Positions 1 to 64,000 of a stretch of 64,000 bases of DNA are shown here, piece after piece; within the stretch, counting starts at the first letter, position 1; every line of letters begins with the position of its first letter. The stretch is from Glycera tridactyla (lineage: Eukaryota). The notes under the pieces were generated by a model. It saw only the letters and a program-made list of their open reading frames with translations. It was not told the origin of the DNA and ran no database searches. Both the position numbers and the translations under genes were made by a program. The stretch lies in assembly GCA_965644265.1 (NCBI GenBank), contig OZ286469.1, positions 62,868,001-62,932,000 of the forward strand. Reading direction: 5' to 3'.

Positions 1-1020
1 TTGAAGGCTCGGAGGGCTGCTATTTTCGAGCAGGCTGCTGCTACCTCCGAGCTGATGAGAGTACGGGCTGCTGCTGCCAGTGTCACCACTTCGTCTGCTG
101 CCATTTCAAGTGCTACTACTTCTACTGCTGCTACTCCTACTGTCGGTGAGCCTAGTTCCTCTACTGCCGTTTCAAGTGCTACTACTCCTACTGCTGCTAC
201 TACTGCCTCTTCTACCCCTACCGCTACGCCTGGATCTGCTGCTACGATTTCTACTCAGACAGCCGCCGACTCGACAACCATCTCTACACAGACTTCCGAC
301 ATGGGAACTAGAGTCATCTCTACTCAGACTGCTGCGTTGCCTATTCTGTCCATGACTGCAGCTACCTCCGCTTCGTCTGCTTCGAGTGTCCCCAAGACCC
401 AGGTGCTCATCATGGGAAGCTCACACGTCGCCCGTATTCCCCTTTCAGCTTTAGACGGAGCGACCAATGTGACTTTGGCCGGGCGAGAGGGATTTACCTG
501 GTCGGAAGCCTTGCAAGTCCTGCAGGGAAAGAAGGAGCCGTCACGTGGAGATCTCTCTTCTACCTCCATCCGTGACCTAATTCTTAAGTGCAGCGTTTGT
601 GTGTTTATTTATGGATCTAATGATCTCGCTCGTAGATTTTTCGACGTAGAGAGTGGCAGAAATCGTTTTGCCACCTCAAGTGAGGTCATTCATGACATGA
701 ACTCCTTCTTATCGTATGTCGAATACCTGCGTGTGAAGTCTGGGCTGCCTATGCCGAGAATTCATGTTCTGAGCATTTTGACGCGTCCGGATTGGGATCA
801 GGAGCGGGTGAGGGCGGCCTGGCATGTGAATGAGGGAGTGGCTGCTCATCCCAGTGTAACGTCTTTGGTGGTGCCCGCCTGGTTCCATCCGGACGCACAT
901 ATTCGACCAACTACAGCTAAGGGTACTAAAGATAACAAGCATCTATATCAGCATCTGTATCCGGAGTTGTTGTATTCGATCAAGAGGGAGGTTAGAGCTT
1001 TCTCCCCTGGAGACTGGTGA
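1..1020 (+). CDS. SGNH/GDSL-type hydrolase with T/A/S-rich linker, copy A1 (5' end outside window)
   Basis: Open frame from the window start. Motifs GSSH (block I), GREG (II), GSND (III) and DNKH (V) are present. Confidence 0.8.
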   Translation: MKARRAAIFEQAAATSELMRVRAAAASVTTSSAAISSATTSTAATPTVGEPSSSTAVSSATTPTAATTASSTPTATPGSAATISTQTAADSTTISTQTSDMGTRVISTQTAALPILSMTAATSASSASSVPKTQVLIMGSSHVARIPLSALDGATNVTLAGREGFTWSEALQVLQGKKEPSRGDLSSTSIRDLILKCSVCVFIYGSNDLARRFFDVESGRNRFATSSEVIHDMNSFLSYVEYLRVKSGLPMPRIHVLSILTRPDWDQERVRAAWHVNEGVAAHPSVTSLVVPAWFHPDAHIRPTTAKGTKDNKHLYQHLYPELLYSIKREVRAFSPGDW

Positions 1021-1127
1021 ACATTCTATTTCTGCCTGTATGTCTGTTGTCTGTAAATATCCGTGCATAATATATAATCTAATGAGGCATTCGTGTTCTG
1101 GTTCTGTGTTTTTGTGTGTGATGGGTT

Positions 1128-1177
1128 TGTGTGTGTACGTGTGTGCGTGTGTGTGTGTGTGTGTGTGTATGTGTGTG
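1128..1177. repeat. Interrupted (TG)n microsatellite ~110 bp after the stop codon (one per A unit, length-variable)
   Basis: Directly visible. Length and interruptions differ between units. Confidence 0.95.
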
Positions 1178-1599
1178 CCAGTGGCTCTTGATGATAGGCT
1201 CGGTGTGCCCGAGTACTCTGTAGCTTGTATGTGGTAGTGTGGCACCTGGTGGTAGTTGCATGCATCATATTTGATCGTATGGGTTTTGTGCAATATGTGT
1301 GGCTTTGTTTACACACACACCTGTCATTTTATCTGGTTATTCTATACTGTGGAAAAATTAATTTTGGAATATTCACTATGCAGGTCTCTTGTCTTTATTG
1401 CCTGTCACTCAGCTGACCTCTACATGTGCCCCTCTCTATCTATTGAGATGCTCCAGGTGCAAAACTGGCTTTCTTGATTAAAAATTTGTTCCCTCAATCC
1501 ATGCCTTTCGGAATGTGTTTTCCTCAGCTGGAAAAGAGTCACCTCAATCTCAATAGGAGTAAAGAAGTGGTTACTCCCGTTTCCAATTAAGAGTTGAGA

Positions 1600-1666
1600 G
1601 GTTGGTTGTTGGTTGGTTGGTCCTGGTTTAACGTCTTGTCAGCACCATCTGGGCTATATTGTGACG
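1600..1666 (-). mobile_element. Possible older SINE 3'-tail remnant
   Basis: A (TTGG)n tract is followed by TTTAACGTC...GGCTATAT, the same layout as the tail of the 1877-2095 element. No target-site duplication recognised. Confidence 0.3.
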
Positions 1667-1876
1667 CCCATGCAATGGTCATGTTCAGGATCCTCCAAGA
1701 GCGACATTCTAATCCAAGAGAAAATTTGTACTAATGGAGACCATAGGATCCCTGCCGCCACCTACCCATGTCCATGTATGCACCCCAGCATTCAAACTAT
1801 TCTGCCCCTACCATAGAATTAACACGCCCCCTGCAAATGTGTGGCCACTCAAGTATGTGCTGCATGCATTAGATGG

Positions 1877-2095
1877 TTTGTTGTTTGTTTGTTTGTTTTA
1901 GTTTAACGTCACTTAAACCCGCTTGGGTTATATCGGACTGAAAAACTGAAAATGCTGAAGAAAAAGAGTCACTGCATGCCGGGGGCCGTCCCTACTCTTT
2001 GCAAAAGACAGCAGTGGATCTTTAACGTGCATGAAGGAAAAGGCTCCTAAATACACGGCCGGCCTTTGATATCCCAGTCGGCATGCACTGGGTTT
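1877..2095 (-). mobile_element. 5'-truncated SINE-like insertion with (CAAA)n tail; present in every A unit except the last
   Basis: Flanked by the 11-bp direct repeat GCATTAGATGG (1866-1876, 2096-2106). The empty site, with a single GCATTAGATGG, is seen near 51787. The minus strand ends ...GACGTTAAACTAAAACAAACAAAC. The internal GCACGTTAAAGATCC...AAGAGTAGGG...CCCCGG resembles my recollection of the Deu/Nin SINE domain (not verified). Confidence 0.75.
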
Positions 2096-2106
2096 GCATT
2101 AGATGG

Positions 2107-2154
2107 ATCATCACCAATCAGATCATCTTGATCATCACCAATCAGATCATCTTG
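2107..2154. repeat. Tandem duplication of the ATCATCACCAATCAGATCATCTTG-type segment next to the SINE
   Basis: Two adjacent copies in SINE-bearing units; a single copy in the last unit (about 51798). Confidence 0.85.
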
Positions 2155-2290
2155 GAACCAAACAGTTCTCGTTGAAAAGAAGGGATGACCAAACATGATG
2201 ATCTACATATCCGGAAGGTTCTGCACATCTCTGATAGGACCTAATACACTGAATCCTGACCCACTTAATTTTCCTACCATATTGTCAAGT

Positions 2291-2311
2291 TGTGTGTGTG
2301 TGTGTGTGTGT
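2291..2311. repeat. Second (TG)n microsatellite of the A unit
   Basis: Directly visible and length-variable. Missing in the A12/A13 junction unit because the deletion starts here. Confidence 0.95.
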
Positions 2312-2858
2312 ACATTTAGCTGCTCAATCGTGCCTATATCTTCAACTGATCTGAATGTACATTGATATGGCTGAAGGTACGACTGGTCAGAAACTCATAT
2401 AGGGCAAAGTTTCTGAGCATGATGGCGGATCCACTCGGGGATTGTGCCCCTGATCGAACATGCTGACTGGCTGAGACCTGCGAAACTATCATATCATCTA
2501 CATATCAGAATTCACCAATCACATTGCATGTAAGATGGTGCATTGGCGCAGAAGGCTTGTTGTAAAAAATATGAAGCAGGGCACTGTAATTGGGATATAT
2601 TTCAGTAAAACTAGGGATGCATCAATAGATTTCGGCTTAGAAATAAAGTCATCTACCCAGGGAGATAAGTTGATATATAAATAGTACATTTGAACCTGTT
2701 TACATAACCTTTCAATGTGACCGAGAGTGGGCTGTTTCTGCATGCAGGTGACGATTGTAGCAGAAGAGCTGTCATCACAATTGTAGTGTATGTAGTGTGA
2801 TATGTGTGATTTCTTTCTAAAGTGTAACCATTCCGTTTTCCGGTTATGTCAAGTATCG

Positions 2859-3074
2859 TCAGTTCACCTCACTCCGAGGTGTTATATAACAGTTTTAAAG
2901 TAGCGCTGCGAACACCACCTCGAGATTATTCGCCTTGCTCAGGGTGTTAGGATAGGCGAGTGCTCGCTCAGTTTACCTCACTCTGAGGTGTTATATAACC
3001 GTTCTTTATGTAGTTCTGCTAACACCTTGAGAATACTCGCCTAGCTCAAGGTGTTAGGATAGGCGAGTGCTCGC
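2859..3074. repeat. Two imperfect ~108-bp direct repeats rich in inverted repeats, upstream of each promoter (A2 shown)
   Basis: Copies at 2859-2967 and 2968-3074. Each has an ACCTC..GAGGT hairpin, a GTTATATAAC palindrome, an AACACC..GGTGTT inverted repeat (perfect 13 bp at 3019-3031/3045-3057) and GCGAGTGCTCGC. Confidence 0.9.
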
Positions 3075-3158
3075 TTAGTCTAGGCGTTAAATGTCAGCTT
3101 GCCGGCTGGCTAGTGGTTCTGGCCTGGCTGTGAGTGGCTGCTCACCGTGTTAACACCT

Positions 3159-3224
3159 GGGCGGCTTCAGCCAATGAGCGCTAACTAGTGGGCATAAAAC
3201 CGGCTGTTTTTCCCTAATTCAGTC
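3159..3224 (+). promoter_or_regulatory. Putative Pol II core promoter (A2 shown; present in every unit except A13 and out-of-window A1)
   Basis: GGGCGG at 3159-3164, AGCCAATGAG with CCAAT at 3171-3175, CATAAAA at 3193-3199 and Inr-like TCAGTC at 3219-3224. The Inr A is 28 nt after the start of the TATA-like box, and there is no ATG before 3308. Confidence 0.6.
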
Positions 3225-3307
3225 ATACCCTGTGAAGACTCCAGCTTCCAGTGTCTACTACTGCTACTACATTGCGTCTACCTCTGCTACATCTGCTATC
3301 GTCTACT

Positions 3308-4411
3308 ATGGAGTCAACAGCTGCCCTTCATCTTGCACCTGGTGGAATGCCCAGCAAGCTTGCCATGCGGGAGAAGCGACAAAGGCAGAATTTGAAGGCT
3401 CGGAGGGCTGCTATTTTCGAGCAGGCTGCTGCTACCTCCGAGCTGATGAGAGTACGGGCTGCTGCTGCCAGTGTCACCACTTCGTCTGCTGCCATTTCAA
3501 GTGCTACTACTTCTACTGCTGCTACTCCTACTGTCGGTGAGCCTAGTTCCTCTACTGCCGTTTCAAGTGCTACTACTCCTACTGCTGCTACTACTGCCTC
3601 TTCTACCCCTACCGCTACGCCTGGATCTGCTGCTACGATTTCTACTCAGACAGCCGCCGACTCGACAACCATCTCTACACAGACTTCCGACATGGGAACT
3701 AGAGTCATCTCTACTCAGACTGCTGCGTTGCCTATTCTGTCCACGACTGCAGCTACCTCCGCTTCGTCTGCTTCGAGTGTCCCCCAGACCCAGGTGCTCA
3801 TCATGGGAAGCTCACACGTCGCCCGTATTCCCCTTTCAGCTTTAGACGGAGCGACCAATGTGACTTTGGCCGGGCGAGAGGGATTTACCTGGTCGGAAGC
3901 CTTGCAAGTCCTGCAGGGAAAGAAGGAGCCGTCACGTGGAGATCTCTCTTCTACCTCCATCCGTGACCTAATTCTTAAGTGCAGCGTTTGTGTGTTTATT
4001 TATGGATCTAATGATCTCGCTCGTAGATTTTTCGACGTAGAGAGTGGCAGAAATCGTTTTGCCACCTCAAGTGAGGTCATTCATGACATGAACTCCTTCT
4101 TATCGTATGTCGAATACCTGCATGTGAAGTCTGGGCTGCCTATGCCTAGAATTCATGTTCTGAGCATTTTGACGCGTCCGGATTGGGATCAGGAGCGGGT
4201 GAGGGCGGCCTGGCATGTGAATGAGGGAGTGGCTGCTCATCCCAGTGTAACGTCTTTGGTGGTGCCCGCCTGGTTCCATCCGGACGCACATATTCGACCA
4301 ACTACAGCTAAGGGTACTAAAGATAACAAGCATCTATATCAGCATCTGTATCCGGAGTTGTTGTATTCGATCAAGAGGGAGGTTAGAGCTTTCTCCCCTG
4401 GAGACTGGTGA
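3308..4411 (+). CDS. SGNH hydrolase-domain protein, copy A2 (367 aa)
   Basis: First ATG after the Inr-like site, in strong context (actATGG); the ORF-track start at 3251 is a GTG. GSSH at 3806-3817, GSND at 4004-4015, DNKH at 4322-4333. Confidence 0.85.
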   Translation: MESTAALHLAPGGMPSKLAMREKRQRQNLKARRAAIFEQAAATSELMRVRAAAASVTTSSAAISSATTSTAATPTVGEPSSSTAVSSATTPTAATTASSTPTATPGSAATISTQTAADSTTISTQTSDMGTRVISTQTAALPILSTTAATSASSASSVPQTQVLIMGSSHVARIPLSALDGATNVTLAGREGFTWSEALQVLQGKKEPSRGDLSSTSIRDLILKCSVCVFIYGSNDLARRFFDVESGRNRFATSSEVIHDMNSFLSYVEYLHVKSGLPMPRIHVLSILTRPDWDQERVRAAWHVNEGVAAHPSVTSLVVPAWFHPDAHIRPTTAKGTKDNKHLYQHLYPELLYSIKREVRAFSPGDW

Positions 4412-6699
4412 ACATTCTATTTCTGCCTGTATGTCTGTTGTCTGTAAATATCCGTGCATAATATATAATCTAATGAGGCATTCGTGTTCTGGTTCTGTGT
4501 TTTATGTGTGTGATGGGTTTGTGTGTGTGTGTGTGTGTGCGTGTGTGTGTGTGTGTGTATGTGTGTGCCAGTGGCTCTTGATGATAGGCTCGGTGTGCCC
4601 GAGTACTCTGTAGCTTGTATGTGGTAGTGTGGCACCTGGTGGTAGTTGCATGCATCATATTTGATCGTATGGGTTTTGTGCAATATGTGTGGCTTTGTTT
4701 ACACACACACCTGTCATTTTATCTGGTTATTCTATACTGTGGAAAAATTAATTTTGGAATATTCACTATGCAGGTCTCTTGTCTTTATTGCCTGTCACTC
4801 AGCTGACCTCTACATGTGCCCCTCTCTATCTATTGAGATGCTCCAGGTGCAAAACTGGCTTTCTTGATTAAAATGTGTTCCCTCAATCCATGCCTTTCGG
4901 AATGTGTTTTCCTCAGCTGGAAAAGAGTCACCTCAATCTCAATAGGAGTAAAGAAGTGGTTACTCCCGTTTCCAATTAAGAGTTGAGAGGTTGGTTGTTG
5001 GTTGGTTGGTCCTGGTTTAACGTCTTGTCAGCACCATCTGGGCTATATTGTGACGCCCATGCAATGGTCATGTTCAGGATCCTCCAAGAGCGACATTCTA
5101 ATCCAAGAGAAAATTTGTACTAATGGAGACCATAGGATCCCTGCCGCCACCTACCCATGTCCATGTATGCACCCCAGCATTCAAACTATTCTGCCCCTAC
5201 CATAGAATTAACACGCCCCCTGCAAATGTGTGGCCACTCAAGTATGTGCTGCATGCATTAGATAGTTTGTTGTTTGTTTGTTTGTTTTAGTTTAACGTCA
5301 CTTAAACCCGCTTGGGTTATATCAGACTGAAAAACTGAAAATGCTGAAGAAAAAGAGTCACTGCATGCCGGGGGCCGTCCCTACTCTTTGCAAAAGACAG
5401 CAGTGGATCTTTAACGTGCATGAAGGAAAAGGCTCCTAAATACACGGCCGGCCTTTGATATCCCAGTTGGCATGCACTGGGTTTGCATTAGATGGATCAT
5501 CACCAATCAGATCATCTTGATCATCACCAATCAGATCATCTTGGAACCAAACAGTTCTTGTTGAAAAGAAAGGATGACCAAACATGATGATCTACATATC
5601 CGGAAGGTTCTGCACATCTCTGATAGGACCTAATACACTGAATCCTGACCCACTTAATTTTCCTACCATATTGTCAAGTTGTGTGTGTGTGTGTGTGTGT
5701 GTGTACATCTAGCTGCTCAATCGTGCCTATATCTTCAACTGATCTGAATGTACATTGATATGGCTGAAGGTACGACTGGTCAGAAACTCATATAGGGCAA
5801 AGTTTCTGAGCATGATGGCGATCCACTCGGGGATTGTGCCCCTGATCGAACATGCTGACTGGCTGAGACCTGCGAAACTATCATATCATCTACATATCAG
5901 AATTCACCAATCACATTGCATGTAAGATGGTGCATTGGCGCAGAAGGCTTGTTGTAAAAAATATGAAGCAGGGCACTGCAATTGGGATATATTTCAGTAA
6001 AACTAGGGATGCATCAATAGATTTCGGCTTAGAAATAAAGTCATCTACCCAGGGAGATAAGTTGATATATAAATAGTACATTTGAACCTGTTTACATAAC
6101 CTTTCAATGTGACCGAGAGTGGGCTGTTTCTGCATGCAGGTGACGATTGTAGCAGAAGAGCTGTCATCACAATTGTAGTGTATGTAGTGTGATATGTGTG
6201 ATTTCTTTCTAAAGTGTAACCATTCCGTTTTCCGGTTATGTCAAGTATCGTCAGTTCACCTCACTCCGAGGTGTTATATAACAGTTTTAAAGTAGCGCTG
6301 CGAACACCACCTCGAGATTATTCGCCATGCTCAGGGTGTTAGGATAGGCGAGTGCTCGCTCAGTTTACCTCACTCTGAGGTGTTATATAACCGTTCTTTA
6401 TGTAGTTCTGCTAACACCTTGAGAATACTCGCCTAGCTCAAGGTGTTAGGATAGGCGAGTGCTCGCTTAGTCTAGGCGTTAAATGTCAGCTTGCCGGCTG
6501 GCTAGTGGCTCTGGCCTGGCTGTGAGTGGCTGCTCACCGTGTTAACACCTGGGCGGCTTCAGCCAATGAGCGCTAACTAGTGGGCATAAAACCGGCTGTT
6601 TTTCCCTAATTCAGTCATACCCTGTGAAGACTCCAGCTTCCAGTGTCTACTACTGCTACTACATTGCGTCTACCTCTGCTACATCTGCTATCGTCTACT

Positions 6700-7803
6700 A
6701 TGGAGTCAACAGCTGCCCTTCATCTTGCACCTGGTGGAATGCCCAGCAAGCTTGCCATGCGGGAGAAGCGACAAAGGCAGAATTTGAAGGCTCGGAGGGC
6801 TGCTATTTTCGAGCAGGCTGCTGCTACCTCCGAGCTGATGAGAGTACGGGCTGCTGCTGCCAGTGTCACCACTTCGTCTGCTGCCATTTCAAGTGCTACT
6901 ACTTCTACTGCTGCTACTCCTACTGTCGGTGAGCCTAGTTCCTCTACTGCCGTTTCAAGTGCTACTACTCCTACTGCTGCTACTACTGCCTCTTCTACCC
7001 CTACCGCTACGCCTGGATCTGCTGCTACGATTTCTACTCAGACAGCCGCCGACTCGACAACCATCTCTACACAGACTTCCGACATGGGAACTAGAGTCAT
7101 CTCTACTCAGATTGCTGCGTTGCCTATTCTGTCCACGACTGCAGCTACCTCCGCTTCGTCTGCTTCGAGTGTCCCCCAGACCCAGGTGCTCATCATGGGA
7201 AGCTCACACGTCGCCCGTATTCCCCTTTCAGCTTTAGACGGAGCGACCAATGTGACTTTGGCCGGGCGAGAGGGATTTACCTGGTCGGAAGCCTTGCAAG
7301 TCCTGCAGGGAAAGAAGGAGCCGTCACGTGGAGATCTCTCTTCTACCTCCATCCGTGACCTAATTCTTAAGTGCAGCGTTTGTGTGTTTATTTATGGATC
7401 TAATGATCTCGCTCGTAGATTTTTCGACGTAGAGAGTGGCAGAAATCGTTTTGCCACCTCAAGTGAGGTCATTCATGACATGAACTCCTTCTTATCGTAT
7501 GTCGAATACCTGCATGTGAAGTCTGGGCTGCCTATGCCTAGAATTCATGTTCTGAGCATTTTGACGCGTCCGGATTGGGATCAGGAGCGGGTGAGGGCGG
7601 CCTGGCATGTGAATGAGGGAGTGGCTGCTCATCCCAGTATAACGTCTTTGGTGGTGCCCGCCTGGTTCCATCCGGACGCACATATTCGACCAACTACAGC
7701 TAAGGGTACTAAAGATAACAAGCATCTATATCAGCATCTGTATCCGGAGTTGTTGTATTCGATCAAGAGGGAGGTTAGAGCTTTCTCCCCTGGAGACTGG
7801 TGA
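6700..7803 (+). CDS. SGNH hydrolase-domain protein, copy A3
   Basis: Intact 367-aa frame, near-identical to A2. Confidence 0.85.
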   Translation: MESTAALHLAPGGMPSKLAMREKRQRQNLKARRAAIFEQAAATSELMRVRAAAASVTTSSAAISSATTSTAATPTVGEPSSSTAVSSATTPTAATTASSTPTATPGSAATISTQTAADSTTISTQTSDMGTRVISTQIAALPILSTTAATSASSASSVPQTQVLIMGSSHVARIPLSALDGATNVTLAGREGFTWSEALQVLQGKKEPSRGDLSSTSIRDLILKCSVCVFIYGSNDLARRFFDVESGRNRFATSSEVIHDMNSFLSYVEYLHVKSGLPMPRIHVLSILTRPDWDQERVRAAWHVNEGVAAHPSITSLVVPAWFHPDAHIRPTTAKGTKDNKHLYQHLYPELLYSIKREVRAFSPGDW

Positions 7804-10115
7804 ACATTCTATTTCTGCCTGTATGTCTGTTGTCTGTAAATATCCGTGCATAATATATAATCTAATGAGGCATTCGTGTTCTGGTTCTGTGTTTTTGTGT
7901 GTGATGGGTTTGTGTGTGTGTGTGTGTGTGCGTGTGTGTGTGGGTGTGTGTGTATGTGTGTGCCAGTGGCTCTTGATGATAGGCTCGGTGTGCCCGAGTA
8001 CTCTGTAGCTTGTATGTGGTAGTGTGGCACCTGGTGGTAGTTGCATGCATCATATTTGATCGTATGGGTTTTTTGCAATATGTGTGGCTTTGTTTACACA
8101 CACACCTGTCATTTTATCTGGTTATTCTATACTGTGGAAAAATTAATTTTGGAATATTCACTATGCAGGTCTCTTGTCTTTATTGCCTGTCACTCAGCTG
8201 ACCTCTACATGTGCCCCTCTCTATCTATTGAGATGCTCCAGGTGCAAAACTGGCTTTCTTGATTAAAATGTGTTCCCTCAATCCATGCCTTTCGGAATGT
8301 GTTTTCCTCAGCTGGAAAAGAGTCACCTCAATCTCAATAGGAGTAAAGAAGTGGTTACTCCCGTTTCCAATTAAGAGTTGAGAGGTTGGTTGTTGGTTGG
8401 TTGGTCCTGGTTTAACGTCTTGTCAGCACCATCTGGGCTATATTGTGACGCCCATGCAATGGTCATGTTCAGGATCCTCCAAGAGCGACATTCTAATCCA
8501 AGAGAAAATTTGTACTAATGGAGACCATAGGATCCCTGCCGCCACCTACCCATGTCCATGTATGCACCCCAGCATTCAAACTATTCTGCCCCTACCATAG
8601 AATTAACACGCCCCCTGCAAATGTGTGGCCACTCAAGTATGTGCTGCATGCATTAGATAGTTTGTTGTTTGTTTGTTTGTTTTAGTTTAACGTCACTTAA
8701 ACCCGCTTGGGTTATATCAGACTGAAAAACTGAAAATGCTGAAGAAAAAGAGTCACTGCATGCCGGGGGCCGTCCCTACTCTTTGCAAAAGACAGCAGTG
8801 GATCTTTAACGTGCATGAAGGAAAAGGCTCCTAAATACACGGCCGGCCTTTGATATCCCAGTTGGCATGCACTGGGTTTGCATTAGATGGATCATCACCA
8901 ATCAGATCATCTTGATCATCACCAATCAGATCATCTTGGAACCAAACAGTTCTTGTTGAAAAGAAAGGATGACCAAACATGATGATCTACATATCCGGAA
9001 GGTTCTGCACATCTCTGATAGGACCTAATACACTGAATCCTGACCCACTTAATTTTCCTACCATATTGTCAAGTTGTGTGTGTGTGTGTGTGTGTACATT
9101 TAGCTGCTCAATCGTGCCTATATCTTCAACTGATCTGAATGTACATTGATATGGCTGAAGGTACGACTGGTCAGAAACTCATATAGGGCAAAGTTTCTGA
9201 GCATGATGGCGGATCCACTCGGGGATTGTGCCCCTGATCGAACATGCTGACTGGCTGAGACCTGCGAAACTATCATATCATCTACATATCAGAATTCACC
9301 AATCACATTGCATGTAAGATGGTGCATTGGCGCAGAAGGCTTGTTGTAAAAAATATGAAGCAGGGCACTGCAGTTGGGATATATTTCAGTAAAACTAGGG
9401 ATGCATCAATAGATTTCGGCTTAGAAATAAAGTCATCTACCCAGGGAGATAAGTTGATATATAAATAGTACATTTGAACCTGTTTACATAACCTTTCAAT
9501 GTGACCGAGAGTGGGCTGTTTCTGCATGCAGGTGACGATTGTAGCAGAAGAGCTGTCATCACAATTGTAGTGTATGTAGTGTGATATGTGTGATTTCTTT
9601 CTAAAGTGTAACCATTCCGTTTTCCGGTTATGTCAAGTATCGTCAGTTCACCTCACTCCGAGGTGTTATATAACAGTTTTAAAGTAGCGCTGCGAACACC
9701 ACCTCGAGATTATTCGCCTTGCTCAGGGTGTTAGGATAGGCGAGTGCTCGCTCAGTTTACCTCACTCTGAGGTGTTATATAACCGTTCTTTATGTAGTTC
9801 TGCTAACACCTTGAGAATACTCGCCTAGCTCAAGGTGTTAGGATAGGCGAGTGCTCGCTTAGTCTAGGCGTTAAATGTCAGCTTGCCGGCTGGCTAGTGG
9901 CTCTGGCCTGGCTGTGAGTGGCTCTGGCCTGGCTGTGAGTGGCTGCTCACCGTGTTAACACCTGGGCGGCTTCAGCCAATGAGCGCTAACTAGTGGGCAT
10001 AAAACCGGCTGTTTTTCCCTAATTCATCAGTCATACCCTGTGAAGACTCCAGCTTCCAGTGTCTACTACTGCTACTACATTGCGTCTACCTCTGCTACAT
10101 CTGCTATCGTCTACT

Positions 10116-11219
10116 ATGGAGTCAACAGCTGCCCTTCATCTTGCACCTGGTGGAATGCCCAGCAAGCTTGCCATGCGGGAGAAGCGACAAAGGCAGAATT
10201 TGAAGGCTCGGAGGGCTGCTATTTTCGAGCAGGCTGCTGCTACCTCCGAGCTGATGAGAGTACGGGCTGCTGCTGCCAGTGTCACCACTTCGTCTGCTGC
10301 CATTTCAAGTGCTACTACTTCTACTGCTGCTACTCCTACTGTCGGTGAGCCTAGTTCCTCTACTGCCGTTTCAAGTGCTACTACTCCTACTGCTGCTACT
10401 ACTGCCTCTTCTACCCCTACCGCTACGCCTGGATCTGCTGCTACGATTTCTACTCAGACAGCCGCCGACTCGACAACCATCTCTACACAGACTTCCGACA
10501 TGGGAACTAGAGTCATCTCTACTCAGATTGCTGCGTTGCCTATTCTGTCCACGACTGCAGCTACCTCCGCTTCGTCTGCTTCGAGTGTCCCCCAGACCCA
10601 GGTGCTCATCATGGGAAGCTCACACGTCGCCCGTATTCCCCTTTCAGCTTTAGACGGAGCGACCAATGTGACTTTGGCCGGGCGAGAGGGATTTACCTGG
10701 TCGGAAGCCTTGCAAGTCCTGCAGGGAAAGAAGGAGCCGTCACGTGGAGATCTCTCTTCTACCTCCATCCGTGACCTAATTCTTAAGTGCAGCGTTTGTG
10801 TGTTTATTTATGGATCTAATGATCTCGCTCGTAGATTTTTCGACGTAGAGAGTGGCAGAAATCGTTTTGCCACCTCAAGTGAGGTCATTCATGACATGAA
10901 CTCCTTCTTATCGTATGTCGAATACCTGCATGTGAAGTCTGGGCTGCCTATGCCTAGAATTCATGTTCTGAGCATTTTGACGCGTCCGGATTGGGATCAG
11001 GAGCGGGTGAGGGCGGCCTGGCATGTGAATGAGGGAGTGGCTGCTCATCCCAGTGTAACGTCTTTGGTGGTGCCCGCCTGGTTCCATCCGGACGCACATA
11101 TTCGACCAACTACAGCTAAGGGTACTAAAGATAACAAGCATCTATATCAGCATCTGTATCCGGAGTTGTTGTATTCGATCAAGAGGGAGGTTAGAGCTTT
11201 CTCCCCTGGAGACTGGTGA
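10116..11219 (+). CDS. SGNH hydrolase-domain protein, copy A4
   Basis: Intact 367-aa frame. Confidence 0.85.
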   Translation: MESTAALHLAPGGMPSKLAMREKRQRQNLKARRAAIFEQAAATSELMRVRAAAASVTTSSAAISSATTSTAATPTVGEPSSSTAVSSATTPTAATTASSTPTATPGSAATISTQTAADSTTISTQTSDMGTRVISTQIAALPILSTTAATSASSASSVPQTQVLIMGSSHVARIPLSALDGATNVTLAGREGFTWSEALQVLQGKKEPSRGDLSSTSIRDLILKCSVCVFIYGSNDLARRFFDVESGRNRFATSSEVIHDMNSFLSYVEYLHVKSGLPMPRIHVLSILTRPDWDQERVRAAWHVNEGVAAHPSVTSLVVPAWFHPDAHIRPTTAKGTKDNKHLYQHLYPELLYSIKREVRAFSPGDW

Positions 11220-13510
11220 ACATTCTATTTCTGCCTGTATGTCTGTTGTCTGTAAATATCCGTGCATAATATATAATCTAATGAGGCATTCGTGTTCTGG
11301 TTCTGTGTTTTTGTGTGTGATGGGTTTGTGTGTGTGTGTGTGTGCGTGTGTGTGTGGGTGTGTGTGTATGTGTGTGCCAGTGGCTCTTGATGATAGGCTC
11401 GGTGTGCCCGAGTACTCTGTAGCTTGTATGTGGTAGTGTGGCACCTGGTGGTAGTTGCATGCATCATATTTGATCGTATGGGTTTTGTGCAATATGTGTG
11501 GCTTTGTTTACACACACACCTGTCATTTTATCTGGTTATTCTATACTGTGGAAAAATTAATTTTGGAATATTCACTATGCAGGTCTCTTGTCTTTATTGC
11601 CTGTCACTCAGCTGACCTCTACATGTGCCCCTCTCTATCTATTGAGATGCTCCAGGTGCAAAACTGGCTTTCTTGATTAAAATGTGTTCCCTCAATCCAT
11701 GCCTTTCGGAATGTGTTTTCCTCAGCTGGAAAAGAGTCACCTCAATCTCAATAGGAGTAAAGAAGTGGTTACTCCCGTTTCCAATTAAGAGTTGAGAGGT
11801 TGGTTGTTGGTTGGTTGGTCCTGGTTTAACGTCTTGTCAGCACCATCTGGGCTATATTGTGACGCCCATGCAATGGTCATGTTCAGGATCCTCCAAGAGC
11901 GACATTCTAATCCAAGAGAAAATTTGTACTAATGGAGACCATAGGATCCCTGCCGCCACCTACCCATGTCCATGTATGCACCCCAGCATTCAAACTATTC
12001 TGCCCCTACCATAGAATTAACACGCCCCCTGCAAATGTGTGGCCACTCAAGTATGTGCTGCATGCATTAGATGGTTTGTTGTTTGTTCGTTTGTTTTAGT
12101 TTAACGTCACTTAAACCCGCTTGGGTTATATCGGACTGAAAAACTGAAAATGCTGAAGAAAAAGAGTCACTGCATGCCGGGGGCCGTCCCTACTCTTTGC
12201 GAAAGACAGCAGTGGATCTTTAACGTGCGTGAAGGAAAAGGCTCCTAAATACACGGCCGGCCTTTGATATCCCAGTCGGCATGCACTGGGTTTGCATTAG
12301 ATGGATCATCACCAATCAGATCATCTTGATCATCACCAATCAGATCATCTTGGAACCAAACAGTTCTTGTTGAAAAGAAAGGATGACCAAACATGATGAT
12401 CTACATATCCGGAAGGTTCTGCACATCTCTGATAGGACCTAATACACTGAATCCTGACCCACTTAATTTTCCTACCATATTGTCAAGTTGTGTGTGTGTG
12501 TGTGTGTGTGTACATTTAGCTGCTCAATCGTGCCTATATCTTCAACTGATCTGAATGTACATTGATATGGCTGAAGGTACGACTGGTCAGAAACTCATAT
12601 AGGGCAAAGTTTCTGAGCATGATGGCGGATCCACTCGGGGATTGTGCCCCTGATCGAACATGCTGACTGGCTGAGACCTGCGAAACTATCATATCATCTA
12701 CATATCAGAATTCACCAATCACATTGCATGTAAGATGGTGCATTGGCGCAGAAGGCTTGTTGTAAAAAATATGAAGCAGGGCACTGCAATTGGGATATAT
12801 TTCAGTAAAACTAGGGATGCATCAATAGATTTCGGCTTAGAAATAAAGTCATCTACCCAGGGAGATAAGTTGATATATAAATAGTACATTTGAACCTGTT
12901 TACATAACCTTTCAATGTGACCGAGAGTGGGCTGTTTCTGCATGCAGGTGACGATTGTAGCAGAAGAGCTGTCATCACAATTGTAGTGTATGTAGTGTGA
13001 TATGTGTGATTTCTTTCTAAAGTGTAACCATTCCGTTTTCCGGTTATGTCAAGTATCGTCAGTTCACCTCACTCCGAGGTGTTATATAACAGTTTTAAAG
13101 TAGCGCTGCGAACACCACCTCGAGATTATTCGCCTTGCTCAGGGTGTTAGGATAGGCGAGTGCTCGCTCAGTTTACCTCACTCTGAGGTGTTATATAACC
13201 GTTCTTTATGTAGTTCTGCTAACACCTTGAGAATACTTGCCTAGCTCAAGGTGTTAGGATAGGCGAGTGCTCGCTTAGTCTAGGCGTTAAATGTCAGCTT
13301 GCCGGCTGGCTAGTGGCTCTGGCCTGGCTGTGAGTGGCTGCTCACCGTGTTAACACCTGGGCGGCTTCAGCCAATGAGCGCTAACTAGTGGGCATAAAAC
13401 CGGCTGTTTTTCCCTAATTCATCAGTCATACCCTGTGAAGACTCCAGCTTCCAGTGTCTACTACTGCTACTACATTGCGTCTACCTCTGCTACATCTGCT
13501 ATCGTCTACT

Positions 13511-14614
13511 ATGGAGTCAACAGCTGCCCTTCATCTTGCACCTGGTGGAATGCCCAGCAAGCTTGCCATGCGGGAGAAGCGACAAAGGCAGAATTTGAAG
13601 GCTCGGAGGGCTGCTATTTTCGAGCAGGCTGCTGCTACCTCCGAGCTGATGAGAGTACGGGCTGCTGCTGCCAGTGTCACCACTTCGTCTGCTGCCATTT
13701 CAAGTGCTACTACTTCTACTGCTGCTACTCCTACTGTCGGTGAGCCTAGTTCCTCTACTGCCGTTTCAAGTGCTACTACTCCTACTGCTGCTACTACTGC
13801 CTCTTCTACCCCTACCGCTACGCCTGGATCTGCTGCTACGATTTCTACTCAGACAGCCGCCGACTCGACAACCATCTCTACACAGACTTCCGACATGGGA
13901 ACTAGAGTCATCTCTACTCAGATTGCTGCGTTGCCTATTCTGTCCACGACTGCAGCTACCTCCGCTTCGTCTGCTTCGAGTGTCCCCCAGACCCAGGTGC
14001 TCATCATGGGAAGCTCACACGTCGCCCGTATTCCCCTTTCAGCTTTAGACGGAGCGACCAATGTGACTTTGGCCGGGCGAGAGGGATTTACCTGGTCGGA
14101 AGCCTTGCAAGTCCTGCAGGGAAAGAAGGAGCCGTCACGTGGAGATCTCTCTTCTACCTCCATCCGTGACCTAATTCTTAAGTGCAGCGTTTGTGTGTTT
14201 ATTTATGGATCTAATGATCTCGCTCGTAGATTTTTCGACGTAGAGAGTGGCAGAAATCGTTTTGCCACCTCAAGTGAGGTCATTCATGACATGAACTCCT
14301 TCTTATCGTATGTCGAATACCTGCATGTGAAGTCTGGGCTGCCTATGCCTAGAATTCATGTTCTGAGCATTTTGACGCGTCCGGATTGGGATCAGGAGCG
14401 GGTGAGGGCGGCCTGGCATGTGAATGAGGGAGTGGCTGCTCATCCCAGTGTAACGTCTTTGGTGGTGCCCGCCTGGTTCCATCCGGACGCACATATTCGA
14501 CCAACTACAGCTAAGGGTACTAAAGATAACAAGCATCTATATCAGCATCTGTATCCGGAGTTGTTGTATTCGATCAAGAGGGAGGTTAGAGCTTTCTCCC
14601 CTGGAGACTGGTGA
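13511..14614 (+). CDS. SGNH hydrolase-domain protein, copy A5
   Basis: Intact 367-aa frame. Confidence 0.85.
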   Translation: MESTAALHLAPGGMPSKLAMREKRQRQNLKARRAAIFEQAAATSELMRVRAAAASVTTSSAAISSATTSTAATPTVGEPSSSTAVSSATTPTAATTASSTPTATPGSAATISTQTAADSTTISTQTSDMGTRVISTQIAALPILSTTAATSASSASSVPQTQVLIMGSSHVARIPLSALDGATNVTLAGREGFTWSEALQVLQGKKEPSRGDLSSTSIRDLILKCSVCVFIYGSNDLARRFFDVESGRNRFATSSEVIHDMNSFLSYVEYLHVKSGLPMPRIHVLSILTRPDWDQERVRAAWHVNEGVAAHPSVTSLVVPAWFHPDAHIRPTTAKGTKDNKHLYQHLYPELLYSIKREVRAFSPGDW

Positions 14615-16925
14615 ACATTCTATTTCTGCCTGTATGTCTGTTGTCTGTAAATATCCGTGCATAATATATAATCTAATGAGGCATTCGTGTTCTGGTTCTG
14701 TGTTTTTGTGTGTGATGGGTTTGTGTGTGTGTGTGTGTGCGTGTGTGTGTGGGTGTGTGTGTATGTGTGTGCCAGTGGCTCTTGATGATAGGCTCGGTGT
14801 GCCTGAGTACTCTGTAGCTTGTATGTGGTAGTGTGGCACCTGGTGGTAGTTGCATGCATCATATTTGATCGTATGGGTTTTTTGCAATATGTGTGGCTTT
14901 GTTTACACACACACCTGTCATTTTATCTGGTTATTCTATACTGTGGAAAAATTAATTTTGGAATATTCACTATGCAGGTCTCTTGTCTTTATTGCCTGTC
15001 ACTCAGCTGACCTCTACATGTGCCCCTCTCTATCTATTGAGATGCTCCAGGTGCAAAACTGGCTTTCTTGATTAAAATGTGTTCCCTCAATCCATGCCTT
15101 TCTGAATGTGTTTTCCTCAGCTGGAAAAGAGTCACCTCAATCTCAATAGGAGTAAAGAAGTGGTTACTCCCGTTTCCAATTAAGAGTTGAGAGGTTGGTT
15201 GTTGGTTGGTTGGTCCTGGTTTAACGTCTTGTCAGCACCATCTGGGCTATATTGTGACGCCCATGCAATGGTCATGTTCAGGATCCTCCAAGAGCGACAT
15301 TCTAATCCAAGAGAAAATTTGTACTAATGGAGACCATAGGATCCCTGCCGCCACCTACCCATGTCCATGTATGCACCCCAGCATTCAAACTATTCTGCCC
15401 CTACCATAGAATTAACACGCCCCCTGCAAATGTGTGGCCACTCAAGTATGTGCTGCATGCATTAGATAGTTTGTTGTTTGTTTGTTTGTTTTAGTTTAAC
15501 GTCACTTAAACCCGCTTGGGTTATATCGGACTGAAAAACTGAAAATGCTGAAGAAAAAGAGTCACTGCATGCCGGGGGCCGTCCCTACTCTTTGCAAAAG
15601 ACAGCAGTGGATCTTTAACGTGCATGAAGGAAAAGGCTCCTAAATACACGGCCGGCCTTTGATATCCCAGTCGGCATGCACTGGGTTTGCATTAGATGGA
15701 TCATCACCAATCAGATCATCTTGATCATCACCAATCAGATCATCTTGGAACCAAACAGTTCTTGTTGAAAAGAAAGGATGACCAAACATGATGATCTACA
15801 TATCCGGAAGGTTCTGCACATCTCTGATAGGACCTAATACACTGAATCCTGACCCACTTAATTTTCCTACCATATTGTCAAGTTGTGTGTGTGTGTGTGT
15901 GTGTGTGTACATTTAGCTGCTCAATCGTGCCTATATCTTCAACTGATCTGAATGTACATTGATATGGCTGAAGGTACGACTGGTCAGAAACTCATATAGG
16001 GCAAAGTTTCTGAGCATGATGGCGGATCCACTCGGGGATTGTGCCCCTGATCGAACATGCTGACTGGCTGAGACCTGCGAAACTATCATATCATCTACAT
16101 ATCAGAATTCACCAATCACATTGCATGTAAGATGGTGCATTGGCGCAGAAGGCTTGTTGTAAAAAATATGAAGCAGGGCACTGCAGTTGGGATATATTTC
16201 AGTAAAACTAGGGATGCATCAATAGATTTCGGCTTAGAAATAAAGTCATCTACCCAGGGAGATAAGTTGATATATAAATAGTACATTTGAACCTGTTTAC
16301 ATAACCTTTCAATGTGACCGAGAGTGGGCTGTTTCTGCATGCAGGTGACGATTGTAGCAGAAGAGCTGTCATCACAATTGTAGTGTATGTAGTGTGATAT
16401 GTGTGATTTCTTTCTAAAGTGTAACCATTCCGTTTTCCGGTTATGTCAAGTATCGTCAGTTCACCTCACTCCGAGGTGTTATATAACAGTTTTAAAGTAG
16501 CGCTGCGAACACCACCTCGAGATTATTTGCCTTGCTCAGGGTGTTAGGATAGGCGAGTGCTCGCTCAGTTTACCTCACTCTGAGGTGTTATATAACCGTT
16601 CTTTATGTAGTTCTGCTAACACCTTGAGAATACTCGCCTAGCTCAAGGTGTTAGGATAGGCGAGTGCTCGCTTAGTCTAGGCGTTAAATGTCAGCTTGCC
16701 GGCTGGCTAGTGGCTCTGGCCCGGCTGTGAGTGGCTCTGGCCTGGCTGTGAGTGGCTGCTCACCGTGTTAACACCTGGGCGGCTTCAGCCAATGAGCGCT
16801 AACTAGTGGGCATAAAACCGGCTGTTTTTCCCTAATTCAGTCATACCCTGTGAAGACTCCAGCTTCCAGTGTCTACTACTGCTACTACATTGCGTCTACC
16901 TCTGCTACATCTGCTATCGTCTACT

Positions 16926-18029
16926 ATGGAGTCAACAGCTGCCCTTCATCTTGCACCTGGTGGAATGCCCAGCAAGCTTGCCATGCGGGAGAAGCGACAA
17001 AGGCAGAATTTGAAGGCTCGGAGGGCTGCTATTTTCGAGCAGGCTGCTGCTACCTCCGAGCTGATGAGAGTACGGGCTGCTGCTGCCAGTGTCACCACTT
17101 CGTCTGCTGCCATTTCAAGTGCTACTACTTCTACTGCTGCTACTCCTACTGTCGGTGAGCCTAGTTCCTCTACTGCCGTTTCAAGTGCTACTACTCCTAC
17201 TGCTGCTACTACTGCCTCTTCTACCCCTACCGCTACGCCTGGATCTGCTGCTACGATTTCTACTCAGACAGCCGCCGACTCGACAACCATCTCTACACAG
17301 ACTTCCGACATGGGAACTAGAGTCATCTCTACTCAGACTGCTGCGTTGCCTATTCTGTCCACGACTGCAGCTACCTCCGCTTCGTCTGCTTCGAGTGTCC
17401 CCCAGACCCAGGTGCTCATCATGGGAAGCTCACACGTCGCCCGTATTCCCCTTTCAGCTTTAGACGGAGCGACCAATGTGACTTTGGCCGGGCGAGAGGG
17501 ATTTACCTGGTCGGAAGCCTTGCAAGTCCTGCAGGGAAAGAAGGAGCCGTCACGTGGAGATCTCTCTTCTACCTCCATCCGTGACCTAATTCTTAAGTGC
17601 AGCGTTTGTGTGTTTATTTATGGATCTAATGATCTCGCTCGTAGATTTTTCGACGTAGAGAGTGGCAGAAATCGTTTTGCCACCTCAAGTGAGGTCATTC
17701 ATGACATGAACTCCTTCTTATCGTATGTCGAATACCTGCGTGTGAAGTCTGGGCTGCCTATGCCGAGAATTCATGTTCTGAGCATTTTGACGCGTCCGGA
17801 TTGGGATCAGGAGCGGGTGAGGGCGGCCTGGCATGTGAATGAGGGAGTGGCTGCTCATCCCAGTGTAACGTCTTTGGTGGTGCCCGCCTGGTTCCATCCG
17901 GACGCACATATTCGACCAACTACAGCTAAGGGTACTAAAGATAACAAGCATCTATATCAGCATCTGTATCCGGAGTTGTTGTATTCGATCAAGAGGGAGG
18001 TTAGAGCTTTCTCCCCTGGAGACTGGTGA
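16926..18029 (+). CDS. SGNH hydrolase-domain protein, copy A6
   Basis: Intact 367-aa frame. Confidence 0.85.
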   Translation: MESTAALHLAPGGMPSKLAMREKRQRQNLKARRAAIFEQAAATSELMRVRAAAASVTTSSAAISSATTSTAATPTVGEPSSSTAVSSATTPTAATTASSTPTATPGSAATISTQTAADSTTISTQTSDMGTRVISTQTAALPILSTTAATSASSASSVPQTQVLIMGSSHVARIPLSALDGATNVTLAGREGFTWSEALQVLQGKKEPSRGDLSSTSIRDLILKCSVCVFIYGSNDLARRFFDVESGRNRFATSSEVIHDMNSFLSYVEYLRVKSGLPMPRIHVLSILTRPDWDQERVRAAWHVNEGVAAHPSVTSLVVPAWFHPDAHIRPTTAKGTKDNKHLYQHLYPELLYSIKREVRAFSPGDW

Positions 18030-20315
18030 ACATTCTATTTCTGCCTGTATGTCTGTTGTCTGTAAATATCCGTGCATAATATATAATCTAATGAGGCATT
18101 CGTGTTCTGGTTCTGTGTTTTTGTGTGTGATGGGTTTGTGTGTGTGTGTGTGTGCGTGTGTGTGTGTGTGTGTATGTGTGTGCCAGTGGCTCTTGATGAT
18201 AGGCTCGGTGTGCCCGAGTACTCTGTAGCTTGTATGTGGTAGTGTGGCACCTGGTGGTAGTTGCATGCATCATATTTGATCGTATGGGTTTTGTGCAATA
18301 TGTGTGGCTTTGTTTACACACACACCTGTCATTTTATCTGGTTATTCTATACTGTGGAAAAATTAATTTTGGAATATTCACTATGCAGGTCTCTTGTCTT
18401 TATTGCCTGTCACTCAGCTGACCTCTACATGTGCCCCTCTCTATCTATTGAGATGCTCCAGGTGCAAAACTGGCTTTCTTGATTAAAATGTGTTCCCTCA
18501 ATCCATGCCTTTCGGAATGTGTTTTCCTCAGCTGGAAAAGAGTCACCCCAATCTCAATAGGAGTAAAGAAGTGGTTACTCCCGTTTCCAATTAAGAGTTG
18601 AGAGGTTGGTTGTTGGTTGGTTGGTCCTGGTTTAACGTCTTGTCAGCACCATCTGGGCTATATTGTGACGCCCATGCAATGGTCATGTTCAGGATCCTCC
18701 AAGAGCGACATTCTAATCCAAGAGAAAATTTGTACTAATGGAGACCATAGGATCCCTGCCGCCACCTACCCATGTCCATGTATGCACCCCAGCATTCAAA
18801 CTATTCTGCCCCTACCATAGAATTAACACGCCCCCTGCAAATGTGTGGCCACTCAAGTATGTGCTGCATGCATTAGATGGTTTGTTGTTTGTTTGTTTGT
18901 TTTAGTTTAACGTCACTTAAACCCGCTTGGGTTATATCGGACTGAAAAACTGAAAATGCTGAAGAAAAAGAGTCACTGCATGCCGGGGCCGTCCCTAATC
19001 TTTGCGAAAGACAGCAGTGGATCTTTAACGTGCGTGAAGGAAAAGGCTCCTAAATACACGGCCGGCCTTTGATATCCCAGTCGGCATGCACTGGGTTTGC
19101 ATTAGATGGATCATCACCAATCAGATCATCTTGATCATCACCAATCAGATCATCTTGGAACCAAACAGTTCTTGTTGAAAAGAAAGGATGACCAAACATG
19201 ATGATCTACATATCCGGAAGGTTCTGCACATCTCTGATAGGACCTAATACACTGAATCCTGACCCACTTAATTTTCCTACCATATTGTCAAGTTGTGTGT
19301 GTGTGTGTGTGTGTGTACATTTAGCTGCCCAATCGTGCCTATATCTTCAACTGATCTGAATGTACATTGATATGGCTGAAGGTACGACTGGTCAGAAACT
19401 CATATAGGGCAAAGTTTCTGAGCATGATGGCGGATCCACTCGGGGATTGTGCCCCTGATCGAACATGCTGACTGGCTGAGACCTGCGAAACTATCATATC
19501 ATCTACATATCAGAATTCACCAATCACATTGCATGTAAGATGGTGCATTGGCGCAGAAGGCTTGTTGTAAAAAATATGAAGCAGGGCACTGCAGTTGGGA
19601 TATATTTCAGTAAAACTAGGGATGCATCAATAGATTTCGGCTTAGAAATAAAGTCATCTACCCAGGGAGATAAGTTGATATATAAATAGTACATTTGAAC
19701 CTGTTTACATAACCTTTCAATGTGACCGAGAGTGGGCTGTTTCTGCATGCAGGTGACGATTGTAGCAGAAGAGCTGTCATCACAATTGTAGTGTATGTAG
19801 TGTGATATGTGTGATTTCTTTCTAAAGTGTAACCATTCCGTTTTCCGGTTATGTCAAGTATCGTCAGTTCACCTCACTCCGAGGTGTTATATAACAGTTT
19901 TAAAGTAGCGCTGCGAACACCACCTCGAGATTATTCGCCTTGCTCAGGGTGTTAGGATAGGCGAGTGCTCGCTCAGTTTACCTCACTCTGAGGTGTTATA
20001 TAACCGTTCTTTATGTAGTTCTGCTAACACCTTGAGAATACTCGCCTAGCTCAAGGTGTTAGGATAGGCGAGTGCTCGCTTAGTCTAGGCGTTAAATGTC
20101 AGCTTGCCGGCTGGCTAGTGGCTCTGGCCTGGCTGTGAGTGGCTGCTCACCGTGTTAACACCTGGGCGGCTTCAGCCAATGAGCGCTAACTAGTGGGCAT
20201 AAAACCGGCTGTTTTTCCCTAATTCATCAGTCATACCCTGTGAAGACTCCAGCTTCCAGTGTCTACTACTGCTACTACATTGCGTCTACCTCTGCTACAT
20301 CTGCTATCGTCTACT

Positions 20316-21419
20316 ATGGAGTCAACAGCTGCCCTTCATCTTGCACCTGGTGGAATGCCCAGCAAGCTTGCCATGCGGGAGAAGCGACAAAGGCAGAATT
20401 TGAAGGCTCGGAGGGCTGCTATTTTCGAGCAGGCTGCTGCTACCTCCGAGCTGATGAGAGTACGGGCTGCTGCTGCCAGTGTCACCACTTCGTCTGCTGC
20501 CATTTCAAGTGCTACTACTTCTACTGCTGCTACTCCTACTGTCGGTGAGCCTAGTTCCTCTACTGCCGTTTCAAGTGCTACTACTCCTACTGCTGCTACT
20601 ACTGCCTCTTCTACCCCTACCGCTACGCCTGGATCTGCTGCTACGATTTCTACTCAGACAGCCGCCGACTCGACAACCATCTCTACACAGACTTCCGACA
20701 TGGGAACTAGAGTCATCTCTACTCAGATTGCTGCGTTGCCTATTCTGTCCACGACTGCAGCTACCTCCGCTTCGTCTGCTTCGAGTGTCCCCCAGACCCA
20801 GGTGCTCATCATGGGAAGCTCACACGTCGCCCGTATTCCCCTTTCAGCTTTAGACGGAGCGACCAATGTGACTTTGGCCGGGCGAGAGGGATTTACCTGG
20901 TCGGAAGCCTTGCAAGTCCTGCAGGGAAAGAAGGAGCCGTCACGTGGAGATCTCTCTTCTACCTCCATCCGTGACCTAATTCTTAAGTGCAGCGTTTGTG
21001 TGTTTATTTATGGATCTAATGATCTCGCTCGTAGATTTTTCGACGTAGAGAGTGGCAGAAATCGTTTTGCCACCTCAAGTGAGGTCATTCATGACATGAA
21101 CTCCTTCTTATCGTATGTCGAATACCTGCATGTGAAGTCTGGGCTGCCTATGCCTAGAATTCATGTTCTGAGCATTTTGACGCGTCCGGATTGGGATCAG
21201 GAGCGGGTGAGGGCGGCCTGGCATGTGAATGAGGGAGTGGCTGCTCATCCCAGTGTAACGTCTTTGGTGGTGCCCGCCTGGTTCCATCCGGACGCACATA
21301 TTCGACCAACTACAGCTAAGGGTACTAAAGATAACAAGCATCTATATCAGCATCTGTATCCGGAGTTGTTGTATTCGATCAAGAGGGAGGTTAGAGCTTT
21401 CTCCCCTGGAGACTGGTGA
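20316..21419 (+). CDS. SGNH hydrolase-domain protein, copy A7
   Basis: Intact 367-aa frame. Confidence 0.85.
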   Translation: MESTAALHLAPGGMPSKLAMREKRQRQNLKARRAAIFEQAAATSELMRVRAAAASVTTSSAAISSATTSTAATPTVGEPSSSTAVSSATTPTAATTASSTPTATPGSAATISTQTAADSTTISTQTSDMGTRVISTQIAALPILSTTAATSASSASSVPQTQVLIMGSSHVARIPLSALDGATNVTLAGREGFTWSEALQVLQGKKEPSRGDLSSTSIRDLILKCSVCVFIYGSNDLARRFFDVESGRNRFATSSEVIHDMNSFLSYVEYLHVKSGLPMPRIHVLSILTRPDWDQERVRAAWHVNEGVAAHPSVTSLVVPAWFHPDAHIRPTTAKGTKDNKHLYQHLYPELLYSIKREVRAFSPGDW

Positions 21420-21526
21420 ACATTCTATTTCTGCCTGTATGTCTGTTGTCTGTAAATATCCGTGCATAATATATAATCTAATGAGGCATTCGTGTTCTGG
21501 TTCTGTGTTTTTGTGTGTGATGGGTT

Positions 21527-21557
<31 letters not shown>

Positions 21558-23716
21558 GTGTGTGTGTGTGTGTATGTGTGTGCCAGTGGCTCTTGATGAT
21601 AGGCTCGGTGTGCCCGAGTACTCTGTAGCTTGTATGTGGTAGTGTGGCACCTGGTGGTAGTTGCATGCATCATATTTGATCGTATGGGTTTTGTGCAATA
21701 TGTGTGGCTTTGTTTACACACACACCTGTCATTTTATCTGGTTATTCTATACTGTGGAAAAATTAATTTTGGAATATTCACTATGCAGGTCTCTTGTCTT
21801 TATTGCCTGTCACTCAGCTGACCTCTACATGTGCCCCTCTCTATCTATTGAGATGCTCCAGGTGCAAAACTGGCTTTCTTGATTAAAATGTGTTCCCTCA
21901 ATCCATGCTTTTCGGAATGTGTTTTCTTCAGCTGGAAAAGAGTCACCTCAATCTCAATAGGAGTAAAGAAGTGGTTACTCCCGTTTCCAATTAAGAGTTG
22001 AGAGGTTGGTTGTTGGTTGGTTGGTCCTGGTTTAACGTCTTGTCAGCACCATCTGGGCTATATTGTGATGCCCATGCAATGGTCATGTTCAGGATCCTCC
22101 AAGAGCGACATTCTAATCCAAGAGAAAATTTGTACTAATGGAGACCATAGGATCCCTGCCGCCACCTACCCATGTCCATGTATGCACCCCAGCATTCAAA
22201 CTATTCTGCCCCTACCATAGAATTAACACGCCCCCTGCAAATGTGTGGCCACTCAAGTATGTGCTGCATGCATTAGATGGTTTGTTGTTTGTTTGTTTGT
22301 TTTAGTTTAACGTCACTTAAACCCGCTTGGGTTATATCGGACTGAAAAACTGAAAATGCTGAAGAAAAAGAGTCACTGCATGCCGGGGGCCGTCCCTACT
22401 CTTTGCGAAAGACAGCAGTGGATCTTTAACGTGCGTGAAGGAAAAGGCTCCTAAATACACGGCCGGCCTTTGATATCCCAGTCGGCATGCACTGGGTTTG
22501 CATTAGATGGATCATCACCAATCAGATCATCTTGATCATCACCAATCAGATCATCTTGGAACCAAACAGTTCTTGTTGAAAAGAAAGGATGACCAAACAT
22601 GATGATCTACATATCCGGAAGGTTCTGCACATCTCTGATAGGACCTAATACACTGAATCCTGACCCACTTAATTTTCCTACCATATTGTCAAGTTGTGTG
22701 TGTGTGTGTGTGTGTGTACATTTAGCTGCTCAATCGTGCCTATATCTTCAACTGATCTGAATGTACATTGATATGGCTGAAGGTACGACTGGTCAGAAAC
22801 TCATATAGGGCAAAGTTTCTGAGCATGATGGCGGATCCACTCGGGGATTGTGCCCCTGATCGAACATGCTGACTGGCTGAGACCTGCGAAACTATCATAT
22901 CATCTACATATCAGAATTCACCAATCACATTGCATGTAAGATGGTGCATTGGCGCAGAAGGCTTGTTGTAAAAAATATGAAGCAGGGCACTGCAATTGGG
23001 ATATATTTCAGTAAAACTAGGGATGCATCAATAGATTTCGGCTTAGAAATAAAGTCATCTACCCAGGGAGATAAGTTGATATATAAATAGTACATTTGAA
23101 CCTGTTTACATAACCTTTCAATGTGACCGAGAGTGGGCTGTTTCTGCATGCAGGTGACGATTGTAGCAGAAGAGCTGTCATCACAATTGTAGTGTATGTA
23201 GTGTGATATGTGTGATTTCTTTCTAAAGTGTAACCATTCCGTTTTCCGGTTATGTCAAGTATCGTCAGTTCACCTCACTCCGAGGTGTTATATAACAGTT
23301 TTAAAGTAGCGCTGCGAACACCACCTCGAGATTATTCGCCTTGCTCAGGGTGTTAGGATAGGCGAGTGCTCGCTCAGTTTACCTCACTCTGAGGTGTTAT
23401 ATAACCGTTCTTTATGTAGTTCTGCTAACACCTTGAGAATACTCGCCTAGCTCAAGGTGTTAGGATAGGCGAGTGCTCGCTTAGTCTAGGCGTTAAATGT
23501 CAGCTTGCCGGCTGGCTAGTGGCTCTGGCCTGGCTGTGAGTGGCTGCTCACCGTGTTAACACCTGGGCGGCTTCAGCCAATGAGCGCTAACTAGTGGGCA
23601 TAAAACCGGCTGTTTTTCCCTAATTCATCAGTCATACCCTGTGAAGACTCCAGCTTCCAGTGTCTACTACTGCTACTACATTGCGTCTACCTCTGCTACA
23701 TCTGCTATCGTCTACT

Positions 23717-24820
23717 ATGGAGTCAACAGCTGCCCTTCATCTTGCACCTGGTGGAATGCCCAGCAAGCTTGCCATGCGGGAGAAGCGACAAAGGCAGAAT
23801 TTGAAGGCTCGGAGGGCTGCTATTTTCGAGCAGGCTGCTGCTACCTCCGAGCTGATGAGAGTACGGGCTGCTGCTGCCAGTGTCACCACTTCGTCTGCTG
23901 CCATTTCAAGTGCTACTACTTCTACTGCTGCTACTCCTACTGTCGGTGAGCCTAGTTCCTCTACTGCCGTTTCAAGTGCTACTACTCCTACTGCTGCTAC
24001 TACTGCCTCTTCTACCCCTACCGCTACGCCTGGATCTGCTGCTACGATTTCTACTCAGACAGCCGCCGACTCGACAACCATCTCTACACAGACTTCCGAC
24101 ATGGGAACTAGAGTCATCTCTACTCAGATTGCTGCGTTGCCTATTCTGTCCACGACTGCAGCTACCTCCGCTTCGTCTGCTTCGAGTGTCCCCCAGACCC
24201 AGGTGCTCATCATGGGAAGCTCACACGTCGCCCGTATTCCCCTTTCAGCTTTAGACGGAGCGACCAATGTGACTTTGGCCGGGCGAGAGGGATTTACCTG
24301 GTCGGAAGCCTTGCAAGTCCTGCAGGGAAAGAAGGAGCCGTCACGTGGAGATCTCTCTTCTACCTCCATCCGTGACCTAATTCTTAAGTGCAGCGTTTGT
24401 GTGTTTATTTATGGATCTAATGATCTCGCTCGTAGATTTTTCGACGTAGAGAGTGGCAGAAATCGTTTTGCCACCTCAAGTTAGGTCATTCATGACATGA
24501 ACTCCTTCTTATCGTATGTCGAATACCTGCATGTGAAGTCTGGGCTGCCTATGCCTAGAATTCATGTTCTGAGCATTTTGACGCGTCCGGATTGGGATCA
24601 GGAGCGGGTGAGGGCGGCCTGGCATGTGAATGAGGGAGTGGCTGCTCATCCCAGTGTAACGTCTTTGGTGGTGCCCGCCTGGTTCCATCCGGACGCACAT
24701 ATTCGACCAACTACAGCTAAGGGTACTAAAGATAACAAGCATCTATATCAGCATCTGTATCCGGAGTTGTTGTATTCGATCAAGAGGGAGGTTAGAGCTT
24801 TCTCCCCTGGAGACTGGTGA
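23717..24820 (+). pseudogene. SGNH hydrolase copy A8 with nonsense codon
   Basis: GAG>TAG at 24482-24484 truncates the protein before the DxxH block. Confidence 0.8.
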
Positions 24821-27111
24821 ACATTCTATTTCTGCCTGTATGTCTGTTGTCTGTAAATATCCGTGCATAATATATAATCTAATGAGGCATTCGTGTTCTG
24901 GTTCTGTGTTTTTGTGTGTGATGGGTTTGTGTGTGTGTGTGTGTGCGTGTGTGTGTGGGTGTGTGTGTATGTGTGTGCCAGTGGCTCTTGATGATAGGCT
25001 CGGTGTGCCCGAGTACTCTGTAGCTTGTATGTGGTAGTGTGGCACCTGGTGGTAGTTGCATGCATCATATTTGATCGTATGGGTTTTGTGCAATATGTGT
25101 GGCTTTGTTTACACACACACCTGTCATTTTATCTGGTTATTCTATACTGTGGAAAAATTAATTTTGGAATATTCACTATGCAGGTCTCTTGTCTTTATTG
25201 CCTGTCACTCAGCTGACCTCTACATGTGCCCCTCTCTATCTATTGAGATGCTCCAGGTGCAAAACTGGCTTTCTTGATTAAAATGTGTTCCCTCAATCCA
25301 TGCCTTTCGGAATGTGTTTTCCTCAGCTGGAAAAGAGTCACCTCAATCTCAATAGGAGTAAAGAAGTGGTTACTCCCGTTTCCAATTAAGAGTTGAGAGG
25401 TTGGTTGTTGGTTGGTTGGTCCTGGTTTAACGTCTTGTCAGCACCATCTGGGCTATATTGTGACGCCCATGCAATGGTCATGTTCAGGATCCTCCAAGAG
25501 CGACATTCTAATCCAAGAGAAAATTTGTACTAATGGAGACCATAGGATCCCTGCCGCCACCTACCCATGTCCATGTATGCACCCCAGCATTCAAACTATT
25601 CTGCCCCTACCATAGAATTAACACGCCCCCTGCAAATGTGTGGCCACTCAAGTATGTGCTGCATGCATTAGATGGTTTGTTGTTTGTTCGTTTGTTTTAG
25701 TTTAACGTCACTTAAACCCGCTTGGGTTATATCGGACTGAAAAACTGAAAATGCTGAAGAAAAAGAGTCACTGCATGCCGGGGGCCGTCCCTACTCTTTG
25801 CGAAAGACAGCAGTGGATCTTTAACGTGCGTGAAGGAAAAGGCTCCTAAATACACGGCCGGCCTTTGATATCCCAGTCGGCATGCACTGGGTTTGCATTA
25901 GATGGATCATCACCAATCAGATCATCTTGATCATCACCAATCAGATCATCTTGGAACCAAACAGTTCTTGTTGAAAAGAAAGGATGACCAAACATGATGA
26001 TCTACATATCCGGAAGGTTCTGCACATCTCTGATAGGACCTAATACACTGAATCCTGACCCACTTAATTTTCCTACCATATTGTCAAGTTGTGTGTGTGT
26101 GTGTGTGTGTGTACATTTAGCTGCTCAATCGTGCCTATATCTTCAACTGATCTGAATGTACATTGATATGGCTGAAGGTACGACTGGTCAGAAACTCATA
26201 TAGGGCAAAGTTTCTGAGCATGATGGCGGATCCACTCGGGGATTGTGCCCCTGATCGAACATGCTGACTGGCTGAGACCTGCGAAACTATCATATCATCT
26301 ACATATCAGAATTCACCAATCACATTGCATGTAAGATGGTGCATTGGCGCAGAAGGCTTGTTGTAAAAAATATGAAGCAGGGCACTGCAATTGGGATATA
26401 TTTCAGTAAAACTAGGGATGCATCAATAGATTTCGGCTTAGAAATAAAGTCATCTACCCAGGGAGATAAGTTGATATATAAATAGTACATTTGAACCTGT
26501 TTACATAACCTTTCAATGTGACCGAGAGTGGGCTGTTTCTGCATGCAGGTGACGATTGTAGCAGAAGAGCTGTCATCACAATTGTAGTGTATGTAGTGTG
26601 ATATGTGTGATTTCTTTCTAAAGTGTAACCATTCCGTTTTCCGGTTATGTCAAGTATCGTCAGTTCACCTCACTCCGAGGTGTTATATAACAGTTTTAAA
26701 GTAGCGCTGCGAACACCACCTCGAGATTATTCGCCTTGCTCAGGGTGTTAGGATAGGCGAGTGCTCGCTCAGTTTACCTCACTCTGAGGTGTTATATAAC
26801 CGTTCTTTATGTAGTTCTGCTAACACCTTGAGAATACTTGCCTAGCTCAAGGTGTTAGGATAGGCGAGTGCTCGCTTAGTCTAGGCGTTAAATGTCAGCT
26901 TGCCGGCTGGCTAGTGGCTCTGGCCTGGCTGTGAGTGGCTGCTCACCGTGTTAACACCTGGGCGGCTTCAGCCAATGAGCGCTAACTAGTGGGCATAAAA
27001 CCGGCTGTTTTTCCCTAATTCATCAGTCATACCCTGTGAAGACTCCAGCTTCCAGTGTCTACTACTGCTACTACATTGCGTCTACCTCTGCTACATCTGC
27101 TATCGTCTACT

Positions 27112-28215
27112 ATGGAGTCAACAGCTGCCCTTCATCTTGCACCTGGTGGAATGCCCAGCAAGCTTGCCATGCGGGAGAAGCGACAAAGGCAGAATTTGAA
27201 GGCTCGGAGGGCTGCTATTTTCGAGCAGGCTGCTGCTACCTCCGAGCTGATGAGAGTACGGGCTGCTGCTGCCAGTGTCACCACTTCGTCTGCTGCCATT
27301 TCAAGTGCTACTACTTCTACTGCTGCTACTCCTACTGTCGGTGAGCCTAGTTCCTCTACTGCCGTTTCAAGTGCTACTACTCCTACTGCTGCTACTACTG
27401 CCTCTTCTACCCCTACCGCTACGCCTGGATCTGCTGCTACGATTTCTACTCAGACAGCCGCCGACTCGACAACCATCTCTACACAGACTTCCGACATGGG
27501 AACTAGAGTCATCTCTACTCAGATTGCTGCGTTGCCTATTCTGTCCACGACTGCAGCTACCTCCGCTTCGTCTGCTTCGAGTGTCCCCCAGACCCAGGTG
27601 CTCATCATGGGAAGCTCACACGTCGCCCGTATTCCCCTTTCAGCTTTAGACGGAGCGACCAATGTGACTTTGGCCGGGCGAGAGGGATTTACCTGGTCGG
27701 AAGCCTTGCAAGTCCTGCAGGGAAAGAAGGAGCCGTCACGTGGAGATCTCTCTTCTACCTCCATCCGTGACCTAATTCTTAAGTGCAGCGTTTGTGTGTT
27801 TATTTATGGATCTAATGATCTCGCTCGTAGATTTTTCGACGTAGAGAGTGGCAGAAATCGTTTTGCCACCTCAAGTGAGGTCATTCATGACATGAACTCC
27901 TTCTTATCGTATGTCGAATACCTGCATGTGAAGTCTGGGCTGCCTATGCCTAGAATTCATGTTCTGAGCATTTTGACGCGTCCGGATTGGGATCAGGAGC
28001 GGGTGAGGGCGGCCTGGCATGTGAATGAGGGAGTGGCTGCTCATCCCAGTGTAACGTCTTTGGTGGTGCCCGCCTGGTTCCATCCGGACGCACATATTCG
28101 ACCAACTACAGCTAAGGGTACTAAAGATAACAAGCATCTATATCAGCATCTGTATCCGGAGTTGTTGTATTCGATCAAGAGGGAGGTTAGAGCTTTCTCC
28201 CCTGGAGACTGGTGA
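27112..28215 (+). CDS. SGNH hydrolase-domain protein, copy A9
   Basis: Intact 367-aa frame. Confidence 0.85.
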   Translation: MESTAALHLAPGGMPSKLAMREKRQRQNLKARRAAIFEQAAATSELMRVRAAAASVTTSSAAISSATTSTAATPTVGEPSSSTAVSSATTPTAATTASSTPTATPGSAATISTQTAADSTTISTQTSDMGTRVISTQIAALPILSTTAATSASSASSVPQTQVLIMGSSHVARIPLSALDGATNVTLAGREGFTWSEALQVLQGKKEPSRGDLSSTSIRDLILKCSVCVFIYGSNDLARRFFDVESGRNRFATSSEVIHDMNSFLSYVEYLHVKSGLPMPRIHVLSILTRPDWDQERVRAAWHVNEGVAAHPSVTSLVVPAWFHPDAHIRPTTAKGTKDNKHLYQHLYPELLYSIKREVRAFSPGDW

Positions 28216-30526
28216 ACATTCTATTTCTGCCTGTATGTCTGTTGTCTGTAAATATCCGTGCATAATATATAATCTAATGAGGCATTCGTGTTCTGGTTCT
28301 GTGTTTTTGTGTGTGATGGGTTTGTGTGTGTGTGTGTGTGCGTGTGTGTGTGGGTGTGTGTGTATGTGTGTGCCAGTGGCTCTTGATGATAGGCTCGGTG
28401 TGCCTGAGTACTCTGTAGCTTGTATGTGGTAGTGTGGCACCTGGTGGTAGTTGCATGCATCATATTTGATCGTATGGGTTTTTTGCAATATGTGTGGCTT
28501 TGTTTACACACACACCTGTCATTTTATCTGGTTATTCTATACTGTGGAAAAATTAATTTTGGAATATTCACTATGCAGGTCTCTTGTCTTTATTGCCTGT
28601 CACTCAGCTGACCTCTACATGTGCCCCTCTCTATCTATTGAGATGCTCCAGGTGCAAAACTGGCTTTCTTGATTAAAATGTGTTCCCTCAATCCATGCCT
28701 TTCGGAATGTGTTTTCCTCAGCTGGAAAAGAGTCACCTCAATCTCAATAGGAGTAAAGAAGTGGTTACTCCCGTTTCCAATTAAGAGTTGAGAGGTTGGT
28801 TGTTGGTTGGTTGGTCCTGGTTTAACGTCTTGTCAGCACCATCTGGGCTATATTGTGACGCCCATGCAATGGTCATGTTCAGGATCCTCCAAGAGCGACA
28901 TTCTAATCCAAGAGAAAATTTGTACTAATGGAGACCATAGGATCCCTGCCGCCACCTACCCATGTCCATGTATGCACCCCAGCATTCAAACTATTCTGCC
29001 CCTACCATAGAATTAACACGCCCCCTGCAAATGTGTGGCCACTCAAGTATGTGCTGCATGCATTAGATAGTTTGTTGTTTGTTTGTTTGTTTTAGTTTAA
29101 CGTCACTTAAACCCGCTTGGGTTATATCGGACTGAAAAACTGAAAATGCTGAAGAAAAAGAGTCACTGCATGCCGGGGGCCGTCCCTACTCTTTGCAAAA
29201 GACAGCAGTGGATCTTTAACGTGCATGAAGGAAAAGGCTCCTAAATACACGGCCGGCCTTTGATATCCCAGTCGGCATGCACTGGGTTTGCATTAGATGG
29301 ATCATCACCAATCAGATCATCTTGATCATCACCAATCAGATCATCTTGGAACCAAACAGTTCTTGTTGAAAAGAAAGGATGACCAAACATGATGATCTAC
29401 ATATCCGGAAGGTTCTGCACATCTCTGATAGGACCTAATACACTGAATCCTGACCCACTTAATTTTCCTACCATATTGTCAAGTTGTGTGTGTGTGTGTG
29501 TGTGTGTGTACATTTAGCTGCTCAATCGTGCCTATATCTTCAACTGATCTGAATGTACATTGATATGGCTGAAGGTACGACTGGTCAGAAACTCATATAG
29601 GGCAAAGTTTCTGAGCATGATGGCGGATCCACTCGGGGATTGTGCCCCTGATCGAACATGCTGACTGGCTGAGACCTGCGAAACTATCATATCATCTACA
29701 TATCAGAATTCACCAATCACATTGCATGTAAGATGGTGCATTGGCGCAGAAGGCTTGTTGTAAAAAATATGAAGCAGGGCACTGCAGTTGGGATATATTT
29801 CAGTAAAACTAGGGATGCATCAATAGATTTCGGCTTAGAAATAAAGTCATCTACCCAGGGAGATAAGTTGATATATAAATAGTACATTTGAACCTGTTTA
29901 CATAACCTTTCAATGTGACCGAGAGTGGGCTGTTTCTGCATGCAGGTGACGATTGTAGCAGAAGAGCTGTCATCACAATTGTAGTGTATGTAGTGTGATA
30001 TGTGTGATTTCTTTCTAAAGTGTAACCATTCCGTTTTCCGGTTATGTCAAGTATCGTCAGTTCACCTCACTCCGAGGTGTTATATAACAGTTTTAAAGTA
30101 GCGCTGCGAACACCACCTCGAGATTATTTGCCTTGCTCAGGGTGTTAGGATAGGCGAGTGCTCGCTCAGTTTACCTCACTCTGAGGTGTTATATAACCGT
30201 TCTTTATGTAGTTCTGCTAACACCTTGAGAATACTCGCCTAGCTCAAGGTGTTAGGATAGGCGAGTGCTCGCTTAGTCTAGGCGTTAAATGTCAGCTTGC
30301 CGGCTGGCTAGTGGCTCTGGCCCGGCTGTGAGTGGCTCTGGCCTGGCTGTGAGTGGCTGCTCACCGTGTTAACACCTGGGCGGCTTCAGCCAATGAGCGC
30401 TAACTAGTGGGCATAAAACCGGCTGTTTTTCCCTAATTCAGTCATACCCTGTGAAGACTCCAGCTTCCAGTGTCTACTACTGCTACTACATTGCGTCTAC
30501 CTCTGCTACATCTGCTATCGTCTACT

Positions 30527-31630
30527 ATGGAGTCAACAGCTGCCCTTCATCTTGCACCTGGTGGAATGCCCAGCAAGCTTGCCATGCGGGAGAAGCGACA
30601 AAGGCAGAATTTGAAGGCTCGGAGGGCTGCTATTTTCGAGCAGGCTGCTGCTACCTCCGAGCTGATGAGAGTACGGGCTGCTGCTGCCAGTGTCACCACT
30701 TCGTCTGCTGCCATTTCAAGTGCTACTACTTCTACTGCTGCTACTCCTACTGTCGGTGAGCCTAGTTCCTCTACTGCCGTTTCAAGTGCTACTACTCCTA
30801 CTGCTGCTACTACTGCCTCTTCTACCCCTACCGCTACGCCTGGATCTGCTGCTACGATTTCTACTCAGACAGCCGCCGACTCGACAACCATCTCTACACA
30901 GACTTCCGACATGGGAACTAGAGTCATCTCTACTCAGACTGCTGCGTTGCCTATTCTGTCCACGACTGCAGCTACCTCCGCTTCGTCTGCTTCGAGTGTC
31001 CCCCAGACCCAGGTGCTCATCATGGGAAGCTCACACGTCGCCCGTATTCCCCTTTCAGCTTTAGACGGAGCGACCAATGTGACTTTGGCCGGGCGAGAGG
31101 GATTTACCTGGTCGGAAGCCTTGCAAGTCCTGCAGGGAAAGAAGGAGCCGTCACGTGGAGATCTCTCTTCTACCTCCATCCGTGACCTAATTCTTAAGTG
31201 CAGCGTTTGTGTGTTTATTTATGGATCTAATGATCTCGCTCGTAGATTTTTCGACGTAGAGAGTGGCAGAAATCGTTTTGCCACCTCAAGTGAGGTCATT
31301 CATGACATGAACTCCTTCTTATCGTATGTCGAATACCTGCGTGTGAAGTCTGGGCTGCCTATGCCGAGAATTCATGTTCTGAGCATTTTGACGCGTCCGG
31401 ATTGGGATCAGGAGCGGGTGAGGGCGGCCTGGCATGTGAATGAGGGAGTGGCTGCTCATCCCAGTGTAACGTCTTTGGTGGTGCCCGCCTGGTTCCATCC
31501 GGACGCACATATTCGACCAACTACAGCTAAGGGTACTAAAGATAACAAGCATCTATATCAGCATCTGTATCCGGAGTTGTTGTATTCGATCAAGAGGGAG
31601 GTTAGAGCTTTCTCCCCTGGAGACTGGTGA
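30527..31630 (+). CDS. SGNH hydrolase-domain protein, copy A10
   Basis: Intact 367-aa frame. Confidence 0.85.
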   Translation: MESTAALHLAPGGMPSKLAMREKRQRQNLKARRAAIFEQAAATSELMRVRAAAASVTTSSAAISSATTSTAATPTVGEPSSSTAVSSATTPTAATTASSTPTATPGSAATISTQTAADSTTISTQTSDMGTRVISTQTAALPILSTTAATSASSASSVPQTQVLIMGSSHVARIPLSALDGATNVTLAGREGFTWSEALQVLQGKKEPSRGDLSSTSIRDLILKCSVCVFIYGSNDLARRFFDVESGRNRFATSSEVIHDMNSFLSYVEYLRVKSGLPMPRIHVLSILTRPDWDQERVRAAWHVNEGVAAHPSVTSLVVPAWFHPDAHIRPTTAKGTKDNKHLYQHLYPELLYSIKREVRAFSPGDW

Positions 31631-33918
31631 ACATTCTATTTCTGCCTGTATGTCTGTTGTCTGTAAATATCCGTGCATAATATATAATCTAATGAGGCAT
31701 TCGTGTTCTGGTTCTGTGTTTTTGTGTGTGATGGGTTTGTGTGTGTGTGTGTGTGCGTGTGTGTGTGTGTGTGTGTATGTGTGTGCCAGTGGCTCTTGAT
31801 GATAGGCTCGGTGTGCCCGAGTACTCTGTAGCTTGTATGTGGTAGTGTGGCACCTGGTGGTAGTTGCATGCATCATATTTGATCGTATGGGTTTTGTGCA
31901 ATATGTGTGGCTTTGTTTACACACACACCTGTCATTTTATCTGGTTATTCTATACTGTGGAAAAATTAATTTTGGAATATTCACTATGCAGGTCTCTTGT
32001 CTTTATTGCCTGTCACTCAGCTGACCTCTACATGTGCCCCTCTCTATCTATTGAGATGCTCCAGGTGCAAAACTGGCTTTCTTGATTAAAATGTGTTCCC
32101 TCAATCCATGCCTTTCGGAATGTGTTTTCCTCAGCTGGAAAAGAGTCACCCCAATCTCAATAGGAGTAAAGAAGTGGTTACTCCCGTTTCCAATTAAGAG
32201 TTGAGAGGTTGGTTGTTGGTTGGTTGGTCCTGGTTTAACGTCTTGTCAGCACCATCTGGGCTATATTGTGACGCCCATGCAATGGTCATGTTCAGGATCC
32301 TCCAAGAGCGACATTCTAATCCAAGAGAAAATTTGTACTAATGGAGACCATAGGATCCCTGCCGCCACCTACCCATGTCCATGTATGCACCCCAGCATTC
32401 AAACTATTCTGCCCCTACCATAGAATTAACACGCCCCCTGCAAATGTGTGGCCACTCAAGTATGTGCTGCATGCATTAGATGGTTTGTTGTTTGTTTGTT
32501 TGTTTTAGTTTAACGTCACTTAAACCCGCTTGGGTTATATCGGACTGAAAAACTGAAAATGCTGAAGAAAAAGAGTCACTGCATGCCGGGGCCGTCCCTA
32601 ATCTTTGCGAAAGACAGCAGTGGATCTTTAACGTGCGTGAAGGAAAAGGCTCCTAAATACACGGCCGGCCTTTGATATCCCAGTCGGCATGCACTGGGTT
32701 TGCATTAGATGGATCATCACCAATCAGATCATCTTGATCATCACCAATCAGATCATCTTGGAACCAAACAGTTCTTGTTGAAAAGAAAGGATGACCAAAC
32801 ATGATGATCTACATATCCGGAAGGTTCTGCACATCTCTGATAGGACCTAATACACTGAATCCTGACCCACTTAATTTTCCTACCATATTGTCAAGTTGTG
32901 TGTGTGTGTGTGTGTGTGTACATTTAGCTGCTCAATCGTGCCTATATCTTCAACTGATCTGAATGTACATTGATATGGCTGAAGGTACGACTGGTCAGAA
33001 ACTCATATAGGGCAAAGTTTCTGAGCATGATGGCGGATCCACTCGGGGATTGTGCCCCTGATCGAACATGCTGACTGGCTGAGACCTGCGAAACTATCAT
33101 ATCATCTACATATCAGAATTCACCAATCACATTGCATGTAAGATGGTGCATTGGCGCAGAAGGCTTGTTGTAAAAAATATGAAGCAGGGCACTGCAGTTG
33201 GGATATATTTCAGTAAAACTAGGGATGCATCAATAGATTTCGGCTTAGAAATAAAGTCATCTACCCAGGGAGATAAGTTGATATATAAATAGTACATTTG
33301 AACCTGTTTACATAACCTTTCAATGTGACCGAGAGTGGGCTGTTTCTGCATGCAGGTGACGATTGTAGCAGAAGAGCTGTCATCACAATTGTAGTGTATG
33401 TAGTGTGATATGTGTGATTTCTTTCTAAAGTGTAACCATTCCGTTTTCCGGTTATGTCAAGTATCGTCAGTTCACCTCACTCCGAGGTGTTATATAACAG
33501 TTTTAAAGTAGCGCTGCGAACACCACCTCGAGATTATTTGCCTTGCTCAGGGTGTTAGGATAGGCGAGTGCTCGCTCAGTTTACCTCACTCTGAGGTGTT
33601 ATATAACCGTTCTTTATGTAGTTCTGCTAACACCTTGAGAATACTCGCCTAGCTCAAGGTGTTAGGATAGGCGAGTGCTCGCTTAGTCTAGGCGTTAAAT
33701 GTCAGCTTGCCGGCTGGCTAGTGGCTCTGGCCTGGCTGTGAGTGGCTGCTCACCGTGTTAACACCTGGGCGGCTTCAGCCAATGAGCGCTAACTAGTGGG
33801 CATAAAACCGGCTGTTTTTCCCTAATTCATCAGTCATACCCTGTGAAGACTCCAGCTTCCAGTGTCTACTACTGCTACTACATTGCGTCTACCTCTGCTA
33901 CATCTGCTATCGTCTACT

Positions 33919-35022
33919 ATGGAGTCAACAGCTGCCCTTCATCTTGCACCTGGTGGAATGCCCAGCAAGCTTGCCATGCGGGAGAAGCGACAAAGGCAGA
34001 ATTTGAAGGCTCGGAGGGCTGCTATTTTCGAGCAGGCTGCTGCTACCTCCGAGCTGATGAGAGTACGGGCTGCTGCTGCCAGTGTCACCACTTCGTCTGC
34101 TGCCATTTCAAGTGCTACTACTTCTACTGCTGCTACTCCTACTGTCGGTGAGCCTAGTTCCTCTACTGCCGTTTCAAGTGCTACTACTCCTACTGCTGCT
34201 ACTACTGCCTCTTCTACCCCTACCGCTACGCCTGGATCTGCTGCTACGATTTCTACTCAGACAGCCGCCGACTCGACAACCATCTCTACACAGACTTCCG
34301 ACATGGGAACTAGAGTCATCTCTACTCAGATTGCTGCGTTGCCTATTCTGTCCACGACTGCAGCTACCTCCGCTTCGTCTGCTTCGAGTGTCCCCCAGAC
34401 CCAGGTGCTCATCATGGGAAGCTCACACGTCGCCCGTATTCCCCTTTCAGCTTTAGACGGAGCGACCAATGTGACTTTGGCCGGGCGAGAGGGATTTACC
34501 TGGTCGGAAGCCTTGCAAGTCCTGCAGGGAAAGAAGGAGCCGTCACGTGGAGATCTCTCTTCTACCTCCATCCGTGACCTAATTCTTAAGTGCAGCGTTT
34601 GTGTGTTTATTTATGGATCTAATGATCTCGCTCGTAGATTTTTCGACGTAGAGAGTGGCAGAAATCGTTTTGCCACCTCAAGTGAGGTCATTCATGACAT
34701 GAACTCCTTCTTATCGTATGTCGAATACCTGCATGTGAAGTCTGGGCTGCCTATGCCTAGAATTCATGTTCTGAGCATTTTGACGCGTCCGGATTGGGAT
34801 CAGGAGCGGGTGAGGGCGGCCTGGCATGTGAATGAGGGAGTGGCTGCTCATCCCAGTGTAACGTCTTTGGTGGTGCCCGCCTGGTTCCATCCGGACGCAC
34901 ATATTCGACCAACTACAGCTAAGGGTACTAAAGATAACAAGCATCTATATCAGCATCTGTATCCGGAGTTGTTGTATTCGATCAAGAGGGAGGTTAGAGC
35001 TTTCTCCCCTGGAGACTGGTGA
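33919..35022 (+). CDS. SGNH hydrolase-domain protein, copy A11
   Basis: Intact 367-aa frame. Confidence 0.85.
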   Translation: MESTAALHLAPGGMPSKLAMREKRQRQNLKARRAAIFEQAAATSELMRVRAAAASVTTSSAAISSATTSTAATPTVGEPSSSTAVSSATTPTAATTASSTPTATPGSAATISTQTAADSTTISTQTSDMGTRVISTQIAALPILSTTAATSASSASSVPQTQVLIMGSSHVARIPLSALDGATNVTLAGREGFTWSEALQVLQGKKEPSRGDLSSTSIRDLILKCSVCVFIYGSNDLARRFFDVESGRNRFATSSEVIHDMNSFLSYVEYLHVKSGLPMPRIHVLSILTRPDWDQERVRAAWHVNEGVAAHPSVTSLVVPAWFHPDAHIRPTTAKGTKDNKHLYQHLYPELLYSIKREVRAFSPGDW

Positions 35023-35126
35023 ACATTCTATTTCTGCCTGTATGTCTGTTGTCTGTAAATATCCGTGCATAATATATAATCTAATGAGGCATTCGTGTTC
35101 TGGTTCTGTGTTTTTGTGTGTGATGG

Positions 35127-35164
<38 letters not shown>

Positions 35165-37322
35165 GTGTGTGTGTGTGTGTATGTGTGTGCCAGTGGCTCT
35201 TGATGATAGGCTCGGTGTGCCCGAGTACTCTGTAGCTTGTATGTGGTAGTGTGGCACCTGGTGGTAGTTGCATGCATCATATTTGATCGTATGGGTTTTG
35301 TGCAATATGTGTGGCTTTGTTTACACACACACCTGTCATTTTATCTGGTTATTCTATACTGTGGAAAAATTAATTTTGGAATATTCACTATGCAGGTCTC
35401 TTGTCTTTATTGCCTGTCACTCAGCTGACCTCTACATGTGCCCCTCTCTATCTATTGAGATGCTCCAGGTGCAAAACTGGCTTTCTTGATTAAAATGTGT
35501 TCCCTCAATCCATGCTTTTCGGAATGTGTTTTCTTCAGCTGGAAAAGAGTCACCTCAATCTCAATAGGAGTAAAGAAGTGGTTACTCCCGTTTCCAATTA
35601 AGAGTTGAGAGGTTGGTTGTTGGTTGGTTGGTCCTGGTTTAACGTCTTGTCAGCACCATCTGGGCTATATTGTGATGCCCATGCAATGGTCATGTTCAGG
35701 ATCCTCCAAGAGCGACATTCTAATCCAAGAGAAAATTTGTACTAATGGAGACCATAGGATCCCTGCCGCCACCTACCCATGTCCATGTATGCACCCCAGC
35801 ATTCAAACTATTCTGCCCCTACCATAGAATTAACACGCCCCCTGCAAATGTGTGGCCACTCAAGTATGTGCTGCATGCATTAGATGGTTTGTTGTTTGTT
35901 TGTTTGTTTTAGTTTAACGTCACTTAAACCCGCTTGGGTTATATCGGACTGAAAAACTGAAAATGCTGAAGAAAAAGAGTCACTGCATGCCGGGGCCGTC
36001 CCTAATCTTTGCGAAAGACAGCAGTGGATCTTTAACGTGCGTGAAGGAAAAGGCTCCTAAATACACGGCCGGCCTTTGATATCCCAGTCGGCATGCACTG
36101 GGTTTGCATTAGATGGATCATCACCAATCAGATCATCTTGATCATCACCAATCAGATCATCTTGGAACCAAACAGTTCTTGTTGAAAAGAAAGGATGACC
36201 AAACATGATGATCTACATATCCGGAAGGTTCTGCACATCTCTGATAGGACCTAATACACTGAATCCTGACCCACTTAATTTTCCTACCATATTGTCAAGT
36301 TGTGTGTGTGTGTGTGTGTGTGTACATTTAGCTGCTCAATCGTGCCTATATCTTCAACTGATCTGAATGTACATTGATATGGCTGAAGGTACGACTGGTC
36401 AGAAACTCATATAGGGCAAAGTTTCTGAGCATGATGGCGGATCCACTCGGGGATTGTGCCCCTGATCGAACATGCTGACTGGCTGAGACCTGCGAAACTA
36501 TCATATCATCTACATATCAGAATTCACCAATCACATTGCATGTAAGATGGTGCATTGGCGCAGAAGGCTTGTTGTAAAAAATATGAAGCAGGGCACTGCA
36601 ATTGGGATATATTTCAGTAAAACTAGGGATGCATCAATAGATTTCGGCTTAGAAATAAAGTCATCTACCCAGGGAGATAAGTTGATATATAAATAGTACA
36701 TTTGAACCTGTTTACATAACCTTTCAATGTGACCGAGAGTGGGCTGTTTCTGCATGCAGGTGACGATTGTAGCAGAAGAGCTGTCATCACAATTGTAGTG
36801 TATGTAGTGTGATATGTGTGATTTCTTTCTAAAGTGTAACCATTCCGTTTTCCGGTTATGTCAAGTATCGTCAGTTCACCTCACTCCGAGGTGTTATATA
36901 ACAGTTTTAAAGTAGCGCTGCGAACACCACCTCGAGATTATTCGCCTTGCTCAGGGTGTTAGGATAGGCGAGTGCTCGCTCAGTTTACCTCACTCTGAGG
37001 TGTTATATAACCGTTCTTTATGTAGTTCTGCTAACACCTTGAGAATACTCGCCTAGCTCAAGGTGTTAGGATAGGCGAGTGCTCGCTTAGTCTAGGCGTT
37101 AAATGTCAGCTTGCCGGCTGGCTAGTGGCTCTGGCCTGGCTGTGAGTGGCTGCTCACCGTGTTAACACCTGGGCGGCTTCAGCCAATGAGCGCTAACTAG
37201 TGGGCATAAAACCGGCTGTTTTTCCCTAATTCATCAGTCATACCCTGTGAAGACTCCAGCTTCCAGTGTCTACTACTGCTACTACATTGCATCTACCTCT
37301 GCTACATCTGCTATCGTCTACT

Positions 37323-38426
37323 ATGGAGTCAACAGCTGCCCTTCATCTTGCACCTGGTGGAATGCCCAGCAAGCTTGCCATGCGGGAGAAGCGACAAAGG
37401 CAGAATTTGAAGGCTCGGAGGGCTGCTATTTTCGAGCAGGCTGCTGCTACCTCCGAGCTGATGAGAGTACGGGCTGCTGCTGCCAGTGTCACCACTTCGT
37501 CTGCTGCCATTTCAAGTGCTACTACTTCTACTGCTGCTACTCCTACTGTCGGTGAGCCTAGTTCCTCTACTGCCGTTTCAAGTGCTACTACTCCTACTGC
37601 TGCTACTACTGCCTCTTCTACCCCTACCGCTACGCCTGGATCTGCTGCTACGATTTCTACTCAGACAGCCGCCGACTCGACAACCATCTCTACACAGACT
37701 TCCGACATGGGAACTAGAGTCATCTCTACTCAGATTGCTGCGTTGCCTATTCTGTCCACGACTGCAGCTACCTCCGCTTCGTCTGCTTCGAGTGTCCCCC
37801 AGACCCAGGTGCTCATCATGGGAAGCTCACACGTCGCCCGTATTCCCCTTTCAGCTTTAGACGGAGCGACCAATGTGACTTTGGCCGGGCGAGAGGGATT
37901 TACCTGGTCGGAAGCCTTGCAAGTCCTGCAGGGAAAGAAGGAGCCGTCACGTGGAGATCTCTCTTCTACCTCCATCCGTGACCTAATTCTTAAGTGCAGC
38001 GTTTGTGTGTTTATTTATGGATCTAATGATCTCGCTCGTAGATTTTTCGACGTAGAGAGTGGCAGAAATCGTTTTGCCACCTCAAGTGAGGTCATTCATG
38101 ACATGAACTCCTTCTTATCGTATGTCGAATACCTGCATGTGAAGTCTGGGCTGCCTATGCCTAGAATTCATGTTCTGAGCATTTTGACGCGTCCGGATTG
38201 GGATCAGGAGCGGGTGAGGGCGGCCTGGCATGTGAATGAGGGAGTGGCTGCTCATCCCAGTGTAACGTCTTTGGTGGTGCCCGCCTGGTTCCATCCGGAC
38301 GCACATATTCGACCAACTACAGCTAAGGGTACTAAAGATAACAAGCATCTATATCAGCATCTGTATCCGGAGTTGTTGTATTCGATCAAGAGGGAGGTTA
38401 GAGCTTTCTCCCCTGGAGACTGGTGA
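37323..38426 (+). CDS. SGNH hydrolase-domain protein, copy A12
   Basis: Intact 367-aa frame. Confidence 0.85.
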   Translation: MESTAALHLAPGGMPSKLAMREKRQRQNLKARRAAIFEQAAATSELMRVRAAAASVTTSSAAISSATTSTAATPTVGEPSSSTAVSSATTPTAATTASSTPTATPGSAATISTQTAADSTTISTQTSDMGTRVISTQIAALPILSTTAATSASSASSVPQTQVLIMGSSHVARIPLSALDGATNVTLAGREGFTWSEALQVLQGKKEPSRGDLSSTSIRDLILKCSVCVFIYGSNDLARRFFDVESGRNRFATSSEVIHDMNSFLSYVEYLHVKSGLPMPRIHVLSILTRPDWDQERVRAAWHVNEGVAAHPSVTSLVVPAWFHPDAHIRPTTAKGTKDNKHLYQHLYPELLYSIKREVRAFSPGDW

Positions 38427-39702
38427 ACATTCTATTTCTGCCTGTATGTCTGTTGTCTGTAAATATCCGTGCATAATATATAATCTAATGAGGCATTCGT
38501 GTTCTGGTTCTGTGTTTTTGTGTGTGATGGGTTTGTGTGTGTGTGTGTGTGTGTGTGCGTGTGTGTGTGTGTGTGTGTATGTGTGTGCCAGTGGCTCTTG
38601 ATGATAGGCTCGGTGTGCCCGAGTACTCTGTAGCTTGTATGTGGTAGTGTGGCACCTGGTGGTAGTTGCATGCATCATATTTGATCGTATGGGTTTTGTG
38701 CAATATGTGTGGCTTTGTTTACACACACACCTGTCATTTTATCTGGTTATTCTATACTGTGGAAAAATTAATTTTGGAATATTCACTATGCAGGTCTCTT
38801 GTCTTTATTGCCTGTCACTCAGCTGACCTCTACATGTGCCCCTCTCTATCTATTGAGATGCTCCAGGTGCAAAACTGGCTTTCTTGATTAAAATGTGTTC
38901 CCTCAATCCATGCTTTTCGGAATGTGTTTTCTTCAGCTGGAAAAGAGTCACCCCAATCTCAATAGGAGTAAAGAAGTGGTTACTCCCGTTTCCAATTAAG
39001 AGTTGAGAGGTTGGTTGTTGGTTGGTTGGTCCTGGTTTAACGTCTTGTCAGCACCATCTGGGCTATATTGTGATGCCCATGCAATGGTCATGTTCAGGAT
39101 CCTCCAAGAGCGACATTCTAATCCAAGAGAAAATTTGTACTAATGGAGACCATAGGATCCCTGCCGCCACCTACCCATGTCCATGTATGCACCCCAGCAT
39201 TCAAACTATTCTGCCCCTACCATAGAATTAACACGCCCCCTGCAAATGTGTGGCCACTCAAGTATGTGCTGCATGCATTAGATGGTTTGTTGTTTGTTTG
39301 TTTGTTTTAGTTTAACGTCACTTAAACCCGCTTGGGTTATATCGGACTGAAAAACTGAAAATGCTGAAGAAAAAGAGTCACTGCATGCCGGGGGCCGTCC
39401 CTACTCTTTGCGAAAGACAGCAGTGGATCTTTAACGTGCGTGAAGGAAAAGGCTCCTAAATACACGGCCGGCCTTTGATATCCCAGTCGGCATGCACTGG
39501 GTTTGCATTAGATGGATCATCACCAATCAGATCATCTTGATCATCACCAATCAGATCATCTTGGAACCAAACAGTTCTTGTTGAAAAGAAAGGATGACCA
39601 AACATGATGATCTACATATCCGGAAGGTTCTGCACATCTCTGATAGGACCTAATACACTGAATCCTGACCCACTTAATTTTCCTACCATATTGTCAAGTT
39701 CT

Positions 39703-40728
39703 CAGAATTTGAAGGCTCGGAGGGCTGCTATTTTCGAGCAGGCTGCTGCTACCTCCGAGCTGATGAGAGTACGGGCTGCTGCTGCCAGTGTCACCACTTC
39801 GTCTGCTGCCATTTCAAGTGCTACTACTTCTACTGCTGCTACTCCTACTGTCGGTGAGCCTAGTTCCTCTACTGCCGTTTCAAGTGCTACTACTCCTACT
39901 GCTGCTACTACTGCCTCTTCTACGCCTACCGCTACGCCTGGATCTGCTGCTACGATTTCTACTCAGACAGCCGCCGACTCGACAACCATCTCTACACAGA
40001 CTTCCGACGTGGGAACTAGAGTCATCTCTACTCAGACTGCTGCGTTGCCTATTCTGTCCACGACTGCAGCTACCTCCGCTTCGTCTGCTTCGAGTGTCCC
40101 CCTGACCCAGGTGCTCATCATGGGAAGCTCACACGTCGCCCGTATTCCCCTTTCAGCTTTAGACGGAGCGACCAATGTGACTTTGGCCGGGTGAGAGGGA
40201 TTTACCTGGTCGGAAGCCTTGCAAGTCCTGCAGGGAAAGAAGGAGCCGTCACGTGGAGATCTCTCTTCTACCTCCATCCGTGACCTAATTCTTAAGTGCA
40301 GCGTTTGTGTGTTTATTTATGGATCTAATGATCTCGCTCGTAGATTTTTCGACGTAGAGAGTGGCAGAAATCGTTTTGCCACCTCAAGTGAGGTCATTCA
40401 TGACATGAACTCCTTCTTATCGTATGTCGAATACCTGCGTGTGAAGTCTGGGCTGCCTATGCCTAGAATTCATGTTCTGAGCATTTTGACGCGTCCGGAT
40501 TGGGATCAGGAGCGGGTGAGGGCGGCCTGGCATGTGAATGAGGGAGTGGCTGCTCATCCCAGTGTAACGTCTTTGGTGGTGCCCGCCTGGTTCCATCCCG
40601 ACACACATATTTGACCAACTACAGCTAAGGGTACTAAAGATAACAAGCATCTATATCAGCATCTGTATCCGGAGTTGTTGTATTCGATCAAGAGGGAGGT
40701 TAGAGCTTTCTCCCCTGGAGACTGGTGA
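39703..40728 (+). pseudogene. SGNH hydrolase copy A13: promoter and 5' end deleted, two nonsense codons
   Basis: Begins at the deletion junction TGTCAAGTT-CT-CAGAATTTG. CGA>TGA at 40192-40194 and 40612-40614. Confidence 0.9.
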
Positions 40729-43031
40729 ACATTCTATTTCTGCCTGTATGTCTGTTGTCTGTAAATATCCGTGCATAATATATAATCTAATGAGGCATTC
40801 GTGTTCTGGTTCTGTGTTTTTGTGTGTGATGGGTTTGTGTGTGTGTGTGTGTGTGTGCGTGTGCGTGTGTGTGTGTGTGTATGTGTGTGCCAGTGGCTCT
40901 TGATGATAGGCTCGGTGTGCCCGAGTACTCTGTAGCTTGTATGTGGTAGTGTGGCACCTGGTGGTAGTTGCATGCATCATATTTGATCGTATGGGTTTTG
41001 TGCAATATGTGTGGCTTTGTTTACACACACACCTGTCATTTTATCTGGTTATTCTATACTGTGGAAAAATTAATTTTGGAATATTCACTATGCAGGTCTC
41101 TTGTCTTTATTGCCTGTCACTCAGCTGACCTCTACATGTCCCCCTCTCTATCTATTGAGATGCTCCAGGTGCAAAACTGGCTTTCTTGATTAAAATGTGT
41201 TCCCTCAATCCATGCCTTTCGGAATGTGTTTTCCTCAGCTGGAAAAGAGTCACCTTAATCTCAATAGGAGTAAAGAAGTGGTTACTCCCGTTTCCAATTA
41301 AGAGTTGAGAGGTTGGTTGTTGGTTGGTTGGTCCTGGTTTAACGTCTTGTCAGCACCATCTGGGCTATATTGTGACGCCCATGCAATGGTCATGTTCAGG
41401 ATCCTCCAAGAGCGACATTCTAATCCAAGAGAAAATTTGTACTAATGGAGACCATAGGATCCCTGCCGCCACCTACCCATGTCCATGTATGCACCCCAGC
41501 ATTCAAACTATTCTGCCCCTACCATAGAATTAACACGCCCCCTGCAAATGTGTGGCCACTCAAGTATGTGCTGCATGCATTAGATGGTTTGTTGTTTGTT
41601 TGTTTGTTTTAGTTTAACGTCACTTAAACCCGCTTGGGTTATATCGGACTGAAAAACTGAAAATGCTGAAGAAAAAGAGCCACTGCATGCCGGGGGCCGT
41701 CCCTACTCTTTGCGAAAGACAGCAGTGGATCTTTAACGTGCGTGAAGGAAAAGGCTCCTAAATACACGGCCGGCCTTTGATATCCCAGTCGGCATGCACT
41801 GGGTTTGCATTAAATGGATCATCACCAATCAGATCATCTTGATCATCACCAATCAGATCATCTTGGAACCAAACAGTTCTTGTTGAAAAGAAAGGATGAC
41901 CAAACATGATGATCTACATATCCGGAAGGTTCTGCACATCTCTGATAGGACCTAATACACTGAATCCTGACCCACTTAATTTTCCTACCATATTGTCAAG
42001 TTGTGTGTGTGTGTGTGTGTGTGTGTACATTTAGCTGCTCAATTGTGCCTATATCTTCAACTGATCTGAATGTACATTGATATGGCTGAAGGTACGACTG
42101 GTCAGAAACTCATATAGGGCAAAGTTTCTGAGCATGATGGCGGATCCACTCGGGGATTGTGCCCCTGATCGAACATGCTGACTGGCTGAGACCTGCGAAA
42201 CTATCATATCATCTACATATCAGAATTCACCAATCACATTGCATGTAAGATGGTGCATTGGCGCAGAAGGCTTGTTGTAAAAAATATGAAGCAGGGCACT
42301 GCAATTGGGATATATTTCAGTAAAACTAGGGATGCATCAATAGATTTCGGCTTAGAAATAAAGTCATCTACCCAGGGAGATAAGTTGATATATAAATAGT
42401 ACATTCGAACCTGTTTACATAGCCCACTCTCGGTCACATTGAAAGGTTGTTTCTGCATGCAGGTGACGATTGTAGCAGAAGAGCTGTCATCACAATTGTA
42501 GTGTATGTAGTGTGATATGTGTGATTTCTTTCTAAAGTGTAACCATTCCGTTTTCCGGTTATGTCAAGTATCGTCAGTTCACCTCACTCCGAGGTGTTAT
42601 ATAACAGTTTTAAAGTAGCGCTGCGAACACCACCTCGAGATTATTCGCCTTGCTCAGGGTGTTAGGATAGGCGAGTGCTCGCTCAGTTTACCTCACTCTG
42701 AGGTGTTATATAACCGTTCTTTATGTAGTTCTGCTAACACCTTGAGAATACTCGCCTAGCTCAAGGTGTTAGGATAGGCGAGTGCTCGCTTAGTCTAGGC
42801 GTTAAATGTCAGCTTGCCGGCTGGCTAGTGGCTCTGGCCTGGCTGTGAGTGGCTGCTCACCGTGTTAACACCTGGGCGGCTTCAGCCAATGAGCGCTAAC
42901 TAGTGGGCATAAAACCGGCTGTTTTTCCCTAATTCAGTCATACCCTGTGAAGACTCCAGCTTCCAGTGTCTACTACTGCTACTACTGCTACTACATTGCG
43001 TCTACCTCTGCTACATCTGCTATCGTCTACT

Positions 43032-44135
43032 ATGGAGTCAACAGCTGCCCTTCATCTTGCACCTGGTGGAATGCCCAGCAAGCTTGCCATGCGGGAGAAG
43101 CGACAAAGGCAGAATTTGAAGGCTCGGAGGCCTGCTATTTTCGAGCAGGCTGCTGCTACCTCCGAGCTGATGAGAGTACGGGCTGCTGCTGCCAGTGTCA
43201 CCACTTCGTCTGCTGCCATTTCAAGTGCTACTACTTCTACTGCTGCTACTCCTACTGTCGGTGAGCCTAGTTCCTCTACTGCCGTTTCAAGTGCTACTAC
43301 TCCTACTGCTGCTACTACTGCCTCTTCTACGCCTACCGCTACGCCTGGATCTGCTGCTACGATTTCTACTCAGACAGCCGCCGACTCGACAACCATCTCT
43401 ACACAGACTTCCGACGTGGGAACTAAAGTCATCTCTACTCAGACTGCTGCGTTGCCTATTCTGTCCACGACTGCAGCTACCTCCGCTTCGTCTGCTTCGA
43501 GTGTCCCCCAGACCCAGGTGCTCATCATGGGAAGCTCACACGTCGCCCGTATTCCCCTTTCAGCTTTAGACGGAGCGACCAATGTGACTTTGGCCGGGCG
43601 AGAGGGATTTACCTGGTCGGAAGCCTTGCAAGTCCTGCAGGGAAAGAAGGAGCCGTCACGTGGAGATCTCTCTTCTACCTCCATCCGTGACCTAATTCTT
43701 AAGTGCAGCGTTTGTGTGTTTATTTATGGATCTAATGATCTCGCTCGTAGATTTTTCGACGTAGAGAGTGGCAGAAATCGTTTTGCCACCTCAAGTGAGG
43801 TCATTCATGACATGAACTCCTTCTTATCGTATGTCGAATACCTGCGTGTGAAGTCTGGGCTGCCTATGCCTAGAATTCATGTTCTGAGCATTTTGACGCG
43901 TCCGGATTGGGATCAGGAGCGGGTGAGGGTGGCCTGGCATGTGAATGAGGGAGTGGCTGCTCATCCCAGTGTAACGTCTTTGGTGGTGCCCGCCTGGTTC
44001 CATCCCGACACACATATTCGACCAACTACAGCTAAGGGTACTAAAGATAACAAGCATCTATATCAGCATCTGTATCCGGAGTTGTTGTATTCGATCAAGA
44101 GGGAGGTTAGAGCTTTCTCCCCTGGAGACTGGTGA
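43032..44135 (+). CDS. SGNH hydrolase-domain protein, copy A14
   Basis: Intact frame with a few substitutions. A 9-bp duplication lies in the predicted 5' UTR. Confidence 0.85.
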   Translation: MESTAALHLAPGGMPSKLAMREKRQRQNLKARRPAIFEQAAATSELMRVRAAAASVTTSSAAISSATTSTAATPTVGEPSSSTAVSSATTPTAATTASSTPTATPGSAATISTQTAADSTTISTQTSDVGTKVISTQTAALPILSTTAATSASSASSVPQTQVLIMGSSHVARIPLSALDGATNVTLAGREGFTWSEALQVLQGKKEPSRGDLSSTSIRDLILKCSVCVFIYGSNDLARRFFDVESGRNRFATSSEVIHDMNSFLSYVEYLRVKSGLPMPRIHVLSILTRPDWDQERVRVAWHVNEGVAAHPSVTSLVVPAWFHPDTHIRPTTAKGTKDNKHLYQHLYPELLYSIKREVRAFSPGDW

Positions 44136-44239
44136 ACATTCTATTTCTGCCTGTATGTCTGTTGTCTGTAAATATCCGTGCATAATATATAATCTAATGA
44201 GGCATTCGTGTTCTGGTTCTGTGTTTTTGTGTGTGATGG

Positions 44240-44277
<38 letters not shown>

Positions 44278-46433
44278 GTGTGTGTGTGTGTGTATGTGTG
44301 TGCCAGTGGCTCTTGATGATAGGCTCGGTGTGCCCGAGTACTCTGTAGCTTGTATGTGGTAGTGTGGCACCTGGTGGTAGTTGCATGCATCATATTTGAT
44401 CGTATGGGTTTTGTGCAATATGTGTGGCTTTGTTTACACACACACCTGTCATTTTATCTGGTTATTCTATACTGTGGAAAAATAAATTTTGGAATATTCA
44501 CTATGCAGGTCTCTTGTCTTTATTGCCTGTCACTCAGCTGACCTCTACATGTGCCCCTCTTTATCTATTGAGATGCTCCAGGTGCAAAACTGGCTTTCTT
44601 GATTAAAATGTGTTCCCTCAATCCATGCCTTTCGGAATGTGTTTTCCTCAGCTGGAAAAGAGTCACCTTAATCTCAATAGGAGTAAAGAAGTGGTTACTC
44701 CCGTTTCCAATTAAGAGTTGAGAGGTTGGTTGTTGGTTGGTTGGTCCTGGTTTAACGTCTTGTCAGCACCATCTGGGCTATATTGTGACGCCCATGCAAT
44801 GGTCATGTTCAGGATCCTCCAAGAGCGACATTCTAATCCAAGAGAAAATTTGTACTAATGGAGACCATAGGATCCCTGCCGCCACCTACCCATGTCCATG
44901 TATGCACCCCAGCATTCAAACTATTCTGCCCCTACCATAGAATTAACACGCCCCCTGCAAATGTGTGGCCACTCAAGTATGTGCTGCATGCATTAGATGG
45001 TTTGTTGTTTGTTTGTTTGTTTTAGTTTAACGTCACTTAAACCCGCTTGGGTTATATCGGACTGAAAAACTGAAAATGCTGAAGAAAAAGAGCCACTGCA
45101 TGCTGGGGGCCGTCCCTACTCTTTGCGAAAGACAGCAGTGGATCTTTAATGTGCGTGAAGGAAAAGGCTCCTAAATACACGGCCGGCCTTTGATATCCCA
45201 GTCGGCATGCACTGGGTTTGCATTAGATGGATCATCACCAATCAGATCATCTTGATCATCACCAATCAGATCATCTTGGAACCAAACAGTTCTTGTTGAA
45301 AAGAAAGGATGACCAAACATGATGATCTACATATCCGGAAGGTTCTGCACATCTCTGATAGGACCTAATACACTGAATCCTGACCCACTTAATTTTCCTA
45401 CCATATTGTCAAGTTGTGTGTGTGTGTGTGTGTGTGTACATTTAGCTGCTCAATCGTGCCTATATCTTCAACTGATCTGAATGTACATTGATATGGCTGA
45501 AGGTACGACTGGTCAGATACTCATATAGGGCAAAGTTTCTGAGCATGATGGCGGATCCACTCGGGGATTGTGCCCCTGATCGAACATGCTGACTGGCTGA
45601 GACCTGCGAAACTATCATATCATCTACATATCAGAATTCACCAATCACATTGCATGTAAGATGGTGCATTGGCGCAGAAGGCTTGTTGTAAAAAATATGA
45701 AGCAGGGCACTGCAATTGGGATATATTTCAGTAAAACTAGGGATGCATCAATAGATTTCGGCTTAGAAATAAAGTCATCTACCCAGGGAGATAAGTTGAT
45801 ATATAAATAGTACATTCGAACCTGTTTACATAGCCCACTCTCGGTCACATTGAAAGGTTGTTTCTGCATGCAGGTGACGATTGTAGCAGAAGAGCTGTCA
45901 TCACAATTGTAGTGTATGTAGTGTGATATGTGTGATTTCTTTCTAAAGTGTAACCATTCCGTTTTCCGGTTATGTCAAGTATCGTCAGTTCACCTCACTC
46001 CGAGGTGTTATATAACAGTTTTAAAGTAGCGCTGCGAACACCACCTCGAGATTATTCGCCTTGCTCAGGGTGTTAGGATAGGCGAGTGCTCGCTCAGTTT
46101 ACCTCACTCTGAGGTGTTATATAACCGTTCTTTATGTAGTTCTGCTAACACCTTGAGAATACTCGCCTAGCTCAAGGTGTTAGGATAGGCGAGTGCTCGC
46201 TTAGTCTAGGCGTTAAATGTCAGCTTGCCGGCTGGCTAGTGGCTCTGGCCTGGCTGTGAGTGGCTGCTCACCGTGTTAACACCTGGGCGGCTTCAGCCAA
46301 TGAGCGCTAACTAGTGGGCATAAAACCGGCTGTTTTTCCCTAATTCAGTCATACCCTGTGAAGACTCCAGCTTCCAGTGTCTACTACTGCTACTACATTG
46401 CATCTACCTCTGCTACATCTGCTATCGTCTACT

Positions 46434-47537
46434 ATGGAGTCAACAGCTGCCCTTCATCTTGCACCTGGTGGAATGCCCAGCAAGCTTGCCATGCGGGAGA
46501 AGCGACAAAGGCAGAATTTGAAGGCTCGGAGGGCTGCTATTTTCGAGCAGGCTGCTGCTACCTCCGAGCTGATGAGAGTACGGGCTGCTGCTGCCAGTGT
46601 CACCACTTTGTCTGCTGCCATTTCAAGTGCTACCACTTCTACTGCTGCTACTCCTACTGTCGGTGAGCCTAGTTCCTCTACTGCCGTTTCAAGTGCTACT
46701 ACTCCTACTGCTGCTACTACTGCCTCTTCTACGCCTACCGCTACGCCTGGATCTGCTGCTACGATTTCTACTCAGACAGCCGCCGACTCGACAACCATCT
46801 CTACACAGACTTCCGACGTGGGAACTAGAGTCATCTCTACTCAGACTGCTGCGTTGCCTATTCTGTCCACGACTGCAGCTACCTCCGCTTCGTCTGCTTC
46901 GAGTGTCCCCCAGACCCAGGTGCTCATCATGGGAAGCTCACACGTCGCCCGTATTCCCCTTTCAGCTTTAGACGGAGCGACCAATGTGACTTTGGCCGGG
47001 CGAGAGGGATTTACCTGGTCGGAAGCCTTGCAAGTCCTGCAGGGAAAGAAGGAGCCGTCACGTGGAGATCTCTCTTCTACCTCCATCCGTGACCTAATTC
47101 TTAAGTGCAGCGTTTGTGTGTTTATTTATGGATCTAATGATCTCGCTCGTAGATTTTTCGACGTAGAGAGTGGCAGAAATCGTTTTGCCACCTCAAGTGA
47201 GGTCATTCATGACATGAACTCCTTCTTATCGTATGTCGAATACCTGCGTGTGAAGTCTGGGCTGCCTATGCCTAGAATTCATGTTCTGAGCATTTTGACG
47301 CGTCCGGATTGGGATCAGGAGCGGGTGAGGGCGGCCTGGCATGTGAATGAGGGAGTGGCTGCTCATCCCAGTGTAACGTCTTTGGTGGTGCCAGCCTGGT
47401 TCCATCCGGATGCACATATTCGACCAACTACAGCTAAGGGTACTACAGATAACAAGCATCTATATCAGCATCTGTATCCGGAGTTGTTGTATTCGATCAA
47501 GAGGGAGGTTAGAGCTCTCTCCCCTGGAGACTGGTGA
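46434..47537 (+). CDS. SGNH hydrolase-domain protein, copy A15
   Basis: Intact frame with all catalytic motifs retained. Confidence 0.85.
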
Positions 47538-49824
47538 ACATTCTATTTCTGCCTGTATGTCTGTTGTCTAAGTATCCGTGCATAATATATAATCTGATGA
47601 GGCATTCGTGTTCTGGTTCTGTGTTTTCGTGTGTGATGGGTTTGTATGTGTGTGTGTGCGTGTGTGTGCGTGTGTGTGTGTGTGTGTATATGTGTGTGCC
47701 AGTGGCTCTTGATGATAGGCTCGGTGTGCCCGAGTACTCTGTAGCTTGTATGTGGTAGTGTGGCACCTGGTGGTAGTTGCATGCATCATATTTGATCGTA
47801 TGGGTTTTGTGCAATATGTGTGGCTTTGTTTACACACACACCTGTCATTTTATCTGGTTATTCTATACTGTGGAAAAATTAATTTTGGAATATTCACTAT
47901 GCAGGTCTCTTGTCTTTATTGTCTGTCACTCAGCTGACCTCTACATGTGCCCCTCTCTATCTATTGAGATGCTCCAGGTGCAAAACTGGCTTTCTTGATT
48001 AAAATGTGTTCCCTCAATCCATGCCTTTCGGAATGTGTTTTCCTCAGCTGGAAAAGAGTCACCTTAATCTCAATAGGAGTAAAGAAGTGGTTACTCCCGT
48101 TTCCAATTAAGAGTTGAGAGGTTGGTTGTTGGTTGGTTGGTCCTGGTTTAACGTCTTGTCAGCACCATCTGGGCTATATTGTGACGCCCATGCAATGGTC
48201 ATGTTCAGGATCCTCCAAGAGCGACATTCTAATCCAAGAGAAAATTTGTACTAATGGAGACCATAGGATCCCTGCCGCCACCTACCCATGTCCATGTATG
48301 CACCCCAGCATTCAAACTATTCTGCCCCTACCATAGAATTAACAAGCCCCCTGCAAATGTGTGGCCACTCAAGTATGTGCTGCATGCATTAGATGGTTTG
48401 TTGTTTGTTTGTTTGTTTTAGTTTAACGTCACTTAAACCCGCTTGGGTTATATCGGACTGAAAAACTGAAAATGCTGAAGAAAAAGAGTCACTGCATGCC
48501 GGGGGCCGTCCCTACTCTTTGCGAAAGACAGCAGTGGATCTTCAACGTGCGTGAAGGAAAAGGCTCCTGAATACACGGCCGGCCTTTGATATCCCAGTCG
48601 GCATGCACTGGGTTTGCATTAGATGGATCATCACCAATCAGATCATCTTGATCATCACCAATCAGATCATCTTGGAACCAGTTCTTGTGGAAAAGAAAGG
48701 ATGACCAAACATGATGATCTACATATCTGGAAGGTTCTGCACATCTCTGATAGGACCTAATACACTGAATCCTGACCCACTTAATTTTCCTACCATATTG
48801 TCAAGTTGTGTGTGTGTGTGTGTGTGTGTGTACATTTAGCTGCTCAATCGTGCCTATATCTTCAACTGATCTGAATGTACATTGATATGGCTGAAGGTAC
48901 GACTGGTCAGAAACTCATATAGGGCAAAGTTTCTGAGCATGATGGCGGATCCACTCGAGGATTGTGCCCCTGATAGAACATGCTGACTGGCTGAGACCTG
49001 CGAAACTATCATATCATCTACATATCAGAATTCACCAATCACATTGCATGTAAGATGGTGCATTGGCGCAGAAGGCTTGTTGTAAAAAATATGAAGCAGG
49101 GCACTGCAATTGGGATATATTTCAGTAAAACTAGGGATGCATCAATAGATTTCGGCTTAGAAATAAAGTCATTTACCCAGGGAGATAAGTTGATATATAA
49201 ATAGTACATTCGAACCTGTTTACATAGCCCACTCTCGGTCACATTGAAAGGTTGTTTCTGCATGCAGGTGACGATTGTAGCAGAAGAGCTGTCATCACAA
49301 TTGTAGTGTATGTAGTGTGATATGTGCGATTTCTTTCTAAAGTGTAACCATTCCGTTTTCCGGTTATGTCAAGTATCGTCAGTTTACCTCACTCCGAGGT
49401 GTTATAACAGTTTTAAAGTAGCGCTGCTAACACCTCGAGATTATTCGCCTTGCTCAGGGTGTTAGGATAGGCGAGTGCTCGCTCAGTTTACCTCACTCTG
49501 AGGTGTTATCTAACCGTTCTTTATGTAGTTCTGCTAACACCTTGAGAATACTCGCCTAGCTCAAGGTGTTAGGATAGGCGAGTGCTCGCTTAGTCTAGGC
49601 GTGAAGTGTCAGCTTGCCAGCTGGCTAGTGGCTCTGGCCTGGCTGTGAGTGGCTGCTCACCGTGTTTAACACCTGGGCGGCTTCAGCCAATGAGCGCTAA
49701 CTAGTGGGCATAAAACCGGCTGTTTTTCCCTAATTCAGTCATACCCTGTGAAGACTTCCAGCTTCCAGTGTCTACTACTCCTACTACATTGCGTCTACCT
49801 CTGCTACATCTGCTATCGTCTACT

Positions 49825-50928
49825 ATGGAGTCAACAGCTGCCCTTCATCTTGCACCTGGTGGAATGCCCAGCAAGCTTGCGAAGCTGAAGAAGCGACAAA
49901 GGCAGAATTTGAAGGCTCAGAGGGCTGCTAATTTCGAGCAGGCAGCTGCTATCTCCGAGCTGATGAGAGTACGGGCTGCTGCTGCCAGTGTCACCACTTC
50001 GTCTGCTGCCATTTCAAGTGCTACTACTTCTACTGCTGCTACTCCTACTGTCGGTGTCCCTAGTTCCTCTACTGCCGTTTCCAGTGCTACTACTCCTACT
50101 GCTGCTACTACTGCCTCTTCTACGCCTACCGCTACGCCTAGATCTGCTGCTACGATTTCTCCTCAGACAGCCGCCGACTCGACAACCATCTCTACACAGA
50201 CTTCCGACGTGGGAACTAAAGTCATCTCTACTCAGACTGCTGCGTTGCCTATTCTGTCCACGACTGCAGCTACCTCCGCTTCGTCTGCTTCGAGTGTCCC
50301 CCAGACCCAGGTGCTCATCATGGGAAGCTCACACGTCGCCCGTATTCCCCTTTCAGCTTTAGACGGAGCGACCAATGTGACTTTGGCCGGGCGAGAGGGA
50401 TTTACCTGGTCGGAAGCCTTGCAAGTCCTGCAGGGAGAGAAGGAGCCGTCACGTGGAGATCTCTCTTCTACCTCTATGCGTGACCTAATTCTTAAGTGCA
50501 GCGTTTGTGTGTTTATTTATGGATCTAATGATCTCGCTCGTAGATTTTTCGACATAGAGAGTGGCAGAAATCGTTTTGCCACCTCAAGTGAGGTCATTCA
50601 TGACATGAACTCCTTCTTATCGTATGTCGAATACCTGCGTGTGAAGTCTGGGCTGCCTATGCCTAGAATTTATGTTCTGAGCATTTTGACGCGTCCGGAT
50701 TGGGACCAGGAGTGGGTGAGGGCGGCCTGGCATGTGAATGAGGGAGTGGCTGCTCATCCCAGTGTAACGTCTTTGGTGGTGCCCGCCTGGTTCCATCCGG
50801 ACGCACATATTCGACCAACTACAGCTAAGGGTACTAAAGATAACAAGCATCTATATCAGCATCTGTATCCCGAGTTGTTGTATTCGATCAAGAGGGAGGT
50901 TAGGGCTTTCTCCCCAGGAGACTGGTGA
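49825..50928 (+). CDS. SGNH hydrolase-domain protein, copy A16 (most divergent copy)
   Basis: Intact frame with multiple substitutions (e.g. AKLKKRQR N-terminus). Catalytic motifs retained. Confidence 0.85.
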   Translation: MESTAALHLAPGGMPSKLAKLKKRQRQNLKAQRAANFEQAAAISELMRVRAAAASVTTSSAAISSATTSTAATPTVGVPSSSTAVSSATTPTAATTASSTPTATPRSAATISPQTAADSTTISTQTSDVGTKVISTQTAALPILSTTAATSASSASSVPQTQVLIMGSSHVARIPLSALDGATNVTLAGREGFTWSEALQVLQGEKEPSRGDLSSTSMRDLILKCSVCVFIYGSNDLARRFFDIESGRNRFATSSEVIHDMNSFLSYVEYLRVKSGLPMPRIYVLSILTRPDWDQEWVRAAWHVNEGVAAHPSVTSLVVPAWFHPDAHIRPTTAKGTKDNKHLYQHLYPELLYSIKREVRAFSPGDW

Positions 50929-52018
50929 ACATTCTATTTCTGCCTGTATGTCTGTTGTCTGTAAATATCCGTGCATAATATATAATCTAATGAGGCATTC
51001 GTGTTCTGGTTCTGTGTTTTTGTGTGTGATGGGTTTGTGTGTGTGTGTGTGTACGTGTGTGTGTGCTTGTGTGTGTGTGTGTATGTGTATGTGTGCCAGT
51101 GGCTCTTGATGATAGGCTCGGTGTGCCCGAGTACTCTGTAGTTTGTATGTGGTAGTGAGGCACCTGGTGGTAGTTGCATGCATCATATTTGATCGTATGG
51201 GTTTTGTGCAATATGTGTGGCTTTGTTTACACACACACACACCTGTCATTTTATCTGGTTATTCTATACTGTGGAAAAATAAATTTTGGAATATTCACTA
51301 TGCAGGTCTCTTGTCTTTATTGCCTGTCACTCAGCTGACCTCTACATGTGCCCCTCTCTATCTATTGAGATGCTCCAGGTGCAAAACTGGCTTTCTTGAT
51401 TAAAATGTGTTCCCCCAATCCATGCCTTCCGGAATGTGTTTTCCTCAGCTGGAAAAGAGTCACCTTAATCTCAATAGGAGTAAAGAAGTGGTTACTACCG
51501 TTTCCAATTAAGAGTTGAGAGGTTGGTTGTTGGTTGGTTGGTCCTGGTTTAACGTCTTGTCAGCACCATCTGGGCTATATTGTGACGCCCATGCAATGGT
51601 CATGTTCAGGATCCTCCAAGAGCGACATTCTAATCCAAGAGAAAATTTGTACCAATGGAGACCATAGGATCCCTGCCGCCACCTACCCATGTCCATGTAT
51701 GCACCCCAGCATTCAAACTATTCTGCCCCTACCATAGAATTAACACGCCCCCTACAAATGTGTGGCCACTCAAGTATGTGCTGCATGCATTAGATGGATC
51801 ATCACCAATCAGATCATCTTGGAACCAAACAGTTCTTGTGGAAAAGAAAGGATGACCAAACATGATGATCTACATATCCGGAAGGTTCTGCACATCTCTG
51901 ATAGGACCTAATACACTGAATCCTGACCCAATTAATTTTCCTACCATATGGTCAAGTTGTGTGTGTGTGTACATTTAGCTGCTCAATCGTGCCTATATCT
52001 TCAACTGATCTGAATGTA

Positions 52019-52974
52019 CATTGATATGGCTGGAGGTACGACTGGTCAGAAACTCATATAGGGCAAAGTTTCTGAGCATGATGGCGGATCCACTCGGGGA
52101 TTGTGCCCCTGATCGAACATGCTGACTGGCTGAGACCTGCGAAACTATCATATCATCTACATATCAGAATTCACCAATCACATTGCATGTAAGATGGTGC
52201 ATTGGCGCAGAAGGCTTGTTGTAAAAAATATGAAGCAGGGCACTGCAATTGGGATATATTTCAGTAAAACTAGGGATGCATCAATAGATTTCGGCTTAGA
52301 AATAAGGTCATTTACACAGGGAGATAAGTTGATATATAAATAGTACATTCGTACCTGTTCACATAGCCCACTCTCGGTCACATTGAAAGGTTGTTTCTGC
52401 ATGCAGGTGACGATTATAGCAGAAGAGCTGTCATCACAATTACAGTCAAACCTGTGTGAGACCACCCTACAGTTATACAGGGCACACCTGGTTGGTCGGT
52501 TGGTAGGTTCATTGATATGGCTGAAGATACGACTGGACAGAAACTCATATAGGGCAAAGTTTCTGAGCATGATGGCGGATTCACTTGGGGATTGTTCCCC
52601 TGATCGAACATGCTGACTGGCTGAGACCTGAGAAACTATTATATCATCTACATATCAGAATTTACCAATCACATTGCATGTGAGATGGTGCATTGGCGCA
52701 GAAGGCTTGTTGTAAAAAATATGAAGCAGGGCACTGCAATTGGGATATATTTCAGTGAAACTAGGGATGCATCAATAGATTTCGGCTTAGAAATAAGGTC
52801 GTTTACCCAGGGAGATAAGTTGATGTATAAATAGTACATTCGAACAAAGCCCACTCTCGGTCACATTGAAAGGTTGTTTCTGCATGCAGGTGACGATTGT
52901 AGCAGAAGAGCTGTCATCACAATTACAGTCGAACCTGTGTGAGACCACCCTACAGTTATACAGGGCACACCTGG
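52019..52974 (+). repeat. Diverged ~470-bp direct duplication at the end of array A (52019-52491 and 52510-52974)
   Basis: Both copies run from CATTGATATGGCTG to CAGGGCACACCTGG, with scattered substitutions and an indel. Confidence 0.9.
52441..52466 (+). mobile_element. Possible Tc1/mariner/pogo-type MITE terminal fragment (second copy about 52924)
   Basis: TA followed by CAGTCAAACCTG...ACCACC resembles pogo-like TIR starts (TA|CAGT...). No partner TIR is seen in the window. Confidence 0.3.
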
Positions 52975-53845
52975 GAATGTTGCGGTCACACACAGGACTG
53001 CAACAGTCCACATCTTCATTACAGAGTGACGGAGTGGGAAGAGTTTCCTGGTCCATATGGGGATGTGATTGTTCCATGGGTCCAGAGTTTAGAGTTTCTG
53101 ATGAAAAAATGTAACAATCCATGCATATGTCAGAAAGGGCCTTTTATGATGAATATTGGCAGTTGAGCTTCTTCTCTGGTGAATAATACTGTGGTTGAAT
53201 GCGTCTCCAGTCAGCTTTACAGGGTTATTCGTTGTGAGCCAATCACATCCCTGCATACAGTACAGACTATCAGGTCCTGGACAATCATGCGCTGGTGTGT
53301 GCCCCCACACCACAGGATGGGCACGCCTGCCATGCAGGATTTCAATTGACATCAGTTACAAGTATGCAAGATGATTACATTGCATTGTCAAAAGACAATT
53401 TGGCCAACATGAAAGATGTTTTTAGTATGTTACTAACAATTCTCCGCACACTGCAATGATATGGGCATACAAGCTAATTTTTTTTGCATCTCAATCATTG
53501 CTGTTGGTGACTTGATGCAGTTATCACCAGTCAATATTCTAATATATGTGATTTTGAGTAAATTTCACTGAAACTCCAAAAAGAAGATCATGTACAAAAC
53601 CTCATTCAATGGTCTGCAACATTTGATGTTCTGAATCAATATGGACAAATTATACATCAATCGATGCAAAATCTTGTCCTGCATTGATGTTCCAAATTTG
53701 GTGAAGATCCGTCAGAGTTGTGGAAGAATTTGACGAGGAATGGATATGAAGCTAGACGAAATCACTTCCTGGCTTCATTTTCGACTGCTGAAACAATCAT
53801 GACCATCAGTTGCTTTCGCTCACGTCCGTGAGTGTGCCTTATATC

Positions 53846-54564
53846 ATGAAAGAAAAGGCTCACTTGCCTATCGCTACCAAGACGTTGTCTGCAGTTACTA
53901 TATCTTCGTCGTCGCAAACCAAGAGAGAACCTGTCGTCGTACAGTCCCCGAAGGTACTCATCATGGGCAGCTCCCATGTTGCCAGGATTCCCTCCAGTGC
54001 CCTGCAGGGTGCCACCAACGTGTCTCTAGCCGGTCGCGAGGGATATACTTGGGGTGATGCCCTAAAAGTGCTCCAGGGCAGGATGGAACCAGCCCGGGGG
54101 ACCGTGCCCCTCAGCGATCTACAGCAGTTAATACTTGATAGTGATGTGTGCGTGTTTGTCTACGGTTCTAACGATTTGGCCCGTAGATTCTTTGATGTGA
54201 AGCTGGGGGTGTGTCGAGGGCCTACCTCAGCTGAGGTTGTTGCAGATATGAAAGCCTTTCTATCTTATGTTCTCTACCTTCGAGTAAAGGCTGGTTTGCC
54301 TGTGCCACGTATCCACGTGTTGAGTGTTCTTGTGAGGCCAGATTGGGGACAAGAACTTGTGGATGCCGCGTGGAGGGTGAATGACACTGTTTCAGCTCAC
54401 CCTGACGTGGCATCTTTAATCATCCCTTTCTGGTTTCACCCGGAGTCCCACATCTGACTGCACGAGGAAGTGTGGACAACAAGCATCTGCCTCCCTATCT
54501 TTACAAAGAACTATTGAAGACTATAAAATGCGAGGTGAGGGGTCATGCTCCTGGTGACTGGTGA
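53846..54564 (+). pseudogene. SGNH paralog B, copy 1, frameshifted
   Basis: A 7-bp deletion (CATCCGCCCTCTGA>CATCTGA) gives a stop at 54455-54457, before the DNKH block. Confidence 0.85.
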
Positions 54565-54583
54565 GGGGTGATGTTTCTGTATT

Positions 54584-55285
54584 ATGTCTCTTTTGTATGT
54601 TCATAAATATACTGCCTCGAGCGCTGCTGCTACTATATCTACCAAGACTGCTGCGGTCTCTGCGACTATTTCTACACAGACTGCTACATCGAGCGCCTCT
54701 GCTACTACTTCTACCCAGACTGCTGCGTCCTCTACGACTATTTCGACACAGATGTCCGACGTGAAGGTTCAACCTGTATCAATACAGACTTTTGCAGTGC
54801 CATCCCTATCTTCGTCCTTGTCTCCTTCAGGTTCAAAAGTTCTCATCATGGGTAGCTCCCACGTGGCCCGGATTCCTGCTTCATTGCTAGAGGGAGCAAC
54901 TAACGTGACTTTGGCTGGGCGAGAGGGCTTCACTTGGTCTGAAGCCCTACAAGTTTTGCAGGGAAGAAAGGAGCCTTCGTGTGGGGACTTGTCTGCTGCT
55001 GCAATCCGAGACTTGATTCTAACAAGTACTGTTAGAGAAACTGTCACCCAGCAAGCAGGCCAAAAACCCATCTCAGGAAATCCAATCAGTTTCCAGCCCA
55101 GCACTGGACGATCTGGGATACACTCTATTGAACATAGAGAGCCTAGGAAACACCATCATGGAGACACCTACAAACACACTCACACAACCACCACACACAC
55201 CAACAAACAGCAGTGTAGTAGCAACAGCAATCATGTCGCCAACCACACAGATGCTCCCAAACAAACCGCGCAGCAGACAGCTTAA
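54584..55285 (+). pseudogene. Truncated SGNH paralog C, copy 1, fused to unrelated sequence
   Basis: T/S-rich linker plus the N-terminal half of the SGNH domain ([15 protein letters not shown]). Homology stops near 55033, before GSND. Confidence 0.8.
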
Positions 55286-56237
55286 CCCTATCCCCACAGC
55301 AGAAGAGTTAGCAGCACATCAGAAACAGAATAGCAGACATCAGATCAAGATGCCATCTCCTAGGATCACAAAAACTGTGGAGAAAGCCAGCAACCCACCG
55401 ATCAAGTATCTGTCCAACTATGACAGATACTACGAGCACCTCTACCTTCCAGAGAGGGCACCTGAAGTAGGGCAGGGAGAAGTCGAGATCGAAGCACTAG
55501 ACTGCTTCTCTAGGAAGTACGGGCTTATCCCATCATCCTATGTGACCCAGATGGCGTCAGACAAACAGCACATTGACAGGTCATCCAACAAACAGCATGT
55601 CCAGATCCACTGGGTAGAGGGACACTACATCACCTCACAACTCAAAAACAAGAAACTGAAGATCTGGGACTCTAGACCAACCAAAAACATCATCCAGAGG
55701 CTCACCCCACAGATCAAGGCGCTCTATGAGGAGAGCCAATTCGACCTGGTGCAGCACAGAATAGTGCAGAACCAGAATAACAGCACAGAATAGTGCAGAA
55801 CCAGAATAACAGCACAGACTGTGGCCCCTTCGCAGCAGCCTTCGCCCAAATCCTGGTCATGACGAAGGCTGACTTGGGACAAATCGAGTTCCAGCAGGGC
55901 TCAATACGGGAAAAATTCCAGGCCAACCTCAACACCCTGGAGTCTCTGCCCTTCAAAGCGAAGAGGAATCCGTTGAAAATCAACGACATCCTTGACCAGG
56001 CTGCCTCAAATGAAGTCTTTGCCAGGCAGACCATTCTAGAAGAAGCAGCTGGAAAATTCCCTAGTCTAGCAGAAGCAGCGGATTTAGCCAGTAAACACAG
56101 CAAGAGGGAGCTGAAAGAAGTGGTCAGCCCCACAAGATCACCACCCACACCACGAAGACAACAACAACCAGACAGGCCCAAAACACACACCAGCTTCAAA
56201 GACAAGCTGACAGCACCCGCCGCAACATCACAGCCAG
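55033..56237 (+). pseudogene. Ulp1/C48-like cysteine-protease ORF fragment, copy 1 (probably transposon-derived)
   Basis: VQIHWVEGHYITS (His), KIWDS (Asp) and QNQNNSTDCGPFAAAFA (Gln/Cys) match the Ulp1-family H-D-Q-C order. Broken by a 29-bp tandem duplication at 55761-55818. Confidence 0.7.
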
Positions 56238-56875
56238 CCCTGCATACAGTACAGACTATCAGGTCCTGGACAATCATGCGCTGGTGTGTGCCCCAACACC
56301 ACAGGATCAGCAGCTTATGACACAGGATCAGCGGCCTATGACACAGATGGGCACGCCTGCCATGCAGGATTTCAATTGACATCAGTTACAAGTAAGCAAG
56401 ATGATTACATTGCATTGTCAAAAGACAATTTGGCCAACATGAAAGATGTTTTTAGTATGTTACTAACAATTCTCCGCACACTGCAATGATATGGGCATAC
56501 AAGCTAATTTTTTTTGCATCTCAATCATTGCTGTTGGTGACTTGATGCAGTTATCACCAGTCAATATTCTAATATATGTGATTTTGAGTAAATTTCACTG
56601 AAACTCCAAAAAGAAGATCATGTACAAAACCTCATTCAATGGTCTGCAACATTTGATGTTCTGAATCAATATGGACAAATTATACATCAATCGATGCAAA
56701 ATCTCGTCCTGCATTGATGTTCCAAATTTGGTGAAGATCCGTCAGAGTTGTGGAAGAGTTTGACGAGGAATGGATATGAAGCTAGACGAAATCACTTCCT
56801 GGCTTCATTTTCGACTGCTGAAACAATCATGACCATCAGTTGCTTTCGCTCACGTCCGTGAGTGTGCCTTATATC

Positions 56876-57601
56876 ATGAAAGAAAAGGCTCACTTGCCTA
56901 TCGCTACCCAGACGTTGTCTGCAGTTACTATATCTTCGTCGTCGCAAACCAAGAGAGAACCTGTCGTCGTACAGTCCCCGAAGGTACTCATCATGGGCAG
57001 CTCCCATGTTGCCAGGATTCCCTCCAGTGCCCTGCAGGGTGCCACCAACATGTCTCTAGCCGGTCGCGAGGGATATACTTGGGGTGATGCCCTAAAAGTG
57101 CTCCAGGGCAGGATGGAACCAGCCCGGGGGACCGTGCCCCTCAGCGATCTACAGCAGTTAATACTTGATAGTGATGTGTGCGTGTTTGTCTACGGTTCTG
57201 ACGATTTGGCCCGTAGATTCTTTGATGTGAAGCTGGGGGTGTGTCGAGGGCCTACCTCAGCTGAGGTTGTTGCAGATATGAAAGCCTTTCTATCTTATGT
57301 TCTCTACCTTCGAGTAAAGGCTGGTTTGCCTGTGCCACGTATCCACGTGTTGAGTATTCTTGTGAGGCCAGATTGGGGACAAGAACTTGTGGATGCCGCG
57401 TGGAGGGTGAATGACGCTGTTTCAGCTCACCCTGACGTGGCATCTTTAATCATCCCTTTCTGGTTTCACCCGGAGTCCCACATCCGCCCTCTGACTGCAC
57501 GAGGAAGTGTGGACAACAAGCATCTGCATCCCTATCTTTACAAAGAACTATTGAAGACTATAAAATGCGAGGTGAGGGGTCATGCTCCTGGTGACTGGTG
57601 A
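56876..57601 (+). CDS. SGNH paralog B, copy 2 (241 aa; block III GSND>GSDD)
   Basis: Clear homolog of the A ORF ([42 protein letters not shown]). The conserved Asn is substituted. Confidence 0.7.
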   Translation: MKEKAHLPIATQTLSAVTISSSSQTKREPVVVQSPKVLIMGSSHVARIPSSALQGATNMSLAGREGYTWGDALKVLQGRMEPARGTVPLSDLQQLILDSDVCVFVYGSDDLARRFFDVKLGVCRGPTSAEVVADMKAFLSYVLYLRVKAGLPVPRIHVLSILVRPDWGQELVDAAWRVNDAVSAHPDVASLIIPFWFHPESHIRPLTARGSVDNKHLHPYLYKELLKTIKCEVRGHAPGDW

Positions 57602-57620
57602 GAGGTGATGTTTCTGTATT

Positions 57621-58187
57621 ATGTCCCTTTCGTATGTTCATGAATATACTGCCTCGAGCGCTGCTGCTACTATATCTACCAAGACTGCTGCGGTCTCTGC
57701 GACTATTTCTACACAGACTGCTACATCGAGCGCCTCTGCTACTACTTCTACCCAGACTGCTGCATCCTCTACGACTATTTCGACACAGACGTCCGACGTG
57801 AAGGTTCAACCTGTATCAATACAGACTTTTGCAGTGCCATCCCTATCTTCGTCCTTGTCTTCTTCAGGTTCAAAAGTTCTCATCATGGGTAGCTCCCACG
57901 TGGCCCGGATTCCTGCTTCATTGCTAGAGGGAGCAACTAACGTGACTTTGGCTGGGCGAGAGGGCTTCACTTGGTCTGAAGCCCTACAAGTTTTGCAGGG
58001 AAGAAAGGAGCCTTCGCGTGGGGACTTGTCTGCTGCTGCAATCCGAGACTTGATTCTAAGTACTGTTAGAGAAACTGTCACCCAGCAAGCAGGCCAAAAA
58101 CCCATCTCAGGAAATCCAATCAGTTTCCAGCCCAGCACTGGACGATCTGGGATACACTCTATTGAACATAGAGAGCCTAGACACTAG
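57621..58187 (+). pseudogene. Truncated SGNH paralog C, copy 2
   Basis: Same structure as copy 1. Confidence 0.8.
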
Positions 58188-59252
58188 CCTAGGAAACACC
58201 ATCATGGAGACACCTACAAACACACTCACACAACCACCACACACACCAACAAACAGCAGTGTAGTAGCAACAGCAATCATGTCGCCAACCACACGGATGC
58301 TCCCAAACAAACCGCGCAGCAGACAGCTTAACCCTATCCCCACAGCAGAAGAGTTAGCAGCACATCAGAAACAGAATAGCAGACATCAGATCAAGATGCC
58401 ATCTCCTAGGATCACAAAAACTGTGAAGAAAGCCAGCAACCCACCGATCAAGTATCTGTCCAACTATGACAGATACTACGAGCACCTCTACCTTCCAGAG
58501 AGGGCACCTGAAGTAGGGCAGGGAGAAGTCGAGATCGAAGCACTAGACTGCTTCTCTAGGAAGTACGGGCTTATCCCATCATCCTATGTGACCCAGATGG
58601 CGTCAGACAAACAGCACATTGACAGGTCATCCAACGAACAGCATGTCCAGATCCACTGGGTAGAGGGACACTACATCACCTCACAACTCAAAAACAAGAA
58701 ACTGAAGATCTGGGACTAGACCAACCAAAAACATCATCCAGAGGCTCACCCCACAGATCAAGGCGCTCTATGAGGAGAGCCAATTCGACCTGGTGCAGCA
58801 CAGAATAGTGCAGAACCAGAATAACAGCACAGACTGTGGCCCCTTCGCAGCAGCCTTCGCCCAAATCCTGGTCATGACGAAGGCTGACTTGGGACAAATC
58901 GAGTTCCAGCAGGGCTCAATATGGGAAAAATTCCAGGCCAACCTCAACACCCTGGAGTCTCTGCCCTTCAAAACGAAGAGGAATCCGTTGAAAATCAACG
59001 ACATCCTTGACCAGGCTGCCTCAAATGAAGTCTTTGCCAGGCAGACCATTCTAGAAGAAGCAGCTGGAAAATTCCCTAGTCTAGCAGAAGCAGCGGATTT
59101 AGCCAGTAAACACAGCAAGAGGGAGCTGAAAGAAGTGGTCAGCCCCACAAGATCACCACCCACACCACGAAGACAACAACAACCAGACAGGCCCAAAACA
59201 CACACCAGCTTCAAAGACAAGCTGACAGCACCCGCCGCAACATCACAGCCAG
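58066..59252 (+). pseudogene. Ulp1/C48-like protease ORF fragment, copy 2
   Basis: Same motifs. A 2-bp deletion (GACTCTAGA>GACTAGA) creates a stop at 58717-58719. Confidence 0.7.
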
Positions 59253-59849
59253 CCCTTCATACAGTACAGACTATCAGGTCCTGGACAATCATGCGCTGGT
59301 GTGTGCCCCAACACCACAGGATGGGCACGCCTGCCATGCAGGATTTCGATTGACATCAGTTACAAGTAAGCAAGATGATTACATTGCATTGTCAAAAGAC
59401 AATTTGGCCAACATGAAAGATGTTTTCAGTATGTTACTAACAATTCTCCGCACACTGCAATGATATGGGCATACAAGCTAATTTTTTTTGCATCTCAATC
59501 ATTGCTGTTGGTGACTTGATGCAGTTATCACCAGTCAATATTCTAATATATGTGATTTTGAGTAAATTTCACTGAAACTCCAAAAAGAAGATCATGTACA
59601 AAACCTCATTCAATGGTCTGCAACATTTGATGTTCTGAATCAATATGGACAAATTATACATCAATCGATGCAAAATCTCGTCCTGCATTGATGTTCCAAA
59701 TTTGGTGAAGATCCGTCAGAGTTGTGGAAGAATTTGACGAGGAATGGATATGAAGCTAGACGAAATCACTTCCTGGCTTCATTTTCGACTGCTGAAACAA
59801 TCATGACCATCAGTTGCTTTCGCTCACGTCCGTGAGTGTGCCTTATATC

Positions 59850-60575
59850 ATGAAAGAAAAGGCTCACTTGCCTATCGCTACCCAGACGTTGTCTGCAGTT
59901 ACTATATCTTCGTCGTCGCAAACCAAGAGAGAACCTGTCGTCGTACAGTCCCCGAAGGTACTCATCATGAGCAGCTCCCATGTTGCCAGGATTCCCTCCA
60001 GTGCCCTGCAGGGTGCCACCAACGTGTCTCTAGCCGGTCGCGAGGGATATACTTGGGGTGATGCCCTAAAAGTGCTCCAGGGCAGGATGGAACCAGCCCG
60101 GGGGACCGTACCCCTCAGCGATCTACAGCAGTTAATACTTGATAGTGATGTGTGCGTGTTTGTCTACGGTTCTAACGATTTGGCCCGTAGATTCTTTGAT
60201 GTGAAGCTGGGGGTGTGTCGAGGGCCTACCTCAGCTGAGGTTGTTGCAGATATGAAAGCCTTTCTATCTTATGTTCTCTACCTTCGAGTAAAGGCTGGTT
60301 TGCCTGTGCCACGTATCCACGTGTTGAGTGTTCTTGTGAGGCCAGATTGGGGACAAGAACTTGTGGATGCCGCGTGGAGGGTGAATGACGCTGTTTCAGC
60401 TCACCCTGACGTGGCATCTTTAATCATCCCTTTCTGGTTTCACCCGGAGTCCCACATCCGCCCTCTGACTGCACGAGGAAGTGTGGACAACAAGCATCTG
60501 CATCCCTATCTTTACAAAGAACTATTGAAGACTATAAAATGCGAGGTGAGGGGTCATGCTCCTGGTGACTGGTGA
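59850..60575 (+). CDS. SGNH paralog B, copy 3 (block I GSSH>SSSH)
   Basis: Full-length frame with the block I Gly substituted. Confidence 0.7.
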   Translation: MKEKAHLPIATQTLSAVTISSSSQTKREPVVVQSPKVLIMSSSHVARIPSSALQGATNVSLAGREGYTWGDALKVLQGRMEPARGTVPLSDLQQLILDSDVCVFVYGSNDLARRFFDVKLGVCRGPTSAEVVADMKAFLSYVLYLRVKAGLPVPRIHVLSVLVRPDWGQELVDAAWRVNDAVSAHPDVASLIIPFWFHPESHIRPLTARGSVDNKHLHPYLYKELLKTIKCEVRGHAPGDW

Positions 60576-60581
60576 GAGGTG

Positions 60582-61163
60582 ATGTTTCTTGTTATGTCCC
60601 TTTTGTATGTTCATGAATATACTGCCTCGAGCGCTGCTGCTACTATATCTACCAAGACTGCTGCGGTCTCTGCGACTATTTCTACACAGACTGCTACATC
60701 GAGCGCCTCTGCTACTACTTCTACCCAGACTGCTGCGTCCTCTACGACTATTTCGACACAGACGTCCGACGTGAAGGTTCAACCTGTATCAATACAGACT
60801 TTTGCAGTGCCATCCCTATCTTCGTCCTTGTCTTCTTCAGGTTCAAAAGTTCTCATCATGGGTAGCTCCCACGTGGCCCGGATTCCTGCTTCATTGCTAG
60901 AGGGAGCAACTAACGTGACTTTGGCTGGGCGAGAGGGCTTCACTTGGTCTGAAGCCCTACAAGTTTTGCAGGGAAGAAAGGAGCCTTCGCATGGGGACTT
61001 GTCTGCTGCTGCAATCCGAGACTTGATTCTAACAAGTACTGTTAGAGAAACTGTCACCCAGCAAGCAGGCCAAAAACCCATCTCAGGAAATCCAATCAGT
61101 TTCCAGCCCAGCACTGGACGATCTGGGATACACTCTATTGAACATAGAGAGCCTAGACACTAG
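60582..61163 (+). pseudogene. Truncated SGNH paralog C, copy 3
   Basis: Same structure as copy 1. Confidence 0.8.
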
Positions 61164-62188
61164 CCTAGGAAACACCATCATGGAGACGCCTACAAACACA
61201 CTCACACAACCACCACACACACCAACATACAGCAGTGTAGTAGCAACAGCAATCATGTCGCCAACCACACAGATGCTCCCAAACAAACAGCGCAGCAGAC
61301 AGCTTAACCCTATCCCCACAGCAGAAGAGTTAGCAGCACATCAGAAACAGAATAGCAGACATCAGATCAAGATGCCATCTCCTAGGATCACAACAAAAAC
61401 TATGACAGATACTACGAGCACCTCTACCTTCCAGAGAGGGCACCTGAAGTAGGGCAGGGAGAAGTCGAGATCGAAGCACTAGACTGCTTCTCTAGGAAGT
61501 ACGGGCTTATCCCATCATCCTATGTGACCCAGATGGCGTCAGACAAACAGCACATTGACAGGTCATCCAACGAACAGCATGTCCAGATCCACTGGGTAGA
61601 GGGACACTACATCACCTCACAACTCAAAAACAAGAAACTGAAGATCTGGGACTAGACCAACCAAAAACATCATCCAGAGGCTCACCCCACAGATCAAGGC
61701 GCTCTATGAGGAGAGCCAATTCGACCTGGTGCAGCACAGAATAGTGCAGAACCAGAATAACAGCACAGACTGTGGCCCCTTCGCAGCAGCCTTCGCCCAA
61801 ATCCTGGTCATGACGAAGGCTGACTTGGGACAAATCGAGTTCCAGCAGGGCTCAATACGGGAAAAATTCCAGGCCAACCTCAACACCCTGGAGTCTCTGC
61901 CCTTCAAAACGAAGAGGAATCCGTTGAAAATCAACGACATCCTTGACCAGGCTGCCTCAAATGAAGTCTTTGCCAGGCAGACCATTCTAGAAGAAGCAGC
62001 TGGAAAATTCCCTAGTCTAGCAGAAGCAGCGGATTTAGCCAGTAAACACAGCAAGAGGGAGCTGAAAGAAGTGGTCAGCCCCACAAGATCACCACCCACA
62101 CCACGAAGACAACAACAACCAGACAGGCCCAAAACACACACCAGCTTCAAAGACAAGCTGACAGCACCCGCCGCAACATCACAGCCAG
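61042..62188 (+). pseudogene. Ulp1/C48-like protease ORF fragment, copy 3
   Basis: Same 2-bp deletion plus an additional internal deletion near 61390-61400. Confidence 0.7.
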
Positions 62189-62785
62189 CCCTTCATACAG
62201 TACAGACTATCAGGTCCTGGACAATCATGCGCTGGTGTGTGCCCCAACACCACAGGATGGGCACGCCTGCCATGCAGGATTTCAATTGACATCAGTTACA
62301 AGTAAGCAAGATGATTACATTGCATTGTCAAAAGACAATTTGGCCAACATGAAAGATGTTTTCAGTATGTTACTAACAATTCTCCGCACACTGCAATGAT
62401 ATGGGCATACAAGCTAATTTTTTTTGCATCTCAATCATTGCTGTTGGTGACTTGATGCAGTTATCACCAGTCAATATTCTAATATATGTGATTTTGAGTA
62501 AATTTCACTGAAACTCCAAAAAGAAGATCATGTACAAAACCTCATTCAATGGTCTGCAACATTTGATGTTCTGAATCAATATGGACAAATTATACATCAA
62601 TCGATGCAAAATCTTGTCCTGCATTGATGTTCCAAATTTGGTGAAGATCCGTCAGAGTTGTGGAAGAATTTGACGAGGAATGGATATGAAGCTAGACGAA
62701 ATCACTTCCTGGCTTCATTTTCGACTGCTGAAACAATCATGACCATCAGTTGCTTTCGCTCACGTCCGTGAGTGTGCCTTATATC

Positions 62786-63511
62786 ATGAAAGAAAAGGCT
62801 CACTTGCCTATCGCTACCCAGACGTTGTCTGCAGTTACTATATCTTCGTCGTCGCAAACCAAGAGAGAACCTGTCGTCGTACAGTCCCCGGAGGTACTCA
62901 TCATGAGCAGCTCCCATGTTGCCAGGATTCCCTCCAGTGCCCTGCAGGGTGCCACCAACGTGTCTCTAGCCGGTCGCGAGGGATATACTTGGGGTGATGC
63001 CCTAAAAGTGCTCCAGGGCAGGATGGAACCAGCCCGGGGGACCGTACCCCTCAGCGATCTACAGCAGTTAATACTTGATAGTGATGTGTGCGTGTTTGTC
63101 TACGGTTCTAACGATTTGGCCCGTAGATTCTTTGATGTGAAGCTGGGGGTGTGTCGAGGGCCTACCTCAGCTGAGGTTGTTGCAGATATGAAAGCCTTTC
63201 TATCTTATGTTCTCTACCTTCGAGTAAAGGCTGGTTTGCCTGTGCCACGTATCCACGTGTTGAGTGTTCTTGTGAGGCCAGATTGGGGACAAGAACTTGT
63301 GGATGCCGCGTGGAGGGTGAATGACGCTGTTTCAGCTCACCCTGACGTGGCATCTTTAATCATCCCTTTCTGGTTTCACCCGGAGTCCCACATCCGCCCT
63401 CCGACTGCACGAGGAAGTGTGGACAACAAGCATCTGCATCCCTATCTTTACAAAGAACTATTGAAGACTATAAAATGCGAGGTGAGGGGTCATGCTCCTG
63501 GTGACTGGTGA
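62786..63511 (+). CDS. SGNH paralog B, copy 4 (block I GSSH>SSSH)
   Basis: Full-length frame with the block I Gly substituted. Confidence 0.7.
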   Translation: MKEKAHLPIATQTLSAVTISSSSQTKREPVVVQSPEVLIMSSSHVARIPSSALQGATNVSLAGREGYTWGDALKVLQGRMEPARGTVPLSDLQQLILDSDVCVFVYGSNDLARRFFDVKLGVCRGPTSAEVVADMKAFLSYVLYLRVKAGLPVPRIHVLSVLVRPDWGQELVDAAWRVNDAVSAHPDVASLIIPFWFHPESHIRPPTARGSVDNKHLHPYLYKELLKTIKCEVRGHAPGDW

Positions 63512-63517
63512 GAGGTG

Positions 63518-64000
63518 ATGTTTCTTGTTATGTCCCTTTTGTATGTTCATAAATATACTGCCTCGAGCGCTGCTGCTACTATATCTACCAAGACTGCTGC
63601 GGTCTCTGCGACTATTTCTACACAGACTGCTACATCGAGCGCCTCTGCTACTACTTCTACCCAGACTGCTGCGTCCTCTACGACTATTTCGACACAGACG
63701 TCCGACGTGAAGGTTCAACCTGTATCAATACAGACTTTTGCAGTGCCATCCCTATCTTCGTCCTTGTCTTCTTCAGGTTCAAAAGTTCTCATCATGGGTA
63801 GCTCCCACGTGGCCCGGATTCCTGCTTCATTGCTAGAGGGAGCAACTAACGTGACTTTGGCTGGGCGAGAGGGCTTCACTTGGTCTGAAGCCCTACAAGT
63901 TTTGCAGGGAACAAAGGAGCCTTCGCGTGGGGACTTGTCTGCTGCTGCAATCCGAGACTTGATTCTAACAAGTACTGTTAGAGAAACTGTCACCCAGCAA
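63518..64000 (+). pseudogene. Truncated SGNH paralog C, copy 4 (runs off window)
   Basis: Same sequence as copy 3 up to the window end. Confidence 0.75.

What the first reader, a model, noticed from the sequence alone, without database searches (positions are those of the whole stretch)
1..52441. Protein-coding macrosatellite: 16 tandem 3.4-kb units, each a complete intronless SGNH-hydrolase gene cassette
Seen: every unit carries promoter-like elements and a 367-aa ORF, 13 full copies are intact, and S-G-N-H blocks I, II, III and V (GSSH, GREG, GSND, DNKH) are all present. Established: SGNH hydrolases use these four blocks, and the human D4Z4 macrosatellite is the textbook case of a ~3.3-kb repeat carrying an intronless ORF. 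Inference: this is a copy-number-variable gene array, comparable in layout but not homologous to D4Z4, amplified for dosage or as a selfish element. No autonomous transposition gene was recognised in the window.
Basis: partly seen in the sequence, partly recalled or inferred. Interest (0 to 1): 0.85.

Follow-up and report, generated by a model that had tools for sequence, protein, structure and literature searches.

The report
Tandem array of esterase genes
This invertebrate genome holds at least 16 head-to-tail, near-identical 3.4-kb copies of one intronless gene for a small serine esterase built like the esterase proteins of jumping genes (LINEs); the array is real and the enzyme fold is confirmed, but gene-carrying arrays of this kind are already known.

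Summary
Window 1-52441 is a head-to-tail array of 16 units of 3.39-3.42 kb, 97-99.4% identical. Thirteen units carry an intact 367-aa ORF, and all thirteen keep the motifs GSSH, GREG, GSND and DNKH. An AlphaFold model built on 11 relatives (pLDDT 86) matches SGNH hydrolases (Foldseek prob 1.0, best PAF-AH Ib alpha; VIA Z 16-17). Pfam does not recognise the protein itself.

The array grew by unequal crossing-over, not transposition:
- A SINE-like insert with a 10-bp target duplication is in 15 units but not the edge unit.
- A 4-unit block is duplicated.
- Divergence rises towards the edge.
- Junctions carry no poly(A), telomeric repeats or reverse transcriptase.

Next to it, a second 3-kb array (53246-64000) holds an old paralog (64% aa identity; pN 0.25, pS 0.85). 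Relatives in metagenome contigs also sit in tandem.

The protein has a basic N-terminal helix, a Ser/Thr/Ala-rich linker and a C-terminal esterase, like esterase-type LINE ORF1 proteins. It lacks their reported signature histidine and has no linked RT. I read it as a locus-resident gene family, possibly transposon-derived. It is a new member of a known kind (compare RS447/USP17, TAF11-like, D4Z4). Expression, copy-number variation and enzyme activity are untested. The scan noted LINE-borne esterases elsewhere in this genome, but I found no note of another array like this.

The parts
1..52441 (+). Array 1: 16 head-to-tail units of 3.39-3.42 kb. The first unit is cut by the window edge, so the array may be longer.
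3308..4411 (+). Representative gene A: intronless 367-aa ORF plus stop. Aa 1-60 are basic (pI 11.6, arginine-rich helix [17 protein letters not shown]...). Aa 61-160 are a linker with 70% Ser/Thr/Ala. Aa 161-367 are the SGNH esterase domain.
3788..4408 (+). SGNH esterase domain of gene A, with blocks GSSH, GREG, GSND, DNKH and a C-terminal PGDW.
   Evidence: AF2 pLDDT 86.3; Foldseek prob 1.0; VIA Z 16-17; motifs in all 13 intact copies
3171..3199 (+). CCAAT box (3171-3175) and TATA-like CATAAAA (3193-3199) upstream of the ATG. Both contexts are identical in all 14 units with an upstream region.
   Evidence: read from sequence only
2859..3079 (+). Doubled 107-bp element with internal inverted repeats upstream of each gene. 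Function unknown.
   Evidence: the copy at 6251-6471 folds with z -3.5
5264..5483 (-). SINE-like insert with an (AAAC)n tail, flanked by the 10-bp target duplication TGCATTAGAT (5254-5263 and 5484-5493). Present in 15 units, absent from unit 16.
10059..37265 (+). Higher-order repeat: the 4-unit block 10059-23659 is duplicated as 23660-37265. The paired units differ by 1, 1, 4 and 1 substitutions.
23660..24484 (+). Copy whose ORF is cut short by a nonsense codon (E256*). Its whole 3.4-kb unit differs from its twin unit at 10059 by a single substitution.
39703..42965 (+). 5'-truncated unit. A deletion junction at 39700/39703 joins unit position 2430 to position 136. It has no promoter or start codon and carries two stop codons.
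49768..52441 (+). Edge unit 16: most divergent (97.3% and 93.9% identity in its two blocks), lacks the SINE-like insert, ORF still intact. The array ends at unit position 2924.
52507..52924 (+). Older partial duplicate of unit positions 2500-2924 (90% identity) together with its ~50-bp right flank.
53246..64000 (+). Array 2: 3.6 units of ~2.99 kb, 96-98.5% identical, cut by the window edge.
56840..57601 (+). Paralog B: 253 codons from TTG, with no arginine-rich N-terminus, 64% aa identity to the A domain. Other copies are at 53810 (truncated), 59814 and 62750. One copy has YGSDD and two have MSSSH.
54584..56320 (+). Paralog C fragment (Ser/Thr linker plus the N-terminal half of the esterase), followed by a frame-broken Ulp1/C48-protease-like ORF. 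The same piece occurs in each array 2 unit.
   Evidence: Pfam PF02902 at E 0.04-0.09; atlas C48 clusters at score 0.86

Best explanation
This is a genuine tandem array of at least 16 copies of an intronless gene cassette: promoter-like region, 367-aa ORF and 3' region with SINE debris.

The protein has no signal peptide. It consists of an arginine-rich basic helix, a ~100-aa Ser/Thr/Ala-rich disordered linker and a C-terminal SGNH-fold serine esterase with Ser, Gly, Asn, Asp and His in place. It is most likely an active intracellular acyl- or acetyl-esterase.

The array was built and is kept uniform by unequal crossing-over at an old esterase gene cluster, not by transposition. Three paralog lineages (A, B, C) lie side by side, and two of them were amplified separately into 3.4-kb and 3.0-kb arrays.

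The family behaves as a locus-resident gene family under long-term purifying selection. Its layout copies that of esterase-type (type IV) LINE ORF1 proteins, so it probably descends from a transposon-borne esterase that lost its reverse transcriptase.

Shown here: the array, the fold, the motifs, the mode of growth and selection between paralogs. Inferred: enzyme activity, expression, transposon ancestry and any dosage role.
For: Array and intact ORFs.

SGNH fold:
- AF2 on the 11-sequence alignment gives pLDDT 86.3 and pTM 0.84.
- Foldseek against the PDB gives 146 hits at E <= 1e-3. The top hits are PAF-AH Ib alpha and GDSL esterases at prob 1.0.
- VIA-align gives Z 16-17 over ~165-175 residues.
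- The best ESM Atlas fold match is a mollusc SGNH cluster, TM 0.71.
- Seven of 11 family members hit Pfam GDSL models at E ~3e-4.
- The catalytic Ser, Gly, Asn, Asp and His sit in invariant or nearly invariant columns of the family alignment.

Unequal crossing-over:
- The SINE-like insert with its target duplication is shared by 15 units but absent from the edge unit.
- A 4-unit block is duplicated with only 1-4 differences.
- Differences rise from ~10 in the core to 31-56 at the edge.
- There is an internal deletion junction.
- There is no poly(A), telomeric repeat, Rfam family or RT.

Selection:
- A vs B: pN 0.253, pS 0.849.
- Relatives: omega 0.16-0.19.
- Within the array there are 0 indel columns in the ORF against 73 outside it, and 16 against 28 variable sites per kb.
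- The only promoter-less copy carries two stop codons.

Tandem habit elsewhere: contigs L003 and L004 carry a 244-aa paralog without catalytic residues (hhalign prob 96.7%) 2.04 kb upstream of a 252-aa esterase.

ORF1p-like layout:
- Basic N-terminus (pI 11.6), linker, then esterase.
- The 252-aa relatives have an arginine-rich helix directly before the esterase.
- This matches the description in PMC3905857.
- The nearest language-model clusters are eukaryotic 'hypothetical' GDSL-like proteins of Chordata and Mollusca.
Against: - Pfam does not recognise protein A at all, and no solved SGNH structure is found by sequence. The fold call therefore rests on a predicted model.
- Among the young copies the nonsynonymous:synonymous count is 12:6 and codon positions are hit 6:6:6. 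Current selection on array copies is not shown.
- Copies of paralog B carry changes in motif blocks.
- The histidine reported as specific to transposon esterases (H191, four residues before the block III Asn) is Val or Ile in all 11 family members.
- The esterase domain is less basic than that of ZfL2-1 (pI 8.6 against 10.8).
- No RT lies on the same strand near any family member.
- There are no transcript, methylation or population data.
- Only about 7 relatives exist among 5.8 billion protein clusters, so family-level inference is thin.
Confidence: 0.6

Rival explanations
1. It is an ordinary cellular SGNH esterase gene family with no transposon ancestry, expanded in tandem as many invertebrate gene families are. 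The basic N-terminus would be a nuclear-localisation or RNA-binding tail of a host protein.
For: - The family lacks the transposon-specific His.
- It has no linked RT on the same strand.
- The structural neighbours are cellular PAF-AH and bacterial esterases.
- Purifying selection is long-term and the paralogs stay at one locus.
- A relative may contain an intron.
Against: - The layout of arginine-rich helix, linker and esterase is the one described for LINE ORF1 proteins.
- The family is multi-copy and sits next to LINE pieces in relatives.
- The nearest language-model clusters are poorly annotated eukaryotic 'hypothetical' GDSL-like proteins, not PAF-AH.
- According to unchecked scan notes, this genome is rich in LINE-borne esterases.
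Confidence: 0.28
2. The units are copies of a non-autonomous mobile element: either an ORF1-only LINE derivative stacked head to tail like Drosophila HeT-A, or a Helitron-type multimer that captured the esterase.
For: - The protein has an ORF1p-like layout.
- A (TG)n tract lies just after the stop codon.
- Array 2 carries a PIF1-like motif and a Ulp1-like relic.
- GDSL esterases are accessory genes of giant retroelements that form head-to-tail arrays (PMC6431247).
Against: - All junctions are the same and lie at one point in the unit. There is no poly(A), no variable 5' truncation and no telomeric repeat.
- There is no RT, Rep or Rfam ribozyme.
- The PIF1-like piece has no Pfam support.
- The unit end does not end in the Helitron CTRR consensus.
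- The SINE pattern, the block duplication and the divergence gradient fit recombination.
Confidence: 0.07
3. The array, or its copy number, is an assembly artefact, for example repeat over-expansion by a long-read assembler.
For: Pairs of units differ by only 1-4 bases over a 13.6-kb duplicated block. Nothing in the window can verify the copy number.
Against: - Units carry structured, shared variants: a 21-bp indel in three units, a 9-bp insert in one, a SINE-free edge unit, a deletion junction and a divergence gradient.
- A second, independent array of a diverged paralog adjoins it.
Confidence: 0.05

Closest known systems
Human RS447 megasatellite carrying USP17, and the TAF11-like macrosatellite (PMC5687341)
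   Same: Units of 3.4-4.7 kb lie head to tail. Each has its own promoter and one intronless ORF, which in RS447 encodes an enzyme. TAF11-like units also hold transposon fragments, as these units hold SINE debris.
   Different: The gene, the lineage and the organism are unrelated. Copy-number polymorphism, promoter activity and protein function are shown for RS447 but untested here.
Human D4Z4 macrosatellite carrying DUX4
   Same: It is a ~3.3-kb tandem unit with an intronless ORF in every unit (PMC5687341).
   Different: D4Z4 is GC-rich, subtelomeric, heterochromatic and encodes a homeobox factor. There is no homology, and nothing here points to epigenetic silencing of the same type beyond CpG decay.
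Esterase-type (type IV) ORF1 proteins of CR1, L2, RTE, RTEX and Penelope-like retroelements, e.g. zebrafish ZfL2-1 ORF1p, PDB 4c1a and 4c1b (PMC3905857; PMC4120745)
   Same: Both have an N-terminal helix with an arginine-rich motif, a poorly conserved linker and a C-terminal SGNH esterase with Ser, Gly, Asn, Asp and His. Neither has a signal peptide or an RRM. PAF-AH and 3p94 are among the best structural templates for both.
   Different: There is no ORF2 or RT downstream. The signature His four residues before the block III Asn is Val or Ile. The domain is ~205 aa against ~165 aa. It is less basic. No sequence-level match to 4c1b was found.
PAF acetylhydrolase Ib alpha subunits (PDB 1vyh, 1bwq, 3dt6)
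   Same: They are the best Foldseek matches (E 1e-7, prob 1.0; VIA Z 16.1-16.4). Both are SGNH-fold intracellular esterases.
   Different: Identity is only 16-18%, and PAF-AH has no basic N-terminus or linker. A shared fold does not establish the substrate.

Membership tests
SGNH/GDSL hydrolase superfamily | Block I Ser, block II Gly, block III Asn, block V Asp-x-x-His | tested here: met
   GSSH, GREG, GSND and DNKH are present in all 13 intact copies. These residues sit in invariant or nearly invariant columns of the 11-member alignment.
SGNH/GDSL hydrolase superfamily | Flavodoxin-like alpha/beta/alpha SGNH fold | tested here: met
   The AF2 model has pLDDT 86.3. Foldseek finds 146 PDB hits at E <= 1e-3, the top ones all SGNH at prob 1.0. 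VIA Z is 16-17. This is a predicted model, not a solved structure.
SGNH/GDSL hydrolase superfamily | Passes the curated Pfam threshold for PF00657 or PF13472 | tested here: not met
   Protein A has no hit. Seven of 11 relatives hit at E ~3e-4, about 20-21 bits for the two relatives scored, below the cut-offs of 23.6 and 32.9 bits.
SGNH/GDSL hydrolase superfamily | Ester hydrolysis that depends on the block I Ser | not testable with these tools
   This needs recombinant protein, p-nitrophenyl esters and a Ser-to-Ala control.
Esterase-type (type IV) ORF1p of non-LTR retrotransposons | N-terminal coiled coil or arginine-rich motif, variable linker, C-terminal esterase, no RRM | tested here: met
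   The N-terminal 60 aa have pI 11.6 with an Arg/Lys-rich stretch, followed by a 100-aa linker and the esterase. The relatives show the same layout without the long linker. A coiled coil itself was not predicted or tested.
Esterase-type (type IV) ORF1p of non-LTR retrotransposons | Transposon-specific buried pair His191/Ser228 (ZfL2-1 numbering), with the His four residues before the block III Asn | tested here: not met
   The position four residues before the Asn is Ile in protein A and Val in the other ten family members (numbering). The Ser228 equivalent could not be placed. The family has its own invariant His135 and Ser168 on strands 4 and 5, whose contact is untested.
Esterase-type (type IV) ORF1p of non-LTR retrotransposons | Followed on the same strand by an ORF2 with endonuclease and reverse transcriptase | tested here: not met
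   The window holds no RT. In relatives L004 and L005 an RT/RNase H ORF lies downstream on the opposite strand.
Protein-coding macrosatellite (D4Z4, RS447, TAF11-like type) | Kilobase-scale units in head-to-tail tandem, high identity between units, one ORF per unit | tested here: met
   16 units of 3.39-3.42 kb at 97-99.4% identity, one ORF per unit.
Protein-coding macrosatellite (D4Z4, RS447, TAF11-like type) | Copy number varies between individuals | not testable with these tools
   This needs population long reads or read depth. The recent 4-unit duplication shows ongoing unequal exchange, which makes variation likely.
Head-to-tail retroelement arrays (HeT-A/TART type, Terminons) | Junctions with poly(A) or telomeric repeats, variable 5' truncation, RT in cis or trans | tested here: not met
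   All full-length junctions are identical. There are no A or T runs of 12 or more, no telomeric repeats, no hammerhead or other Rfam family, and no RT.
Helitron or Helentron multimers | Rep/PIF1-type helicase, 3' hairpin with a CTRR end | tested here: not met
   The PIF1-like motif at 53437-53568 has no Pfam hit. The unit end ...CATCACAATT does not end in CTRR. A 3' hairpin was not looked for.

The most novel reading that the evidence does not exclude
A retrotransposon ORF1-type esterase escaped from its reverse transcriptase and has survived as a selected, tandemly amplified resident gene family in at least two organisms. The array might then supply or counteract LINE esterase function in trans, for example as a dominant-negative restriction factor against the many esterase-bearing LINEs of this genome. 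In that case the recurrent convergent LINE next to the gene in relatives would not be chance.
Probability: 0.15. Interest if true: 0.75.

Novelty: new member of a known kind. Interest (0 to 1): 0.4.

Why it matters
The finding shows that enzyme-coding macrosatellites, described mainly in humans (USP17, DUX4, TAF11-like), also occur in an invertebrate. It also defines a very sparsely sampled SGNH subfamily, with about seven relatives among 5.8 billion protein clusters.

The function of transposon-borne esterases is still unsettled. A membrane or lipid role has been proposed (PMC3905857). If this family derives from such an esterase, a stand-alone, highly amplified and possibly expressed copy would offer a convenient handle for biochemistry and for asking whether hosts co-opt these esterases.

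As it stands, this is a well-documented but not surprising tandem gene array.

Tried and rejected
- Sequence searches for relatives. phmmer of the domain against 1.84 billion representatives gave 3 hits. Word-indexed searches gave 0 hits, then 4, then 5. A metagenome locus scan returned only two contigs already in hand. tblastn against phage records gave nothing.
- Sequence link to solved structures, including ZfL2-1 esterase 4c1b. None was found with the single protein, two profiles or a relative. 4c1b was not among the top 50 fold matches, so the signature residues could only be checked by motif spacing.
- Single-sequence AF2 model. It was weak (pLDDT 63) with marginal Foldseek hits, and was replaced by the alignment-based model.
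- RT or other domains hidden in the unit. None was found.
- Structured RNAs, tRNA, telomeric repeats and poly(A). None was found.
- PIF1-helicase relic in array 2. It has no Pfam support and stands only on an 'AVGDLMQLSPV' motif.
- Naming the source organisms of the related contigs through papers. No hits.
- The supplementary alignment of Schneider et al. The stored text is garbled by machine reading. I used it only for the HxGxND pattern, which the residue numbers in the main text confirm.
- Comparison with this genome's own LINE esterases. It was not possible, because other windows cannot be read and the look-up by sequence was blank.

Full report

Yes. A 40-nt anchor from the ORF start recurs 14 times at spacings of 3390-3416 bp. 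BLASTN of one unit against the window gives full-length matches at 97.3-99.4% identity. It also shows a copy cut by the left window edge, a 5'-truncated copy at 39703-42965 and an array end at 52441. That makes 16 units. The window has no N runs.

- **ORFs.** Thirteen ORFs of 386 codons from GTG are intact.
- **Motifs.** All thirteen keep MGSSH, AGREG, YGSND, DNKH and the C-terminal PGDW.
- **Broken copies.** The copy at 23660 has one nonsense codon. The copy at 39703 lacks the promoter and the first 45 codons and has two stop codons.
- **Promoter-like elements.** A CCAAT context and a CATAAAA context upstream of the ATG are letter-identical in all 14 units that have an upstream region. This shows conservation, not function.

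**2. What the protein is**

Pfam finds nothing credible in the protein, and no solved structure matches it by sequence.

Exhaustive phmmer against 1.84 billion representatives found only three relatives. Profile searches added four 251-252-aa proteins. All come from short metagenome-type contigs.

An AlphaFold model built on the 11-sequence alignment A2 reached pLDDT 86.3 and pTM 0.84. The single-sequence model had reached only 63. The better model matches SGNH hydrolases clearly:
- Foldseek finds 146 PDB hits at E <= 1e-3. The best are PAF acetylhydrolase Ib alpha and GDSL esterases at probability 1.0.
- VIA-align gives Z 16-17.
- The best ESM Atlas fold match is a mollusc SGNH cluster, TM 0.71.
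- Seven of the 11 family members give sub-threshold Pfam GDSL hits at E ~3e-4.

The catalytic Ser, Gly, Asn, Asp and His sit in invariant or nearly invariant columns of the family alignment. The SGNH assignment is therefore supported at the fold and motif level. Enzyme activity is inferred.

The rest of the protein is a basic N-terminus (pI 11.6, [17 protein letters not shown]...) and a 100-aa linker with 70% Ser/Thr/Ala. By inspection there is no hydrophobic signal-peptide-like N-terminus.

**3. How the array arose**

Four observations point to unequal crossing-over and none to transposition.
- **A shared insert.** A 220-bp SINE-like insert on the minus strand, with an (AAAC)n tail and the 10-bp target duplication TGCATTAGAT, is present in 15 units. 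It is cleanly absent from the edge unit. One unit therefore took the insert and was then amplified.
- **A duplicated block.** The four units at 10059-23659 recur as 23660-37265 with 1, 1, 4 and 1 substitutions. This is a recent 13.6-kb higher-order duplication.
- **A divergence gradient.** Core units differ by roughly 1-16 substitutions and the last two full-length units by 31-56. The cut edge unit and the partial copy beyond it fall to 94% and 90% identity.
- **Uniform junctions.** All full junctions are identical, and one internal junction is a simple deletion.

The window has no A or T runs of 12 or more, no telomeric repeats and no Rfam family. It has no RT or other recognisable domain in the remaining 2.2 kb of the unit.

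CpG is depleted (observed/expected 0.48-0.69). Of 83 substitutions within the array, 29 are CpG-context transitions. The array is therefore probably methylated in the germline.

**4. The locus is an old esterase cluster**

Array 1 is followed at 53246-64000 by a second array of ~2.99-kb units that are 96-98.5% identical. Each unit holds:
- **Paralog B:** 253 codons, 64% aa identity to the A domain.
- **Paralog C:** a truncated copy with a Ser/Thr linker and the N-terminal half of the esterase.
- **A protease relic:** a frame-broken Ulp1/C48-like ORF.

Between A and B, pN is 0.253 and pS is 0.849, which is saturated. Relatives give omega 0.16-0.19. The family has therefore evolved as a protein for a long time.

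Among the young copies of array 1, selection is not demonstrable:
- The nonsynonymous:synonymous count is 12:6, and codon positions are hit 6:6:6.
- The ORF does have 0 indel columns against 73 outside it, and fewer variable sites.
- The only promoter-less copy is the only one with two stop codons.

Copies of paralog B carry motif changes, YGSDD in one and MSSSH in two, and one copy is truncated. Array 2 may be decaying.

**5. Relatives**

Contigs L003 and L004 overlap at both ends. They show a 244-aa paralog that has lost the catalytic residues (hhalign probability 96.7% against A2). It lies 2.04 kb upstream of a 252-aa esterase, and each gene is followed by a 46-nt direct repeat. Tandem organisation is therefore a habit of the family.

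In L004 and in the unrelated contig L005, a LINE RT/RNase H ORF lies downstream of the esterase on the opposite strand. The two LINE ORFs are 38% identical. The convergent orientation rules out the esterase being that LINE's ORF1. I could not tell whether the recurrence is chance, an insertion preference or something else.

**6. Comparison with what is known**

*Layout.* The closest parallels are human protein-coding macrosatellites (PMC5687341):
- RS447: 4.7 kb, USP17 deubiquitinase, own promoter.
- TAF11-like: 3.4 kb, an ORF plus transposon fragments.
- D4Z4: DUX4.

*Protein.* The layout is the one Schneider et al. describe for esterase-bearing LINE ORF1 proteins: a coiled coil or arginine-rich motif, a poorly conserved linker, then the esterase. 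Unchecked scan notes say this genome is rich in LINE-borne esterases. Membership nevertheless fails on two tested features.
- The transposon-specific His191, four residues before the block III Asn, is Val or Ile in all 11 members.
- No ORF2 follows on the same strand.

The domain is also longer than LINE esterases (~205 against ~165 aa) and less basic (pI 8.6 against 10.8).

I therefore do not file it as a LINE ORF1p. It has the layout of one, and it may descend from one. GDSL esterases are also accessory genes of giant Terminon retroelements that form arrays, but nothing here shows their hallmarks.

**7. Verdict**

The array is real and well structured, and it encodes a probable active SGNH esterase from a very sparsely sampled subfamily. 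It was amplified by unequal crossing-over at an old multi-paralog locus.

It is a new member of a known kind, a protein-coding macrosatellite or tandem gene family. The open and more interesting possibility is transposon ancestry with host co-option. Expression, copy-number polymorphism, enzyme activity and assembly correctness remain untested.

Noticed in passing
window 53246-64000: A second macrosatellite of ~2.99-kb units, 96-98.5% identical. Each unit carries esterase paralog B, a truncated paralog C and a frame-broken Ulp1/C48-protease-like ORF that keeps His, Asp, Gln and Cys motif residues (HWVEGH, WDS, QNNSTDCG).
   Followed up: partly
window 53437-53568 (+), repeated in each array 2 unit: The motif 'IIAVGDLMQLSPV' resembles helicase motif III of PIF1 and Helitron helicases.
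   Followed up: partly
window 6095-6119 versus 52372-52396 and 52845-52869: A 25-bp micro-inversion. Core units read CCTTTCAATGTGACCGAGAGTGGGC, whereas the edge unit and the partial copy carry the exact reverse complement.
   Followed up: no
window 2859-3079 and the same place in every unit (e.g. 6251-6471): A doubled 107-bp element with several alternative inverted repeats lies ~230-450 nt upstream of each ATG. As RNA it folds at -74.3 kcal/mol (z -3.5, 0 of 200 shuffles as good). It has no Rfam match and its function is unknown.
   Followed up: partly
L004:3047-4123 (-) and L005:998-3628 (-): In two different organisms a LINE RT/RNase H ORF (38% identical between them) lies downstream of an esterase family member in convergent orientation. 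It could be chance, an insertion preference or a composite unit.
   Followed up: partly
L003:2178-2912 (+): A 244-aa paralog of the esterase has lost the catalytic residues (LLLGDD, YGRDD, NGDL). It sits 2.04 kb upstream of an intact 252-aa esterase, forming a tandem pair with a pseudo-enzyme.
   Followed up: yes
L005:82-95: Homology to the esterase begins directly after a 'tatcag' acceptor-like site, and the N-terminal half of the gene is missing from the 90 nt upstream. This relative may have an intron between blocks II and III.
   Followed up: no
window 3638-3721 (linker of gene A): There are three ISTQT repeats in the disordered linker, the TQT anchor type bound by dynein light chain LC8. 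They are also present in paralog C. Not tested.
   Followed up: no
window 1-52441: 35% of substitutions within the array (29 of 83) are CpG-context transitions, and CpG observed/expected is 0.48-0.69. The array is probably methylated in the germline.
   Followed up: partly
window 4985-5050: A second, older SINE-like fragment with a (GGTT)n start and the same 'GGTTTAACGTC' motif as the insert at 5264-5483. The BLASTN match covers it in all units.
   Followed up: no

Follow-up and report, generated by a model that had tools for sequence, protein, structure and literature searches.

An SGNH-hydrolase gene carried antisense by a LINE of Glycera tridactyla, with candidate LC8-binding TQT motifs in its linker

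The stretch of Glycera tridactyla DNA analysed here (64,000 nucleotides, referred to as the window) contains an open reading frame, A, which specifies a putative SGNH-type esterase bearing three TQT motifs in a linker of predicted disorder. It is near certain that this gene is transposon cargo; it occupies the antisense strand of a LINE 3' UTR. We propose, with a probability that we would put at about 55%, that LC8 dimerises this accessory esterase through its TQT anchors, the binding itself being predicted. Host LC8 dimers would bind the motifs in the linker of the transposon-encoded protein and zip two chains together, whereupon the esterase domains would dimerise; LC8 would thus take the role that a coiled coil has in the esterase ORF1p of ZfL2-1. 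The basic helix of the protein may provide nuclear or RNA targeting, and the gene would be transcribed from an antisense promoter of its own. The features on which the argument rests are collected in Table 1.

Table 1. Features of the window and of the LINE insertion sites (positions are those of the window unless a contig or locus is named).
Feature	Position	Strand	Remarks
Tandem array 1	1..52924	+	~3.39-kb unit; 16 SGNH copies in window; 97-99% identical
LINE 3' UTR segment	2786..4649	-	LINE-derived part of array unit
Promoter-like words	3169..3224	+	CCAAT (3169), TATA-like CATAAAA (3192), Inr-like TCAGTC (3218); putative function
ORF A	3308..4411	+	367 aa: basic helix, disordered linker, SGNH domain; antisense to parent LINE
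Predicted N-terminal helix	3356..3487	+	residues 17-60; K/R-rich first half (6/12)
LC8-type site 1	3632..3655	+	ATISTQTA; anchor lost in A2/A3 subfamilies, absent in B
LC8-type site 2	3665..3688	+	TTISTQTS; TQT in 6/8 LINE-borne subfamily representatives
LC8-type site 3	3701..3724	+	RVISTQTA; Q invariant in 8/8 representatives; TQI in 8/14 array copies
SGNH-hydrolase domain	3794..4408	+	S168 (3809), G189 (3872), N235 (4010), D339 (4322), H342 (4331)
Tandem array 2	53246..64000	+	2974-bp unit (flank, B fragment, C fragment, ORF1 fragment); runs beyond window
Flanking DNA	56850..56897	+	TATA-like box and target-site sequence also preceding LINE copy C29e
B	56898..57601	+	N-terminally truncated B-subfamily gene; 97.9% to dispersed copy L012; one IATQT remaining
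C	57649..58059	+	internal piece of C-subfamily gene; 92.7% to L010; 4 anchors
LINE ORF1 fragment	58064..59252	+	frameshifted; Ulp1/C48-like protease region; 51% identical to intact ORF1
LINE insertion 5' flanks	G000:C18:66655264, C10:68231085, C42:5316209, L146, L147, L150, L157 and others		

The fold of the C-terminal domain was recognised through structure searches, as a Pfam scan of the A, B and C domains and a sequence search of the PDB gave no match. The closest structural matches to the AlphaFold2 model of the domain (pLDDT 91) are SGNH hydrolases [Foldseek E 2e-7; Z 16.8, rmsd 2.5, 163 aligned residues], the OSK domain of Oskar matches as well [Z 14.0], and GDSL clusters are found at 0.94-0.95. 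Blocks I, II, III and V are present as GSSH, G189, GSND and DNKH, and S168, G189, N235, D339 and H342 are invariant in all 13 full-length rows. Based upon the model this is an SGNH fold with intact catalytic residues, and A is a putative esterase. The full-length model predicts a helix at residues 17-60 and disorder at 57-158 (pLDDT<50), with the linker not packing on the domain. The basic helix is a candidate nuclear localisation signal or RNA-binding motif; in all in-genome lineages counted the N-terminus includes a stretch rich in K/R (6-7 of 12). A search of longer proteins revealed no fused forms, which is weak evidence.

Direct translation gives ISTQT at 3638-3652, 3671-3685 and 3707-3721, where a first-pass annotation of the sequence had placed them, with 11 and 12 aa between successive motifs, and all three lie inside the T/A/S-rich linker that is predicted to be disordered. 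The same annotation was right in listing ISTKT, ISTQT, TSTQT, ISTQT and VSIQT for C (57672-57827) and IATQT for B (56900); the N-terminus of B, which it described as unrelated, proves to be flanking DNA. It had also proposed that the motifs be compared with shuffled linker sequence. We shuffled each N-terminal region 20,000 times and counted [TVI]Q[TV], the anchor consensus given in the available text of PMC3078936: A holds three anchors against 0.51 expected (p=0.011) and C four against 0.48 (p=0.00015), while B, with one against 0.17, shows no significant excess (p=0.16).

Where the first-pass annotation failed is in treating A, B and C as three tandemly amplified paralogs of a host hydrolase. 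Domain matches number 122 on 17 contigs of this 2.04-Gb genome, and in 13 of the first 20 dispersed loci inspected a LINE ORF2 converges on the gene from the opposite strand; all four ORF2s scanned against Pfam contain endonuclease, RT and RNase H. The complete element measures 12.7 kb and consists of ORF1 (~1300-1390 aa, containing CCHC knuckles, which were read directly, and a Ulp1-like region), ORF2 (~1290 aa), the antisense gene and then some 2.2 kb more of 3' UTR. Target-site duplications (TSDs) of 10-11 bp were found at 8/14 element ends. From these dispersed, TSD-bounded elements, and from the fragmentary state of B and C, it follows that the "three paralogs" are three subfamilies of one mobile, retrotransposon-borne accessory gene. 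Host paralogs and an endogenous virus were both considered and were ruled out by the TSD-bounded EN-RT-RNaseH elements. An APE endonuclease, RT and RNase H in ORF2, CCHC knuckles in ORF1 and TSDs are as in I-group non-LTR retrotransposons, and to judge from sequence the architecture of the carrier fits that group, whose molluscan clades are Nimb and Ingi (PMC10294476, in the part available). The Ulp1/C48-like region lies N-terminally, ahead of the CCHC knuckles (for example L023:3-4064, minus strand); it has His and Cys motifs, scores below the Pfam cut-off, and is unusual in an RNase-H LINE.

The antisense frame behaves as a gene. Its domain has pN/pS of 0.07-0.16 between A, A2, A3 and C and of 0.09 within B, and these low values between subfamilies indicate purifying selection. 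It is nevertheless an optional accessory of the LINE, since it is absent from 6/13 of the LINE 3' regions examined; in alignments of two such gene-less regions the gap appears as a deletion from B-type and C-type elements. Two elements in which a diverged ORF2 (75-77%) is joined to a 97% identical 3' region suggest module exchange. Upstream of the gene CCAAT is present in 5/6 and the TATA-like word in 6/6 LINE-borne representatives, C having single-base variants, and lineages E, F and G, like the two loci read outside this genome, also have TATA-like words ahead of the gene, all of which is consistent with the antisense promoter suggested above. The LINE 3' UTR, like the window at 2856-3082, has imperfect repeats of ~108 bp upstream of this putative promoter; further repeats occur in the 3' UTR and one cassette deletion maps at their copies. 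Rfam returned no match at gathering level in three loci, the 3' UTR repeats included.

The window holds two tandem arrays. Among the 16 SGNH copies of array 1 there are 13 whole open frames, one cut by the window edge and two with stops, and its segment 2786-4649 is 94.7-95.3% identical to the dispersed copies C42a and C47. Fourteen A copies were scored, the edge-cut copy and a truncated copy near 39.7 kb being left out; their variants comprise 14 synonymous and 26 nonsynonymous changes on 282 and 819 sites (pN/pS ~0.64), a stop codon occurs in one of the 14 and PQT at site 1 in one. This looks like near-neutral amplification. In array 2, B begins at the junction with the flank (56898), hence its first residues, MKEKAHLP, are target-site sequence; its ATG sits directly behind the TATA-like box, so that the B start lies probably outside any transcript. 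C lacks both gene ends and the C-terminal half of the domain. The Ulp1/C48-like match of the neighbouring ORF1 fragment is again below the Pfam cut-off (E=0.0013). The arrays arose secondarily, by amplification of fragments, and are probably not in themselves what selection acts on. Broken members of the H and D2 lineages are tandemly amplified at C7:111.83-111.86 Mb and C18:24.08-24.12 Mb (G000), which means that the cassette was amplified in tandem more than once. At window 53450-53560, and in the repeats of the B/C unit, a broken stretch reads IIAVGDLMQLSPV, which we take to resemble a PIF1-type helicase motif. A Helitron origin, considered on account of such helicase-like words in the B/C flank and the Ulp1-like ORF, was dropped, the Ulp1-like piece being LINE ORF1.

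The insertion sites of the LINE show a pattern of their own. Insertion takes place in a fixed register: counted from the first base of a TATA box the element enters ~21 bp downstream, close to the presumptive transcription start. A TATA-like word is present at 10/12 of the first insertion sites against a background of 6%, the pattern having been chosen after looking; in an independent set of 22 ends, 14 without a TSD at the junction, 4/8 of those with a TSD pass the same pattern (p=3e-4) and 3/8 a strict one (p=6e-6). Our literature search found no report of such TATA-linked targeting by a LINE. Several copies (L003, L006, L021, L022, L026 and L027; G000:C29:62.60-62.66 Mb and C30) lie just upstream of tandem histone H1 genes, full-length and truncated copies occupying the same spot. 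Just past the window arrays, at G000:C29:62966919-63130251, about a dozen copies stand head to tail at two target sites, a plus-strand run facing a minus-strand run, apparently by re-insertion at the same TSD. The word CGCTCACGTCCG is found ~10 bp ahead of the TATA-like box both at the LINE target site (window 56850-56880) and in H1 promoters, and also upstream of the SGNH genes L125 and L127 in another assembly.

Related genes are not confined to the LINE. Lineage E lies inside a 14.4-kb element, both ends of which are common to three copies; it shows AT duplications and short inverted termini, and codes for a THAP/DDE transposase as well as a YqaJ ORF. These are the features that the accessible text of PMC4122938 gives for ISL2EU (THAP-DDE transposase, YqaJ ORF, AT target duplication, short TIRs), and by its sequence the carrier is assigned to ISL2EU DNA transposons. 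Lineage H is probably carried by a MULE: at three loci an OTU-MULE transposase is collinear with it, the ends of this element not being defined. No carrier was seen at the F and G loci. In lineage G, which sits in a 10.4-kb tandem duplication, the catalytic serine is lost (GNAH); the dead member at L018:4657-5829 and L056:5038-6210 has kept its frame and the best LC8-type site, SVGVQVD, and is a candidate domesticated copy. SGNH-like ORFs were also noted upstream of an RT/GIY-YIG (Penelope-like) ORF (L044:6343-9998) and in an insertion within LINE ORF2 (G000:C29:62992540-62993205, minus strand). Outside this genome a profile search recovered five proteins among 1.84 billion and four loci in one other assembly, and at one of the latter, L127, the SGNH gene again lies opposite an RNase-H-bearing ORF on the other strand. 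That the gene is optional and has relatives on DNA transposons makes it likely that RNA and DNA transposons alike would profit from action on its substrate.

Anchors also occur outside A, even in lineages whose linkers are unrelated. With one representative per lineage (n=7) the shuffle test gave 11 anchors against 1.7 expected, and at least one anchor is present in 6/7 in-genome lineages against 1.5 expected (p=4e-5), p-values which overstate independence inasmuch as the lineages share ancestry. Fifteen SGNH domains contain no anchors, and T/Q-rich ORF1 controls show no excess (2 against ~3 expected). The Q columns of sites 1, 2 and 3 are in register in 4/8, 6/8 and 8/8 LINE-borne representatives respectively, and the outgroup subfamilies D and D2 show the same three-site register although the neighbouring residues have diverged, D2 being represented in the linker alignment by its last 64 residues only (its segment covered several copies). 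No linker column is invariant in the eight representatives except two, T(-1) at site 2 and Q(0) at site 3. All four codons are in use for the anchor threonines, third positions varying, and pN is 0-0.15 for anchors, a figure resting on 0-3 changes, against 0.12-0.46 for the linker in the diverged pairs, which low-complexity misalignment inflates. Lineages E, G and H have GVQVS, GVQVD and GIQVT instead. The G[IV]QV class includes the GKAP and nNOS sites, and a single substitution separates the SVGVQVD of lineage G from SVGVQVE, a validated site in GKAP (PMC5746249 S1 Table, as far as available). No anchor is present in F (L019), E2 (L017), L126/L127/P0002 or L128. Of three outside lineages with N-termini two are without an anchor and one has TQS; in L125 a heptad helix is followed by DVSTQSE. 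By a crude count, outside relatives with no anchor or one non-canonical anchor fill 5/6 heptad a/d positions, against 0-4/6 for in-genome lineages and 4/6 for A.

The genome encodes a canonical LC8 at G000:C18:48600805-48601074 (L061:1489-1758), and modelling of LC8 with the linker, as the first-pass annotation had advised, was carried out with two LC8 chains and two copies of A 100-150. The complex scored 0.68 as against 0.36 for the best control; the mark applied is reached by 51/78 solved and 2/108 mismatched pairs (39/65 and 2/126 in eukaryotes), a calibration outside which disordered peptides fall. The runs share at least 72% of contacts, with partner pLDDT of at least 42. In the model the site bound is site 3, whose residues 130-138 are predicted to contact LC8 59-70 in the canonical groove; only one LC8 dimer was included and the result bears on docking of a single site. 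Since LC8-TQT complexes have already been solved, the score shows likeness and not binding, and it may reflect memory of those structures. AAA mutants are among the AlphaFold false positives described in the available part of PMC12057147.

It might be argued that the esterase is a real accessory protein and that its TQT words are inherited, locally duplicated elements of a mucin-like spacer without useful LC8 binding; the G[IV]QV near the domain in other lineages could then be an extra beta-strand packed on the fold. We regard this as somewhat unlikely, but several observations agree with it. Judged by text rules on the flanks, applied in place of LC8Pred and including a polar -4, a large -3 and P/D/E at +2, sites 1 and 2 comply with 4/5 and site 3 with 3/5; the P/D/E preferred at +2 is missing from all three, and at -4 of site 3 stands a hydrophobic residue, which is disfavoured for LC8 binding (PMC6607443). 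As reported in the accessible text of that paper, many S/T-rich TQT peptides fail to bind: 31/47 of the peptides tested, mostly by ITC, were non-binders (Table 1), including KMT2C VSVSTQTAS, which closely resembles the sites of A. Site 1 has been lost in A2/A3 and B and site 2 in B, the anchorless members named above have to be accounted for, and in the outside sister lineage of H (L126/L127) the anchor rule is broken by EQV at about the place where H reads IQV, so that this word may be structural. On the other hand the three-site register is common to D and D2 and kept amid synonymous codon turnover, T/Q-rich ORF1 controls are without excess, site 3 docks into the canonical groove in the complex model, and in the model of full-length A the linker is predicted to lie off the domain. 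Weak LC8 sites in clusters are known to bind via bivalency, and a TQI peptide of ICE1 binds LC8 (both PMC6607443, the latter Table 1), hence TQI at site 3 need not abolish binding. Dimerisation by LC8 is accordingly the reading we prefer. The first-pass proposal that these proteins are LC8 clients draws partial support from anchors above chance, a register that is kept across LINE subfamilies and the predicted docking of site 3.

Alternatively the protein might be a counter-silencing factor, which binds or titrates LC8, or reaches LC8-dependent silencing complexes, where the hydrolase would strip an acyl mark; this seems to us very unlikely. Such an activity would benefit any transposon class, and it agrees with the carriage of related genes by the LINE, the ISL2EU element and probably the MULE, as well as with the K/R-rich stretch in all in-genome lineages counted. 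Against it, LC8 is a ubiquitous hub which is hard to titrate. In Drosophila LC8 dimerises Panoramix via TQT motifs and is required for transposon silencing, but homologues of Panoramix are not known beyond insects (PMC7861614, in the text available). A wider version, in which one accessory enzyme family spread over LINE, ISL2EU and MULE hijacks LC8 through two motif classes against nuclear transposon silencing and is carried by a TATA-targeting LINE, is distinctly unlikely in our estimation; if true, it would constitute an animal cross-class anti-silencing factor. We consider it highly improbable that LC8 links the protein, and via the basic helix the RNP of the element, to dynein for transport. 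LC8 is a dynein subunit and Egalitarian is a dynein cargo adaptor. Egalitarian also appears on the validated LC8 list (PMC5746249 S1 Table); against this, LC8 is mostly a dynein-independent dimerisation hub (PMC7861614), DNA transposons have no RNP to ferry, and the gene is missing from six of the 13 LINE 3' regions. The analysis found no support for the extension to dynein-associated transport made in the first-pass annotation.

SGNH genes in transposons are already known. The esterase ORF1p of zebrafish ZfL2-1 (CR1/L2/RTEX LINEs) is an SGNH hydrolase dimerised by a coiled coil (PMC3905857), and, as far as the accessible text describes it, shares with A a LINE-encoded SGNH domain preceded by a linker of low conservation, together with an arginine-rich motif and an element for dimerisation, putative in the case of A. 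There, however, the esterase is the sense-strand ORF1, upstream of ORF2; here the gene is a third, antisense and optional one, downstream of ORF2 and beside a separate CCHC-knuckle ORF1, with LC8-type linker anchors. The GDSL ORF3 of the rotifer Vesta1 LTR and Athena elements is likewise an accessory SGNH gene found across unrelated element types with catalytic residues intact, but in retroelements only, whereas a DNA transposon is also involved here, and the available text of PMC5408684 makes no mention of LC8 motifs. Compared by description, texim of fish Helitrons is a multicopy, transposon-mobilised SGNH gene dispensable for the element (PMC4021074, partial text); it has introns, unlike the intronless gene on LINE, ISL2EU and probably MULE. 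With regard to the anchors, Nup159, Chica/FAM83D, GKAP and Panoramix each have a disordered region with 2-4 Q-centred anchors, spaced by 11-13 residues (PMC5746249, PMC7861614), and multivalent LC8 clients include both TQT and G[IV]QV classes, as here (PMC5746249 S1 Table), so far as the accessible portions of these sources extend. Those clients are host proteins with measured binding, whereas binding here is predicted, and the present sites are without the K/R at -3 and D/E/P at +2 favoured in LC8 clients. According to the text available of PMC7861614, a leucine zipper can substitute for LC8 in Panoramix dimerisation. The literature searched, outside whose scope lay Repbase and most subscription journals, yielded no LC8-binding transposon esterase, no LINE antisense 3'-UTR SGNH gene and no sharing of SGNH genes with cut-and-paste transposons; Repbase annotations or supplements could already describe the element.

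The family described here bears on the role of transposon-encoded SGNH esterases: an esterase which is separate from ORF1 and common to RNA and DNA transposons argues against a purely RNP-packaging role. The family offers a cheap handle, since the LC8 anchors and the catalytic serine can be changed by point mutation and elements that naturally lack the gene can serve as controls. Clamping by LC8, if true, would represent a novel use of a host hub by a protein of transposon origin.
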